Origin: Candidatus Cloacimonadales bacterium
GTDB taxonomy: Bacteria; Cloacimonadota; Cloacimonadia; Cloacimonadales; JAFGVF01
Reading direction: 5' to 3'
NCBI GenBank assembly: GCA_963663475.2
Contig: CAXXJV010000001.1
Span: 1,792,001-1,856,000, forward strand
Length of the DNA: 64,000 bases
The position numbers and the translations under genes are program-made. Under the pieces are notes generated by a model. It searched no databases. It was given only the letters and a program-made list of their open reading frames with translations, and was not told the origin of the DNA. Below are positions 1 to 64,000 of this stretch, piece by piece (within the stretch, counting starts at the first letter, position 1; each line of letters opens with the position of its first letter).

Positions 1-492
1 CAACTTATTCCTCAATCTATTAATCCTGTTGAACCTACAGTTTATCAAATTGGGAAAGCACAAGCAGGAGTAGTCAGAAACTCCATAGCTGATTATTGCC
101 TCTTTCAAGGAACTCATCGAACCTTGACTGTTGAAAATCGAGATAAAATAAATCAGATTATGGAGAATGTAGCTCTAAATACTGCCAAAGCCCATGATCT
201 AGATGTTCAAGTTAAGCTACTAGGAACCTTTGATCCTGTGATTAATGATAATGACTTATATAATAAATTCTACCAGGTAATTAAAGATACTGATTACACT
301 TTTGAAGAATGCAATTATACCATGACTGGCGAAGATTTCGGATACTTTACAAGTTATTATAAAGGGCTACTTTTTTGGTTAGGGTCTGGTGATATGGAAA
401 ATAATCTCCATTCTGATAAATTTTTGCCTAAAAATCAAGCAATTGAGGTAGGAGTAAATGTTATGTGGGAATTGCTAAACTCTAAGTATTAG
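1..492 (+). CDS. M20 family amidohydrolase, C-terminal part (5' end outside window)
   Basis: Frame is open from base 1; motifs MTGEDFGYF and LHSDKFLP are typical of M20D amidohydrolases. Confidence 0.8.
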   Translation, partial: QLIPQSINPVEPTVYQIGKAQAGVVRNSIADYCLFQGTHRTLTVENRDKINQIMENVALNTAKAHDLDVQVKLLGTFDPVINDNDLYNKFYQVIKDTDYTFEECNYTMTGEDFGYFTSYYKGLLFWLGSGDMENNLHSDKFLPKNQAIEVGVNVMWELLNSKY

Positions 493-508
493 GATAATAT
501 TCGTAAGG

Positions 509-556
509 GAGATAGAGAGATAGAGAGATGGAGAGATAGAGAGATAGAGAGACACA
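509..556 (+). repeat. 8-bp tandem repeat (GAGATAGA)x6, imperfect
   Basis: gagataga gagataga gagatgga gagataga gagataga gagacaca. Confidence 0.9.
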
Positions 557-566
557 GATTGATTCT

Positions 567-662
567 TTACACGAATTAACACGAATTAGAACGAATTTCA
601 CGAATAAGAAAAGCTCTTTAACACAGAGTTCATAGAGGTAAAGAGGAGTTTCACAGAGTTTT
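567..662 (+). repeat. Composite repeat: ACACGAATT-like units followed by TTAACACAGAG...GAGGAGTTTCACAGAG (copy 1)
   Basis: Same module order recurs at 6991-7125; the second half recurs at 7581-7619. Confidence 0.85.
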
Positions 663-702
663 TTTTGCATAAATCTACCTTGCTAAAAGCCTGCCCGTCT
701 TT

Positions 703-835
703 GGGTCGCGGGATTCTAGCCCGCGGTTATGCAGATTACAAGTGGTTACGGGAATGGGTCGCGGGATTGTCTCTTAATTCCCCTTTCAGCTCGTAAGAGC
801 GGTATGAGAGGGGTGCCGTAAGGCGGGGAGAGTCT
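703..835. repeat. GC-rich REP-like hairpin cluster
   Basis: gggtcgcgggattctagccccgcg with a partial second copy near 756; ttcccct...gaggggtgccgtaaggcgggga. Confidence 0.6.
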
Positions 836-1014
836 TAATGTGTCATATCCAGTGAAAAGACTTTGTTACCAATATACAATCATTATAAAATGTCAGGAAA
901 ACCTAAAGAAGTGCAATATTATCTATTTCTTTAAGAATAAACTATTGAAGAAGGTGTCTTGATGATTGATGTAGAGTCTCCAATGTTAGATCAAATTCAC
1001 TTTGAAAATATTTC

Positions 1015-1043
1015 TTGACTAATAAGAGGCAAAAAATTAAATT
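1015..1043 (+). promoter_or_regulatory. Putative sigma70 promoter for the defence operon
   Basis: TTGACT-17 nt-TAAATT upstream of the ATG at 1100. Confidence 0.45.
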
Positions 1044-1099
1044 TTAAATTACAGTAAATATGTTACTGATTCTTAAGGTAAATATTCAAAGGTTAGCTA

Positions 1100-4000
1100 A
1101 TGGTTAAAACATTTAATAATAAAACAGAAAAGGTTGGTGATGATTTAAAGCTATTGATAACAAAGGATAGTGAAGTTGAAATAGCTGCTCATATATTTTC
1201 AATTTATGGTTATGAATACCTGAAGAAAGAGTTAGCCAGACTTGCAAAATTCAAGTTTATTTTTACAGATCCCACCTTTATAGAAGTTGATAGTAGCAAG
1301 AAAGAGCTTAAGCAATTTCTCATTAGCAAGACTTTAAGGCAGAAATCAGTTAGTGGCTCAGATTTTGAAATAAATCTCAAGAACAAGCTTCACGGGCGTT
1401 CCATAGCCCGTGAATGTCGTAAATGGATAGAAGAAAAAGTAAGCTTTAAAACAAACAAGGGTAATAATTTTATTCAGACTCAAGCCATTGTTAGAAATGC
1501 TGATAAGGCTTCTGTTTATTTAGGCATTAATGAATTCTCTTCAACTGGTTTAGGTTATGAAAAAGACAATGCAATTTTAAATCAAGTCATTAGGATTGAT
1601 GATGAATTTACTTGCAAACAGTATCTACAAAACTTTCAAGAAGTGTGGAATAATGATGATTTATTAGAGGATGTTACAAGTCAAGTTACCTCTTATATTA
1701 CTAATTTATACAAGGAAAACTCACCTGAATTTATTTATTATTTAACACTTTACAACATCTTTGATGAATTTTTAGAAGATATCTCGGAAGATGAACTTGC
1801 TAATGAAAAGACTGGTTTTAAGAATTCGGTAGTATGGAACACTCTTTATGACTTCCAGAAGGATGCAGTCTTAGGCATTATCAACAAGCTTGAAAAGCAC
1901 AATGGTTGTATTCTTGCTGATTCTGTGGGCTTAGGTAAGACTTTTACAGCCTTAGGAGTTATGAAGTATTATCAAGAAAGAAACAGAACTATTTTAGTAT
2001 TATGCCCTAAGAAACTGGGTGATAACTGGCGAACTTTCTTAAATAATTATGAAGATAATCCCCTCTTAAAAGATAGATTTAATTATGATGTCTTATACCA
2101 TACTGACTTGCTGAGAGAAAGTGGAGAGTCTGGAGGGATTGATCTTTCCAGAATAAACTGGTCCACCTATGATTTAGTAGTAATTGATGAATCTCATAAT
2201 TTCCGTAATAACTCTCCTCGCAAAGATAGGATGACCAGATATCAAAAGCTCTTGCAGGATGTTGTAAAAGCAGGGGTTAAGACAAAGATTCTAATGCTTT
2301 CAGCTACTCCGGTAAATAACAGGTTTACCGATTTAAAGAACCAACTTGCCTTAGCTTTCGAAGGTCAAACAAATATTATAAATTCATCTTTAGAATTAGA
2401 TAAATCAATAGAAACAATACTGAAAAATGCCCAAACTATTTTTAACGAATGGTATAAACTACCACTTGCAGAGAGAAGTAGCAAAAAGTTATTAAAAGAA
2501 TTAAATAACAATTTTGATTTTTTCAAATTATTAGATAGTGTTACTATAGCCAGATCACGAAAGCATATTGAAAAATATTATAATATGCAGGAAATTGGAA
2601 AGTTTCCTAATCGTTTAAAACCTATAACTATTAGAGCTAATATCACCAATTTACCTGATTTCATGGAAATAAATGAATTATACAGTGAGTTATCTAAGTT
2701 AAATATGTCTATCTATTCTCCTATGCTCTACATCCTTCCTGCAAAACATGAATTTTATAGCGAACTCTATGATACCAGATTGAATAAAAATGTTAAATTT
2801 ACTCAATCACAACGTGAGGAAAGTTTGCAAAATCTAATGAGGGTAAATCTTCTTAAAAGACTTGAATCTTCTGTTGATTCTTTTAGGAAAACCCTGCAAA
2901 AGTTTATTGAGGGGATAGAAAATACTCTTGATAAAATAAATGATTTTGAGCAAGGAGGAGGAGAAAGTTATACTGAACACAAGTTAGTTGAAGATTATGA
3001 TTTAGACCAAGATATGGATGACTGGTTAGATAATGATTTTTCTATTGGTGGCAAGGTGAAAATCAATATAGCAGATATGAACACTTCAGGCTGGAAAGAT
3101 GACTTAGAATGGGACCTGTATATTGCTAAGTCCCTCCTAACAGAAATGAATAGAGTTACCCCAGATAATGATGCTAAGTTAACAGAATTAAAGTCTCTCA
3201 TAAGACAAAAACTTGCTAAACCAATAAACCCCAATAATAAAAAAGTGCTAATATTCTCTGCTTTTGCTGATACAGTAGATTACCTTTATGACAACTTAGC
3301 CCCCTATTTGAAAAGAGAGCATAAGTTAGAATCTGCCAAGATAACTGGTTCAGATGCCAATAAATCTACCTTGAAAATTAAAAATTCTTTTAACAACTTA
3401 CTTATCAACTTTTCCCCTCTTTCTAAAGGAAGAAGAGACAATTCTCAGGCTGAGCTAGATATTCTTTTTGCTACTGATTGTATTTCAGAAGGACAGAACT
3501 TACAAGATTGTGATACTTTGATAAATTACGACATTCATTGGAATCCAGTCAGGATTATTCAACGCTTTGGCAGAATAGATAGGATTGGTTCTATCAATAA
3601 AGATATCCAGTTAATCAACTTCTGGCCTCAACTCTCCTTGGATGATTATATAAATCTAAAGAATAGGGTAGAGCAGAAGATGTACATGGTAGATGCAACA
3701 GCTACTGGGGAAGATAATGTTTTAACTAATGAATCATCAGATTTGCTCTTTAGGAAAAAACAGCTGGAACGCTTACAAAGTGAGGTTGTGGATATCGAAG
3801 AAATGGATACAGGTGTTTCTCTTACTGATTTAGGGCTTAATGATTTCAGAATGGACTTAGTATCTTATATAAAAGAAAATGGAAGCTTAGAAAATGTGCC
3901 TAATGGCTTGCATTCTGTCTGCTTGAAAGATATGGAAAAGACTATTGTCCCTGGAGTTATTTATGTCTTAAAAAACATAAATCCAGACGTGAATATAGAT

Positions 4001-4348
4001 AAAAGCAACCAACTCCACCCCTTCTATCTAATCTATTTAGCTAAAGATGGGCAGGTTATTTCTAATCACTTGAGTGTTAAAAATACCTTAGATATTTTGA
4101 GATTACTTTGTAAGGGCACATCACAAGCAATACCTCAAGCCTTTGACTTATTTAATGAAGAAACAGATGATGGTAAAAATATGGAGACCTACTCAGACTT
4201 GTTAAATCAGGCTATTGAGTCAATCTTGGATGTCAAAGACCAATCTGCAATTGATTCTCTCTTTACTCCTGGAGGAACTTCAGCTTTAACCAACCAAATA
4301 AAAGGCTTGGAAGATTTTGAACTCTTAAGCTTCATCGTAATTAACTAA
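1100..4348 (+). CDS. SNF2-like SF2 helicase with N-terminal degenerate PLD-like domain (type III RM-associated)
   Basis: ADSVGLGKT, DESHN, LSATP, SEGQNLQ, QRFGRIDR; N-terminal GINEFSSTGLG resembles the PLD GSxN(F/L)TxxG motif but no HxK precedes it. Confidence 0.85.
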   Translation: MVKTFNNKTEKVGDDLKLLITKDSEVEIAAHIFSIYGYEYLKKELARLAKFKFIFTDPTFIEVDSSKKELKQFLISKTLRQKSVSGSDFEINLKNKLHGRSIARECRKWIEEKVSFKTNKGNNFIQTQAIVRNADKASVYLGINEFSSTGLGYEKDNAILNQVIRIDDEFTCKQYLQNFQEVWNNDDLLEDVTSQVTSYITNLYKENSPEFIYYLTLYNIFDEFLEDISEDELANEKTGFKNSVVWNTLYDFQKDAVLGIINKLEKHNGCILADSVGLGKTFTALGVMKYYQERNRTILVLCPKKLGDNWRTFLNNYEDNPLLKDRFNYDVLYHTDLLRESGESGGIDLSRINWSTYDLVVIDESHNFRNNSPRKDRMTRYQKLLQDVVKAGVKTKILMLSATPVNNRFTDLKNQLALAFEGQTNIINSSLELDKSIETILKNAQTIFNEWYKLPLAERSSKKLLKELNNNFDFFKLLDSVTIARSRKHIEKYYNMQEIGKFPNRLKPITIRANITNLPDFMEINELYSELSKLNMSIYSPMLYILPAKHEFYSELYDTRLNKNVKFTQSQREESLQNLMRVNLLKRLESSVDSFRKTLQKFIEGIENTLDKINDFEQGGGESYTEHKLVEDYDLDQDMDDWLDNDFSIGGKVKINIADMNTSGWKDDLEWDLYIAKSLLTEMNRVTPDNDAKLTELKSLIRQKLAKPINPNNKKVLIFSAFADTVDYLYDNLAPYLKREHKLESAKITGSDANKSTLKIKNSFNNLLINFSPLSKGRRDNSQAELDILFATDCISEGQNLQDCDTLINYDIHWNPVRIIQRFGRIDRIGSINKDIQLINFWPQLSLDDYINLKNRVEQKMYMVDATATGEDNVLTNESSDLLFRKKQLERLQSEVVDIEEMDTGVSLTDLGLNDFRMDLVSYIKENGSLENVPNGLHSVCLKDMEKTIVPGVIYVLKNINPDVNIDKSNQLHPFYLIYLAKDGQVISNHLSVKNTLDILRLLCKGTSQAIPQAFDLFNEETDDGKNMETYSDLLNQAIESILDVKDQSAIDSLFTPGGTSALTNQIKGLEDFELLSFIVIN

Positions 4349-4350
4349 AT

Positions 4351-4980
4351 ATGAACATCAAGCTTAATCTACCTAATTCAGCCTATTTTAACAAGTTTAT
4401 CCCTAAGAGTAAATTCTATGAAAAAGCTGGAATAAATTCTAAACTGCAAGCTGAATTTGTCGATAAGATACAGAGAATTACTTGGAAATATAAATTAGCT
4501 GAATCTACTATTAATATTGCTAAAAGTCCCAAAGTCCAAGAGATTCAGATTTTTGAGCTTCAACTTAAAGACAAGTACCAACCAATCAGAATTCTCACAG
4601 CCATAGATAAGGCAATTCCCTACCCAATTCTCTATATCCTAAGTTATAAAGAGTCCCATGCTTTTGCCATAGCCTACGATGATGAATACATCAAAAATAG
4701 ATACTATTTCTCAGACTGGGATCAAGAAATTAACTTTGATTTTACCGGACTTGACTTAGAGAAAGTCTATCAAAAATTAGTAAGAGCCTTATTAGCTAAT
4801 GATAAACCACATATTGAAGTAAAGCAAGCTATTAATTATGATTATCAAATAAGTATTTTAGAAAATAGAATAGATAAGTTGACACAAAAGCTGAAAAGAA
4901 CTAAACAGTTTAATAAGCAAATTGAAATAAACAAAGAACTTATTATAGAAAAAGATAAACTGACCAAGCTGAAAGGATAA
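4351..4980 (+). CDS. DUF4391 domain protein
   Basis: IPKSKFYE, YKLAESTINI, EIQIF, IDKAIPY and C-terminal KQFNKQIEIN; usual position between helicase and Mod. Confidence 0.8.
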   Translation: MNIKLNLPNSAYFNKFIPKSKFYEKAGINSKLQAEFVDKIQRITWKYKLAESTINIAKSPKVQEIQIFELQLKDKYQPIRILTAIDKAIPYPILYILSYKESHAFAIAYDDEYIKNRYYFSDWDQEINFDFTGLDLEKVYQKLVRALLANDKPHIEVKQAINYDYQISILENRIDKLTQKLKRTKQFNKQIEINKELIIEKDKLTKLKG

Positions 4981-4983
4981 ATT

Positions 4984-6963
4984 ATGGAAAAACTTAAAAT
5001 GCAAAGCCCTGATAAAATAGATAAAAGTATAGAGGAAATTGCTAAGCTCTTTCCTCATGTCATTACTGAAAGTAAAGACCAAGAAGGTAATATCACTAAG
5101 GCAATTGACTTTAATCTCCTAAAACAAAGCCTATCCTCTGTCTTAGTAGAAGATGATGCTGAACGCTATAGACTTGACTGGCCTGGGAAAAAAGCTTCCC
5201 TGCTCAAAGCTAATAGCCCAATAAATAAAACCCTCAGACCCTGCCGAGAAGAGAGTGTAAATTTTGACACAACAGAAAATCTCTATTTAGAAGGAGATAA
5301 CTTCCAAGTTCTGAAAATTCTCCAAGAAAGCTACCTCAACAAGGTTAAGATGATCTATATCGACCCTCCTTATAATACAGGTAAGGACTTTGTCTATACA
5401 GATAATTTTAGAGTAGCTAAAGAAGATTATGAAGAAGAAATTGGGCTTTATGATGAAGAAGGAGGTAAACTCTTTCGTAATACTGATACTAATGGCAGGT
5501 TTCACTCAGACTGGTTGTCTATGATGTATGAAAGACTTATTGTTGCTCGAGATTTACTCAAAGATGATGGGGTTATCTTTATTTCTATTGATGATAATGA
5601 AGTCCATAATTTGAGAAAGATTTGTGATGAGGTTTTTGGGGAAGAGAATTTTGTGGCTATACTACCAACAATCATGAATCTTAAAGGAAATAATGACCAA
5701 TATGCTTTTGCTGGTACTCATGAGCATACAATGGTATATACCAAAAAATATTCTGAAAGTAAATTCTATGAATATTATATACCTAAAGAAGAACTAGGAG
5801 ATTGGAAAAAAGATGAATATGGTATTTATAAAAAAGGAGCAAATCTAAAAGCTACTGGTATTAATGCACCAAGATCAAAAAGACCTAATCTTTTTTTCCC
5901 ACTCTATATAAGTGAAAAAAATGAAATATCTTTAAAAGCAAAGACAGGTTATCAAGAAATTTACCCTCTAACTGAAGGACAAGAAATGTCATGGAGATGG
6001 TCAAAAGAAAAATTTGAGAATGAACTTTATAATGTTATAGTATCGAAATCAAACGGAGAATTTTCAATTTATAAAAAACAAAGAAATCAAAATAACCTTA
6101 AACCAACAAAAAAACCAAAATCTATTTTTATTAAACCTGAATATAGTAGCGGAAATGGAACTCAGTTATTGAAAAATATGTTTGAAGGGAAAATATTTGA
6201 TTTTCCTAAGCCTCTTTTATTGATATACGACTTTTTAACTATAGGTTCTAGAAATGAAGACATCATCCTCGATTTCTTCTCTGGTTCAGCAACCACAGCC
6301 CACGCCGTAATGCAATTAAATGCAGAAGATGGAGGCAAGCGTAAATTCATAATGGTTCAACTGCCGGAAAAGACAGATGAAAAATCTGAAGCTTATAAAG
6401 CCGGCTATGAAACTATTTCTGATATTGGCAAAGAGCGTATTCGCAGAGCAGGCAAGCAGATTATGGATGAGCTAAGAGCTGAACGAGACAAGTTAGATGA
6501 GAAGATGTTTGCAGAGGATAAGTTAAAGGAAATTCAGGGTAAGCTGGATAATTTGGATATAGGTTTTAGGGTTTATAAAACAGATTCTTCTAATATGAAA
6601 GATGTCTATTATCATCCAAATGACTATGAGCAGATGACGGTTGAGGATTTAATCTCTAATACTAAGGAGGACAGGAGTCCAGAAGACTTATTAACCCAGG
6701 TAATCTTAGATTTAGGTTTAGAGTTAAATTTGCCAATAGAAAAGCAGAGAATAAAGAAAAACGATGTTTTCTTTGTTCTGCATAACTCTTTGGTTGCTTG
6801 TTTTGATGATGAGCTTGACTTTGATATAGTCGATGAAATAGCAAAGGTAAAGCCTTTAAGAGTAGTTTTTAAAGATGCAAGTTTTAGAGATGATAAAGAT
6901 AGGATAAATTTAGAGTCTCGCTTTAAGAGATTATCACCTGATACTCTTATTAAGGTCTTGTAA
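4984..6963 (+). CDS. mod: Type III restriction-modification methyltransferase (Mod)
   Basis: IYIDPPYNTG, FHSDWLSMM, DFFSGSATTAHAV (beta-class adenine MTase). Confidence 0.95.
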   Translation: MEKLKMQSPDKIDKSIEEIAKLFPHVITESKDQEGNITKAIDFNLLKQSLSSVLVEDDAERYRLDWPGKKASLLKANSPINKTLRPCREESVNFDTTENLYLEGDNFQVLKILQESYLNKVKMIYIDPPYNTGKDFVYTDNFRVAKEDYEEEIGLYDEEGGKLFRNTDTNGRFHSDWLSMMYERLIVARDLLKDDGVIFISIDDNEVHNLRKICDEVFGEENFVAILPTIMNLKGNNDQYAFAGTHEHTMVYTKKYSESKFYEYYIPKEELGDWKKDEYGIYKKGANLKATGINAPRSKRPNLFFPLYISEKNEISLKAKTGYQEIYPLTEGQEMSWRWSKEKFENELYNVIVSKSNGEFSIYKKQRNQNNLKPTKKPKSIFIKPEYSSGNGTQLLKNMFEGKIFDFPKPLLLIYDFLTIGSRNEDIILDFFSGSATTAHAVMQLNAEDGGKRKFIMVQLPEKTDEKSEAYKAGYETISDIGKERIRRAGKQIMDELRAERDKLDEKMFAEDKLKEIQGKLDNLDIGFRVYKTDSSNMKDVYYHPNDYEQMTVEDLISNTKEDRSPEDLLTQVILDLGLELNLPIEKQRIKKNDVFFVLHNSLVACFDDELDFDIVDEIAKVKPLRVVFKDASFRDDKDRINLESRFKRLSPDTLIKVL

Positions 6964-6990
6964 GATGATCTATCATAAGAAGAAAAGACT

Positions 6991-7125
6991 TTCACACGAA
7001 TTATCACGAATTATAAAGAAATTTACACGAATTAAGAAAGAAAAATCCTTAACACAGGTGTCTTCGCTAAAGCTACGCCAACCCAGGGAGTTCCACAGAG
7101 GTTTAAGAGGAGTTTCACAGAGTTT
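6991..7125 (+). repeat. Composite repeat copy 2 with an approximately 30-nt insertion
   Basis: Matches 567-662; gtgtcttcgctaaagctacgccaacccag is inserted after ttaacacag. Confidence 0.8.
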
Positions 7126-7264
7126 TAAGAAATGAATGATGACCTCTTCTGTCGGACGGTGGAGATTCTCTCCGCCTTATTTATGAATAGAAAAAGGAAT
7201 TTCGAACACATGTATTCGAAATTGAACTGGTCGCAATATGGATTGTTAGCAAAGGTGTTTTAAA

Positions 7265-7570
7265 ATGATTAATAAGTTAGTTGCAGAAATTAAAGGTGTT
7301 ATCAACTCATCGAGAAATGAGGCAATTAGATCAGTTAATTTTGCCAGAGTCTTGATGTATCATAATATTGGTAGGATAATTGTTACTGAGTTGCAGGATA
7401 ATAATGAGAGAGCTGATTACGGTTCTTCACTGTTAAAAAACATCTCGGACTCTATAACTCCTGAATTTGGCAGTGGTTTCTCAGTCCGAATATTAGAACT
7501 GACAAGGCGTTTTTATACAACATTCCCAAATTCGAACGCACTGCATTCGAATTTGAGTTGGACTCAAAAA
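7265..7570 (+). pseudogene. Truncated DUF1016 (YhcG-like) N-terminal domain; the ORF reads on into repeat DNA to 7816
   Basis: RSVNFARVLMYHNIGRII...RADYG...FGSGFSVR...LSWTQ, then homology ends and the PD-(D/E)xK half is missing. Confidence 0.8.
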
Positions 7571-7580
7571 GAGAATACCC

Positions 7581-7931
7581 TTAACACAGAGTTCCACAGA
7601 GGTTTAAGAGGAGTTTCACCTAGCTTGAATGCCAGCAGGGATGCTGGCGTTCCCAGTGAAGGTAGGGGCGAAATATTTTTCGCCCTCTTGAAAACACCAC
7701 CCCGTCCTGGGAATACCAGGACACCCCTCCGCGGGAGGGGAATTAAACACCCCGTCAGTGAAATACACTGCCACCCCTCTTTTTATCGTGCTTTCAGCAC
7801 TAAAGAGGGGAGTTAAGAACTCTTAAATCCCGAAGGGATGATATATGATAGCCCGGGGTGAAATCCTGAAGGGATTGTAACCCCGGGAATAGGATACCAA
7901 CCCAAAAACTAAACCCTGTAAGGGTGAAATA
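7581..7931. repeat. Mosaic of at least 6 GC-rich REP-like hairpin modules
   Basis: gccagcagggatgctggc; gtaggggcgaaatatttttcgccct; two accccgtc..cacccct..ggggarTT modules; atcccgaagggat..cccgggg..ccccggg..accctgtaagggtga. Confidence 0.75.
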
Positions 7932-8012
7932 GGAAAAAAATGGTCATATTATTTATAACTGGATATATAGGTGAAAATATGATAAACGAATTAGAAGAAA
8001 AACGAGCAAATT

Positions 8013-11000
8013 ATGAAATTAAAATTTAAGCAAACTCACTACCAAGCTGAAGCTACTCAAGCAGTAGTAAGATGTTTTCAAGGTCAGGAGAAAGGTTTTA
8101 GGAAAGAGACAGTGGATAGGAGTGATCTTTTTGCCAGAGAAATCTTCTCTAATAAGAAGATAGAACTAAGTGATGAAGATATACTCAAGAATGTTCAAGA
8201 ATTACAAAAAGAACAGGGCTTGAGGGTAAATCCTACTTTACAGGGTCGTGAGTTCTCTATTGAAATGGAAACAGGGACAGGTAAGACTTATGTCTATATT
8301 AAGACTATGTATGAACTTAATAAGAAATATGGCTGGAGTAAATTCATCGTTATGGTGCCTTCTATTGCTATTCGGGAAGGTGTCTATAAGTCTTTTCAGA
8401 TAACTGAAGACCATTTCCAAGAAATCTATGGTAAGAGAATAAGATACAATATCTATAATACCCAAAATAAATCTAATTTGACTAATATTAAATCTTTTGC
8501 TGAAACTAGTAACATAGAAGTGATGATTATGAATTATCAAGCTTTTGCAACTACGAGTAAAGAGTCGCGGAAAATTTATCAGAAACTTGATTCCTTGCAG
8601 TCAGAGAAACCCATAGATATAATTAAAAGAGCTCGTCCTATAATTATCATAGATGAACCACAACGCTTTGGAGATAAGGCAGATAAGATATTCAAAGAAA
8701 GAGTTTTTAATCAACTCTTTATTCTAAGATATTCTGCTACTCATAAAGCAGATAAAGAGTTTAGTAAGATTTATAGATTAGATGCTATTGATGCTTTTAA
8801 CCAGAAGTTAGTTAAGAAAATCAATGTTAAAGGTATTGAAGTCTTAGAAAATAAGGGAACAAACTCTTATCTCTTCTTAGATAGAATACAGGTTAGCAAA
8901 ACTACAAATCCCTTTGCTTGGTTGGAGATTGAAGTAAAACAAGCTTCACGAATTACTAAGAAAATAGTTAAAGTGGAGGAGAGAGACAGACTGCTTGATA
9001 AGTCTAATAATCTCACCCAGTATGATGGTTATGTAGTGAAAGAGATTAACGCCCTGAAGAATAGCCTAAGCTTTCTAAATGGTATAGAAATCTTTGTTGG
9101 TCAGACTTTAGGAGATGTTTCTGAAGAACATCTTCGCAGGATTCAGATTAGAGAAACTATCAAATCACATCTGGAAAAAGAAAAAACACTCTACCCAAAG
9201 GGGATAAAAGTCCTTTCCCTCTTCTTCATAGATGAAGTAAGTAAATATCGTCACTATGAAGGTTCAGATGAATTAAAGGGTGAATATGCTAAAATCTTTG
9301 AAGAAGAATATCTGCAAGCTATTACCGAGATAGATGCTTTTGCTCCTGAATATAATAAATATTTGGATAGGTTAAGAGCTGATCAAGTTCATAATGGTTA
9401 CTTCTCCATAGATAAAAAAGGCAAACTAATTAACTCTAAAGAGAAGAGAGGTCAAGAAGGCTCAGATGATGTTTCTGCTTATGATTTGATTATGAAAGAT
9501 AAAGAAAGACTGCTGAGTCTGCACGAGCCTACTCGTTTTATTTTCTCTCATTCAGCCTTAAGAGAGGGCTGGGATAATCCTAATATCTTTCAAATCTGTA
9601 CCCTAAAACATAGTCAATCTACTATCAGTAAAAGACAAGAGATAGGACGAGGACTTAGAATCTGTGTTAATTCTCAAGGTGAAAGAATGGATTCGTCAGT
9701 CTTAGAAAGTGATTTCTTTAATATCAATACCCTTACAGTTGTCGCCAGTGAATCCTATGATTCCTTTGCTAAAGAACTGCAAAATGAGATAGTCAAATCT
9801 CTTTCCGATAGACCTATCATGTTATCAACTTCAATACTATTAAATAGGATTATTACTAACGAGAAGGGAGAGAAATATGAATTTGATGAAAATACTGCCA
9901 TGGATTTCATTTTTAGCCTCAAAATGAATGGCTATCTTGATGATAAATACTTTATTACAGAAGATTTAATCAAAGATATTGAAGAGGATAAATTTCAAGT
10001 ACCAGAAAGCATTCAGCCTTTCAAATTTGAAGTAGGAAATATTCTCCAACAAATCTATCAAACTAAAAATTATTCTGCTACAGGAGATGAAAGGAAAAAT
10101 AATATCAAAGAAGCTATCTTGCAACCTAACGAAAACTTTGCCAAGCAAGAGTTTAAAGACTTATGGAATAAAATCAAGATTAAAACTGTCTATGAAGTAG
10201 ATTTTGATAGCCAAGAGTTGATTTCTAAATGTATCCAAAGAATTGATAATGAGCTGGATGTTAAACTTGTAATGATAAAGGTAACCCAAGGCTCACAAGC
10301 AGATAAAATAGATGCTGATGCCTTAAGAAGCGGAACTTCTCTTAATAAAGGGAAAAGCTATGTTAATAAAGCTGATTCTCTCTTAGGCTCCCTCAAATAT
10401 GATCTCTTAAATGAAATTCTTATGGAAACCAATCTCACTCGCAAAACTATTGCTAAGATTCTCAAAGGGATACGCCAAGATAAGTTCTATCAATTTAGAG
10501 TAAATCCTGAAGACTTTATCAAAAAAGTGAGTGACATCATTAATGAAGAGAAATCCACAACTCTCATTAATAACATTACTTATTCTAAAATTGACCAAGT
10601 TCATGAAGATAATATCTTCACTATCAATAATTTCCAAGGCTCTCTGGAAGATAATATCCTCAAAGTTAAAAAACATATCTATGATTATGTTAAAACAGAT
10701 TCTCAAACAGAAAGAAAGTTTGCTCAAGATTTAGAAACAGGTCAAGTTGCTATCTATGCCAAGCTTCCCAGAGGTTTCTATATTCCTACCCCCATAGGAA
10801 ATTATAACCCAGACTGGGCAATTGTCTTTGATACTGATAGCTTTAAATATATCTACTTCATCGCTGAAACTAAAGGTTCTATGAAAACATTGCAGCTCAA
10901 AGAAATAGAAAAACTAAAAATTAATTATGCTAAAAAGCATTTTGAAGCTCTTAATACTTCTAATGTTAAGTATGATGTGATTACTAATTATCAGGATTTG

Positions 11001-11021
11001 ATGGATAAGGTGTTGAAATAA
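8013..11021 (+). CDS. res: Type III restriction endonuclease subunit (Res)
   Basis: EMETGTGKT, IIIDEPQ, YSATH, LREGWDNPN, QEIGRGLR, C-terminal YNPDW...IAETKG nuclease motif. Confidence 0.95.
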   Translation: MKLKFKQTHYQAEATQAVVRCFQGQEKGFRKETVDRSDLFAREIFSNKKIELSDEDILKNVQELQKEQGLRVNPTLQGREFSIEMETGTGKTYVYIKTMYELNKKYGWSKFIVMVPSIAIREGVYKSFQITEDHFQEIYGKRIRYNIYNTQNKSNLTNIKSFAETSNIEVMIMNYQAFATTSKESRKIYQKLDSLQSEKPIDIIKRARPIIIIDEPQRFGDKADKIFKERVFNQLFILRYSATHKADKEFSKIYRLDAIDAFNQKLVKKINVKGIEVLENKGTNSYLFLDRIQVSKTTNPFAWLEIEVKQASRITKKIVKVEERDRLLDKSNNLTQYDGYVVKEINALKNSLSFLNGIEIFVGQTLGDVSEEHLRRIQIRETIKSHLEKEKTLYPKGIKVLSLFFIDEVSKYRHYEGSDELKGEYAKIFEEEYLQAITEIDAFAPEYNKYLDRLRADQVHNGYFSIDKKGKLINSKEKRGQEGSDDVSAYDLIMKDKERLLSLHEPTRFIFSHSALREGWDNPNIFQICTLKHSQSTISKRQEIGRGLRICVNSQGERMDSSVLESDFFNINTLTVVASESYDSFAKELQNEIVKSLSDRPIMLSTSILLNRIITNEKGEKYEFDENTAMDFIFSLKMNGYLDDKYFITEDLIKDIEEDKFQVPESIQPFKFEVGNILQQIYQTKNYSATGDERKNNIKEAILQPNENFAKQEFKDLWNKIKIKTVYEVDFDSQELISKCIQRIDNELDVKLVMIKVTQGSQADKIDADALRSGTSLNKGKSYVNKADSLLGSLKYDLLNEILMETNLTRKTIAKILKGIRQDKFYQFRVNPEDFIKKVSDIINEEKSTTLINNITYSKIDQVHEDNIFTINNFQGSLEDNILKVKKHIYDYVKTDSQTERKFAQDLETGQVAIYAKLPRGFYIPTPIGNYNPDWAIVFDTDSFKYIYFIAETKGSMKTLQLKEIEKLKINYAKKHFEALNTSNVKYDVITNYQDLMDKVLK

Positions 11022-11318
11022 AAAAGATCTTTACTTTTACGGAATACAAGCTTACCTAATCATGAAAGATACTTTGAAGAAAAGCAATATTAATTTCCTA
11101 CTTATGGGATTGTGAAACAGACGGGAAATGATATGAAAAAAAGTTGAATAAATGATATAATAAATGCTAATTTATTTAATACTGGACAATTTATAGTGCT
11201 AAATAATTATAATTTAGCTGTGGAAAAAATATTTAAAACTGGACAGCTATCTAGAAGCTTTCATTATTGAACTAAGATAAGCTTCTGCTGAAGATATTAA
11301 AATCAAATAGAGGAATTT

Positions 11319-13955
11319 ATGGAACTTTTTAAAAATGGAAGTAAATGGTTAAAAGCGGATTTTCACTTGCATACTAATGCAGATAAAAAATTTCTATATA
11401 ATAATAATTGTGAACATCCTGAAAAGAATACATTTCCCAATGATTTTGTAGAGAAGCTTTTTCTGCAAAATATAAGGATAGGTGTGATAACAAATCACAA
11501 TAAATTTGATTTTGAAGAGTTCAAATCCATAAGGAAAAAAGCCAAGCATAAAGATATTTTTATCTTACCAGGTGTAGAATTATCAATTAATGAAGGAGCT
11601 AATGGAATTCATACATTAATTGTCTTTTCTGAACAATGGATAGAAAATGGGAAAAACTATATTTCATCTTTTTTAACTTCCATGTTTCCAGGTAAGACAG
11701 AAAGCGAATACAACAATGAAAACGGTAGAAGTGAAAAGAACCTATTACAAGTACTCGAAGAATTAAATAAAAATAACAGAGATTATTTTATAGTATTTGC
11801 TCATGTTGAACAAAGAAATGGATTATGGAAAGAGTTGGGGGGAGGTCGCTTAGGCGACCTATCGGAAAATAGATATTCTTCACTTAGACAAAAAACATTA
11901 GGATTCCAAAAAGTCAGGAATGATGATTTACGAGAAAAAGTAAAGCTATGGCTAAAAGATTGGTACCCAGCTGAAGTAGAAGGATCAGATTGTAAAAAAA
12001 TTGAGGAGATTGGAGATAAATCAGGAGAGACTTGGATTAAAGTCGGAGACTACTCTTTTGAAGCTGTAAAATATGCTCTAATTGACTATAAAAATAGGCT
12101 TTCAAATATTAAACCAGCAGACCTTAAACACTCTTATCTAGAGAGCATCTCGTTTACAGGTGGTCTCTTGAACCAGCAAACTTTTAACTTCTCTCCAGAA
12201 CTTAATTCGTTAATAGGCATAAGAGGCAGTGGAAAATCTTCAGTTATTGAAGCAATAAGATATGTTTTAGACATACATTTTGGAGATAAAGCAATTGATA
12301 AGTCTTATAAAGAAGGATTAATAAATCATACTCTTAAAAGTGGTGGTAAGGTTTCTGTCATTGCTAAAGATAGGTTGGGCAATAAGTACGAAATATCGCG
12401 TGTTCTCAATGAAGCGCCTGAGGTTTTCATTAATGGGCAATTAAAATCAGGTATTTCAATAACTAAAACAATTATTCATAAACCTATTTATTTTGGACAA
12501 AAAGATTTATCTAGCACTGGAGAAGGATTTGAAAAAGATTTAGTAGAGATATTAGTTGAACATAAACTAATAGGAATAAGAGAAAAAATTGAATCAAAAA
12601 AGAATGATGTTATTAGTAATTGTATCGAACTTGAAAAACTAACTGATGTAGATAAAAAAATAAAAGATAATACCTCTAGAAAAGAGGATGCTGAATACAG
12701 ACTGAAAATATATAAAGACAATGGTATTGAAAACAAACTACAAGAACAATCAAGTTTTGAGTCGGATTTAAGGAAAATACAGGATATTTTAGAAAGTATA
12801 GAATGTTTTAGTAATGATTTTAAACAAGTAATTGATAGCCATGAAGATGAATTAAAAAACCAGACACTTTACAAATCAAAGTTTAACTCAGATTACTTTG
12901 CTGAATTCTTTTCAGAATACAGTAAAATAATATCTAATTTTGACAATCTTAAATCATATACAATTAAAATTGAAGAAATAACTAATATATTACTCAAAAA
13001 GAAAAGTGATTTTGAGAAATTAAAAAAGAGTAAACGGGATGCTTTTGAAGAAGTCAGAAGAAATCTTGAAGTCGAACTGCAAAAGAGTGGAAAGAGTCTT
13101 GACTTAGAAGAATTTCCCAAGATCGAGAAGACTATTGAAACTACTACAAAATTACTAAAGAGTCTGCAAATAGAGCAAACTAGAAAACAAGAACTTAGAA
13201 ATATGCTCAAAGAGAATTTGTCAGAGCTGAACAAACTTTATCATCACGAATTTTCTCTGATTAAAGAAGAGTTAGATATAATTAACGCTAAAAATAGTTC
13301 TTTACGAATTGAAGCGCAATATAAAGGAGATAAAGATGCTTTCCTCAAATTTTTCAAAGATGAATTTAAAGGAAGCAAGATTTGGGAAATTTCTTTACAA
13401 AGCATTGTTAAAGAATATTCTGATTTTTCAGCAATATACAATAATATTGAAAAAGTTTTATCTTCATTAACTTCATCTTCTGAGACTTTTACAAAATTCT
13501 TCTATTACAACATTAAAGAGTTGTTAACCTGGCAAGTACCAAACAAATTTACTATTACTTATCGTGGTAAAGAGCTTATTCATCATTCTCTAGGTCAAAG
13601 AGCATCTGCACTAATTCTTTTTGTTCTAAGCCAAAATGAAAATGATTTGATAATTATTGACCAACCTGAAGATGATTTAGATAATCAAACAATTTATGAA
13701 GAAGTAATAAAATTACTAAGAACACTGAAGATAAAAACTCAGTTTATTTTTGCAACTCATAATGCAAATTTCCCTGTTTTAGGAGATAGTGAAAAGATTT
13801 TTTCCTTTAAATATGAAGATGAAAAGATTACTTTTACTGAGGGCAGTATTGATAGTCCATTAATGCAACATGAAATTGTTGATATAATGGAAGGTGGAGA
13901 AGATGCATTTAATAAAAGAAAGGAAATTTATAATATATGGAAACCTCTGAGTTAA
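11319..13955 (+). CDS. PHP-domain + coiled-coil ABC-type ATPase (TrlF/Ppl-like)
   Basis: DFHLHT, ITNHN, GVEL, AHV, GSD; Walker A GIRGSGKS, signature SLGQR, IIDQPEDDLDN, THN. Confidence 0.85.
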   Translation: MELFKNGSKWLKADFHLHTNADKKFLYNNNCEHPEKNTFPNDFVEKLFLQNIRIGVITNHNKFDFEEFKSIRKKAKHKDIFILPGVELSINEGANGIHTLIVFSEQWIENGKNYISSFLTSMFPGKTESEYNNENGRSEKNLLQVLEELNKNNRDYFIVFAHVEQRNGLWKELGGGRLGDLSENRYSSLRQKTLGFQKVRNDDLREKVKLWLKDWYPAEVEGSDCKKIEEIGDKSGETWIKVGDYSFEAVKYALIDYKNRLSNIKPADLKHSYLESISFTGGLLNQQTFNFSPELNSLIGIRGSGKSSVIEAIRYVLDIHFGDKAIDKSYKEGLINHTLKSGGKVSVIAKDRLGNKYEISRVLNEAPEVFINGQLKSGISITKTIIHKPIYFGQKDLSSTGEGFEKDLVEILVEHKLIGIREKIESKKNDVISNCIELEKLTDVDKKIKDNTSRKEDAEYRLKIYKDNGIENKLQEQSSFESDLRKIQDILESIECFSNDFKQVIDSHEDELKNQTLYKSKFNSDYFAEFFSEYSKIISNFDNLKSYTIKIEEITNILLKKKSDFEKLKKSKRDAFEEVRRNLEVELQKSGKSLDLEEFPKIEKTIETTTKLLKSLQIEQTRKQELRNMLKENLSELNKLYHHEFSLIKEELDIINAKNSSLRIEAQYKGDKDAFLKFFKDEFKGSKIWEISLQSIVKEYSDFSAIYNNIEKVLSSLTSSSETFTKFFYYNIKELLTWQVPNKFTITYRGKELIHHSLGQRASALILFVLSQNENDLIIIDQPEDDLDNQTIYEEVIKLLRTLKIKTQFIFATHNANFPVLGDSEKIFSFKYEDEKITFTEGSIDSPLMQHEIVDIMEGGEDAFNKRKEIYNIWKPLS

Positions 13956-15094
13956 TAGAAATAATTGCAAGAGATGAGGATAGTAGGCACCAGTTTAAAG
14001 CAGATTTAACTAATGAAGTTTCTGCAGGTCAAGAAATGGTTGCATTTAGTAATACAAAGGGTGGTATGTTAATCATTGGAGTGTCAAATGATGGGCAAAT
14101 TTCAGGACTTAATAGAGATGATATGAATAGATTAAACAATCTTATATCAAATGCAGCATCTCAACAAGTAAAACCTGCAATAAATCCTATTACTGAGAAT
14201 ATCCAACTACCTGAAGGATTGGTAATGGTTGTACATATTCCTCAAGGTATCTCAAAGCCATATATGGATAAAAATGGTGTAATCTGGGTTAAAAGCGGTG
14301 CTGATAAACGAAAAGCAACTTCTCGAGAAGAAATTCAGCGAATATATCAGAGTGCTGGGCTGATACATGGGGATGAGATTTTAGTTCCTAATATGTTAAT
14401 CACAGATATGGAACTAGATTATTTTAAGTCCTATTTCTTGAAAAGATTTAACAAAAACATTGATGATATTGAACTTCCATTAAAAACAATTATCTCAAAT
14501 TTGAACTTGGGAAGAGATGGCTTTTTAAATATAGCTGGAGCTTTACTCTTTGGTAAAAATAACTCTTTTAAACTTCCATCCTTTATAGTTAAATGTGTTG
14601 CTTATCCAAGTAATGTCATATCAGTTAAAGAATACAGGGATAGTGAAGACATTTCGGGTATAATTGAAAATGTTTATAGAATGATACTAAGTTTCATTAC
14701 CAGAAATTTACAGAAGGTTCAAAAAATTCAAAGTATAAATTCCATAGGCGAATTAGAGATCCCAAAAGTAGTTTTTGAAGAGCTGATTGCTAATGCTTTA
14801 ATTCACAGAGATTATTTTATCTCTGCACCAATCAGAATTTTTATCTTTTCTGATAGAATTGAGATAATTAGCCCAGGACATCTTCCCAATAATTTAACTA
14901 TAGAAAATATTAAAAATGGAAACTCAAATCAACGAAATCCAATACTTACTTCTCATGCTACTCATATTTTACCTTATAGAGGGCTAGGTACAGGTATTAT
15001 CAGAGCAGTTACTGCTTATAAAGATATATCATTTATCGATGACAGGGATAGTAATATCTTCAAAGTTGTAATAATGAGACCAAATAAGAGCTAA
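13937..15094 (+). CDS. Schlafen/AlbA_2 domain + HATPase_c_4 domain protein
   Basis: EDSRHQFK, VAFSNTKGGMLIIGV; EELIANALIHRDY, DRIEIISPG, RNPIL, GLGTGI; overlaps the upstream gene by 19 nt. Confidence 0.85.
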   Translation: METSELIEIIARDEDSRHQFKADLTNEVSAGQEMVAFSNTKGGMLIIGVSNDGQISGLNRDDMNRLNNLISNAASQQVKPAINPITENIQLPEGLVMVVHIPQGISKPYMDKNGVIWVKSGADKRKATSREEIQRIYQSAGLIHGDEILVPNMLITDMELDYFKSYFLKRFNKNIDDIELPLKTIISNLNLGRDGFLNIAGALLFGKNNSFKLPSFIVKCVAYPSNVISVKEYRDSEDISGIIENVYRMILSFITRNLQKVQKIQSINSIGELEIPKVVFEELIANALIHRDYFISAPIRIFIFSDRIEIISPGHLPNNLTIENIKNGNSNQRNPILTSHATHILPYRGLGTGIIRAVTAYKDISFIDDRDSNIFKVVIMRPNKS

Positions 15095-15154
15095 TAAATT
15101 TGTCTAGTGTATTAGCTAGACAATAATGTTTATTAAGAAGCAAAAAAAATCATC

Positions 15155-15213
15155 TTAAACTAAAATAATGCATTAGACCGGAGTTCCTCAACCTAAGGTA
15201 AGGGACTTCGGAC
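15155..15213 (+). repeat. Left end of the TTAA palindrome family fused to a hairpin family 3 copy
   Basis: ttaaactaaaataatgcattag then agaccggagttcctcaacctaaggtaagggacttcggac. Confidence 0.65.
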
Positions 15214-15254
15214 CAACAACCATAATAAATCCAAAAAAAAAAAATAAAATAAAC

Positions 15255-15283
15255 TTGACACTCAAAGAAAGGTAACCTATTCT
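15255..15283 (+). promoter_or_regulatory. Putative sigma70 promoter
   Basis: TTGACA-17 nt-TATTCT, then AGGAGA RBS before 15311. Confidence 0.6.
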
Positions 15284-15310
15284 TGCTTAGATAATAATTA
15301 AGGAGATCTT

Positions 15311-17353
15311 ATGTGTAGAAGTATGAAGTATATTTTTAACTTGTTGTTAGTCTGTAGTTTTTTGATAACTATTTCATGTGATGACACTACTTCCAAGCCT
15401 ACAAGTCAACTTACTAGTCCAAGCTTTTCCCTTAATGCAGGATTATACAATGATATTCTCGAAATTGAATTAAATCATGAAAATCCTCAAGCTCAAATCT
15501 ATTACACACTAGATGGGAGCCTGCCTTCAGAAAATTCACAACTCTACCAAGAAGCAATCTTAGTAGTTGCTACAACAACAATCAAAGCTATTGCCTATCA
15601 TTCATCTTACAAAGCTAGTGAAGTTAATAGTAAAACCTTTTGGCTCAATCTAACCCCAGTTCAAGATCCTATTTTTGTTACAGAACCAGGAACTTATTAT
15701 TATGAGGAAACAATTGCTTTAGAGTGTCCAACTCAAGGTGCTGATATCTTTTACACCTTAGATGGAAGCCAACCTAGCCAAGAATCTCAAAAGTATGAAC
15801 AAGCTTTTTTAATCACAGAAAGTTATACTGTGAAAGCAAGAGCATACAAACAATATTATCCCTCAAGTGAAACAGTTACAGCTAATTATGAAATTACCCT
15901 TCCAAGTGTTGCTGTTCCAACTTTTACCCCTTCTCCAGGACTTTATGATTTGAATCAAACTGTTTCTCTTCATTCGGCTACTCAAGCTGCAGCAATCTAC
16001 TATACTATTGATGGTTCTCAACCTACAATAAATTCTCTTTTGTATAATGAACCCTTGTATATTGACTCTTCAATTACAATCAAAGCTATTGCTGTTAAAG
16101 AAGATTATCTGAATAGTCCAATGGTTGCAGGACAGTATATTATTGAATATCAGACAGTCGCAGCACCTGAATTTTCCTTAGAACCAGGTTATTATCTTGG
16201 TAGCCAAACTGTTAGCATTGAGACAGCAACTCCTTCTGCGTCAATATATTACACTTTAGATTCGAGTCAACCTAGTCAAGCATCCCAACTTTACTCTAAT
16301 CCTATTGAAATAAGTGAACCAACCACAATCAAGGCTATAGCTTTCAAAGAATTTTTTTATGATAGTCCAATCGTGTCTGCTGAATATAAAGTCTATCAAG
16401 AAGCTGTAGAAAATCCTATTCTAGATCCTCCCCCAGGTAATTATATTGGAATGCAAGTTGTAACTTTATCTTGTTCCACTCCTGGAGCACAGATTTACTA
16501 TACTGTAAATGGAACCATACCTACAGAAAGTTCTTATCTCTATATTGCACCTCTAAGTATCAGTCAAACTACTGTTCTAAATATCAGAGCTTTCGCACCT
16601 GGATACTACCCTAGTGAAATTCAGGGATCTCGTTATCTTATAGGAAATCCAGCACCAAATGACTTTGTTTTTGTGGAAGGGGGAAGTTTTAGTAATTATA
16701 TAGCTGATGTAACGATAAGTTCCTTCTATATATCAAATCATGAGATTACCCAAGCTGATTATTTCTCAACAATGGGCTTTTGGCCTGACGCACCTAATGG
16801 CTTTGGTGCTTATCACCCTGCCTATTACTTAACCTGGTATGAAGTAGTAGCCTATTGTAATGCTAGATCTATTGAAGAAGGGTTAGTACCTTGCTATAAT
16901 CTTTCCAACTGGTCATGTGATTACGAGGCTACTGGTTATAGATTACCTACTGAAATGGAGTGGATGTATGCTGCTAAAGGTGGCAACTTTCAACCAGAAA
17001 CAGATTATAACACTTATGCCGGAACAGATAATCCTAACCTCTTAATCGATTATGCTTGGTATAATATGCTAGCTAACAATAGTTGTTATCAGGTCAGAGG
17101 AAAGTTAGCAAATCAGCTAGGCCTCTATGATATGTCTGGAAATGTTTATGAATGGTGTAATGATTGGTATGGTAACTATAGTACTGAAAATCAAACAAAT
17201 CCAACTGGACCTGAGACAGGGGACAGTAAAGTTATCAAAGGTGGTGCTTGGAATACCTGGTCAGATGCTTGCAAAATTACTTCAAGAGATCATGCAGATC
17301 CAGCAATTTCATCAAATAATATCGGTTTTAGATTGGTTAGGAGGACTTACTAA
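15311..17353 (+). CDS. Lipoprotein with 5 chitobiase/beta-hexosaminidase C-terminal (Fn3-like) repeats and a C-terminal FGE-sulfatase (CLec-fold) domain
   Basis: Lipobox-like ITISC; five IYYT(L/I/V)(D/N)GSxP-type repeats; YRLPTEMEW, GLYDMSGNVYEWC, IGFRLVR. Confidence 0.85.
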   Translation: MCRSMKYIFNLLLVCSFLITISCDDTTSKPTSQLTSPSFSLNAGLYNDILEIELNHENPQAQIYYTLDGSLPSENSQLYQEAILVVATTTIKAIAYHSSYKASEVNSKTFWLNLTPVQDPIFVTEPGTYYYEETIALECPTQGADIFYTLDGSQPSQESQKYEQAFLITESYTVKARAYKQYYPSSETVTANYEITLPSVAVPTFTPSPGLYDLNQTVSLHSATQAAAIYYTIDGSQPTINSLLYNEPLYIDSSITIKAIAVKEDYLNSPMVAGQYIIEYQTVAAPEFSLEPGYYLGSQTVSIETATPSASIYYTLDSSQPSQASQLYSNPIEISEPTTIKAIAFKEFFYDSPIVSAEYKVYQEAVENPILDPPPGNYIGMQVVTLSCSTPGAQIYYTVNGTIPTESSYLYIAPLSISQTTVLNIRAFAPGYYPSEIQGSRYLIGNPAPNDFVFVEGGSFSNYIADVTISSFYISNHEITQADYFSTMGFWPDAPNGFGAYHPAYYLTWYEVVAYCNARSIEEGLVPCYNLSNWSCDYEATGYRLPTEMEWMYAAKGGNFQPETDYNTYAGTDNPNLLIDYAWYNMLANNSCYQVRGKLANQLGLYDMSGNVYEWCNDWYGNYSTENQTNPTGPETGDSKVIKGGAWNTWSDACKITSRDHADPAISSNNIGFRLVRRTY

Positions 17354-17366
17354 GCATCTTGTGAGT

Positions 17367-17446
17367 TTAACCGTAATGGCGCAGTAGAACTTTGATGAAG
17401 AGTGCTAAAAGAAGATAGTGCTATTCGCAAAGATCTACTGCATTAA
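17367..17446 (-). repeat. TTAA palindrome family, short copy F (reverse orientation)
   Basis: Reverse complement closely matches 33790-33892. Confidence 0.8.
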
Positions 17447-17512
17447 ACTATTCATCCCCTTTTGGGATTCAAGACTTATCCCTGACTTGAACTTGAGCCT
17501 GCTTTTTGTTGG

Positions 17513-17600
17513 AGACCAGACTTCCTCAGCCGTAGGCAAGGGACTTCGGGTGAAGAGTGTCGGAAGTCGCTACTCCGTGAGCAAGTCTCGTCACTCTTCA
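17513..17600 (+). repeat. Hairpin family 3 copy plus adjacent tgaagagtg...cactcttca hairpin
   Basis: agaccagacttcctcagccgtaggcaagggacttcgg resembles 15175-15213 and the reverse complement of 29798-29836. Confidence 0.75.
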
Positions 17601-17695
17601 TATAATCTTACTTGTAACTTTCTATTATTCAAGCAATATGCTATAATGAAAGTCTCTTATTTACCAGCAGACTTGAACAAGAGCCATTAATTAAG

Positions 17696-17865
17696 TTAAA
17701 CCCAAATAATGCAATAGATCTTTGTGAATAGCACTATATTCTTCTGCAAAAGTAACTTCCATAATTTCTCCGAATATATAAAATATATGCGTCAAAATTC
17801 TGTAAGCTATTTTGCTAGAATAATCTGCACTCTTCACTAAAGCTCTACTACACTATCTGGGTTAA
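17696..17865 (+). repeat. TTAA palindrome family, full-length copy A (MITE-like, about 170 bp)
   Basis: Near-identical to 27738-27906 and 49464-49633; long imperfect terminal inverted repeats. Confidence 0.9.
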
Positions 17866-17874
17866 AATATAAAT

Positions 17875-17905
17875 AAAGGGACACATTCGATTGTGTCCCT
17901 ATTTA
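17875..17905. terminator. Rho-independent terminator-like hairpin between convergent genes
   Basis: agggacaca-ttcgat-tgtgtccct flanked by A/T-rich runs. Confidence 0.6.
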
Positions 17906-17951
17906 TGTTTGAGTTTATTATCCTTTAACCCAGATACTTGACTATCTTGGC

Positions 17952-19814
17952 TTAATCACTCCATGGATTCTCGGTAAGGGAAGAATCATAATTATATATC
18001 CAATCTTGATTTTCTTGACCACCAGATGTTACCCAACCAGAGAAATCTGGATAAGCTCTGAAAATAGGAATATTTTCTTTAACTGCAGGAACCCAGCTAT
18101 CAGTTGAGAAGTAAAGGGCCCAAGGGTAATTGTTTTCAGTTTTATACCAGTTACCTGAGAAGAGGAGAGAAGCATCGTCACCAGTTCCAAAAGAATCCAT
18201 GTTAGCATATTCTGTAGGAGGATAACCAGGAAGATGGACTTCTAAGCTTCTATTGTTACTTCTAAACAAGAAGAAGTCTGGGATAGGATTTTCAGGTTGT
18301 GGTTCATTAGGGTCAAAATAAATTCTGATAGACATATCATCGCCTTGAGTTAAATCCATTTGTCCAATATCATGAATAAGAACAGCAGTATTTGAAGCAA
18401 ATTTATCAATATAGGTCATAGTTGACCAATCACCATTAGCTTGACCATTAGACCAGTTTGTTGGTAAAGAATAGGCTACTACAGAATTGAGCATATTCCC
18501 TTCGTCAAAAGGAATATAACTTGTTGAGGATATAGTAGATTGTGTATCTAAAAAACGAAGAGCAAGTCCATTATGCAGACTAGCCCCAGCCTTCATTACT
18601 TTTAAATAAAGGTCGAAATAGACTATTTTATTGTCTGCATTCACTTTAAATTCTGAGTCTGAAATGTAAATATAAAGATCATTAAAGTCATAATCACCCT
18701 TATCAGGCCAAAGATCTTCATACATGATAAAACCACCAGGAACTGAAATTTCACCAGCTATATTAGGATTTCCAGGTTCTGAATCTTCAGAATTAGCTAC
18801 ACCATCTCCATCAGAATCAATTGCTGAAACTTCTGTATCATATAAGGTTACTAACCAGTTATCTAAACGAACATTACCTTGCAGACCATTGTATTGGCCA
18901 ATAATAACCAAATACTTAGCATTATTCAAATTATTATTAGTTCTGTCAGAGAAAAATCTATCTGTATTGGTATAAGTCCAAGGTGACCATGGAAAGAAAC
19001 TAAGATAGTTCATATTCTCATCTAAAAATATGTAAGTATTAGTTATGTATGAACCATATGGGCAGTCATTTAAATCAGCAGTATCTGGCCTTTTGGCTCC
19101 TTCTAAATTTTCATTAAAATAATCATATCCTTCTACATCAATAGTTTGCATAATAACCCAGTCCGTACCTAAAATTAGATAATCTGTAAGTCCATCTGAT
19201 TCTTTTTGAATAGAACCACTTCCATTAGGATTGAATTTAGTTTTGTGCCAGCCTGTGTTTGCTGGTGGAACTTGAGTAGGAATATGAATGTTATTATTAT
19301 CAATGAAAGGTTGAATGATCCAAGGAGAGATATCATTAATTGTTAAAAAGTCTGAATTATCATCATCAATTTCTCCTGCAAAATAGGGATCTTGATTTGC
19401 TTGATAAGCAAAACGTTGATTATCAGAAGTTGGAACTAGGATATTATGTTCTTTAGTTGAAGTTGAAATCTCCTGAGAGAAATTGAAGGCCGGAAGCTCA
19501 ATTATTAAGTTATCGAAACCTATAACCGAATTAATATTCATTTCTAAATTTCCATCAATAACAAATTTACGAGCTAAAACATCACGATTGTGACGGACAA
19601 TTACTAAGTTTTTACCTGTAATATTAGGTCCATCAATGGTAATGTTCAGCTTGATATAATCTAAATTTGTCCAGTTAAAATCATCAGGAATATCTAAATT
19701 TTGATAATCTTCTGCTGGAGAAGTTGAATTATCATCGCTACATCCCACTATACCCAAAACTAATAGTCCTGTAAGTAAGATTAGAAAAAAAGTTCTTCTC
19801 ATAATAAACTCCAT
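17952..19814 (-). CDS. LruC/DUF4842 domain lipoprotein
   Basis: Lipobox IVGC; YEDLWPDKGDYDFNDL, EVHLPGYPPT, YPWAL, AYPDFSGWVTSGG; start may be 19802. Confidence 0.8.
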   Translation of the reverse strand: MEFIMRRTFFLILLTGLLVLGIVGCSDDNSTSPAEDYQNLDIPDDFNWTNLDYIKLNITIDGPNITGKNLVIVRHNRDVLARKFVIDGNLEMNINSVIGFDNLIIELPAFNFSQEISTSTKEHNILVPTSDNQRFAYQANQDPYFAGEIDDDNSDFLTINDISPWIIQPFIDNNNIHIPTQVPPANTGWHKTKFNPNGSGSIQKESDGLTDYLILGTDWVIMQTIDVEGYDYFNENLEGAKRPDTADLNDCPYGSYITNTYIFLDENMNYLSFFPWSPWTYTNTDRFFSDRTNNNLNNAKYLVIIGQYNGLQGNVRLDNWLVTLYDTEVSAIDSDGDGVANSEDSEPGNPNIAGEISVPGGFIMYEDLWPDKGDYDFNDLYIYISDSEFKVNADNKIVYFDLYLKVMKAGASLHNGLALRFLDTQSTISSTSYIPFDEGNMLNSVVAYSLPTNWSNGQANGDWSTMTYIDKFASNTAVLIHDIGQMDLTQGDDMSIRIYFDPNEPQPENPIPDFFLFRSNNRSLEVHLPGYPPTEYANMDSFGTGDDASLLFSGNWYKTENNYPWALYFSTDSWVPAVKENIPIFRAYPDFSGWVTSGGQENQDWIYNYDSSLTENPWSD

Positions 19815-19824
19815 TATTTTTTTG

Positions 19825-19912
19825 TTAAGCTAAGTAGTGCACTAGGATTTTAGGAAGGTATGCAGAAGAATATTCTGCTATTCACAAAAGCCTAATATAC
19901 TATTTGAATTAA
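19825..19912 (-). repeat. TTAA palindrome family, diverged short copy K
   Basis: Reverse complement contains tttgtgaatagcagaatattcttctgca, identical to part of copy C. Confidence 0.7.
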
Positions 19913-19943
19913 ATTTTAATCAAATATTTCAAAATAGCTAATT

Positions 19944-20441
19944 TTATTTTAGTACATCACTTACAGTTGCAGACATAGATGCAGGAAAGGCTACTATGAT
20001 AATTCTTTTTAAAGCAAGAATGTTATCTATCCCCCAGGGACATTTATTGAGGATTGTAAGTATGATAGCTACAACTGATATGGATATAAAATAAGTAGAT
20101 AAAACTCTTATAATATATTGAGTCATATTATTTTTAAGATAAAATCTATAAAAATTAAAGTAAACAAAAAGGGAAATAAAGAAAATTGAGATTAGAGATA
20201 AGACTAAAACATTTATCAAAGGTAACTCTTGGCCTAACTCCCAGGTCTCGGCTGTAAAGGCCATGGGAATTGCCAGTAGGGATGAACCTACTAAGACTTG
20301 TAGCAGGTCTCTGGGTCTAAACTCAACCATTAAAGGCCTTAAAAGATGACTTAGCACGTTGCCTGTCTCATCCTTGACTGGTGTGACTTTGTATAAATAA
20401 CCACCTATCCTTTTAACTTTTGTTTCATTTTTATGATTCAT
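19944..20441 (-). CDS. DUF2391 family membrane protein
   Basis: LMVEFRPRDLLQVLVGS...IPMAFTAETW...FPASMSAT; four TM segments. Confidence 0.7.
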   Translation of the reverse strand: MNHKNETKVKRIGGYLYKVTPVKDETGNVLSHLLRPLMVEFRPRDLLQVLVGSSLLAIPMAFTAETWELGQELPLINVLVLSLISIFFISLFVYFNFYRFYLKNNMTQYIIRVLSTYFISISVVAIILTILNKCPWGIDNILALKRIIIVAFPASMSATVSDVLK

Positions 20442-20543
20442 AATATACTCCTAAAGCTAATTAGGATATGTAAATAATAATTGTCAAGCTAAAAAATTGA
20501 TAGAATTTTTTTCGGCTCAAGTTCAAGTCTGGTGGAAACAACT

Positions 20544-20698
20544 AAGCTATGGACTGAGACCATCCCAGGTCTCAGAAGAATGTGTAAGCAAAAAAGCTAG
20601 GGACTGAGACCATCTTGGTCTCAGAAGAATGTGCAAGCAAAAAAGCTATGGACTGAGACCATCTTGGTCTCAGAGAAGTTGACTTTGTCAACACTCTG
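20544..20698 (+). repeat. Three tandem 49-50-bp units with a CTGAGAC..GTCTCAG hairpin, followed by a GTTGAC-TTT-GTCAAC palindrome
   Basis: Units start at 20544, 20594 and 20643; linkers are almost identical. Confidence 0.9.
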
Positions 20699-20747
20699 AG
20701 CTACAGAGTAGCGACAGAAAAGCCTAAGATATGCCGAAATTCGATTA

Positions 20748-22070
20748 TTAAGGTTGAGTTTCTCTTTTATCAAGCAAACATTTAAGCCTATTTACGAAAT
20801 CTATTTCATTATTCATTAGGGCTTTTGAAAAATCCTGGTCCTTTGGATTTGGAATATTTACACCATCAACAATAAACTTAACATTATCATTTCCTATCCA
20901 TTGGTTACTATGTGATTTTGATTTATCTACATCAGTTTCCAGTGGGTAAAGTAATCCTCCAACAATAACATCATATTCTGAATTATTATTATAATAACTT
21001 ATGTATGTATTTATCTGGAAAAAGTCTGTTCTATCTAAGTCATTAGACTCAAAATTCATTTTTTTCCATTTGGCATCAAAGACTGCGATTTTTTTCCCTT
21101 TTCTAAGTATTAGATCAGGTATTATAGATCTCTTGAAGAAATTATTTTGATATAATAATTCGCTTTCTTGAGTTAGAACTTCCCAGTCACTCAGATTTTC
21201 CTTTAAGATTCTAGCAAGATATAGCTCCCACACTTCTGACATATCAAGGAAAATACCAAAACTATCATTACTACCGCTATTACTCTGAAAGAATACTGAT
21301 TTATTATTTATAATTCTCCAAGATAGGTCAACCACTCTTTTGAAAGGTAGGTAGATTGATTGATACTTTATTTTAACATATTCAGATATTGTTACTTTTC
21401 TGAGAAGTAAATCTTGTCTTAGCAAATGGGATATAGCATCTTGAGCAGAATCTGAAGGTTTTGTAATAAAATTTTGAAATAATATCCTATAAGTTTGAAA
21501 TAATATTTGTGAGATAGTTTCATCAAAATACTTCGATGAAAAATCAGAAACAACTTGTTTATTATTAAAATAGGGTTTCACTGATTTCTTTATATTTAAC
21601 CTTCCTTTTATGGTTAAACCCCTATGATGCTCTTTCTTTTTAACTCTGGGTAAACCAAATTTGTTCGCGTCTCCCAGCTGCTTTAACCAAATTATTCCAA
21701 TAAGTTCCTTAATCCAAAACTCTTCACAATTAACTTGATCAGAAAAGCTCTTTGGTAATTGAATATTATAGATATATTCGAGCATTTTGGTTAGAAATAT
21801 ACTGCCAAATCTTGGTTGAATATCGACATGGACATCAGACTTTAAGTACTTAAAGTTTATCTTTCCCACAAAACGATTAGCTAACCAGTCTTTAATTTCA
21901 TAATCATAATAAACAAGTGCTTCCTTTACTTCTCTATTTGTTAGTTTAAGGAATGAACCATCACTCCTTTTAATCAGTTCTTCAATTATCTTACTTCTGT
22001 TTTTCTGCTGAGAAGATGGTTTTAATTCATCAAACTTTGAGCAGTCTTTAGCTTTTAACTGTATTGCCAT
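20748..22070 (-). CDS. mcrC: McrC family PD-(D/E)xK nuclease subunit
   Basis: FVGKI..IQPRFG, DMSEVWELY, IIPDLIL...FDAKWK, DFFQINTY; 1-nt overlap with mcrB. Confidence 0.85.
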   Translation of the reverse strand: MAIQLKAKDCSKFDELKPSSQQKNRSKIIEELIKRSDGSFLKLTNREVKEALVYYDYEIKDWLANRFVGKINFKYLKSDVHVDIQPRFGSIFLTKMLEYIYNIQLPKSFSDQVNCEEFWIKELIGIIWLKQLGDANKFGLPRVKKKEHHRGLTIKGRLNIKKSVKPYFNNKQVVSDFSSKYFDETISQILFQTYRILFQNFITKPSDSAQDAISHLLRQDLLLRKVTISEYVKIKYQSIYLPFKRVVDLSWRIINNKSVFFQSNSGSNDSFGIFLDMSEVWELYLARILKENLSDWEVLTQESELLYQNNFFKRSIIPDLILRKGKKIAVFDAKWKKMNFESNDLDRTDFFQINTYISYYNNNSEYDVIVGGLLYPLETDVDKSKSHSNQWIGNDNVKFIVDGVNIPNPKDQDFSKALMNNEIDFVNRLKCLLDKRETQP

Positions 22071-24046
22071 TATTTGCCTGACAGAAAAAGAGATTCAAAT
22101 TTTTTCATTTTAGTTAATTTAGTATTCTTATCTAAATTCCCACAATAAGCTTCTAACATAGGTTTTATAGAAATATGCCATAATACTTTAACAGGTTCTT
22201 TAGCATTTGTTAGTGTATCATTCGATTTAACATATAAAACATGGTTTGTTTTGTTAGTCTTTACACTTTTTAGTATATCAACAATATCAGCAAAGAAGGT
22301 GTGTCCAATCTCCCACTCTTTACCAAAATCTTCATCTTTTTCTAGAGATTCGTTAATTGCTGAAGCTCTTCTGATTAGTTCGTCTATATGTTCAGAATTT
22401 ATTTCTATTTTGATTTCAGACTTTGGATCATAGCATTTGGAGTAAATAATTTCTCTTAATCTATTTTCATTATAACCATAGAAGTACCAGACAAACCTTC
22501 TGCGAAGAGCAAAATCTATTCTTTCTAAGGAGAAATCTATTTGATTCATTGTTCCAATGAAATATAGATTTTCTGGAACTTTAAGTCCTAGAAACTCCTT
22601 ATTCGATTCATCAATTGCAGATAACTTAACCGTTTCATCTCTATTTTCAATTGCTGAAAATAGTTCACCGAATAAACGACTTAAATCAACACGATTTATC
22701 TCATCTAAGATTAAAATATAAGGATACTTCTTGTCCTTCTCATTATTCTGGTTTTCTTCATTAATCTTATCAATTAGCTTTAATAAGTAGCCCTTTTCCC
22801 ATTTAGTCTCATTGTTAACAATCTTCATTCCGACTATAAAATCTTCATAGCTATAGTTTTGATGTAATTGTAAGTTTAATATTCTTTGCTCAAATTCTTC
22901 CTTGAAATCCATCATCAGTACTGTATTAATATCTTCCGTCTGGATATAACTTTGACGGATTAACATTTCAGCCAGCTTTTTAGCAGAATAAGTTTTACTT
23001 GTACCTGGAGGTCCATAAAAGACTATTTGTCTTTTGTATTTTAAAGCATCAAATTCTGAAAACTCTGCCTCTGAATCATTACCTTTGAAATTCCAAAAAG
23101 AGATTATTGGTTCACTATAGAAACTTTCATCCCACTCAATTTTTTCGTTGTTGTGTAAGTTTTTTTTAATCTGTTCTTTAATAACTCCAATTTCTTGGTC
23201 AATTTTAAGTTTACCTACCACGATTGTGTCAGAATCTGATCTTTCCTCGTTCACATCTTCAACACTTAATAAGCTAGAGAAAGCTTTAACAATATTTAAC
23301 TTATGAGGATAAGATGCTATAGGTTCAAAGAACTTTTCATCAGAAATATTCAATAGCATATTGATTATAGGTTTTTTATAAATAGTTGGAAATAATTGTT
23401 TTGAAGTATCGCTCAAATTTTTAATAAAATCGATTTTAGATTCATTATTGTTTATGGAGTCATTTATAAAATCACATAAATCATTGTTGAATGATTGCTT
23501 ATCATATGTATCATTCATTTTGTCCTTATTATTACTAAAAATATAAATAAAAAGTAAAATTAATGATGCTATATCATCAAATTTTTGCAGGTTTAGCATA
23601 CCATAACTAGCAATACCATAATCAACAAAATAATCACTACTAAAATCATCACTACTAAAATCTTCACCAACACTATTTTTATCAAAATATTTTTTTACAT
23701 CTTCAACTTTAGTATCCCTTTTCATCCCAGTATTGCCAATAGGGAGATTTCTTAACCAAACTAAATTAGCGAACAGTTCTTTAACATTATCTTTAACATT
23801 TTTTAATTGTTCATTAACTTTAACATCAAAATTTACATTTTCATTCTCTTTTTTCCGTTTTTTTACATAATCACTATCTTTATCGATAGCATTTTCTATA
23901 AATGCTTTTTCTAATGCTAAGAGATTGTCTTCTGTAAATACCTCCGTATCAGAAAACAATGATTTCCCTTTTATAAAGTTCTTCAGAAAATCGTTAAACA
24001 AAGTATAAACAGTTTGTTTATTTGCATTTCCAGTATTTTCGCTCAT
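22070..24046 (-). CDS. mcrB: McrB family AAA+ GTPase with unrecognised N-terminal domain
   Basis: GPPGTSKT, HQNYSYEDF, DEINR, GTMNQID (NxxD), ALRRRF, IGHTFF. Confidence 0.9.
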   Translation of the reverse strand: MSENTGNANKQTVYTLFNDFLKNFIKGKSLFSDTEVFTEDNLLALEKAFIENAIDKDSDYVKKRKKENENVNFDVKVNEQLKNVKDNVKELFANLVWLRNLPIGNTGMKRDTKVEDVKKYFDKNSVGEDFSSDDFSSDYFVDYGIASYGMLNLQKFDDIASLILLFIYIFSNNKDKMNDTYDKQSFNNDLCDFINDSINNNESKIDFIKNLSDTSKQLFPTIYKKPIINMLLNISDEKFFEPIASYPHKLNIVKAFSSLLSVEDVNEERSDSDTIVVGKLKIDQEIGVIKEQIKKNLHNNEKIEWDESFYSEPIISFWNFKGNDSEAEFSEFDALKYKRQIVFYGPPGTSKTYSAKKLAEMLIRQSYIQTEDINTVLMMDFKEEFEQRILNLQLHQNYSYEDFIVGMKIVNNETKWEKGYLLKLIDKINEENQNNEKDKKYPYILILDEINRVDLSRLFGELFSAIENRDETVKLSAIDESNKEFLGLKVPENLYFIGTMNQIDFSLERIDFALRRRFVWYFYGYNENRLREIIYSKCYDPKSEIKIEINSEHIDELIRRASAINESLEKDEDFGKEWEIGHTFFADIVDILKSVKTNKTNHVLYVKSNDTLTNAKEPVKVLWHISIKPMLEAYCGNLDKNTKLTKMKKFESLFLSGK

Positions 24047-24216
24047 AATTTCCTCCTAGTTTTAATTATAGCTTTATTTAAGCTATATGTATTATATATA
24101 AATATTAGTCAACAATTTTTATCAAATTGGCATAAATAATGAACTAAACTCAATGAAATAGCCTATCAAATATATAAAAAACTATATTCATATCATTAAT
24201 CTCTTATATGAAATTT

Positions 24217-26055
24217 CTAAAACCCTATAATTTTTCTTGTAGATTTATCGAAGGCACTATTCATTTCAAGATTACAGTACTTTTCTAAATCAGCTTGTGT
24301 CAGTAAAGCTACCTCTTTTGATGCTGCTTGAGTACAAGCATTTTTTATAACAACATCGATTTGTCCTCCTGTCAGATTATAATTATTCGCTAGATAAATC
24401 AAATCAATATCTTCATATCCTGGAATGATCTTGGGAAGTTTGGATTTCCATAATTTTAATCTTTCGTTTGCTGTTGGTAATGGTAACTGAAATTTAAGGT
24501 GAAATCTTCTACTAAAGGCTTCATCAAGATTATCTACTAGATTAGTAGTAGCTATTAAAAAGCCATCAAGGTTTTCGAAAGATTCCAAGAATAAGTTTTG
24601 CATAGAATTAAGCATGTTCTCAACAGGATTTCCAGACTTACTATTTCTTTTAGTTAAAAATTGATCTGCTTCATTAAGCAGTAATACAGGAGGATTTTCA
24701 ACTTTTCTGACTATTTTCTCATAAGTAGTAAACAAACGTTTAATATTCTTTTCACTCTCTCCTACCCATTTAGATTTTAGTTTGCTTATATCAGTTACTA
24801 ATAAGTATTTACCTAAATAATTTGCTATTACTCCTGCCGTAAATGTTTTGCCTGTACCAGGCTGTCCGTAAAAGAGCATCAACAGACTTTGTCTATGCAT
24901 TTTATCATCTCCAAGCAAATTAGCAGGTTTTTCTAACAGGCCCCATGATTGCATTGTGGAACTAACTGTTTGGTCATATAGTTTAAGAGATGTTTTAATA
25001 GTATTCTTCATATCTAAAGGAAGAATTAGTTGTTCAAATGTCTGTGTAGGTTTTATTAAGGTAAATATATTATCACTTTCTATGATTTGTTTTATTTTAT
25101 CTTCATCAGTCACAGGCTCTTTATTGAAAATTCTATTCATGATATCTGTTGAAATTTTAATATCTATGTCATCTGAAATAAGTGATGAGCTTTCTGTAAA
25201 TTCAATTAATCTGCTTTTAGCTAAGTGTCCCTTTGGGTCAAGATATTGTTTATTAGTAAATATTTCTTTTTGATCTATGCTAATAAGCTCAACAATATCC
25301 TTAGTATAAAATATTTCATCCTCTAATTTTGTTTTTACAAGATACATAAGAATTATTTTCTCTTTTGTATTTAAATTAAATTCTTCACTAAGAGTATCAA
25401 ATGCAAATGTCTGATTGGATAATTTCAATCTATTGTTTATTTTAATTTTCCAGTTAAAGACCTTTAAGTAAGCTTGAGCCGTATAAGAAGATAAGATTTT
25501 GTTTTTACATGTAGAACATGACTTCTCGTTTTTAAAATTGTTGAGGTATTCAAGATAAGAGAACCAATCACTAAGATATTCTAGGTTGTTCTCATAAGGA
25601 ATGTTACTATCTACTTGCTTGATTTTCTTTTCTCCAAAAAGTAGCTGTATAAAATCTCTATGAAATTCAATCTTACAAGTTATTAGTTCACTCTTTTTAT
25701 AATTTATATATATATTTTCATCTTCTAACCAATTATCCAAGATTATTACTTCTTTAATAGAAGAGTATAGAATATCTTTTTTTAGTAAAGTAATTATATT
25801 ACCTAAAGAATCTAGTTGTTCACCTTGAGATGTGATAAATTTTGATAAAATACTAAAAATGTCTGTTGTAGTAGTATTTTTCTCAATTACTTCAATCCAC
25901 ATACATGCTATAAATTTAATATCAAAACTGCTTAAACTGTAAAGTTTGATTTCATCTAAGTTAATAAAATTATCTATCAAAGAATCCAAATCAGTTTTAT
26001 CTTCTTGTAAACATATCAAATCTCCAATTTCAGCCAAGTATTTGTAAGCTCTCAT
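24217..26055 (-). CDS. AAA+ ATPase with variant Walker B (LLNEADQ)
   Basis: GQPGTGKT, SKWVGESEKN, ATTN...LDEAFSRRF; start placed at MRAYKY (26055) behind an AGAGGA RBS. Confidence 0.8.
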   Translation of the reverse strand: MRAYKYLAEIGDLICLQEDKTDLDSLIDNFINLDEIKLYSLSSFDIKFIACMWIEVIEKNTTTTDIFSILSKFITSQGEQLDSLGNIITLLKKDILYSSIKEVIILDNWLEDENIYINYKKSELITCKIEFHRDFIQLLFGEKKIKQVDSNIPYENNLEYLSDWFSYLEYLNNFKNEKSCSTCKNKILSSYTAQAYLKVFNWKIKINNRLKLSNQTFAFDTLSEEFNLNTKEKIILMYLVKTKLEDEIFYTKDIVELISIDQKEIFTNKQYLDPKGHLAKSRLIEFTESSSLISDDIDIKISTDIMNRIFNKEPVTDEDKIKQIIESDNIFTLIKPTQTFEQLILPLDMKNTIKTSLKLYDQTVSSTMQSWGLLEKPANLLGDDKMHRQSLLMLFYGQPGTGKTFTAGVIANYLGKYLLVTDISKLKSKWVGESEKNIKRLFTTYEKIVRKVENPPVLLLNEADQFLTKRNSKSGNPVENMLNSMQNLFLESFENLDGFLIATTNLVDNLDEAFSRRFHLKFQLPLPTANERLKLWKSKLPKIIPGYEDIDLIYLANNYNLTGGQIDVVIKNACTQAASKEVALLTQADLEKYCNLEMNSAFDKSTRKIIGF

Positions 26056-26211
26056 AAAAAAATCCTCTCTGAGTTTTTTTTTATTATAAGAGATTAATAG
26101 AAAAAGTAACAAAAAATTTTGCATTTTTATGATTTAGTTCAATTTCAATAGTGCTTTAGAGTATTTTTGGGATACAAAGCGTGAAGAAACAGCTCAAATA
26201 AAAAAATTAAT

Positions 26212-26400
26212 ATGTCGCCCCTCCAGGGCTCACTTTTACTTACATTTTTTGGAGTGTCTTGCGAGCATTCCTTATTATATGGCATCCCTTCGGGATACAG
26301 AGTGTTGACAAAGTCAACTTTTCGATTTTATATGGAGTGGAAGCATCCTTGCTTCCACATAAGAATCTGAGACCATCTCGGTATCAGTCCATACTTTTTA
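26212..26400. repeat. Mosaic of REP-like modules; inverted counterpart of 20640-20698 and of part of 7826-7931
   Basis: 26298-26320 is the exact reverse complement of 20676-20698; tctgagaccatctcggtatcagtccata; atcccttcgggat; tgtcgcccctccagggct. Confidence 0.8.
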
Positions 26401-26419
26401 TTAAACCCTTACTTTCCTT

Positions 26420-26502
26420 GTAGCATCCTTAATCCTTCCTTTACAGTCTTTCGATGAAACTGGGACTTTCATCGAAAGACTGTAAAGGAAGGATTAAGGA
26501 TG
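26420..26502 (+). repeat. GTAG-led perfect 36-bp-stem hairpin (family 2, copy 1)
   Basis: Arms 26424-26459 and 26467-26502 are exact reverse complements; second copy at 60605-60683. Confidence 0.9.
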
Positions 26503-26524
26503 ATTGCACTTAGTTTATTCAAAA

Positions 26525-26560
26525 TAAAACCCGAACAATGTTTGAATTGCTCGGGTTTAA
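26525..26560. terminator. Hairpin downstream of the YitT gene; resembles the two fused ends of the TTAA family
   Basis: taaaacccgaacaat-gtttga-attgctcgggtttaa. Confidence 0.55.
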
Positions 26561-26580
26561 GGAGGATATTATGAAAAAAA

Positions 26581-27573
26581 TTATTTTCTTTTAGCAGAAT
26601 CTAGTTCTGCCTGTATTTGTTCTATACTTTTATTATCTTGCAGGTTTAGCTGTCTGCTTTTAAATCCATAACCCATAACATCATAGACATCGTTAAGAAT
26701 AACGAATGAGTTTGGATCAATATTTTTTACTAAGTCTGTTAAAGGACCTACTTGGCGTCTATTACAGACACATAGTAGAACGTTTAGCTCTCTTCCGCTC
26801 CAGCCTGATTGGGCTTTAAACATGGTTACACCACGATTAAGTCTTTTATAAATTTCATTCTTTATCTCAATTGCTTCTGTAGAGATAATATAGACGCCCT
26901 TGATATAGGGAAGACCTTCACTAGCAATATCTGTAATCTTGGTTGAAATGAAGAGGTTTATATAGGCCCAGATTAATAATTTGATATCTTGGAAGGTTAT
27001 ACAAACTGATAAGATTATTAAAGTTTCAATAACCCAATAAGCTGAACCAACTGAAATACCTGTTTTCTGTTTTACCAGTGCTACAGGGATATCTGTTCCT
27101 CCGGTGGAACCTCTAAATCTAAAGATGATTCCTAAACCAAGTCCTAACATTACTGAACCAGCAATAGCTGAAAGATACATTTCATCAGGAGAAAGCATTG
27201 CTAATACTTCTTTTCCCTTGAAGAGATGTGTATAGGGCTCAAGTGAGCTTATTAAACCAATTTTATGTAAAGTTACAGGACTAACAGCATCGATCATGAG
27301 AGCGGACACTATCATTCCAAATATTGATCTAGACCCAAAAGTTTTTCCTATCATCAAAAAACTAATTATGAAAAGGGGAAAATTCATACTCAAGGAGATT
27401 ATACCCACTGGCAAATCAAAAAAGTGATTAAGAATCTGGGCTATACCCCCAACTCCTCCTGGTGACATTTGGTATGGCACTAAAAACCAAGAGTAGCCTA
27501 TACCATAAAAAATGCTACCAACAATTATTCCTAAGATTTGCTTATAGTCTAAGGCTTCTAAAGCTTTTTTCAT
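26581..27573 (-). CDS. YitT family membrane protein (DUF161/DUF2179)
   Basis: GGVGGIA, GSTGGTDI, RGVT, IDPNSFV, DVMGYGF; start MKKALE at 27573 behind a GAGG RBS. Confidence 0.9.
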   Translation of the reverse strand: MKKALEALDYKQILGIIVGSIFYGIGYSWFLVPYQMSPGGVGGIAQILNHFFDLPVGIISLSMNFPLFIISFLMIGKTFGSRSIFGMIVSALMIDAVSPVTLHKIGLISSLEPYTHLFKGKEVLAMLSPDEMYLSAIAGSVMLGLGLGIIFRFRGSTGGTDIPVALVKQKTGISVGSAYWVIETLIILSVCITFQDIKLLIWAYINLFISTKITDIASEGLPYIKGVYIISTEAIEIKNEIYKRLNRGVTMFKAQSGWSGRELNVLLCVCNRRQVGPLTDLVKNIDPNSFVILNDVYDVMGYGFKSRQLNLQDNKSIEQIQAELDSAKRK

Positions 27574-27737
27574 GTGTTCCTCTTTATTATTAATATTCTT
27601 TTTCTGCATAAATTTTTGGACTGTGATTATGTCAATATAAATCGTTTTTTTATCAAAATTAATATTTTTTTTCAGCTTTTTTTTAAAAAAAGGACCATTT
27701 TCAGAAAAAGGGACCCTACAAGTAAGTGAAGGGTATG

Positions 27738-27906
27738 TTAAAACCAATAATGCAATAGATCTTTGAGAATAGCACTATATTCTTTTGCAAAAGTAACTTC
27801 CATTATTTCTCCGAATATATAAAATATATGCGTCAAAATTCTGTAAGCTATTTTGCTAAAAGAATTTGCACTCTTCTCTAAAGCTCTATTGCACCATTCG
27901 GGTTAA
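27738..27906 (+). repeat. TTAA palindrome family, full-length copy B, followed directly by a second left end (27903-27924)
   Basis: Near-identical to copy A with compensatory changes. Confidence 0.9.
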
Positions 27907-27934
27907 AACCAATAATACAATAGAGGTAAAAAAA

Positions 27935-28096
27935 ATGAAAAAGAACCAACTTTTAGAAATCTTTGATAAGATCAATAATATCTCCCAACAACTAGAACTT
28001 CACAAACAGGAACACAGATATCTCATTTATTATTTAATGTCAATATCAGGCTTAGGAACTATTATTTTAGCTCCTATATTAGTTAATTTCATTTAA
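27935..28096 (+). CDS. Small protein (53 aa), coiled-coil plus C-terminal TM helix
   Basis: GAGGT RBS; hydrophobic C-terminus LMSISGLGTIILAPILVNFI. Confidence 0.55.
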   Translation: MKKNQLLEIFDKINNISQQLELHKQEHRYLIYYLMSISGLGTIILAPILVNFI

Positions 28097-28186
28097 ACCT
28101 AGTTAATGCAATAGACTTTGGTTAGGTATTTTAACCTTTCTCTTAGAATATGTCTGCTAAGGAAGTTACTGCATTATAAAGGTTAA
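28093..28186 (+). repeat. TTAA palindrome family, diverged copy G
   Basis: ttaaacctagttaatgcaataga ... ttactgcattataaaggttaa. Confidence 0.65.
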
Positions 28187-28202
28187 ACAAAAGGACAAAA
28201 TT

Positions 28203-28418
28203 ATGACAGAAAAAATCAAGAAAGAAGTATTAGCCAATGTTAACAAAGAGAGTGTGGATTTTAATGACGATACAATCGAAATTATCAGCGAGAAACTTAA
28301 CCAACTATTAGATATTCCTTATATAAATGAAGAGCTTGAAGGAATAATAATTAAAGCAGTAGTTAAGATTCTTTATACATTAATCTTCAACTCAGGAAAA
28401 GTTCTTTTTAAGATCTAA
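28203..28418 (+). CDS. Small hypothetical protein (71 aa)
   Basis: AAGGA RBS; LNQLLDIPYINEELEG motif; followed by a terminator. Confidence 0.6.
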   Translation: MTEKIKKEVLANVNKESVDFNDDTIEIISEKLNQLLDIPYINEELEGIIIKAVVKILYTLIFNSGKVLFKI

Positions 28419-28429
28419 ATAACCGAATT

Positions 28430-28463
28430 CTCCCCATTTAAAATCCTCTAAATGGGGAGTTTT
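28430..28463 (+). terminator. Rho-independent terminator
   Basis: ctccccattta-aaatcctc-taaatggggag-tttt. Confidence 0.7.
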
Positions 28464-28541
28464 ACTTTTCAAAAAACAAAAAGCTTGACCAAGTTAATAA
28501 ACTAATTATTTTATACTGACGATCAAATTGGAGACTTTTGT

Positions 28542-29201
28542 ATGGATTATGAAGCAGTTATTTTTGATTTAGATGGAACACTAGTTAATACTATTAGTGA
28601 TATAGCTAACTCTATGAATAGGGTATTAATAAAAATGGGATTACCAGCTCATGAAATTGCTGAATATTATTATTTTGTGGGAGCAGGACTTAAGGAATTA
28701 TGTAGGAGAGTTTTACCTAAAGACCTACAATCTGAAACTAAAGTTTTAGAGTATAGAGAACTTTTTAATGAAGATTATAATCAAAATTGGCATAATGAAA
28801 CCTATCCATATCCTGGTATTATTGAACTTCTTGAATACCTTCAGCAAAAAAACAAAACTATAGCAATCTTATCTAATAAACCCGACCATTTCTGCAAATT
28901 ATTTGTCCAACATTTCTTTCCAAATATCAATTTTGCTTTAGTCAGAGGAAATCTAGATTCTCTTCCTCCTAAACCTCATCCTGCAGGAGGCATGTATATT
29001 ACAGAAAGCTTAAATCTGGATCCTAAGGATGTCTTATTTGTTGGTGATTCAGACATTGATATGCAAACAGCTGCTAATTGTGGGTTTATTGCTATGGGGG
29101 CAGAATGGGGCTTTCGTAGTCAAGAAGAACTACTTAAAGCAGGAGCTAAACACATATTTTCCAGTCCAAGTCATTTACTAAAATTTTTACAGGAGATATA
29201 A
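28542..29201 (+). CDS. HAD family hydrolase (phosphoglycolate phosphatase-like)
   Basis: FDLDGTL, LSNKP, KPHP, VGDSDIDM. Confidence 0.9.
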   Translation: MDYEAVIFDLDGTLVNTISDIANSMNRVLIKMGLPAHEIAEYYYFVGAGLKELCRRVLPKDLQSETKVLEYRELFNEDYNQNWHNETYPYPGIIELLEYLQQKNKTIAILSNKPDHFCKLFVQHFFPNINFALVRGNLDSLPPKPHPAGGMYITESLNLDPKDVLFVGDSDIDMQTAANCGFIAMGAEWGFRSQEELLKAGAKHIFSSPSHLLKFLQEI

Positions 29202-29470
29202 TGAGAATTGACCAAATATTAAATAAACTTTGCTTGATAAAGACACGTTCAATAGCTAATCAAGCTTGCCATAAAGGATTAATCGAAATTAATAATAATC
29301 CTGCTAAAGCTAGCACAAGTGTTAAAGAAAATGATAGAATAGTGATTAAACTTAATGGCTATAAAACTACTATTGTAATTAAAGAGATTCCTAAAGGTAA
29401 TGTCTCTAAAAAAACAGCCCTAGATTATTACGATCTTATAGACAGACAAGCTATTGAAAGTGATTTATAG
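29201..29470 (+). CDS. S4 RNA-binding domain protein (Hsp15/RqcP-like)
   Basis: MRIDQIL...KTRSIANQAC..G.I.IN...AKAS..VK.ND. Confidence 0.85.
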   Translation: MRIDQILNKLCLIKTRSIANQACHKGLIEINNNPAKASTSVKENDRIVIKLNGYKTTIVIKEIPKGNVSKKTALDYYDLIDRQAIESDL

Positions 29471-29483
29471 AAAAGAGGTAAAA

Positions 29484-29789
29484 ATGACAAACGAAGAAAA
29501 ATTAAAATATGCAGAGATGTCGAAAATTATTAAGGCAATGTCTCATCCTACAAGATTATTCATTGTTGATAAACTAAAAGAAAGAAAATACTGTGTTTGC
29601 GAATTAACAGATATGATTGATGCTGATATTTCAACTGTTTCAAGACACCTTACTGTCTTAAAAAAAGCAGGCATCATCTATGATGAAAAAATCAAAAACA
29701 ATGTATATTACGATTTAAGATGTCCATGCATTAGTAGTTTTTACTCTTGTGTGGTTACTATAATTGATATTCAAAAAGAAACAGATTAA
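29484..29789 (+). CDS. ArsR/SmtB family transcriptional regulator
   Basis: KAMSHPTRL, CVCEL, STVSRHL; start MTNEEK behind GAGGT. Confidence 0.9.
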   Translation: MTNEEKLKYAEMSKIIKAMSHPTRLFIVDKLKERKYCVCELTDMIDADISTVSRHLTVLKKAGIIYDEKIKNNVYYDLRCPCISSFYSCVVTIIDIQKETD

Positions 29790-29797
29790 TTCCTTCA

Positions 29798-29836
29798 GTC
29801 CGAAGTCCCTTACCTAGGGTTGAGGAAGTCTGGTCT
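29798..29836 (-). repeat. Hairpin family 3 copy (reverse orientation)
   Basis: gtccgaagtcccttacctagggttgaggaagtctggtct. Confidence 0.75.
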
Positions 29837-30058
29837 ACTTATTCAGTTTAACTAAATACTCATCATTCCTTAAAGAATACCGAGAGTATAATAAAAATAA
29901 ATTATATATTGACAATTTTGTACTTGAGAAATAAATGACCTTGTAGATTGATTATTAATTAAAAAAAAACTTTATTTAGATAACATTCAGCGAGGTTTGA
30001 TTACAAGAAAAATCCCTGAAAATTTATGCGTACCATTAACTAAAATGGAGATATTAAA

Positions 30059-31807
30059 ATGTCCAAAAAATTAAACATTAAAAAAAATTATAAATTATTA
30101 CAGCCATATTTATGGAAAGAAAAAAAGCTTCTTCTGTTTGGCTTGCTGTTAATGATATTTGTTTCAGCTGCCCATCTAATAGATCCTTTAATCTTAGCCC
30201 ATATTGTAGATGTTAGCGTTCCTAATCAAGACTTGAAGGATATGTACCAGTATGCCTTTTTCTTCATAGGATTGATTATTGTCTCAGGTATCGCTTCATA
30301 TACCCAGATTATTATTCTCTCTAAGTTAGGACTAAAAGTCATTACTGATATTAAAATGAAGTTATTTGCTCATTTAATGAAGATATCTGTATCATTCTTT
30401 GATAATAGACCAGTTGGAGATTTTATTACTAAGGTTGAGAATGACAGTGAGAAGGTAAGATTCCTTTTTTCAGAACTTTCAATTAGAATTATTGGTAATC
30501 TATTATTCTTTATAGGGGTAATTATCGTCATTACCTATAAAAGCCCTGATGTGTCTGCTTGGATTCTAGTAGCAATAACTATAATTGCTATTGCTTACAA
30601 CTACTTCATGAGATTCATGGGGAAGATTTTCAAAAAAGTGAGAGAAAAGTATTCGGAAGTTACTGCTAATATTAATGAATATGTGCAAGGAATGCATGTT
30701 ATTCAAACTTTCCATAAAGAAAATGAAGCAATCAAAATTGTGGAAAAAACTTCAGCGGAAAAGAAAAATATTGAGACCAAAGCTTCATTTTTGGAGTATT
30801 CAGTAGAAGGCTTCTTTCTATTCTTAATAGAATACTTCCTTTTAATACTAATCATTGTTCTCATTGTACCGCAGATCTTTGCAGGAACTAAATCAATTGG
30901 AACTCTGATAATTTTTTCTCAATATATAAATAGAATAATCTGGCCTTTAATCCAACTTCTTGAGAATGTAATGCAAATACAGAAATCAATGGTTTCTTTA
31001 ACTAGAATTAGAGAGCTTAGTGAGCTTCCAGTAGAAGATTACTACCATAATGACCTTGATATTAAAAGCTTTGAACATGAAATTGAATTTAAGAATGTCT
31101 GGTTTGCCTATGAAGGTGAAAACTGGATTTTAAAAGATGTTAGCTTTAAGGTTAAGAAAGGTGAAAAGGTAGCTCTAGTAGGTCCTTCAGGTTCTGGTAA
31201 AACAACTACCATTAGTTTAATCTGTGGTTTTTATAAGTATCAGAAAGGTGAGATTCTTATTGATGGAAAGCCCCTAAGCAAGCTTAATATTAAGAAATGG
31301 AGAAGAAAGGTGGGATTAATTCTGCAAGATGTTCTTCTCTTTCCAGGAAATGTTATTGAAAATGTAAGAATATATGATGACTCAATCTCACCTGATAGAG
31401 TTATGGAATCTATAAAGATGGTTCATGCTGAAAAATTCTTTGAAATGACTTCCCTACAAAATGTTATATCTGAAAGAGGTCAGAATATCTCTCAGGGTGA
31501 GAAACAGCTACTTAGCTTTGCTAGAGCTTTAACTTTTAATCCTGAAATAGTTATCATGGACGAGGCAACCTCTTCTATTGATACAGTTACTGAAAAGAAG
31601 ATCCAAGACTCTATGCTCAAGGTCTTAGCAGGAAAAACTGCTATGATTGTAGCTCACAGACTATCCTCAATTATTGATGCAGATAATATAATCTACTTCA
31701 AGGATGGTCAAATTAAAAATCAAGGTAGTCATCGTCAATTGATGGAGACAAGTCCTGATTACCAAAATTTAGTTAACCTTCAATTTATGGGAGGTCATGA
31801 TGAATAA
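30059..31807 (+). CDS. ABC exporter, TMD-NBD half (consensus Walker B)
   Basis: TM domain; GPSGSGKT, ISQGEKQ, MDEATS, AHR. Confidence 0.9.
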   Translation: MSKKLNIKKNYKLLQPYLWKEKKLLLFGLLLMIFVSAAHLIDPLILAHIVDVSVPNQDLKDMYQYAFFFIGLIIVSGIASYTQIIILSKLGLKVITDIKMKLFAHLMKISVSFFDNRPVGDFITKVENDSEKVRFLFSELSIRIIGNLLFFIGVIIVITYKSPDVSAWILVAITIIAIAYNYFMRFMGKIFKKVREKYSEVTANINEYVQGMHVIQTFHKENEAIKIVEKTSAEKKNIETKASFLEYSVEGFFLFLIEYFLLILIIVLIVPQIFAGTKSIGTLIIFSQYINRIIWPLIQLLENVMQIQKSMVSLTRIRELSELPVEDYYHNDLDIKSFEHEIEFKNVWFAYEGENWILKDVSFKVKKGEKVALVGPSGSGKTTTISLICGFYKYQKGEILIDGKPLSKLNIKKWRRKVGLILQDVLLFPGNVIENVRIYDDSISPDRVMESIKMVHAEKFFEMTSLQNVISERGQNISQGEKQLLSFARALTFNPEIVIMDEATSSIDTVTEKKIQDSMLKVLAGKTAMIVAHRLSSIIDADNIIYFKDGQIKNQGSHRQLMETSPDYQNLVNLQFMGGHDE

Positions 31808-33560
31808 ACATATAAAATGGGTGATAAATGAATGGAAAAGATATAAGGGATTAGTCGTAATTATGATAGTACTAACTATTTTAACTTCCTTTATATCATC
31901 AGTTTACCCATACCTATTTAAAGTATTAATTGATAAAATAGACTTTCTTCAGAAGAATAGTCAAGATTATGCTGATCCTATGCAAGAAATTTACAGATTC
32001 GTCTGGGTTATTCTAGGTATTGGTGCTGTACGCTTGATAACTTCCCTCTATCCTGCTATAAGAGCTTGGATTAATATGAAGTTTGAACACTCACTTCGAA
32101 TGAGATATTTTACTGATATTACCGAGAAAGATTATAAGTTCTTTAATAGATTTAGAACTGGAGACTTAGTAACTAGATTAACCAATGATCTAACTGATTT
32201 TCCTAAGATTGCTTGGTTTTTATGCTCAGGCATTTTCAGAGCTTTCAACTCCTTTGTGAACATTATCTTTATCATGACTATGATGTTCTTTCTAAACTGG
32301 AGATTGACTCTCTATTCCCTGACTCCTCTGCCTATAATGATTGTAGTATTTTACTTCGTTAGTACTTCACTGGAAAAGAGATACACCAAAAATCAAGAAG
32401 CTATTTCTTCTATTAACTCCCAGCTAGAACTTTCTTTCTCAGGGATTAAGATAATTAAGGCTTTTGATTGTGAAGAAAAGTATAACCGCTTCTTTGATAT
32501 AGCTCTAGAAGAAAGATATAATACCGAGTATTCTCTAATAAAATTACAGGCAGGACTTAATTTAATCTATGAATATATAGGTTATTTCGGACAGATTGCT
32601 ATTCTCTTCTTTGGTGGCTATATGGCTGTTAAAGGTTCTATAACAATTGGTACCTTCTTAGCCTTTTATACTTACTTGATGATGATGATCTATCCAATGC
32701 TAGATCTTCCTCAACTGTTCATCTCAGGTAAACAAGCCTTTGTGAATATTGATAGATTAGAAGAAATTAAGAATTTCCCAAATGAAAATAAAAGATTTAC
32801 TAATCAAGTTCCTCTAAGCTCTTTTGATAAACTTGAATTCCAAGATACTTCTTTTAGTTATGATAAGGGAAATCTGTTCTCTAACTTAAACTTAAGTATT
32901 GATTCCACTAAAAAAACCTTGCTGATGGGTGAAGTAGGATGTGGTAAATCTACTTTGATCTCTCTACTTACAGGACTAATAAAAGCAGATTCTGGTCAGG
33001 TATTAATTAATGGACAAAATGTAGATATGATAAAAAGAGATGAATTCTTGCATAATGTGGGTTACGTTCCCCAAGATCCTCTTCTCTTTAGTGGTACTAT
33101 TTATTCTAATGTTACCTTTGGGGTTGACGATGTTGACCAAGACTTATATAGAAAAGTGCTTGAAACATCTCAATTAGACCAAGAAATAGCTAGTTTTGAG
33201 AAGAAAGATAAAACTAAACTGGGTGAAAAAGGGACTGCTGTTTCTGGTGGTCAAAAACAAAGAATTGCTATTGCTAGAGCCTTGATGAGAAAGCCTAAGT
33301 TTCTCATTCTTGACGATATTACATCAAGTCTTGATGCCGAAAATGAAAGAAAACTATGGGTTAGTATGAATAAATACTTCCCTAACACTGGTGCTCTCAT
33401 GGTTTCTCATAGAATCTCAACTGTAGCTTATGCTGATGAAATTATCTTTATTAGCAAGACTCATCAATGCTTCAAAGGAAGTCATAGTGAATTACATGAA
33501 AATAATTATGAATATAGAGAATTTATCCAAACTCAAATGACAAATGGGAAAAAGAGCTAA
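31797..33560 (+). CDS. ABC exporter, partner TMD-NBD half (degenerate Walker B)
   Basis: GEVGCGKS, VSGGQKQR, LDDITS; heterodimeric exporter pattern. Confidence 0.9.
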   Translation: MMNKHIKWVINEWKRYKGLVVIMIVLTILTSFISSVYPYLFKVLIDKIDFLQKNSQDYADPMQEIYRFVWVILGIGAVRLITSLYPAIRAWINMKFEHSLRMRYFTDITEKDYKFFNRFRTGDLVTRLTNDLTDFPKIAWFLCSGIFRAFNSFVNIIFIMTMMFFLNWRLTLYSLTPLPIMIVVFYFVSTSLEKRYTKNQEAISSINSQLELSFSGIKIIKAFDCEEKYNRFFDIALEERYNTEYSLIKLQAGLNLIYEYIGYFGQIAILFFGGYMAVKGSITIGTFLAFYTYLMMMIYPMLDLPQLFISGKQAFVNIDRLEEIKNFPNENKRFTNQVPLSSFDKLEFQDTSFSYDKGNLFSNLNLSIDSTKKTLLMGEVGCGKSTLISLLTGLIKADSGQVLINGQNVDMIKRDEFLHNVGYVPQDPLLFSGTIYSNVTFGVDDVDQDLYRKVLETSQLDQEIASFEKKDKTKLGEKGTAVSGGQKQRIAIARALMRKPKFLILDDITSSLDAENERKLWVSMNKYFPNTGALMVSHRISTVAYADEIIFISKTHQCFKGSHSELHENNYEYREFIQTQMTNGKKS

Positions 33561-33617
33561 GAACTCTTATCATAAATCACACAGGAGAGGGTAAAATATT
33601 TTACCCTCTTGCTTCTA

Positions 33618-33718
33618 TTAACCCAAATAATGCAATAGGTCTTTGAGAATAGCAGAATATTCTTTTGCAAAAGAACTTGCACTCTTATCTAAAGCTCTAT
33701 TGCACCATTTGGGATTAA
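33618..33718 (+). repeat. TTAA palindrome family, internally deleted copy D
   Basis: Both arms of copy B are present and the central ~70 bp are missing. Confidence 0.85.
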
Positions 33719-33789
33719 TTTCTAAAATGACTAAGAAGAAAAAACTATTTTATAGCTTGACATCTTTATCTAATAGCAATATCTAAGGC

Positions 33790-33892
33790 TTAAACCCGAA
33801 TAATGCGATGGACCTTTGCGAATAGAAGTATCTTCTTTTGCTAAAAGAATCTAGCACTCTTCATCAAAGTTCTACTGCACCATTCTGGTTAA
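33790..33892 (+). repeat. TTAA palindrome family, short copy E
   Basis: ttaaacccgaataatgcg...ctactgcaccattctggttaa. Confidence 0.85.
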
Positions 33893-33988
33893 AAGATACT
33901 TATCTAACTTAGAAAAAAATATTGTCTTAAAGTAAATCAAGCTTTTCTAACCTATAGTATCAGCTTTTCTTAATATTGGAGGCTTTTT

Positions 33989-35317
33989 ATGAAAATATGG
34001 AAATGGATTTTACTGAGTATTATAATCATAAGTACAGGATGTTCTCTCAATCAAGTTTCTGAAAATAGTCAGAATAATGAGGAAAAACAGGCACTTGCTC
34101 TTCCTTGGTTTGTGGCTGCTACACCTAGTAACACTAAAGAATATGTCTATGGTATGGGTCAGGGAGAAAATAAAGAAGTGGCACTTGCTGAAGCCAAAAA
34201 ATCTATTGAAGAATATTATAGAAACAACATAAAGAGTCAACTACAAATTGACTCAGATTCACTAGAAAGTAATTTGCAAGAAGCTTATCAGGTATATTAC
34301 CAACAGCAGTTAAAGAAGCTAAGAAACTTAGATATTTCTGGTATTACTTATCTGGAAACTCAAGCAGTTGGTGACAGCTATTACACTCTTGCCCGCTTAG
34401 AAAAAGCTCTTTTTGACAATTCTCGAAACAACATTATCAATGAAATCATTGCTGCAATTAGACTTGGAAATCAAGCAGATAATCCAGGATTAAAACTTCA
34501 ATCTTATTACTTAGCAACTTCCTTCTTGAACAAGCTTAATCAACCTCTTAACTATGGAGATCAAAATGTTTTTATCTACTTAGCTAGGCAGATTAATCAA
34601 ATACTCTCCAATCTTTCTGTAGCTTATACCTTCTCTGATTATTCAGACTACTCAGACTATCAAAGTTTAAAAATATCTATCAAAGTAGCTGAAAAACCCT
34701 TAACTGCTATTCCACTTCTTATAGGAGAAGATTCTTATTATCCTAACCAAGAGGGGATATACTTTGTGAAATGTAAGGCTAATCAACCTTATAAGCTAAA
34801 CTTGAAGATTGATATTGATCAGGTAAAGCTATATCCAGGATTAAAAGAGGAAGAAGTTAGTGATGCTAAAGAACTGATTCAAGCTCTTACTCCCTGGCAT
34901 GAAAGTATTGAGGTGAAAGCTAGACCTGTACTTAAAGCCTTTGTAAAAGTATCTCATTTTATCAACAATCAAGAGTCTTTGAACCTGCAACTCATTAATC
35001 AAATAAAAAATTATTTACTTGAAAAAAATATCTCTTTGGCTAGCAGTGAAACTTATGCTAATCTTCTGATTGAAGTTACTAGTAATGTTGCTGAACTCTC
35101 TGAAAATGGCAATTCTGACATTACTTATAGGGCTTGGGGCTCTATGACAATAATCAAAGACGATCAAGAGAAGCTACGAATTAATCTTGATGATGAAGCG
35201 ACCAGAGAGAAAACTCAAACTTCTTCTCAAAATGCATTGGATGCAGCTAGACAAGCTAGAGAAAAATTAAATTCCCTAGTCTTAGAAAGCTTGCAGGCAA
35301 GTAGCTTATTAGATTAA
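33989..35317 (+). CDS. LPP20-like lipoprotein
   Basis: Lipobox STGC; LPWF...YVYGMGQG....A...AK..I pattern. Confidence 0.6.
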   Translation: MKIWKWILLSIIIISTGCSLNQVSENSQNNEEKQALALPWFVAATPSNTKEYVYGMGQGENKEVALAEAKKSIEEYYRNNIKSQLQIDSDSLESNLQEAYQVYYQQQLKKLRNLDISGITYLETQAVGDSYYTLARLEKALFDNSRNNIINEIIAAIRLGNQADNPGLKLQSYYLATSFLNKLNQPLNYGDQNVFIYLARQINQILSNLSVAYTFSDYSDYSDYQSLKISIKVAEKPLTAIPLLIGEDSYYPNQEGIYFVKCKANQPYKLNLKIDIDQVKLYPGLKEEEVSDAKELIQALTPWHESIEVKARPVLKAFVKVSHFINNQESLNLQLINQIKNYLLEKNISLASSETYANLLIEVTSNVAELSENGNSDITYRAWGSMTIIKDDQEKLRINLDDEATREKTQTSSQNALDAARQAREKLNSLVLESLQASSLLD

Positions 35318-35323
35318 GATGAC

Positions 35324-35396
35324 TTAATAGCCCAAATAATGGAGTAACTCTTTGTGAATAGCTATTCATAAAAGCCTACTAGACTACTTGGGTTAA
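35324..35396 (+). repeat. TTAA palindrome family, diverged short copy H
   Basis: cccaaataatgg...tttgtgaatagc...ctacttgggttaa. Confidence 0.7.
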
Positions 35397-35495
35397 TCTT
35401 TATTTTTATCTAGTCTGAGCATGTTTCCCTTTTTCCTTGACATATTTCAAGCTCTCTTGATTTTGAGTTAAATTAATATTAATAAAGAGGATAAG

Positions 35496-36080
35496 ATGAT
35501 AGATCTCATAAGAGAAGCTTATACAAACAGCTACTTATTATTAGGTGAATTTTTGCAATCTGCTGATAATCTTCAGAAAACAGAAGCTATTGGTAAGAAA
35601 TTAGCTGACATTTTCTCAAGAGGAGGCAAGGTCCTGATTTGTGGAAATGGTGGTTCTGCTACTGATGCTATGCATTTTGCCGAAGAATTTACTGGACGCT
35701 TTAGAGCCGATAGACCTGCATTACCTGCTATAGCTTTATCAGACCCTTCTCATATAACCTGTGTGGGTAATGATTATGGATTTAATCAGATATTTGCTAG
35801 GGGAATTGAGGCCTATGCTAAGCCTGGAGATATGGTAATAGGGCTTTCTACTTCTGGAAATTCCCAAAATATTATCCAAGCTTTTCAAAAAGCTAAAGAA
35901 ATTTCATGCACAACCGTTGCCTTACTTGGTAAAGATGGTGGTAAATTAGCTGGTGAATGCAATTATGAATTTATAATTGCTGGAAAAAGTTCTGACCGTA
36001 TTCAAGAATTACATATGATTATTTTGCATATAGTTATTGAAGTTGTAGAACGAATCATGTTTCCCAAAAACTATAAATAA
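35496..36080 (+). CDS. gmhA: Phosphoheptose isomerase
   Basis: CGNGGSATDAMHFAEE, GNDYG, STSGNS, RIQELH. Confidence 0.95.
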   Translation: MIDLIREAYTNSYLLLGEFLQSADNLQKTEAIGKKLADIFSRGGKVLICGNGGSATDAMHFAEEFTGRFRADRPALPAIALSDPSHITCVGNDYGFNQIFARGIEAYAKPGDMVIGLSTSGNSQNIIQAFQKAKEISCTTVALLGKDGGKLAGECNYEFIIAGKSSDRIQELHMIILHIVIEVVERIMFPKNYK

Positions 36081-36113
36081 TTCAAAAAAAGTTCAAAAAT
36101 ATGAAAAATATTC

Positions 36114-36141
36114 TTGACAAAGAATAGGGTGATTTTAAAGT
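36114..36141 (+). promoter_or_regulatory. Putative promoter for tRNA-Leu/tig
   Basis: TTGACA-16 nt-TAAAGT. Confidence 0.5.
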
Positions 36142-36151
36142 GACCAAACGT

Positions 36152-36238
36152 GCGAAAGTGGCGGAATTGGCAGACGCGCTGGACTTAGAATCCAGTTGGG
36201 TTAAACCAGTAGGGGTTCAAGTCCCCTCTTTCGCACCA
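36152..36238 (+). tRNA. tRNA-Leu (anticodon UAG)
   Basis: Acceptor stem GCGAAAG/CTTTCGC plus ACCA, anticodon arm ctgga-cttagaa-tccag, long variable arm, GTTCAA T-loop. Confidence 0.97.
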
Positions 36239-36316
36239 TTTTTGTTTTTAAGAACCCCTATTACAACACAAATTTAATAAACTAAAAAATTAATTATATA
36301 TATAAAGGAGTTAATT

Positions 36317-37651
36317 GTGAAGGTTGAAGTAAAAGAAATCAGTCAAGTAATAAGAGAACTCACCCTTACAGTAGAAGCAGAGAAGGTAAATAAAGATTAT
36401 CAAAAAGCCTTAAAAAAGGTAAGTAAGATGGCTCCTCCAATCCCTGGTTTCCGTAAAGGTAAAGCCCCTCTTTCAGCAGTTGAAAGAAGCTATGGTGAAT
36501 ATGTCAAAGAAGAATTATATAAAGATGGTGTTGATAAATATCTTAAAGAAGCCATTGATGAGAATGATATAAAATCTATCAGCGAATTTTACCCAATTTC
36601 ATATGAATGGAATAAGGGTGAAGACTTAGTAGCAGTTTTCAAATATGAAGTTAACCCTGAGATTAAATTAGAGAAAATAGATGGTATTAGAGTGCCATTC
36701 AAAGCTAAGACTATAGACGAAGCTGTAGAAGATTATCTAAATGAAATGAAGCAAAAGAATGCTCAAATGATAGAAGTAGCCGATGAAGTTGTTAATAATG
36801 ACACAGTTGAATTTGAGTTGACTTTCACTTATGAGGATGAAGAAAAGGTTGAAACAGTTACTATTCCTATAAATAATGATGGTGAAAATTCAGAAACTAT
36901 AACTACCGATGTTATTGGTAAGAAAATTGGTGATAAGTTCAAAACAGAAATAAACTCTTTCAGAATTAACAGTGTAGATGTTGACCAAGAAATGCTTGCA
37001 GTAGAAGCTATGGTTAATTCTATCCAAAGACTTAAAGAACCAGAAATCAATGATGATTTTGCAAAATCTTTAGACTATGATGATCTTGCTACAATGAAGA
37101 AATCTCTTGCTGAAGAATTAGCTGCAAAAACTACAAGAGTTAACGAACAAGAACTTAATAAGAAGATAGTTGAAACTTTAATTGCAGAAAATGATTTCCA
37201 AGTTCCTAACGTGATTGTTGCTAATGAAGCATACAGACAAGCTAAGATGTATATGCAAGGTAAAGAACCTGATGAACAGATGATTAATATTTTATCTCAG
37301 TTTGTAACTCCACAGATTAAGGAAGTTTATGTTTATCAAGCATTAAAGACTCAATTCCCATATGAAGTTACAGATGAAGAAGTTAATGCTTTAGTTGAAA
37401 AACTTGCAGGTTTGGAAGAACTTACAGTAGATGAGTTCAAAGAAGAACATAAAGATCTTTTCGAAAATGATGAAATTAGAAATGAAGCTGTGTTTGAAAA
37501 AATCTTTAGCGATTTAGCAAAAAGAGTTGAGCTTGTAGATCCTCAGATTATTGCTGAAGAAAAGAAAGCTGAACTAAAGGCTAAAAAAGAAGCTAGAGAA
37601 GAGGCAGAAAAAGAAGCTTCACAAGAAGAAGATAAGAACGAAGCAGAATAA
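36317..37651 (+). CDS. tig: Trigger factor
   Basis: IPGFRKGKAP motif; precedes clpPX. Confidence 0.93.
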   Translation: MKVEVKEISQVIRELTLTVEAEKVNKDYQKALKKVSKMAPPIPGFRKGKAPLSAVERSYGEYVKEELYKDGVDKYLKEAIDENDIKSISEFYPISYEWNKGEDLVAVFKYEVNPEIKLEKIDGIRVPFKAKTIDEAVEDYLNEMKQKNAQMIEVADEVVNNDTVEFELTFTYEDEEKVETVTIPINNDGENSETITTDVIGKKIGDKFKTEINSFRINSVDVDQEMLAVEAMVNSIQRLKEPEINDDFAKSLDYDDLATMKKSLAEELAAKTTRVNEQELNKKIVETLIAENDFQVPNVIVANEAYRQAKMYMQGKEPDEQMINILSQFVTPQIKEVYVYQALKTQFPYEVTDEEVNALVEKLAGLEELTVDEFKEEHKDLFENDEIRNEAVFEKIFSDLAKRVELVDPQIIAEEKKAELKAKKEAREEAEKEASQEEDKNEAE

Positions 37652-37678
37652 TTGCTTTTAAGACATTAAGGAGATTTC

Positions 37679-38263
37679 ATGCCTTATGTACCAATGGTTG
37701 TAGAGCAAGTAGGAAGAAGTGAAAGAGCTTATGATATTTATTCAAGATTATTAAAAGATAGAATCATCTTTATTGGTGGTCCAATAGATGATCATGTTGC
37801 TAATCTTGTTGTAGCTCAGTTACTTCATTTAGAAGCAGAAGATCCTAAAAAGGATATAAATATATATATTAATAGTCCTGGTGGAGCAGTTACCGCTGGC
37901 ATGGCTATATATGATACTATGCAGTTTATCAAACCTGATGTATCAACAACTTGTATTGGCCAAGCTGCTAGTATGGGGGCTTTATTATTAACTGCTGGAA
38001 CAAAGGGTAAGAGATATTCTCTTCCTAATAGCAGAATTATGATTCACCAACCCTTAGGTGGTGCTCAAGGTCAAGCATCTGATATTGAGATTGCTGCGAA
38101 AGAGATTCTGTTCTTGAAAGGTCATTTAAATGATATTCTTCAAAAACACACTGGTCAGACCTTGAAAAAGATTGAAAATGATACAGATAGAAACTTCTTT
38201 ATGACTGCTGAACAGGCTAAGAATTATGGTTTAATAGACCAAGTTATCGAAAATAGAGGTTAG
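37679..38263 (+). CDS. clpP: ATP-dependent Clp protease proteolytic subunit
   Basis: [29 protein letters not shown]. Confidence 0.98.
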
Positions 38264-38269
38264 GAATTT

Positions 38270-39574
38270 ATGGGTAAATATACTAACTCAAAAGATTTAG
38301 TTTGTTCATTTTGTGGTAGGGGAGAAGAAGAAGCAGGTATGCTTATACATGGCATGAATGCAAATATCTGCCAACATTGTGTAAGTCTTTGTACTGATCT
38401 TTTTGAAGAAGAAAACTCAGTTCATGAAACTAAGGCTAAGAAAGAGACAGTTAAAACTCTGCCAATTCCTAGTGAGATTAAGAAGTTCTTAGATCAATAT
38501 GTCATTGGTCAAGATGCAGCAAAGGAACTATTATCTGTAGCTGTTTATAATCACTATAAGAGAATTTTTAGAGCTGATGAGCTGGATAGAGATGTTGAAT
38601 TAGACAAATCAAATGTCTTAATGATTGGTCCAACTGGAACTGGTAAAACTCTAATGGCAGAAACATTAGCAAGAATGCTAAAGGTTCCATTTGCCATAGC
38701 TGATGCAACTACATTAACAGAAGCTGGTTATGTTGGGGAAGATGTTGAAAATATTCTTACCAAGTTGCTTCAGAATGCTGATTTTGATGTGCAAAAAGCT
38801 GAAAGAGGCATTATTTACATTGATGAGATTGATAAAATTGGACGTAAAAGTGAATCTACTTCTATTACCCGTGACGTATCTGGTGAAGGTGTTCAACAGG
38901 CTTTACTCAAAATCCTCGAAGGATCAATTGTAAATGTTCCACCTAAAGGTGGTCGTAAGCATCCGAATCAAGACTTTGTTCAAATAGATACACGTAAGAT
39001 TCTCTTTATCTGTGGTGGTGCTTTTATTCATCTTGATAAGATTATTGCCAAAAGAGTTGTAAAGAAGAGTGTAGGTTTTGAATCTGATTTGGTTGATAGG
39101 ATTTCAGAGAGTAATTTGCTTACCAAACTCGAACCAGATGATTTGGTTAGGTATGGACTTATTCCAGAATTAATTGGTAGATTACCAGTTGTTTGTACTC
39201 TTAACGAACTTGATACTGATGCCTTGATTCAAATCCTAACAGAACCTAGAAATTCTATAGTAAAGCAATTTACTAAGATTCTTAAATTGGATGGTGTAGA
39301 TTTAGAAATATCTAAAGAAGCCTTGCAAGAGATAGCTAACATTGCCCAGAAACAAAGAACTGGAGCTAGATCTTTACGTTCTATTCTAGAAAGAAGAATG
39401 TTAGATATTATGTATAAACTTCCTGATATGCCTGAAATTAATAAGTGTGTCATTAACGCTGATTATATAAAAGGTGAAATAGATCTTCCAATATTTGAAA
39501 AGATTGAATTTCCAGAAGAAAAACCAAAAAAAGCAGCTACCAAAAAGAAAAAAGCAAAGACTGCTGATAAGTAG
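38270..39574 (+). CDS. clpX: Clp protease ATP-binding subunit ClpX
   Basis: CSFC zinc finger, [33 protein letters not shown]. Confidence 0.98.
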
Positions 39575-39599
39575 AAAATAGAAAATATAAATTATAAAT

Positions 39600-39629
39600 A
39601 AAGAGGTGAAGTAAATTTCACCTCTTTTT
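39600..39629. terminator. Bidirectional rho-independent terminator (intron target)
   Basis: aaagaggtgaa-gtaaat-ttcacctcttt-tt. Confidence 0.85.
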
Positions 39630-41740
39630 GTTTGCCCAGAATGTTATCTGAGCCGATGGACTGAAAGAAGTCCTGACACCCAACTGACAGGAAGTCAATC
39701 TGAGGTCAAGGGCGTTGCTGGCAACGGCAGGGTCTGAAGTAAGACGCAGGAAGAATGTGGAACATAGCGAAAGTGAACTGAATTTGGTTTATGTAGTGGG
39801 TAACTTTTCAAAAAGTGAGGACGCCCAAATGTCAGTCGACTACATGGATTATAACAGATGGATTTGCATTCAGGTAGGATAGCTTAACTGGGGAAGCCTG
39901 TTAAAGTCTCTAAAAGAGTAACTATGACTTCAAGCTGAAAGGCAAGAGTTGTATCAAGCTTTAGCAGGTGGCAGATGATTCCGTAGTAGTGATAAACCTT
40001 TTGCCAATGAAGGCTGGTGACAGACTGGAGGATAAAACAAAAGGGACAATATTCATAGTAATATTGAGGAATATGACTCAAAAGGTCATAATTCATGCGA
40101 AGGGATGAAGATAAACCAAAGAATGAACATGTTGAAAGAGTATTTTCTTAAAAGTAGGAAACGAAGAGAATCGCTAGATTCAAGGCTCGGATAGACGGTG
40201 GTGAGTACCTTCTTTCTATCACGACCTTACGAGACTGAGTAGATGAAGTTAATAAAGGATAATAGTCAAAACCTGAAAAATCTTTGATAAAGATTGCATA
40301 GAGCTAAAAACGTCAAAGGTCTTCATTGAATAAACTGTCATTTGAAAGTATAAACTTAATTTTGTTTATTGTGAAAAAGGAGAAACTAAATGAAGAAATG
40401 GTATAGTTTAATTGATAAAGTTTACTCGAAAGGTAATCTCTATGAATCTTTTCAAAAAGTAAAGAAAAACAGAGGTGTAGCTGGTATAGATAATATTACT
40501 ATATCAAAATTTGGGGAAGACCTTCAAGAGAACTTAGAGAATATTCATTTAGAATTGAAAAGTGGGAATTATATCCCATCACCTGTAAAACGGGTAGAGA
40601 TACCTAAAGCAAATGGTAAGATGAGACCATTAGGGATACCTACTGTAAAAGATAGAATCGTACAGCAGGCAATAAATAACATCATCCAACCGATTTTTGA
40701 ACCTGATTTTCATCCGCAAAGTTATGGCTACCGACCTAACAAAAGTTGTCAAAAGGCAGTGGCTAGAGCACAAGTATTAATGGTACGTGATGAACTTCCT
40801 TATGCAGTAGATATGGATTTATCCAAATGTTTTGATACATTAAATCATAAATTCATAATGCAATCATTAAACAGGAAAATTAGTGACGGGACATTATTAA
40901 AGCTGATAGAGGGAATCTTAAAATCTGGAGTTATGCAAGAAGGTAAGTATAGTGAAACAGAAATAGGGAGTCCACAAGGAGGGGTAATCTCTCCACTTCT
41001 TATGAACATATATCTTGATAGCTTTGACCAAGAAATGAAGAGTCTAGGAATTGAGATAGTCCGTTATGCTGATGATATATTACTTTTTGCCAAGACTAAG
41101 AAGAAAGCAGAACAATATCAACGAATTGCGGTTGAATACCTAAACTCTATTTATCTCATCGTGAATGAAGAAAAGACACATATTGCAAGTGTATTAAATG
41201 GAGTAAAATATCTTGGTTTTGAGATACATGAGGAGTATGTCAAAATAGAAGATAAGAGGGTAAAAGCGTTCAAAGATAAAATTCGGACACTGACTCCACG
41301 AAATAGCGGAATTAATGTTGAGACTATGATTAAAAGACTCAATCCGATATTGAGAGGTTGGTCGAATTACTTTAGAGTAGCAAATTGCAAAGGAGTCTTT
41401 CAGTCTTTATTATCATGGATAAGGCGACGGCTAAGAATGAAGAAAATGCGGGAATGGAAAAGTTGGAAAGCTTTACACCAACAACTTAGAAGAGTAGGTC
41501 ATAAAAGTGATTTTCCGAAAATATCTATGACTCACTGGAAGAATTCTGGTTGTTACCATATTCACAGAGCTCTACCTAATGAGTGGTTTGAGCAATTAGG
41601 ATTATATGACTTACTATCGAAACCCACAGGTGTTTTATTTAATTATTATGAATAATTACAAGGTTTATCAGGAGCCGTGTACGAGACCCGTACGCACGGT
41701 TCTGTGAGAGGGATGGTGCTAACGCACCACCCTACTCGAT
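39630..41740 (+). mobile_element. Group II intron, class C-like, inserted right after a terminator
   Basis: 5' gtttgcccagaatg; short domain V 41672-41702 with CG bulge; domain VI ending ctactcgat; 5' boundary is inferred. Confidence 0.88.
40390..41655 (+). CDS. ltrA: Group II intron reverse transcriptase/maturase without endonuclease domain
   Basis: RPLGIPTVKDR, SYGYRP, DLSKCFD, PQGGVISP, RYADD, RGWSNYF. Confidence 0.95.
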   Translation: MKKWYSLIDKVYSKGNLYESFQKVKKNRGVAGIDNITISKFGEDLQENLENIHLELKSGNYIPSPVKRVEIPKANGKMRPLGIPTVKDRIVQQAINNIIQPIFEPDFHPQSYGYRPNKSCQKAVARAQVLMVRDELPYAVDMDLSKCFDTLNHKFIMQSLNRKISDGTLLKLIEGILKSGVMQEGKYSETEIGSPQGGVISPLLMNIYLDSFDQEMKSLGIEIVRYADDILLFAKTKKKAEQYQRIAVEYLNSIYLIVNEEKTHIASVLNGVKYLGFEIHEEYVKIEDKRVKAFKDKIRTLTPRNSGINVETMIKRLNPILRGWSNYFRVANCKGVFQSLLSWIRRRLRMKKMREWKSWKALHQQLRRVGHKSDFPKISMTHWKNSGCYHIHRALPNEWFEQLGLYDLLSKPTGVLFNYYE

Positions 41741-41757
41741 ATTATTCAAAATTCAGA

Positions 41758-42504
41758 TTATTTTGCTTTACCTTGGTTAGCTACAGCTGCTTGAGCCTTA
41801 GCTATTTCATCTTGATTACCTAAGTATTTACTTGAAATAGTTTTCATATCTTCATCTAATTCATAGACTAATGGAATACCAGTAGGAATATTTAATTTTA
41901 AAATATCCTCATCAGAAATATTATCCAAGTATTTTACAAGAGCTCTTAAACTATTACCATGGGCTGCAATAATTAATCTCTTACCAGCTTTAATATCAGG
42001 AACAATATGTTGTTCCCAGTAAGGAATAACTCTGGCAACAGTATCTTTAAGGCATTCGGTTAGAGGTAATTGCTCTGGGGATAAAGCTGCATAACGGGGA
42101 TCATTGCCAGGGTATCTTTCATCTGATTTTTCTAAAGCAGGAGGTGGAGTATCATAAGATCTTCTCCAGATAAGTACCTGCTCATCACCGTATTTTTGGG
42201 CAGTTTCAGCTTTGTTTAATCCTTGAAGAGAACCATAATGACGTTCATTTAATTGCCAAGCACGTTCAACAGGAATCCACATTAAATCTAAGCCTTCTAA
42301 AGTATGCCATAAGGTTTTAATTGCTCTTTTTAATACAGAAGTATAAGCCTTATCAAAGATAAATCCTTCTTCTTTTAACAGCTTTCCTGCAGCAATTGCT
42401 TCTTTATTACCCTTGTCAGATAATTCTACATCTGTCCAACCTGTAAATCTATTCTCTTTATTCCATTGAGATTCACCATGTCTAATTAACACTATTTTAT
42501 ACAT
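41758..42504 (-). CDS. gpmA: 2,3-bisphosphoglycerate-dependent phosphoglycerate mutase
   Basis: [31 protein letters not shown]. Confidence 0.97.
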
Positions 42505-42561
42505 AATTTTCCTTTTTAACCTTTATTGTCTCTCTATAAACGAGATTTTTAGAAATATCTG

Positions 42562-43107
42562 TTAGCACTCTATTTTGGTATCAATATTTTTATACTTTAT
42601 CCCACCATCATTACGTTCTTCTTCACGAGCCATAATGTAAAGAAGGTCAGATAATCTATTAATGAAAGCAATAATGTTAGGGTTAACTTGTGTATGATTA
42701 TTTAGTTCAATAATCCTGCGTTCAGCTCTACGGGCAATTGTTCTACAAACATCTAACTTAGCTGATTGGAGAGTGTTACCTGGAACAACAAAACCTTTTA
42801 GCTCAACCTTAGCTTCAAAATGATGAACACAGTCTGTAAGTTTATCAATATCACTAGCTTCAATAGGGCTAACAAAGTCTTTTTCTACTGAGGCTAATTG
42901 ACCCATTATGCGCATTAACTTATTCTGAACCTCTTCAAGAACATCATGAACCTGTTTCAATTTAACGAAATGCTTGGCTTCTCCAATATGGGAATCAAGT
43001 TCATCTACTGTTCCGTAGGACTCTACTCTAATGTCCGATTTCTTTATTCTCTGACCAGACCATAAGCTGGTCATTCCTTTATCGCCACCCTTAGTAGATA
43101 TACTCAT
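42562..43107 (-). CDS. PduO-type cob(I)alamin adenosyltransferase
   Basis: TKGGDKGMTSL, YGTVDEL, RTIARRAER, NRLSDLL. Confidence 0.9.
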   Translation of the reverse strand: MSISTKGGDKGMTSLWSGQRIKKSDIRVESYGTVDELDSHIGEAKHFVKLKQVHDVLEEVQNKLMRIMGQLASVEKDFVSPIEASDIDKLTDCVHHFEAKVELKGFVVPGNTLQSAKLDVCRTIARRAERRIIELNNHTQVNPNIIAFINRLSDLLYIMAREEERNDGGIKYKNIDTKIEC

Positions 43108-43114
43108 AATAGGA

Positions 43115-43486
43115 CTACTTTGTAGCTGTTACAGAGATTTCTACAAGTCCACCTAAAGGTAATTCAGCTACTTGGAAAGCATAACGAGCAGGGAAAGGAG
43201 CTTTAAAATATTTGGCATATATTTCATTAACAATTTTAAACTGAGCTAAGTCTTTTAGAAATACTTCAGCTTTAACAACGTGCTCAAAACCCATTTCTGC
43301 TTCGGCTAAAATAGCCTTTAGATTAGAAAAAACACGTTCAGCTTGGGCTTCAAAACCTTCTTCAAATTTACCTGTTTCAGGATTGATTCCTAACTGACCT
43401 GATACGAATAAAAAACCGTTTGCTATTACTGCTTGTGAGTATGGTCCGACTGCTGCCGGAGCTTTATCTGTTGCTATAACTTTCAT
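43115..43486 (-). CDS. ridA: RidA/YjgF family enamine deaminase
   Basis: APAAVGPYSQA, SGQL, PAR, LP.G.LVEI. Confidence 0.9.
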   Translation of the reverse strand: MKVIATDKAPAAVGPYSQAVIANGFLFVSGQLGINPETGKFEEGFEAQAERVFSNLKAILAEAEMGFEHVVKAEVFLKDLAQFKIVNEIYAKYFKAPFPARYAFQVAELPLGGLVEISVTATK

Positions 43487-43918
43487 TGAAAATCTCCTAT
43501 ATTTATTATTTTAATACATATTAATTTTAAGGGCTTAGATGTCAAATGAAAAGTTAGATTCAAGGTTAAGATAAGTGAGATTTGTTATGAATAAGCAAGA
43601 AGAATAGGTAGCGTTCTGTCAATATACAGAAAAATATTTTTCAAATTTAAGGCAAGTTTAATTCTAGCTAATCTGACTAAAGTCTTATTTATATTTTACT
43701 AGATAAGGATTAATTTAATCTTAGAGTTATTTAACTGATTACAGAAAAAAGAGTATTTATTTTTAATAGTAAAGTAATATTAGACAGTAGGTAAAGACTC
43801 TTTTTATGGCTGAAGTTAACAAGAAAAGTTAATTTTTAGTTAAGAAAATCTTGACAAGTAGAATTACAATAGCAATATTTACACTGTAATTTATAAAAAC
43901 ACTAAGAAGGAAGGAAAA

Positions 43919-44623
43919 ATGAAACGCTTTTTAGCACTTTTACTTGTCGTATTTTCTATTTCTCTAGTCGCACAAAACTTACAAGTTCATTATGATTTCG
44001 GAGCTACTTCTGATGATCAAGAAGCTGGTTACCGTGAACACTTTACCACAACTGTCGAAATGTTTAAATTTGACCAATGGGGTTCCACATATGCTTTTAT
44101 CGATTTTGATTATAAAGATCAAATTGAAAGAAACAGTGCTTCTGGAGCTTATTGGGAAATTACTAGAATGTTTAATATCCCTCAGGTTAAGGGACTTCAA
44201 GCTGGTATTCAGTACAATGATGGATTAGGTGTTGGTAGTAGTTTTGGCAACGTCTGGTTAGCAGGTGTTCAATACCCAATCGATCTCAAAGTAGTAACTC
44301 TCTATACCAGTGCTTGGTTAAGAGATGCTGAAAATCAAGATCCTAATTTCCAAGTTACTTTAGTTTGGGAAAAGAAGTTCTTACAAGATCAAATAGTCTT
44401 TGCTGGTTTCTTAGATTTCTGGGGACAAGACAATGCTGATTTTGATGAAGATGGCGAAGATTCTCAATTTGTTCTCTTAACTGAACCTCAAATTTGGTGG
44501 GACTTACCTTGGCTTGATCCACTTTCAATTGGAACAGAAGTTGAACTCAGTCAAAACTTCATTTTTGGTGCTAATGATGATTTCATGGTTTGCCCTACAC
44601 TTGGCGTAAAGTGGGATTTCTAA
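43919..44623 (+). CDS. DUF5020/Tsx-like outer-membrane nucleoside channel
   Basis: Signal peptide; QNLQVHYDFG, TTTVEMFK.D.WGSTY.F.DFDY, EPQIW, C-terminal F; precedes a nucleoside ABC operon. Confidence 0.75.
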   Translation: MKRFLALLLVVFSISLVAQNLQVHYDFGATSDDQEAGYREHFTTTVEMFKFDQWGSTYAFIDFDYKDQIERNSASGAYWEITRMFNIPQVKGLQAGIQYNDGLGVGSSFGNVWLAGVQYPIDLKVVTLYTSAWLRDAENQDPNFQVTLVWEKKFLQDQIVFAGFLDFWGQDNADFDEDGEDSQFVLLTEPQIWWDLPWLDPLSIGTEVELSQNFIFGANDDFMVCPTLGVKWDF

Positions 44624-44638
44624 ACTAGTTAATTTTTC

Positions 44639-44666
44639 GAGCGGACTTTAGTTCGCTCATTTTTTT
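44639..44666 (+). terminator. Terminator-like hairpin
   Basis: gagcggac-ttta-gttcgctc-attttttt. Confidence 0.65.
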
Positions 44667-44693
44667 ATTAAAATTTATTAAAGAGAGGATAAA

Positions 44694-45776
44694 ATGAAAA
44701 GATTAATCTTAGGATTATTGGTTATTAGTTTGATTCTAGTAGCTGGTTGCGGTGGAGAAAAAGCCAAAGATGATTCCAAATTAAAAGTTGGCTTTGTCTA
44801 TATTGGCCCAGTTGGTGATGCTGGTTGGACATATGCTCACAACGAAGGTAGATTAGCAGTTGATAAAATGGATATTGTGAAAAAAACTATCTTTGCTGAA
44901 AATGTTAAAGAAAATGCTGAATCTGAAAGAACTATCAGACAGATGGCAGACCAAGGTTGTGATTTAATTTTTACAACTTCATTTGGTTTTATGGATTATA
45001 CACTTAATGTTGCTCAAGCATATCCAGACAAAACTTTCATGCATTGCTCTGGTTATAAAACAGCTGATAATATGTCTGCTTATTTCGGTAAAATGTATCA
45101 AGCAAGGTATCTTGCAGGTATTGCTGCTGGTAAAATGACCGAAAAGAACCTTATTGGTTATGTTGCTCCTTTCCCTATTCCTGAATGTACTCGCTTAGCT
45201 AACGCTTTCTACCTTGGTGTAAAAAGTGTAAACCCAGATGCTAAAATGAAAATAGTTTTCGTTAATTCTTGGTATGATCCTGCTAAGGAAAAAGAATATA
45301 CTCTTTCCTTAATTGACGCAGGTTGTGATTTAATAGCTCAACATGCAGACTCTGCAGCCCCACAACAAGCTGCTGAAGAAAGAGGTGTCTGGGCAATTGG
45401 TTATAATACTGATATGAGAGATTTTGCTCCAACTAAAAACTTAACATCAACTGTTTGGCATTGGGATGTTTTCTATACAGACGTTGTTGAAAAAGTTCAT
45501 AACAAAACTTGGGAATCAGGAAACTACTGGTTAGGTATTGAAACTGGTATTGTTGGTTTAGCACCATTTAGTCCTGATGTTCCTCAAGATGTTGTTAAAC
45601 TTGTTGAAGCCAAAAAACAAGAAATGATTGATGGTACTTTACATGTATTTGCTGGTCCTTTATCAGATAATAAAGGAGTTGAAAAAGTTCCTGAAGGTAC
45701 ATTAATGACTGACGAAGAACTTATTCAGTTTGATTGGTTTGTTGACGGAATTTATACAGAAACAATTAAGCAATAA
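44694..45776 (+). CDS. BMP family nucleoside ABC transporter substrate-binding lipoprotein
   Basis: Lipobox VAGC; KVGFVYIGPVGDAGWTYAH, TSFGFMD, SWYDP. Confidence 0.92.
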   Translation: MKRLILGLLVISLILVAGCGGEKAKDDSKLKVGFVYIGPVGDAGWTYAHNEGRLAVDKMDIVKKTIFAENVKENAESERTIRQMADQGCDLIFTTSFGFMDYTLNVAQAYPDKTFMHCSGYKTADNMSAYFGKMYQARYLAGIAAGKMTEKNLIGYVAPFPIPECTRLANAFYLGVKSVNPDAKMKIVFVNSWYDPAKEKEYTLSLIDAGCDLIAQHADSAAPQQAAEERGVWAIGYNTDMRDFAPTKNLTSTVWHWDVFYTDVVEKVHNKTWESGNYWLGIETGIVGLAPFSPDVPQDVVKLVEAKKQEMIDGTLHVFAGPLSDNKGVEKVPEGTLMTDEELIQFDWFVDGIYTETIKQ

Positions 45777-45800
45777 TTAATTATGATATAATTATAGAGG

Positions 45801-45836
45801 TGAGGAAAAGCAATAAAACGCTTTTCCTCATTTTTT
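45801..45836 (+). terminator. Terminator/attenuating hairpin after the BMP gene
   Basis: tgaggaaaagc-aataaaac-gcttttcctca-tttttt. Confidence 0.75.
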
Positions 45837-45905
45837 ATTTCACAAAAACAAGATCTTAAATTATTTAGGTATTATGATAATAAAATAACAAAGTAGAGGT
45901 ATATT

Positions 45906-47459
45906 TTGCAGACCGATAATAATCTAATTGTTGAGATGAAAGCTATTACCAAAAGTTTTTTTGGCAATAAGGCCAACGATAATGTTAGTTTCTCACTCAA
46001 AAAAGGAGAAATTCATGCTCTTCTAGGAGAAAATGGTACAGGCAAAACAACACTAATGAACATATTGACTGGTGTTTATGAACCTGATTCTGGAGAGATA
46101 ATCTATAAAGGCAAAAAATTAACCTATTCCTACCCAGGTCAAGCCCTTGAACTAGGCATAGGAATGGTTCATCAACGTTTCTCTTTAGTAGGAAGTTTAA
46201 CTGTCTTAGAAAACATTATCTTAGGGAATCCTAAGAACAAAATTTATCTTAATACACCAAAGATAAAGCAAGAACTTGAAAAATATGCTGAGGAATATAA
46301 GTTTCAAGTTGATTTAGATGCTACTGTCGAAAAACTACCAATCGGCTTGATGCAAAAGGCTGAAATCCTCAAAATGTTGGTAAGAAATGTAGATGTTCTG
46401 ATTGTTGATGAACCTACGACAGTTCTAACTAAACAGGAGACTGACAACTTATTAGTAAATCTTAAGAAAATAGCTGAATCAGGTAAATCTGTAGTTTTTA
46501 TCTCCCATAAAATGAAGGTAGTAAGAAGAATTGCAGATAGAATAACTGTTCTAAGAAAAGGTAAACTTATTGGCACAGTATTACCTGATGAAGTTACTCC
46601 AGAACAATTATCAATGATGATGGTAGGTAAGCAGAGTGGGGAAGTATTGACAAGAAAAGAACTTCCCAAACAAGATAGAATCCTAGCGGTTGAAGGTCTG
46701 CATGTTCATTCTGATAAAGGCTTATTAGCTGTTGATTCATTATCATTTGAGATGAGTAAGGGTGAGATTCTTGGTATTGCAGGTGTATCAGGTAATGGAC
46801 AAACTGAGCTTTCTGAAGCAATAGTTGGCATGCGAGAAATGCGGGATGGTAAAATCTGGTTCAAAGATAAAGTAATCAATAAACTCAGCGTTAAAGAAAA
46901 AATAGGCATGGGCATTAGTTATATTCCTTCAGATAGAATTCATGTAGGAGTTGCAGGTCAAAGACCTACTTGGGAAAATATCTGTATGAAGGTTTACCGC
47001 TACAAAAAATATAGTAATTTATTAGGTTTAAACAGAAAAATGATGAAGAATTATGCCGAAGATATAGTAAAAAAATATGATATAATTCAACCTGGTATAG
47101 AGTTTCCTTCACTTCTTTTATCTGGGGGGAATTTGCAGAAGGTGATTATTGGGAGAGAGATTGAAGCCGAAAGTGATCTTTATATCTGTGAATACCCAAC
47201 AAGAGGCTTGGACGTAGGAGCTACAGAGTTTGTCAGAAATACAATTCTAGAACTGAGGAATCAGGGCAAAGCTGTCATTTTGATATCAGGTGATTTAGAT
47301 GAGATATTTATGTTAGCAGATCGTATTGCCGTAATGCATTCAGGTAACTTTGTTTCTGTATTCCCTAATGGTAAATATGATGTTACCCAAATTGGATTAA
47401 TGATGAGTGGTACTTTAGAACATGAATTAGAAGTAAACAAAGGAGGTCTTGATGTATAA
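45906..47459 (+). CDS. Nucleoside/sugar ABC transporter ATPase with two NBDs
   Basis: GENGTGKT, DEPT, GVSGNGQ, LSGGNLQK, PTRGLDVG. Confidence 0.92.
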   Translation: MQTDNNLIVEMKAITKSFFGNKANDNVSFSLKKGEIHALLGENGTGKTTLMNILTGVYEPDSGEIIYKGKKLTYSYPGQALELGIGMVHQRFSLVGSLTVLENIILGNPKNKIYLNTPKIKQELEKYAEEYKFQVDLDATVEKLPIGLMQKAEILKMLVRNVDVLIVDEPTTVLTKQETDNLLVNLKKIAESGKSVVFISHKMKVVRRIADRITVLRKGKLIGTVLPDEVTPEQLSMMMVGKQSGEVLTRKELPKQDRILAVEGLHVHSDKGLLAVDSLSFEMSKGEILGIAGVSGNGQTELSEAIVGMREMRDGKIWFKDKVINKLSVKEKIGMGISYIPSDRIHVGVAGQRPTWENICMKVYRYKKYSNLLGLNRKMMKNYAEDIVKKYDIIQPGIEFPSLLLSGGNLQKVIIGREIEAESDLYICEYPTRGLDVGATEFVRNTILELRNQGKAVILISGDLDEIFMLADRIAVMHSGNFVSVFPNGKYDVTQIGLMMSGTLEHELEVNKGGLDV

Positions 47460-48504
47460 AGTTGTCCTAGAACAAAAAGAGAGAGTTTCACAGAATAAAG
47501 AACTATTATTCAATATTATAGCTATTTTTGTAGCTCTAATTCTCTCAGGCATCATTCTAGCTTTTTACGGTTTTAATCCCTTTACATCATTTGCAGGAAT
47601 GTTTAAAAGCACCTTTGGTAGTATGTTTGGCTTTAGTGAGACTATTGTAAAAACTATTCCTTTAATTTTTACCGGACTGTCTGTTGCTATGGCCTTAAAC
47701 AGTAAAGTTTGGAATGTGGGAGCTGAAGGACAATTATATATTGGTGCCTTATTTGCAGCTATTTTTGCTATCTATTTTCCTACTTTACCTAAAATATTTC
47801 AGATTCCTATGATATTACTTGTAAGTATGATTGGTGGAGCTTTATGGGCATTCTTCCCAGCTATTCTTAAAATGAAATTTAAAATGAATGAGGTGATTTC
47901 AACTCTCTTACTTAATTATGTTGCTATCAGTATTTTAGATTATTTTGTTTATGGCCCAATGAAAAGAAAAGATAATTTTCCTTTTTCAGAAGATATTCCG
48001 CCTGAAGCAGTTTTTAATAAAATAGGTTTTCAAAATGTTCATATAGGAATCTTCTTTGCTTTAATTCTGGTTTTGATAATTTACTATGTATTAAAATATA
48101 CTAAGTTTGGTTATGAATTAAGAATTATTGGCTCAAGTATCAAGGCAGCTCATTATGCAGGAGTTAACTATGAGAAGATGATGCTTTTTGTATTCTTGCT
48201 TAGTGGTGCTTTTGCAGGACTTGCTGGTGCAAATCAATTATGTGGAATTGAATATAAATTACACTCCCATATCTCAGATGATTTAGGTTATACAGGTATT
48301 ATTGTGGCCTGGTTAGCAAGATCAAATCCTTTTATGATTGTCGCCTTTGCCTTCTTTATGAGTTCTTTGATAATTGGTTCTGAAGCCCTACAATATGAAG
48401 GAGTTCCTGTTGCTATCGGTAAAGTTATGCAAAGTTTGATACTATTTTCCATTTTAGGAAGTGAATTGTTTAAAAATTACAGAGTTAAAATTAAAAGAGG
48501 TTAA
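47449..48504 (+). CDS. Nucleoside ABC transporter permease
   Basis: NVGAEGQ, GYTGIIVAWL. Confidence 0.9.
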   Translation: MMYKVVLEQKERVSQNKELLFNIIAIFVALILSGIILAFYGFNPFTSFAGMFKSTFGSMFGFSETIVKTIPLIFTGLSVAMALNSKVWNVGAEGQLYIGALFAAIFAIYFPTLPKIFQIPMILLVSMIGGALWAFFPAILKMKFKMNEVISTLLLNYVAISILDYFVYGPMKRKDNFPFSEDIPPEAVFNKIGFQNVHIGIFFALILVLIIYYVLKYTKFGYELRIIGSSIKAAHYAGVNYEKMMLFVFLLSGAFAGLAGANQLCGIEYKLHSHISDDLGYTGIIVAWLARSNPFMIVAFAFFMSSLIIGSEALQYEGVPVAIGKVMQSLILFSILGSELFKNYRVKIKRG

Positions 48505-48506
48505 GC

Positions 48507-49451
48507 ATGACTTTTTACGAAATTATTATTACCCTGTTAGTTTCTGCCATAAAGAGTGGTACAATTGTTATTTTCGCCACTGTGGGTGAGATTTATACTG
48601 AACGCTCTGGAATCTTAAATTTAGGTGTGGAAGGTATGATGTTACTGGGAGCTTTTGCTGGATATGCAACAGCTGTTATGACACATAACATCTTTCTAGC
48701 CTTTCTGATAGCAGGTCTTGTTGGATCTTTAGTTGCGCTTATTCATGCTTTTATTACAATTACACTCAGAGCTAATCAAGTTGTATCTGGCTTAGCTCTT
48801 ACCATGTTTGGTGGTGGTGTATCCTCATTCCTAGGTAAAGGATTTGTTAAAATGCCTCTTCCTGAAAGTGTTAAATTATGGACTCTTCCCATTAAGATAC
48901 CCCTTTTAGGTGATATTCCTGTAATTGGACAAGTTTTGTTTAATCATAACATTTTCGTTTATATTTCCTATTTTATTCCTATAATTGCCTGGTTTGTCTT
49001 GAGTAAAACAAAATGGGGTTTGGCTATTAGATCAACTGGAGAAGAACCATTAGCTAGTGAAATTATGGGTATAAAAGTAATCCGTGTTAGATACCTATCT
49101 ACCTTGTTAGGAGGCCTCCTCTGTGGTATTTCAGGCGCTTATCTGTCAATTGTCTATTCTTCCTTGTGGGGAGATGGAATGACGGCTGGTAGAGGTTGGA
49201 TTACTATTGCTCTCGTTATATTCTCAAACTGGAGACCTATGTATGTCTTTTTGGGAGCTTATCTCTTTGGGGGAATGGAAGCTATTATCCCAAGATTACA
49301 GGCCTTTGGTGTTGAACTATCTCCACAACTCTTAAAGTCTGTACCTTATATCTTTACCATCCTCTTCTTGTTGATCATTCAGTTAAGAGGGACAAGATCT
49401 AATATGCCTAAGAACTTAGGAAATGCTTACTTTAGAGAGGGTAGAGATTAG
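48507..49451 (+). CDS. Nucleoside ABC transporter permease
   Basis: ERSGILNLGVEGMM, TAGRGWI. Confidence 0.9.
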   Translation: MTFYEIIITLLVSAIKSGTIVIFATVGEIYTERSGILNLGVEGMMLLGAFAGYATAVMTHNIFLAFLIAGLVGSLVALIHAFITITLRANQVVSGLALTMFGGGVSSFLGKGFVKMPLPESVKLWTLPIKIPLLGDIPVIGQVLFNHNIFVYISYFIPIIAWFVLSKTKWGLAIRSTGEEPLASEIMGIKVIRVRYLSTLLGGLLCGISGAYLSIVYSSLWGDGMTAGRGWITIALVIFSNWRPMYVFLGAYLFGGMEAIIPRLQAFGVELSPQLLKSVPYIFTILFLLIIQLRGTRSNMPKNLGNAYFREGRD

Positions 49452-49463
49452 TTACAAGTTTCT

Positions 49464-49633
49464 ATAAACCCAAATAGTGCAGTAGACCTTTGTGAATAGC
49501 AGAATATTCTTCTGCAAAAGTAAGATCCATAATTTCTCCGAATATATAAATTATATGCGTCAAAATTCTGTAAGCTATTTTGCTAGAATAATCTGCACTC
49601 TTCACTAAAACTCGACTACACTATCTGGGATAA
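49464..49633 (+). repeat. TTAA palindrome family, full-length copy C, followed by a partial hairpin (49640-49683)
   Basis: Near-identical to copies A and B; lies between convergent genes; terminal TTAA is degenerate (ATAA) here. Confidence 0.9.
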
Positions 49634-49691
49634 AAAAAAGCAGTAGATCTTAACAAAGATCTACTGCACCAATTGCGTTTAAATTTCAAAA

Positions 49692-50078
49692 TTAATTGTG
49701 ATGAAGTCTAAAAGTATGAGGCAATATTTCCTTCAGAGAAGTTTCAACTATCTTATCATCATTACCATAATAAATAGCAATATCTTGGCCAAATTCAGCT
49801 AATACTTGCCTACAAGCACCACAAGGTGGGAATATCTTATCTGAATCTACATAGATTGCTATCTCAACTATCTTGTTATCGCCATTGCTTACCATATTGA
49901 AAATAGCATTTCTTTCAGCACACATGGACAGTCCGTACGAAGCATTTTCTACATTGCATCCTTGATAAATATTTCCTGTATCTGTCAACAGAGCTGCCCC
50001 AACTCTAAAGTGAGAATAGGGAGCATAAGCCTTTTGAGCAACTTCTTTAGCAATTGCAAAAAGTTCTTTATTAACCAT
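49692..50078 (-). CDS. cdd: Cytidine deaminase (homotetrameric type)
   Basis: AYAPYS.FRVGAA, NVENASY, CAER, PCGACRQ. Confidence 0.95.
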   Translation of the reverse strand: MVNKELFAIAKEVAQKAYAPYSHFRVGAALLTDTGNIYQGCNVENASYGLSMCAERNAIFNMVSNGDNKIVEIAIYVDSDKIFPPCGACRQVLAEFGQDIAIYYGNDDKIVETSLKEILPHTFRLHHN

Positions 50079-50096
50079 TATTTATCCTTTGTTAAG

Positions 50097-51197
50097 TTAT
50101 GAAAGTAAAGCTATGATTATACCACCAGCTATGACTGAACCGATCTGGCCACCAACATTAGCAGAGACAGCAGGCATGAGTAAGAAGTTGTAAGGATCTT
50201 CTTTTAAACCCATTTTATGAATAACTCGGGCAGACATTGGGAAGGCTGAAATACCACAGGCACCTATCATAGGATTAACTTTATTCTTTGAAAATAGATT
50301 CATTATTTTAGCAAATATTACACCGCCAGCAGTATCAAAAACAAAGGCTAGTAAACCTAAACCAAGAATCATGATAGTTTCCCATTGTAAGAATTTATCA
50401 CCAGTCATTGTTGAAGCTATAGCAATACCAAGAACTATAGTAACTAAGTGAGCTAAGGTGGTTTGGGCTGTTTCTGAGATAGATTTCAAGACACCACATT
50501 CTCTAATTAGATTACCAAACATTAAGAAGCCTATTAATGATACTGATTCTGGAGCAACTAAGCCAGCAGCAAAAGTAACCAGGATAGGAAAGAGAATTTT
50601 TACTACTCGAGGAATATCACTTGCTTGGTATTCCATTCTGATTAATCTTTCTTTTTTACTGGTAAGCAATCTAACAACTGGTGGCTGAATTAGAGGTACA
50701 AGAGCCATGTAAGAGTAAGCTGCTACAGATATAGGTCCAAGTAAATCTTTAGCAAAACGGTTAGCAACAAAAATAGAAGTTGGACCATCAGCAGCTCCAA
50801 TAATTCCAATTGCAGCTGCATCTTTGATAGTAAAGCCAACAGCTGCAGCTAAGATGATAGTTACGAAAATACCAAATTGAGCTGCTCCACCGAAGAGTAA
50901 CATTTTGGGGTTTTGTAAGAGGGGGGTGAAATCAATCATAGCGCCAATAGCTATAAAGAGGATAAGGGGGAAGAGCTCGTTAGCTATACCCATCTTAAAG
51001 AGGATTGAAAGAGCACCATGTTCTCCAATTGCACCTGAAAAAGGAATATTTGTGAGGATTGTTCCAAAACCTAAAGGGAGAAGGAGAGTTGGTTCATAAT
51101 CTTTAGCAATCGCTAGATAAACTAGTAGGCCGCCAATTAGATACATCACCCATAATCTCCAATCATCTAAAGCTAAAACACCACGTAAGAATTCCAT
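50097..51197 (-). CDS. Na+-translocating decarboxylase beta subunit (OadB/GcdB/MmdB family)
   Basis: EPTLLLPLGFG, IGIIGAADGPTSI, AAYSYMALVP, GISAFPMSAR. Confidence 0.92.
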   Translation of the reverse strand: MEFLRGVLALDDWRLWVMYLIGGLLVYLAIAKDYEPTLLLPLGFGTILTNIPFSGAIGEHGALSILFKMGIANELFPLILFIAIGAMIDFTPLLQNPKMLLFGGAAQFGIFVTIILAAAVGFTIKDAAAIGIIGAADGPTSIFVANRFAKDLLGPISVAAYSYMALVPLIQPPVVRLLTSKKERLIRMEYQASDIPRVVKILFPILVTFAAGLVAPESVSLIGFLMFGNLIRECGVLKSISETAQTTLAHLVTIVLGIAIASTMTGDKFLQWETIMILGLGLLAFVFDTAGGVIFAKIMNLFSKNKVNPMIGACGISAFPMSARVIHKMGLKEDPYNFLLMPAVSANVGGQIGSVIAGGIIIALLS

Positions 51198-51214
51198 TAT
51201 TTCTCCATTTATTA

Positions 51215-52228
51215 TTATTTTTTTAAATATCTTAAGACAGTTTTTGGGAACTTATCAGTTGCCAAGATAAATGAATTATTATCATACTTAACAATGCCTT
51301 CCCAGTTATATGACACATCTCTAGCTTCTTTTTTTATGTAGATAGGGTCTCTACTGGTATCATATTTAATTTCATTATCATTGATTATTAGAGGAATAAT
51401 TCTCTCAACTCCGTATTCAATGTTGTTGGTTTGGGGGAAAGAATTAGGGATATTATCTTCATCAGGATTATAATGACTAGCATCACCAGGCCAGAAATAA
51501 TTAATAGCCCAGGCTCTACCTGTTTCATCAAAAGCAGTAATATCAGTAATTCTATATTCAATAGCTGCAAATTTAACATCCTCTACCTTAGTTAGGTCAG
51601 AAGATATCTTTTTTACAATAGCATTGTTATTTACATTAATGCCATTTGCTTCATAAATTAGGTAAATATCATTGTTGTAGGAGGAAATTGATTCATAGGA
51701 AGCATTAAAAACATTTGCAGGTAAATCAAGTATAATATGTTGGTCATTTAGAATTTCAAGTTTCTTATTATCTTGAGAAAGTTGGGCTTTTACTACAAGT
51801 CCTTTTTGAGTAGAAGAATTGAATTCTACTGATAAATAGAAGTAATTTCCATCATAGCAGATACCTTCGAAACCTTCATAACCAGGAAGTAATTTATATG
51901 TTTCATTATTTACTACTTGAATTTTACTTGCTTCTAAAATTGCTTTACCTTTTCTCTTTATTGCTTTAGATAACTGGTCTTTAGTTAGCATAAAAATAAC
52001 ATCTTCATCTATTTTAGAGCGGAAGTAGGAAGGGTATTGGGGTAGTAAGATAAGCTTATCTTGATACCAACAGAGGGATGAATACTCTGCATTCCTATCT
52101 GAAGCAAGTTCTGTTAGGTTAAAATCAAAATATAACTTTGAATAATCTTGATTGTCTCCTCCAGTGAAGAGGGAACAAGAAGTCAAGATTACTGAGAAAA
52201 GAGATATAATCAGTAATTTCTTCCACAT
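51215..52228 (-). CDS. Hypothetical lipoprotein, possibly beta-propeller
   Basis: Lipobox LTSC; repeated GFEGI/SYESI/NWEGI motifs. Confidence 0.6.
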   Translation of the reverse strand: MWKKLLIISLFSVILTSCSLFTGGDNQDYSKLYFDFNLTELASDRNAEYSSLCWYQDKLILLPQYPSYFRSKIDEDVIFMLTKDQLSKAIKRKGKAILEASKIQVVNNETYKLLPGYEGFEGICYDGNYFYLSVEFNSSTQKGLVVKAQLSQDNKKLEILNDQHIILDLPANVFNASYESISSYNNDIYLIYEANGINVNNNAIVKKISSDLTKVEDVKFAAIEYRITDITAFDETGRAWAINYFWPGDASHYNPDEDNIPNSFPQTNNIEYGVERIIPLIINDNEIKYDTSRDPIYIKKEARDVSYNWEGIVKYDNNSFILATDKFPKTVLRYLKK

Positions 52229-52387
52229 ATAATAATCCTTTTTTTCTTAATCTTCGATTTTCCAATCAAAGAAATATAATCCTGCTCTCAAGTAAAGCAA
52301 AAAGTTAATTAATAGCTTAGATCAGAATAATACTATTCTGCTTGGTTATTTTTTAGCATGAATTATCTGAGTTATTTTCTTAAGTAT

Positions 52388-52987
52388 TTAACTTTTTGGT
52401 GTTCTCTTTTTACGTGGACTAGCCTTTTTAGTTTCTGTTTCACCTGTTTCTTCTTTATTCTCTTTTTTAGGTGTTCTTTTAGTCTTTTTTACGCTTTTAT
52501 TCTCTTCAAGATTTTGGCTAGGTAGATCTTGTGTTTGTTCAACATCAATAGTTAAACTTTGCTCAGGATCAACATAGCTTACAGGTTCAATAATCTTTTT
52601 TTGTTTCATTTCGATTTTGATAACTGGCTCAACTCTATGGGTAACAATATAGAGTTCTTTACCTCTTGTTAAGGCAATTTTCTTCTCAATATCCAAAGCT
52701 TCTAAGGTTTTAGAATCAATTACTTCTTCAATCTTTCCTGTTTTTTTGTCAACAATCTGTATAAATGTTTGCTTTGCAGGCATAAATCCTACCTCCAATT
52801 GGTATTTTTCTGGGAATTTTTCTATTGTTTCGTAAACAAATTTGTTATACTTTCTTTTATTTCTTTTATAAAACTCAATAAAGGAATCACACTTTTCCAT
52901 AGACCCACAGACAGAGCACAGAGATGGTGTTAAGAATCGGAATTTATTCTTAGGACATGTTGCATATTTTCTACGTCTGCGTGCCAT
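52388..52987 (-). CDS. Hypothetical protein with Cys-rich basic N-terminus and Lys/Glu-rich tail
   Basis: 199-aa ORF; C-x12-CxxC-x5-C; internal strong RBS before Met69. Confidence 0.65.
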   Translation of the reverse strand: MARRRRKYATCPKNKFRFLTPSLCSVCGSMEKCDSFIEFYKRNKRKYNKFVYETIEKFPEKYQLEVGFMPAKQTFIQIVDKKTGKIEEVIDSKTLEALDIEKKIALTRGKELYIVTHRVEPVIKIEMKQKKIIEPVSYVDPEQSLTIDVEQTQDLPSQNLEENKSVKKTKRTPKKENKEETGETETKKASPRKKRTPKS

Positions 52988-53082
52988 TTACTTCTTAGCT
53001 TACTCCTTTTATGAGTCTTTTTACTTTTTTATTAAATCATTGATAATTAGTCAATAAATATCTTTATATAAGAAAAACTTCT

Positions 53083-54891
53083 CTAAGTATTATCATTAAG
53101 AGACTTAAGGATATTTTGGGCAGAGTTTTCTCCAATACCCTTAATTCGCATTAGGTCTTCAATGGATGAATTTTTAATCACATCTACAGAACCGAATTCT
53201 TTTAGCAAGGCAAATTTAAGTTTTTCTGAGATACCTTTAATAGAATCAAGTTTACTAACTAAGGTTCTTGATGATCTTCTTTTTCTATGGAAGGTGATAG
53301 CAAACCTATGGGATTCATCTCGAATATGAGTAAGCAACTTAAGGGCTGAAGATGTTTTAGGAAGGATAATAGAGTTTTCATGTCCAGGAATATAGACTTC
53401 TTCAACTCGCTTAGCTAGGGATATAAGCATGATATTTAGGTCATTGAAATCTTGGAGAATAGCATTAGCTGCATTGAGCTGTCCTTTACCACCATCAATC
53501 ACAATAAGGTCAGGAGTAAGTTCTTTATTTTCTCTGCAATTATTAAGGAATCTAGTAATAGTCTCAGCCATGGAAGCAAAGTCATCTTGCCCTTCAACAG
53601 TCTTGATAATGAAGTGTCTATAGTTTCTTTTCAGAGGTTTTCCATTGGCAAAATAAACTGCAGAGGAAACAGTATCTTCTCCTTGAATAGTTGAAATGTC
53701 CATGCAGACCATCTTTCTGGGAAGTCTATCAAGTTTTAGAATATCTTTTAATTCTTGCACAGAGAAGATAGTCCTATTTTTATTTCTAATTCCTTGCAGT
53801 TTCTTGTCTTCCACATACATAAAAGCATTTTTTCTAGCAAGAACTACCAAGTTATTTTTTTCCCCTTTTTGAGGAACTTTTATTTTATTTTTTAGCCATT
53901 CATTTAAGCTATCAATATCTTCAGGTTCAGTAGAAACAATAATATCATCTGGTAGATCTTCTTTTTGGGAATAGTAATCAGTAATAAAATAAGAGAGCAA
54001 GGCACCTTCGCTTTCATCTTCTACATTTTTTAGGGGGTAGAGTTCTTTATTATTAACCCTACCTTCAACCATTTTTAGAACAACAACTGCAGCTATAGAT
54101 TCTTCTCTATAGGCAGCAATAATATCACGATTTTTTAAATCAGAGAAAAACATATTTTGCTTTTCAGAAAACTTTTCTAGAGCTTTAATCTTATCTCGTA
54201 TTTCTCCAGCTAGTTCAAACTTAAGTTCTTCAGCAGCTGTTTGCATTTCTTCTTTAAGAGTATTCATGAGAGAATAGTGTTTACCTTGCAAGAAATCTTT
54301 TACATTTTTTACTAGTTTCATATAATCAGAGTGAGATATCTTACCAATACAGGGTGCTAGGCATTTCTTCAGTTGATAGTTGATACAAGCTTTGTCATAG
54401 AGAATCTCATCTTTAGGGATTTTTCTGTTACAGTTACGGAGGGGAAAAATCCATTCTAGGAGGGAAAGAATTCTTCTAATATCAGGAAAGCGGGAATAGG
54501 GTCCGTAGTAAGTAGAACCATCTTTAACAAGAGTTCTAGTTTTCTCTATCTTTGGGAAAGGATCATTTGTTATCTTGATGAAAGGGTAGCGTTTATCATC
54601 CTTTAGCATTACATTATAACGAGGAGAGAACTTCCTAATCATAGTTGCTTCGAGAATTAGAGCATTACTTTCACTAGAAACTACAATATAATCTAAATCA
54701 TAAATATGTCTTTGAAGTTGTTTAGTCTTTCTATCTTTATGATCTTGTAGATAAGACCTAACTCTATTCTTAAGATTCTTGGCTTTACCAACGTAGATAA
54801 CCTCATTGTCTTTATCTTTCCAGAGATATACTCCTGGATTATCAGGTAGTAATTCTAGTTTTCTTTCAAGGTGAGAATTAATTTTAATCAT
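53083..54891 (-). CDS. uvrC: Excinuclease ABC subunit C
   Basis: PGVY, YVGKAKNL, PRYNVMLKDDK, DGGKGQ, RDESHRFA, HhH; start at MIKINSH (54891). Confidence 0.97.
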   Translation of the reverse strand: MIKINSHLERKLELLPDNPGVYLWKDKDNEVIYVGKAKNLKNRVRSYLQDHKDRKTKQLQRHIYDLDYIVVSSESNALILEATMIRKFSPRYNVMLKDDKRYPFIKITNDPFPKIEKTRTLVKDGSTYYGPYSRFPDIRRILSLLEWIFPLRNCNRKIPKDEILYDKACINYQLKKCLAPCIGKISHSDYMKLVKNVKDFLQGKHYSLMNTLKEEMQTAAEELKFELAGEIRDKIKALEKFSEKQNMFFSDLKNRDIIAAYREESIAAVVVLKMVEGRVNNKELYPLKNVEDESEGALLSYFITDYYSQKEDLPDDIIVSTEPEDIDSLNEWLKNKIKVPQKGEKNNLVVLARKNAFMYVEDKKLQGIRNKNRTIFSVQELKDILKLDRLPRKMVCMDISTIQGEDTVSSAVYFANGKPLKRNYRHFIIKTVEGQDDFASMAETITRFLNNCRENKELTPDLIVIDGGKGQLNAANAILQDFNDLNIMLISLAKRVEEVYIPGHENSIILPKTSSALKLLTHIRDESHRFAITFHRKRRSSRTLVSKLDSIKGISEKLKFALLKEFGSVDVIKNSSIEDLMRIKGIGENSAQNILKSLNDNT

Positions 54892-57800
54892 CTTGTTTCT
54901 TTTTAAAGATAGAGAGAGAGATAAAGACAGTAGTACCTTCGTGTTCTTTACTTTGAACCCAGATTCTACCCTTATTAAGATCAACTATTCTTTTACAAGT
55001 TGAAAGACCAAGACCTAAACCAGCTGATCTATATTCAATAGTTCCTGATTTATGAGAATATATATCATTAATTTCATAAAACTTCTTAAAAATATTTTCT
55101 AACTCTTTTTCTGGTATGCCGATACCATTATCTTTAACATAAATAACAAGTGCTTCTTGATTATTAATCTTTTCATTTTGGAAGGTTGAACGCCTTACTC
55201 CTATACTAATCTCACCAAAATCATTAGTGAATCTAATTGCATTTAAAATTACCTGATTTAGCATGATTGATAGGGATTCCCAGTCACCGTAAACATTTGG
55301 AATATTATCTTCAATATCTGTTTTGATAGTTAGTTTTCTTTTTTCGGCTAGGTTTTGTGTATCGTGAACACAAAGATTTACTAGCTCAGTAATGTCAATT
55401 TCTCCAAGACGTAACTCACTAGTGATAGAGAATTTATTGAATGTTATGATATCATTTGTAGTATTAATCAGTTTAGATACACTAGATTCTACATTCTTAA
55501 GTAATTCTTCTCTTTTGGTAGGATTCTCTGTCAGATTATTCTTAAGTTTTCTGACATAGGTAGATAATTTAGTTAGAGGTGTGTTAAGTTCATGAGAAAC
55601 AATATTAATGAAATCATCCTTTAAAGAATCAAGTTTTACTAGTTCAATATTCTTTTTAAAGAGGTTATAGTAACTTACGGCATTTTTAATGCTAGTATTA
55701 ACTTGTAGGAGGAAGAGTTTAAGTATCTCTTTATTAACATAAAGTTGGTTTTGAATATCAAGATAGTTATCGAAATAAATAATACCATATATTTTGTTAT
55801 CAATGATTACTGGTGCACAATAATAGGAGAGAAGTAAGAAGTTATCTCTTTTTCTAGATCTTCTAAAAGAATCTTCACTAACATTATTGGAATAGAGAGG
55901 TTTTTTCAGTTGTTGGACTTTGAGAAGGGCATTATTATCTAAGGAAGTATATTGCTTAACAATATTATTCTCATTATCTAATGCAATGGTAAACTTATAA
56001 TTACCTGAGTCTTCAATTTGAATAAAGAAACCTCTGGAAGCATTTAGGAAGTTTATTCCTTCAGCAACCACCTCATATTCAAGTCTGTCTAAACTTGTAG
56101 TACCTATTAACTTATTGGTAACAGTCATTAAACGGGACATGAGAGTCATCTTTTTGTGGTTTTCAATAAAGTCAATAACTCGCAATAGAATAGTGGTAGC
56201 TTGTAAGCTGATAGAGTTGAGAATTAATATTTCATTATTGGTATAAGCAACATCACCATCATCTTGAACAAGAATAAAACCAACCCTATTTTTTGCTATC
56301 TGTAGAGGGATAATTGCCACATGATTATCTTTAATTTTTTTAGTAACTACAGTGTTCTTAGTGAAAGACCGCTTAATCAAACTAGTATATTCTTTAGATT
56401 GAATCAGTTCAAAATCAAAATTCTCAGAACTAAACTCTTCATAGTTCATATTATCTTGATTATAGATAGCAATGGTAAATGAAGTAGGTGAAACAAGAGT
56501 ATCTAGCAATTTTGCAAAGAAGAAGATAATTCTATTCATATCTTTAATTTGCAAGAGTTCAGCTATCTTTTTATTTAAGGTTTGTTTAGTAAGACTCTTT
56601 CTAGGAGCTATTTTCTCAAAGACAAAGCTAGATATTTTTCTGCTATAATAGTGTTTTTTAGCTAGGAATTCTCTATACATTTTGGGGTTAGAAAAATCAA
56701 CTAAGTATTGGATTTTCTTCTTATATTTATAGATGTAAGGAGAGTTCATATCAACAGCTTCAAATTGATTTAAGACTTGTATGATAAGACCTAATGTTTT
56801 TATCTCAATCAGAAGATAACGTTTCTCATCACAAAGGTTAGCAAGATCAATCAAGTCTCTAAGTACTTGTCTTAAATGAATATTTGGGTTAAGTAAGTCT
56901 ATCTTACACTTGTGTAATCTAAGGACCGATTCCCAGTATTGATAATTATATTTTTTACATAGATTAAAGACTTCTTCATAAATTGCTTCTGCTTCTTCAG
57001 TCTTATTAAGGTAAAGTAAACATTCAATTTCTCGTATTCTAAAGATAGTATAAGCATACTTATTCCGTGAAGTTTGAGCATATTCCTTAGCAAATTCAAT
57101 ATTTCTATAAGCTACTTCATAATTATTCTTGGTCATAGCTAAGAGATTCAGAGCATTGTAATAGAATTCTTCTTCTTTAAGTTTACTATAACTAATATGA
57201 GAATTTTTGTTAATCAATTCTTCAATTGCTTCAGAGGCTGAAATCTCGTAGAGGAAATAGAAGTAGGTCTTAACTGAGGGGTTGAGATCATAGAATTTAT
57301 TCTCTTTGAGTTCTGGATTTTTCTCGTAAATGAAGTCAGTATATTCTTTGTATGTAGAAGTTTTACTCATAGCTAGAGCCAAGTTTCGGTTGATACTAGG
57401 ATCACTTTTGATACCTTCGACTTTATCAGAAATTTCTTTAGCTCTTTCAAGATAGACTTTTGCACTAGCAAAATCACCAAATTTTAGTTTAGCTTCTGCA
57501 ATATTTATATAGGTTAAAACTGCTGTTGAAGAATTATAGTTTCTCTCTAATAATTCCTCAGATTTTAAGAAGAGATCAAAGGCTTTATTGGTGAGACCCT
57601 GTTTAAGATAAAGGTCGCCTAAATTATTATATATTAGAACTAATTGTTTTTCAATATTAAATTTTTCGAAAAGAGATATGCTCTTAGTAAAGTAACTCTG
57701 GGCCTCATCTAATCTTTTTATGGAAGAGTAATAAGTAGCTAAGTTATTATAAATGATAGCAATAATAATCATCATATCATTTTCAGGTGTAGCAGGGAAT

Positions 57801-60358
57801 TTCTCTATCAAAGCTTCTTCAATTGTGATAGCATCCATTATTTTACCATTCTTAAAGAAGAGAACAGAACGTCTATCTTGGAAGAGAAGGTAGTATTTAA
57901 GGTCTATAGATGAATAGTCAATTTCCTCAAGTAATTCTTTAACCTCAGGCATTTTGCCTAATCTTTGAAAAATCTTAGTAGCTAAAAGTCTTAGTTCCAG
58001 AGAATGCTTGGCTGTTCTTATAAGGGATTCTGCAAGGGGGAAGAGGTTAACTGCATTCTCAAATTGCTCAAAAAGATAATATAGCTTGATTAAAATGAGA
58101 TATTTTTCAAAGATAGGAGGATAACTATCCATAATTCTAATTAATTGTTCGGCTTTGCTAGCAGAGACGACTATATCTAATTTCTCACTAATTAAAGAGG
58201 CATCTTTGATTAGATTCTTATCAACATGAGGAATAGAGTCAATCACATTTATTTTAAGCACATTTATCAGGTTTTCAAAAGCTGCTTCTTGATTATGTTG
58301 TTGGTCATTAAGCTTATATAGTCTTAAATTGTACTTTCTAATAGCATCATAATCTTTAGCAATCTTAGCATTTTCAATAATACCTTGGCAGATTTCCATA
58401 TCATTTATTTCAATATTATGGAAGTAGGATATTAGCTGTTCAGAATACTTAATCAAATTATCTTTAGAACATTCCCTTATCAGTCTTTTCTGAGCTTCTG
58501 GGAAGGTAAAATGATAGTATTCACCCAATTTAATCAAAATCTCATTATTAAGGGCATCTGTAATGAAGTGATAGAGCTGAAGATCGTTTATTTTGAAAAA
58601 ATACTTGATCAGACTCTTGCTAAGTGGTGTCTGTACAATTGCTAATTGCATCAAATATTTATAGCTATTTTCAGCTAAGTTGCTCATTCTCACATAAATT
58701 GAATCTAAGATTGATTTTGGCAGCGTTGCGTGGTCAATATTATAGGAGAAATCAAAGCCAGATTCACTCCATATCTTTCTTCTTTGAATTAAATCGATTA
58801 AGAATTCTTGCATGAAGTAGGGATTACCACATGTTCTTCTATGTAGTTTTTGAATCATGCTTTCCGGGACATCATTTTTAAGAAGTTTTAGAACGTACTT
58901 CTTAGATTCTTCATATTCCAGGAATGGAATTTTGATAATAACTGTTTCATTGAGTTTTTGAACCTGTCGATAATTATTGAAAGATAAGGCAATAATTATC
59001 TTTGATGTTGAGATAATGTCAGCACAGAAATTGATAAATTCAATACTGTTATCTTCTAAGAGTTCAGCATGTCTGATAATAAAGACTAATGGTCTTTCTT
59101 GAGATAAGTGTTGAAGATAACTTTTAAGAGAAGCAAAATCTTCCATCATATCATCTTTAGAGAAATTGGTAAGCTTAGCAGCATCTTCAGATTCATAGAG
59201 GTATTTCTTGAATTTAGCTGATATCTTATTTAAGTCATCTTCTAGAAGAACTGCAGCATTGTTCTTACTAACAGAGGTATGAAACTCTTTGGTTAAGGCA
59301 TAGAAGGGGTCTTTGTGGTCATGACTACATTCGTAATCAAAAATATAGTATTTTCCAGTGAGAATATGGTATTTAAAAAGGGTTAGAATATCACCTTTGC
59401 CTAAGCCTTTACCACCAACTAAAGAAATTAGCTTTCCATTATTATTCTCTACTGCCTCCAGATAGCGAGTAAGATTTTTACTGATATCTTCATTTACATA
59501 GTAACTATTGAATTTTAGGAAGTTTACAGTGGACCATTGGTAAGAAAAGGAGTATTTTTTTAGTTGATTTTTATTAATAAAATCTATTATCTCTGGAACA
59601 CTTCTAAATCTATTTTCTGGATTCTTCTCTAAAAGCCTAATGATAAGTTTTTCTAAATCTTCAGGTATATCACTGTTTACCTGTCTAGGTAGTTTGGGAA
59701 GTACATAATCTTTATTACCCTGAATAAAGGCCATTATCTGCTTAATCGAGAAGGGGAAAGCACCAGTTGTTAAGCGGTAAAGGGTTACTCCTAAGGCATA
59801 AAAGTCACTTTCTGGTGTAGGTTCATTTCCTAGGTAAACTTCAGGAGCTATGAAAGGTAGTGAACCAGTAATTTTCTGAGGATCTCCATCTAAATCAATC
59901 TTAAAGAAACCATAATCCATGACTTTTATCTGGGGGCCAGACCCAGTAAATCTAAAAAGAACATTATGAGGTTTTATATCTTTATGAATCATCCCATGAG
60001 TATGTAGTGCGTGTAAAGCATAACAGATTTGAGTAACAATATTGTAAAGTTCTGAAATGTTATCTCTATTAACTGGAAACCTGTTTAAAGGGTGGCCATC
60101 ATAGTATTCGCTTAAGGCATAGACATTCTTTCCTATGTTGCCAAAATCAACAATATTAATGAGGTTGGGATGGTTAATTTGGGTTAAATGATGCATGTTA
60201 TTAGCAGGTAGTTTTTTATAAAACTCTTTTGCATCGAGATGATTAAAGTATTTTAAAGCATATATCTTATCAGTTCTTAAATCTTTTACTTTATAAACTG
60301 TTGCCCATAATCCGGAACCTAATTCTTCAATAACTTCATATCTAGAATCTAAAATCAT
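54884..60358 (-). CDS. Hybrid Ser/Thr kinase - degenerate P-loop (STAND-like) - TPR - GAF - histidine kinase
   Basis: HKDIKPHN, DYG, APE, DFYALG; GGKGLGKG; GNPYF; TPR-like YNNLG repeats; SHELNTPL, NAIRFT, DNGIGI, GLGLGL. Confidence 0.9.
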   Translation of the reverse strand: MILDSRYEVIEELGSGLWATVYKVKDLRTDKIYALKYFNHLDAKEFYKKLPANNMHHLTQINHPNLINIVDFGNIGKNVYALSEYYDGHPLNRFPVNRDNISELYNIVTQICYALHALHTHGMIHKDIKPHNVLFRFTGSGPQIKVMDYGFFKIDLDGDPQKITGSLPFIAPEVYLGNEPTPESDFYALGVTLYRLTTGAFPFSIKQIMAFIQGNKDYVLPKLPRQVNSDIPEDLEKLIIRLLEKNPENRFRSVPEIIDFINKNQLKKYSFSYQWSTVNFLKFNSYYVNEDISKNLTRYLEAVENNNGKLISLVGGKGLGKGDILTLFKYHILTGKYYIFDYECSHDHKDPFYALTKEFHTSVSKNNAAVLLEDDLNKISAKFKKYLYESEDAAKLTNFSKDDMMEDFASLKSYLQHLSQERPLVFIIRHAELLEDNSIEFINFCADIISTSKIIIALSFNNYRQVQKLNETVIIKIPFLEYEESKKYVLKLLKNDVPESMIQKLHRRTCGNPYFMQEFLIDLIQRRKIWSESGFDFSYNIDHATLPKSILDSIYVRMSNLAENSYKYLMQLAIVQTPLSKSLIKYFFKINDLQLYHFITDALNNEILIKLGEYYHFTFPEAQKRLIRECSKDNLIKYSEQLISYFHNIEINDMEICQGIIENAKIAKDYDAIRKYNLRLYKLNDQQHNQEAAFENLINVLKINVIDSIPHVDKNLIKDASLISEKLDIVVSASKAEQLIRIMDSYPPIFEKYLILIKLYYLFEQFENAVNLFPLAESLIRTAKHSLELRLLATKIFQRLGKMPEVKELLEEIDYSSIDLKYYLLFQDRRSVLFFKNGKIMDAITIEEALIEKFPATPENDMMIIIAIIYNNLATYYSSIKRLDEAQSYFTKSISLFEKFNIEKQLVLIYNNLGDLYLKQGLTNKAFDLFLKSEELLERNYNSSTAVLTYINIAEAKLKFGDFASAKVYLERAKEISDKVEGIKSDPSINRNLALAMSKTSTYKEYTDFIYEKNPELKENKFYDLNPSVKTYFYFLYEISASEAIEELINKNSHISYSKLKEEEFYYNALNLLAMTKNNYEVAYRNIEFAKEYAQTSRNKYAYTIFRIREIECLLYLNKTEEAEAIYEEVFNLCKKYNYQYWESVLRLHKCKIDLLNPNIHLRQVLRDLIDLANLCDEKRYLLIEIKTLGLIIQVLNQFEAVDMNSPYIYKYKKKIQYLVDFSNPKMYREFLAKKHYYSRKISSFVFEKIAPRKSLTKQTLNKKIAELLQIKDMNRIIFFFAKLLDTLVSPTSFTIAIYNQDNMNYEEFSSENFDFELIQSKEYTSLIKRSFTKNTVVTKKIKDNHVAIIPLQIAKNRVGFILVQDDGDVAYTNNEILILNSISLQATTILLRVIDFIENHKKMTLMSRLMTVTNKLIGTTSLDRLEYEVVAEGINFLNASRGFFIQIEDSGNYKFTIALDNENNIVKQYTSLDNNALLKVQQLKKPLYSNNVSEDSFRRSRKRDNFLLLSYYCAPVIIDNKIYGIIYFDNYLDIQNQLYVNKEILKLFLLQVNTSIKNAVSYYNLFKKNIELVKLDSLKDDFINIVSHELNTPLTKLSTYVRKLKNNLTENPTKREELLKNVESSVSKLINTTNDIITFNKFSITSELRLGEIDITELVNLCVHDTQNLAEKRKLTIKTDIEDNIPNVYGDWESLSIMLNQVILNAIRFTNDFGEISIGVRRSTFQNEKINNQEALVIYVKDNGIGIPEKELENIFKKFYEINDIYSHKSGTIEYRSAGLGLGLSTCKRIVDLNKGRIWVQSKEHEGTTVFISLSIFKKKQDD

Positions 60359-60565
60359 GATTATCCCCTCTCAAGTCATTTTTAGACATTTACACCTTTT
60401 TTACCCCAGTTATAATAGCCATATCTTAGAGCTAGTCTCAAAGGTCTTCTCTATTTGTTGAATCCAAGCATATTAACTAGGTTTTAATATTATATTAAGT
60501 AATTGATTTATGTCAAGAGAAGATTAAAAAATCTGTGTCTTACTGAAAATGAGACTTGTCAAGTA

Positions 60566-60683
60566 TTAACCCAAATAATGCATTAGACATTGGTGAATTT
60601 ACTTGTAGCATCCTTATTCCTTCCTTTACACTCTTTCGATGAAAGTCCGCCTTTCATCGAAAGAGTGTAAAGGATGGAATAAG
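60566..60683 (+). repeat. TTAA family left end followed by GTAG long hairpin (family 2, copy 2 at 60605-60683)
   Basis: ttaacccaaataatgcattaga; gtagcatccttattcc...gatgaaag-tccgc-ctttcatc...ggaataag. Confidence 0.85.
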
Positions 60684-60770
60684 AAAGGAATAAGAAAGAT
60701 CATGGTTTTCAATCCCTAATAGTGCTTTCCCTAAATCCTAATACTTAAGTAGATTTTATTAAGAATCAAA

Positions 60771-60802
60771 AAGAAAAAGTCCCATTAATAGGACTTTTTC
60801 TT
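60771..60802 (-). terminator. Rho-independent terminator
   Basis: aagaaaaagtcc...ggactttttctt. Confidence 0.65.
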
Positions 60803-60822
60803 AACTATAAATACTAAAGATT

Positions 60823-62304
60823 TTATTTCATGAGTAGCATTTTATGAATAGCTTCTTCTTTATCTGTTTTTAACCTTAGATAATAGACACCAGAAGGCAT
60901 GTCTTTTTTATTATCATCTTTTCCATTCCAGACAAGATTATGGTTTCCTCTAGCATAATATCCAGATTCTAAATTAGAAATTTTCTGACCTTTTAAATTA
61001 AATATTTCACTAGTAAGATAAGTTCTTTCATTTATATTGAAGGATATAGTTGTTTGGGGATTGAAAGGGTTAGGATAGTTTCTAACTGAGAAGTTTGGAC
61101 TTACTACTTGGTTGCTTTCGTTTGAGACTTGTTCAATTGTGGAAGTAACGAAGTCGATATCATTATCAGAAACTCTCACAAGAATCTCTTCCCATTCTCC
61201 CATTATTAGTTGGGAAGCTTGCTCACTAATAAATACAACTTCTTGGGAAAAATCATGTGATTGAGGGTAGAAAGAGAGACTATCAGTGCCGTCAATTACT
61301 GCTTGGCTTGTAAGAGGGAAGTTGCCATTTGAATCAAAATAACTAAAAGAAAGCAATCCAGTAATTGGATCAGGAGAAATAGACGAAATCTCAGGTAGGA
61401 TATTTTCGTTCTCTTCTAAAGTTAACTCATCAAGGAAAACTACAGCTGGGTAAGTGTAATCGGTTTCTTGCATACCGCCAGCTAGAGTAATCATGCCAGT
61501 TCCTGCTACAGTGCTAAACATTGCTTGGTCAGGATCAAACCAACTATTAAAATCCTCATCAGCATAGAGGTCAGACCAATCACAAGAAAGAATGAGTAAG
61601 TTATTATCTTGGTCAATTACAGTTTCGATATCACCAATAAGTTGGATATCTGTCATTTCCATTCCTGTAATTTTGTAGAGTCCTGGCTGTATAATACCAG
61701 CTTGATTTACAGTGTAGAGGAGACCAAAAGGTGCTAAAGCAATATCATTAGGAATTATCAGAGATATGTAAGAGTAGAAAGGACCCCAAATAGCTTCACT
61801 AACAGGGAAACCTCCACCGTTATTCTCGATAGCGAAATAGAGCTTTTCTTCATCATAAGTAAAATGTGTAGAGATAATATCTAGAAAAGATTCATCAACA
61901 GAAGCATCTTCAGAAGAATCATTCAGTAACCAGTTTAAATCATTGCTTGAAGGCTGCTCTTGACCAGTCCAAGGAATTGGTTGAATTGCAACACCTGCAT
62001 CTAATTCAGAAACAACATCATTATAGGCCCTAATGCCAATATGACGAGGAGTTTGATCAGGGGCAGGTAAGATAGCCTGATAGCTAGCTAATGTATTGTC
62101 TATGTGGCTAAAATCAACATATTGCCATTGGCCACTATCTTGATAATAAAAAGAAAGATCATAAAAGGAAACAAGTTCTCCTCTAGTTACAATCTGATTG
62201 TCTTGATTAATAGCAGAAAATCTCAAGTTATTAATAAGGGGTGAGGCAGCTAGATTTACTATGATGAGTAAAATTACAAAGCTAAGAGCGGTTTTTTTCA
62301 TATA
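60823..62304 (-). CDS. Secreted protein with FlgD/T9SS-type C-terminal domain
   Basis: Signal peptide MKKTALSF; NYPNPFNPQTTISF...FNLKGQKI...WNGKD...SGVYYLRL. Confidence 0.85.
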   Translation of the reverse strand, partial: YMKKTALSFVILLIIVNLAASPLINNLRFSAINQDNQIVTRGELVSFYDLSFYYQDSGQWQYVDFSHIDNTLASYQAILPAPDQTPRHIGIRAYNDVVSELDAGVAIQPIPWTGQEQPSSNDLNWLLNDSSEDASVDESFLDIISTHFTYDEEKLYFAIENNGGGFPVSEAIWGPFYSYISLIIPNDIALAPFGLLYTVNQAGIIQPGLYKITGMEMTDIQLIGDIETVIDQDNNLLILSCDWSDLYADEDFNSWFDPDQAMFSTVAGTGMITLAGGMQETDYTYPAVVFLDELTLEENENILPEISSISPDPITGLLSFSYFDSNGNFPLTSQAVIDGTDSLSFYPQSHDFSQEVVFISEQASQLIMGEWEEILVRVSDNDIDFVTSTIEQVSNESNQVVSPNFSVRNYPNPFNPQTTISFNINERTYLTSEIFNLKGQKISNLESGYYARGNHNLVWNGKDDNKKDMPSGVYYLRLKTDKEEAIHKMLLMK

Positions 62305-62309
62305 TTCTC

Positions 62310-62990
62310 CTAATTCCAAAATTTATAAGTTATTGTTAAGGCATGACTTTGATTACTAAGAACCACAGGAGCCATATCTTGATAAGTTGGGAAATTAATT
62401 TTATACCAGCTGAGTGAAAAGCGATAGTCAAGTCCTAAAGGTAAACCTAAAGACTCTAAATCACTAGAAAAGCCATAGAGTAAACTATAGTCAAATTCAT
62501 CTAAATCTTTTATCTTGTATGAATCTTCTAAAGGGATGTAAGTTATAGATTCACCATTAGTCATTTTTACTTGTCCTTTAAGGTCATAGTGAGCACTTAA
62601 AAGGTAAGAGAAGGAGAAACCAACTTGACTGTAAATATTGATTCTTCCTAAATTTATAAGTTTGTATTTAATTAAAAAAGGAACTTCTAAGTAATCTAAA
62701 TCATATTGAAGATTAAAATTAACTGGCTGTTCTTTAACAGTAATCCTTTGTTTAGAACCTTTTTGAGAGTAAAGTACTTCTTGAACTAGATGAAGATTAT
62801 CAGTTATTATATGCTCAGAATAGAGACCTGTTCTCAAAACCGGATATGTTTTAATATCAATGTTATAGTCTGCTGCTTGATCTTTAGATCCATAAGCTTG
62901 GGCAAGACCACCACCAAAAATAAAACCAAAATCTGTAGCTGAAAGACAAATATTAATTAATAAGAAAGCAATAATTAGTAATTTATTCAC
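62310..62990 (-). CDS. Outer-membrane beta-barrel (PorT/OMP_b-brl_2-like)
   Basis: Signal peptide; QEVLYSQKG, LDYLEVP, aromatic C-terminus. Confidence 0.75.
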   Translation of the reverse strand: MNKLLIIAFLLINICLSATDFGFIFGGGLAQAYGSKDQAADYNIDIKTYPVLRTGLYSEHIITDNLHLVQEVLYSQKGSKQRITVKEQPVNFNLQYDLDYLEVPFLIKYKLINLGRINIYSQVGFSFSYLLSAHYDLKGQVKMTNGESITYIPLEDSYKIKDLDEFDYSLLYGFSSDLESLGLPLGLDYRFSLSWYKINFPTYQDMAPVVLSNQSHALTITYKFWN

Positions 62991-63011
62991 CCAGTTAACC
63001 TCTTGAAGTGC

Positions 63012-63047
63012 AAAAAATAATGGTTGGAAAATAACTTTCCAACCATT
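63012..63047 (-). terminator. Terminator after trxA
   Basis: aatggttggaaa-ataac-tttccaaccatt with an A-run on the left. Confidence 0.7.
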
Positions 63048-63055
63048 TAAATTTA

Positions 63056-63367
63056 TTAAAGGAAATTCTTAATTTTATTGGCAAGAACACTCTTAGAAAC
63101 AACACCAACAGTTTGATCTACTTCTTTACCATCTTTGAAAATTAGAATAGTAGGAATACTCATAATATTGAACTTAGCGGTTAACTCAGGATAATCATCT
63201 ACATTTAATTTATATACTTTCACTTCAGGCATTTCTTTAGCTATATCTTCTACAACAGGTGTCATAAGCCTACAAGGACCACACCAAATAGCCCAGAAGT
63301 CTACTATACTTACACCCTCTTTGACTGAATCTGCGAAATTTTCATTAGTAAGAGATATTAAAGACAT
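63056..63367 (-). CDS. trxA: Thioredoxin
   Basis: DFWAIWCGPC, SIPT. Confidence 0.95.
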   Translation of the reverse strand: MSLISLTNENFADSVKEGVSIVDFWAIWCGPCRLMTPVVEDIAKEMPEVKVYKLNVDDYPELTAKFNIMSIPTILIFKDGKEVDQTVGVVSKSVLANKIKNFL

Positions 63368-63452
63368 AAATCCTCCAGATCGATTTTATGATATTATAGT
63401 AGCTTTTTAGCTGATAACAAGAAAAAAATATAAAAAAAGTAAATACTTGCTT

Positions 63453-64000
63453 TTAGATTAACATCTTTCTTATTGGTTTTGAAATAAAGGTTATAAATAA
63501 TGTCAGCATAATCATAATTGAAGACAAGGCATTGATCGTAGTGACTGAACCTCTTCTTATAGCACTCTCAACATAGACAGGCAGGGTAGAAAAACCTCTA
63601 CCAGTTGAGAAGAAGGTAATAATGAAATCGTCTAAGGAAAGAGTAAAAGCCAAGAGGCCAGCAGCAAGTATCCCTGGCAATATTATCGGAAATTTTACCT
63701 TCCAAAAGAACTGACTCTTGTTAGCTCCTAAATCCATAGCAGCTTCTTGTAAAGAGTTGTCAAATCCCTGCAGTCTTGATTGAATTACAATAATTGTGTA
63801 AGAAACACAAAAGGTTATATGGGCAATTATAACAGTTAATTTTCCCATAGGGAAACGTAAGAAACTAAACAACATAGCAATAGAAACACCCATGAGAATA
63901 TCTGGCATTACTAAGGGTAAGAAGATAATTCCCTGTAAGAATTTCTTGGCTTTAAAGTATTTGTTTTCTAAACCTAAAGCTGTTACCAAGCCTATTGCTG
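63453..64000 (-). CDS. PotC-like polyamine ABC transporter permease (5' end outside window)
   Basis: PLVMPDI, AHITF, EAAMDLGA, FTLSLDDF, TLP. Confidence 0.85.
   Translation of the reverse strand, partial: AIGLVTALGLENKYFKAKKFLQGIIFLPLVMPDILMGVSIAMLFSFLRFPMGKLTVIIAHITFCVSYTIIVIQSRLQGFDNSLQEAAMDLGANKSQFFWKVKFPIILPGILAAGLLAFTLSLDDFIITFFSTGRGFSTLPVYVESAIRRGSVTTINALSSIMIMLTLFITFISKPIRKMLI

Follow-up and report, generated by a model that had tools for sequence, protein, structure and literature searches.

The Correia/NEMIS and ERIC repeats have been proposed to act as RNase III sites or terminators; in the REPIN/RAYT systems, the RAYT gene is flanked by its own repeats, and HUH-type insertion proceeds without a staggered duplication; and bcr1, a repeat of the Bacillus cereus group, may show a leading-strand bias. 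Type I prokaryotic MITEs (Nezha, Chunjie, NEMIS/Correia, QMITE2, and MITEPye1) are described, in the portions of the literature consulted, as sharing their terminal inverted repeats (TIRs) with an insertion sequence (IS), duplicating their targets, occupying AT-rich intergenic sites, and forming long stable stems. Partial descriptions of bcr1 give a length of ~155 bp, an intergenic location, 5-bp direct repeats (TTTAT), and compensatory changes (PMC3184786, PMC6542083). The attC sites of sedentary chromosomal integrons, which have the core RYYYAAC…GTTRRRY (PMC5027507), are stabilized on one strand by G:T pairs and a purine skew, with the stable strand forming part of the leading-strand template for 25 of 30 arrays (PMC5027507 and PMC5371416, excerpts). 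The IS1380 family of insertion sequences makes 4–5-bp direct repeats, according to the part of PMC12116815 consulted.

Here, we describe a repeat family from a 64,000-nt stretch of DNA (the window) of a Candidatus Cloacimonadales genome (G000) and compare it with repeats in the related Cloacimonadota genomes G002, G004, and G006. The whole is best explained, in our judgment with high probability, by a non-autonomous MITE that is driven in trans by an IS1380-type transposase and has a replichore-linked orientation.

The Repeat Element and Its Target

The family comprises 328 merged loci in G000 by blastn and 342 non-overlapping profile matches by nhmmer (none in shuffled C1), which cover 1.15% of the genome, in keeping with the hundreds per genome predicted in a preliminary description of the window. 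There are 153 near-full copies, all of them intergenic, with none inside a called gene; an ORF end is touched by 15 of 112 copies. The element proper is 161 bp with 17-bp inverted ends of the form CCC…GGG. Copies A, B, and C lie where they had been placed and are 91–94% identical to one another, and the shorter copies reported with them are present, several with corrected limits or weak (Table 1). The supposed lone left end at 60566 instead starts a decayed composite copy that is 88.6% identical to C1:2420206. The items at 15155, 17925, 26525, and 28093 were not recovered by profile or end-matrix searches, and 26525 is doubtful as a minimal form. The head-to-tail arrangement seen at copy B recurs at 12 of 257 right ends genome-wide.

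Table 1. Copies and remnants of the repeat family in the window
Feature	Position	Strand	Target duplication	Remarks
Copy A, full 161-bp MITE	17701..17861	+	TTAAA at 17696-17700 and 17862-17866	
Copy B, 160 bp, decayed left end	27743..27902	+	TTAAA, both flanks	
Second left end directly after copy B, decayed	27908..27925	+	uses right target of copy B	read from sequence
Copy C, full 161 bp	49469..49629	+	ATAAA	
Short copy adjoining copy C, decayed	49633..49677	-		absent from the preliminary description
Internal-deletion copy, 92 bp	33622..33713	+	ATTAA, both flanks	
Internal-deletion copy, 94 bp	33795..33888	+	TTAAA, both flanks	recurrent 41/109 breakpoint class
Deletion copy, 62 bp, decayed	35331..35392	+	no longer intact	
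Short reverse copy	17371..17445	-		one end truncated
Short reverse copy, decayed	19825..19912	-		profile match to model 4-53
85-bp element, same end type, divergent interior	28098..28182	+	TTAAA, both flanks	read from sequence; no profile match
180-bp composite, decayed	60570..60744	+		captured, unrelated palindrome lying between MITE ends
Left-end remnant, degenerate	15160..15178	+		weak; abuts another repeat family; 71% identity
Possible minimal remnant, two ends only	17929..17951	+		weak; no profile match

The boundary of the element is not TTAA, as first thought, but a 5-bp direct repeat outside it with the consensus WTWAW. This repeat is identical at k = 5 in 46 of 58 intact copies (0–1 at k = 3, 4, and 6–8), compared with a shuffle mean of 8.0 and a maximum of 19 in 10,000, and only 26 of the 46 identical duplications contain TTAA. 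For 9 of the 46 insertions, the host repeat was found elsewhere with a single target, five of 14 matches (four self-matches and one nested mismatch) having been left out. Comparison of orthologous gaps among the relatives shows no positional conservation of insertions: the gap that holds copy C is empty in G006, and G004 has a different copy there with a different target.

The element shows these features of a MITE: TIRs, a target duplication backed by empty sites, short length, lack of a transposase gene, multiple intergenic copies, and ends common to an IS. Of the identities first offered, that of a MITE stands, with the 5-bp WTWAW target in place of TA/TTAA, and those of a REPIN, an attC site, or an Rfam RNA failed the tests run. 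It is the target duplication, the empty sites, and the IS of the relatives with the same ends and targets that decide for a MITE. A blastn search of plasmids with the element returned a single 58-nt match at chance level.

A Matching Insertion Sequence in Related Genomes

Related Cloacimonadota carry a ~1.7-kb IS that has the ends and targets of the MITE and encodes an IS1380-type DDE transposase. In G002, where the transposase gene lies at L061:1249-2658 on the minus strand, the IS is 1694 bp long and present in seven copies, each end having 16 of its 17 positions in common with the left-end consensus of the MITE; six copies have direct 5-bp duplications, and that of the seventh lies behind an inserted intron. 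In five further relatives, with ~70–76% protein identity, the right end equals the MITE consensus in L077, L080, L081, and L083 and is one base off in L079, and the target duplication is exact in L080 and L081 and 4/5 in L083. The transposase scores 90.9 bits against PF13701 (cutoff of 34.7), 175.8 against NF033539 (IS1380), just below the cutoff of 180, and 57.5 against the IS1634 profile; its best two plasmid protein matches are annotated as IS1380. A QL[RS]LF sequence at residue 312 in five of five transposases fits the clamp consensus Q-L-S-L-F/L. IS1634 was rejected as the driver, as loci above its cutoff lack matching ends.

Judged by these ends, targets, and protein profiles, an IS1380-type enzyme very probably drives the MITE in trans. 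The preliminary description regarded the element as apparently undescribed and would have abandoned this view for ends that match a catalogued IS or MITE family; in substance such a match exists, by way of an IS1380-type IS. The transposase gene with the same ends for which it proposed to look is found in the relatives but not in G000 (99% complete), in which PF13701, NF033539, and the G002 protein detect no driver, and the G000 copies are therefore probably stranded. An autonomous partner within G000 was also sought among long end-pairs, which surround housekeeping genes, and among the multicopy ISs inspected, which have other ends. None of the ISs sampled resembles the MITE inside the ends.

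Rod Folding and Covariation

Copy A folds with a marked strand asymmetry. The folding z scores of its minus and plus strands are −9.4 and −3.8, respectively, as DNA and −9.5 and −5.2 as RNA, in which the G·U-containing strand reaches −66.5 kcal/mol; the weak-folding (A·C) strand is the plus strand, with DNA fold energies of −16.6 kcal/mol (+) versus −31.7 kcal/mol (−). The rod and the bias of G·T toward one strand, noted at the outset, are confirmed, and G·A is biased in the same way. Both covarying pairs quoted at the outset are real polymorphic pairs: among 126 sequences, pair 26/137 is AT in 49 and TA in 48, and pair 44/118 is TA in 70 and CG in 42. This set omits G000 copies with <90% nearest-neighbor identity, copies from relatives with lengths outside 157–164, and identical rows, and its pairs were derived from averaged pair probabilities and rechecked wobble-blind. 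G·T is kept at 33/130 in 119 of the 126 sequences and at 34/129 in 125, across two genera.

Double changes on internal branches number 17, compared with 3.0 under the null (maximum of 8 in 300), and the ratio of gains to losses of interior Watson–Crick pairs is 35:39 for inherited and 37:117 for private changes (p = 0.0007), both by parsimony on a mosaic family in which tract conversions are visible (for example, three changes in L212). Inherited lineages thus retain interior pairing, and private mutations erode it. In-place mutational skew was rejected as an origin for the wobble bias: the rare substitutions do not differ clearly between strands (C>T 11, G>A 6, A>G 26, and T>C 30), and the G-rich strand of the element sits on the C-rich chromosomal strand.

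Internal deletions, which had been said to keep the rod symmetric, are center-biased and only roughly symmetric (median offset of 10 nt versus 17 nt by chance; 22 of 5000 shuffles); since breakpoints recur, the short copies do not represent 42 independent cases. Other MITEs with the same ends appear to be built around captured hairpins. The earlier view that the element was selected as a single-stranded structure is supported by the tree-aware covariation, the inherited pairing, the one-strand bias, and the replichore orientation described below, but arm-to-arm template switching and hairpin capture also contribute and are serious alternatives. Fold-back of the 161-bp element would bring its two ends together, and we put at roughly even chances the proposal that better transposition of rod-forming copies, with arm-to-arm template switching as an aid, maintains the pairing.

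Orientation with Respect to Replication

In G000, 129 of the 153 near-full copies are concordant with their replichore (p = 1e-18). Concordance holds in all four gene contexts (46/54, 24/27, 32/39, and 27/33, the second being that between lagging-strand genes), and orientation is therefore tied to replication rather than to transcription; local 50-kb skew predicts the orientation less cleanly (112/153). The same bias is seen in G004 (42/48, which 0 of 500 permutations reach) and, among the matches listed, in G002 (41/55; 11 of 500 permutations), with replichores inferred from 20 sampled windows in each genome and with 48 of 49 and 55 of 62 matches used, respectively, one duplicate opposite-strand match having been dropped from each. 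An unrelated repeat family is also oriented (28/36).

Across three length classes, concordance is 97/112, 23/30, and 29/42 (161-bp versus short copies, p = 0.018), and the bias tracks fold asymmetry. This gradient has more than one reading, because deletion would in itself be expected to make short copies commoner in the discordant orientation. Discordant copies fold only slightly less (p = 0.25, or 0.08 with refined boundaries). If the G-rich, strongly folding strand lay on the lagging-strand template, it would fold at the fork, and copies so folded would be deleted or counterselected; those remaining would expose the weak A·C/T·C strand on that template. Most copies likely lie such that their stronger-folding strand is not the one exposed as single-stranded DNA in replication, and we lean, by a little, toward the hairpin as the main determinant of orientation. 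More speculatively, the DDE-transposed element may itself use single-stranded DNA folding, such that the G-rich rod would set the 17-bp ends side by side for the transposase, with pairing selected in lineages that propagate and the opposite strand kept weak on the lagging-strand template, an attC-like strand logic in a MITE; we consider this rather unlikely. If it were true, the unrelated self-complementary interiors of 165 and 190 bp that lie between the same ends elsewhere in Cloacimonadota would be convergent solutions.

A less probable alternative, though one with a real claim, is that the same MITE has its orientation fixed at insertion by a transposase on the β sliding clamp and that origin by fold-back, capture of hairpins, and template switching produced the rod as a by-product. 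The clamp-like sequence in all five transposases and the binding of an IS1380 peptide to β (PMC3971601, in part) agree with insertion of this kind, but the consulted part of the same report places IS1380 among the families biased in few or no chromosomes. Concordance in G000 is highest in the youngest-looking copies (39/42 at identities of at least 99% versus 12/16 of the oldest), which is compatible both with a bias that arises at insertion and with fast purging; in G002, however, the IS is oriented in 4/7 cases (hand count) and near-identical copies in 18/29, which is indistinguishable from 50%, the difference between young and older copies not being significant (p = 0.12). The unequal bias of the same-end classes also speaks against clamp-directed insertion. 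As to the rod, tract conversions do occur, template switching is able to create compensatory changes (PMC8794818, in part), and the same-end MITEs apparently surround captured hairpins; template switching alone, however, should erase the wobbles that persist at 33/130 and 34/129.

Retention of the rod as a structured RNA that acts on host transcripts, as an RNase III site or a terminator, is improbable. The G·U-containing strand does fold strongly as RNA, and stable stems are common in MITE transcripts (PMC10969869 and PMC3184786, as far as consulted), but the replichore orientation in every gene context is not transcriptional, insertion positions are not conserved, and in an Rfam scan of the window, the comparison proposed at the outset, a tRNA and a group II intron were the sole matches and the element had none. 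Movement of a REPIN-like or attC-like element by a single-strand enzyme (an HUH Y1 transposase or an integron integrase) is very improbable: the one-strand G·T and purine bias and the position of the stable strand with respect to the leading-strand template do parallel those of attC sites and G000 has four Y1 genes, but empty sites prove that insertion duplicates 5 bp, the same ends occur on a DDE IS, the attC core pairs are found in 0/112 copies, there are no cassette arrays (median spacing of 16 kb, with 5/98 spacings <2 kb), and 0/4 Y1 genes are flanked on both sides, with 2/4 having a copy within 1.5 kb.

Comparison with Known Systems

By identity, the MITE is ordinary selfish DNA, although its driver family can be named and its target follows a clean rule. 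Together with the transposase, the three same-end length classes that differ in fold asymmetry, and the strong replication-linked orientation, it forms a test system for asking why bacterial MITEs often form long rods: for transposition, for survival at the fork, or for nothing.

The relatives' driver has the DDE_Tnp_1_4 transposase type and clamp motif of the IS1380 family (ISEcp1/ISEc9 and IS1247), with only 27–32% identity to the named plasmid IS1380 members, and the present element differs from that family in being a non-autonomous passenger with a strict WTWAW target. Type I MITEs resemble it in the features listed above, whereas its driver belongs to a different IS family; an IS1380–MITE link was not met in the part of the MITE literature that was checked, nor were replication orientation and strand-asymmetric wobble in the consulted parts of Type I MITE accounts (PMC10969869, PMC3184786). 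The resemblance to attC is one of analogy only, as the present element has a target duplication and DDE ends and is without core motif, array, or cassette. By the partial descriptions available, bcr1 is cruciform-like and has no named transposase, whereas the present element folds as one rod and has an IS that matches it; it may point to a driver for bcr1 and other orphan repeats.

Ends, Target, and Candidate Transposase

The copies that the preliminary description placed in the window (C1:1,792,001–1,856,000), three long and several shorter, are present, and a profile search of the 3.3-Mb source genome (G000; 33% GC) gives 342 non-overlapping matches; a shuffled contig gives none. None of the 153 near-full copies lies within a called gene. 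Of six other genomes in the genus, five have high-identity matches, as does one further genus; in the sixth genome, the match is confined to an IS end. The 161-bp core length is constant across two genera, with optional 20–30-nt side hairpins in either arm; the 30-nt side hairpin is similar to a motif in another repeat family. L008, a distant 171-bp relative from another family (G040), still folds as a rod and has a side hairpin. Several other repeat families nest with the MITE, and a >20-kb segment is observed in several near-identical copies, contig ends included (Table).

The TTAA described as bounding the copies does reflect a flanking repeat: on each side, beyond the element, lies one unit of a 5-bp direct repeat. 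Both ends are present in 150 copies; in 58 of them the CCC…GGG termini are intact, and identical 5-mers flank 46 of these 58 (shuffle mean 8.0, maximum 19, 10,000 shuffles), with the consensus W-T-W-A-W. G002 retains intact targets in 43 of 48 copies, G008 in 15 of 19, and G003 in 3 of 6. For nine insertions, two of which may represent one event, a single-target version of the interrupted host repeat exists at another place. Copy C, a full MITE in the window, sits in a gap that is empty in G006 and in G004 is occupied by a different copy with another target.

Scanning the DDE loci of related genomes with a MITE end matrix identified a 1694-bp IS in G002, both ends of which agree with 16 of 17 positions of the MITE left-end consensus. 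Direct TTAAA/TTTAA duplications flank six of its seven copies, and in the seventh an intron displaces the duplication; repeats of 4–5 bp are reported for IS1380 (PMC12116815). The 469-residue IS protein scores 90.9 bits against PF13701 and 175.8 against NF033539 (cut-off 180), and its top plasmid matches carry IS1380 annotation. Homology between the IS and the MITE is confined to the 17-bp ends. Among 232 phylum genomes, 16 carry transposase homologues and 39 the target-plus-end motif; a search of G000 for a homologue found none. We infer that an IS1380-type transposase mobilises the MITE in trans. L262 derives from the IS by simple deletion and is 346 bp long.

Unrelated interiors of 165 and 190 bp lie between the same ends and targets in G050 and G099, and these too fold (z −11.6 and −4.2). 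For the G099 family there are 66 matches at about 40 distinct places, many of the matches spanning the inner hairpin only, and the three complete copies folded with such interiors show little strand asymmetry; capture of an existing palindrome therefore accounts for these interiors as well as convergence does.

Group II Introns

In two MITEs and one IS copy of G002, a group II intron of ~1.9 kb (Rfam RF02003, RF00029) sits precisely where the terminal GGG meets the target copy; in the MITEs it is always on the strand that folds strongly. The intron may be targeted by sequence, because the single G000 copy follows a similar short sequence without a MITE. MITE ends constitute hundreds of potential homing sites for this intron. 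A second group II intron, with an RT/maturase, lies in the window directly after a terminator hairpin, a IIC-like placement, and has an identical copy elsewhere on C1.

Feature coordinates and length classes
Feature	Location	Copies	Oriented	Fold asymmetry (kcal/mol)	Remarks
161-bp class	G000	112	97/112	about 9	
~190-bp class	G000	30	23/30	about 3	30-nt side hairpin
Central-deletion (short) class	G000	42	29/42	about 2	
Optional side hairpins	L218–L229 (G008); L168, L183 (G002); G000 190-bp class				
Intron-bearing loci	L238, L239, L240 (G002)				two MITEs, one IS copy
Single G000 intron copy	C1:1958637–1960543	1			97.7%; similar short sequence precedes, without MITE
Second intron	window 39630–41741				directly after terminator hairpin
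Identical copy of second intron	C1:501533–503649				
Nesting repeat families	window 26413–26502, 60598–60702, 17500–17625, 7080–7135, 20518–20665				
>20-kb segment	C1:1–23265; C1:1367842–1391213; C2:1–13505; C2:304731–331003				
DnaA-like ORF	C1:1433955–1435289				identified by eye

Rod Structure and Covariation

One strand folds better as DNA in 110 of 112 G000 copies (−30.7 vs −21.6 kcal/mol) and in 48/48, 12/12, and 6/6 copies of three relatives. The rod comprises 67 pairs (126 distinct sequences), and its non-Watson-Crick cells are mainly G·T (831) and G·A (827). The proposed strand bias of wobble pairs holds in a register picked blind to wobble, with G·T reaching at least 10% in 13 of 76 columns and A·C in 1 only. 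Covariation of the arms is likewise borne out: 17 double changes fall on internal branches of the copy tree, 14 keeping pairing, compared with 3.0 for re-paired columns (0/300 reach 17). Outside the ends, Watson-Crick gains and losses number 35:39 on inherited and 37:117 on private branches (p 0.0007). Changes from Watson-Crick to G·T versus A·C number 31:7 and 55:38, respectively (p 0.015). The fold and its strand are so retained by the lineages that left descendants. Points against reading this as selection are that tract conversions can be seen among the copies, that compensatory changes can arise by template switching (PMC8794818), and that the branch tests are parsimony on a mosaic family and imperfect.

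Orientation Relative to Replication

With the skew extremes, consistent with gene direction on C1, taken as origin and terminus, the weak (poorly folding) strand is the leading-strand sequence, placed on the template of the lagging strand, in 129 of 153 copies (136 after later boundary refinement). A DnaA-like ORF lies ~0.8 Mb from the GC-skew/gene-orientation minimum near 613 kb. Transcription is ruled out as the source, since the bias also holds between lagging-strand genes (24/27). G004 (42/48) and G002 (41/55) display two-segment patterns with polarity consistent with sampled skew. Among control repeat families, the window 17500 family is unbiased (32/69) and the 7080 family is replichore-biased (28/36).

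The data favour a hairpin-linked filter, because the bias tracks fold asymmetry among length classes, the IS itself is oriented in 4 of 7 copies (counted by hand), and near-identical copies are oriented in 18 of 29 cases in IS-bearing G002 versus 39 of 42 in G000 (p 0.002). Orientation could, however, be set at insertion through a transposase clamp motif, which is present in 5/5 transposases; PMC3971601 describes beta binding by an IS1380 peptide, but bias of the IS1380 family in few or no chromosomes. The youngest G000 copies, which have the strongest bias, also fit setting at insertion, though equally fast purging.

Comparison with Known Elements

REPIN, attC, and Rfam-RNA identities for the repeat each failed its test. 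The repeat is a new family of MITEs belonging to an IS1380-type element; its nearest anatomical counterparts are bcr1 and type I MITEs.
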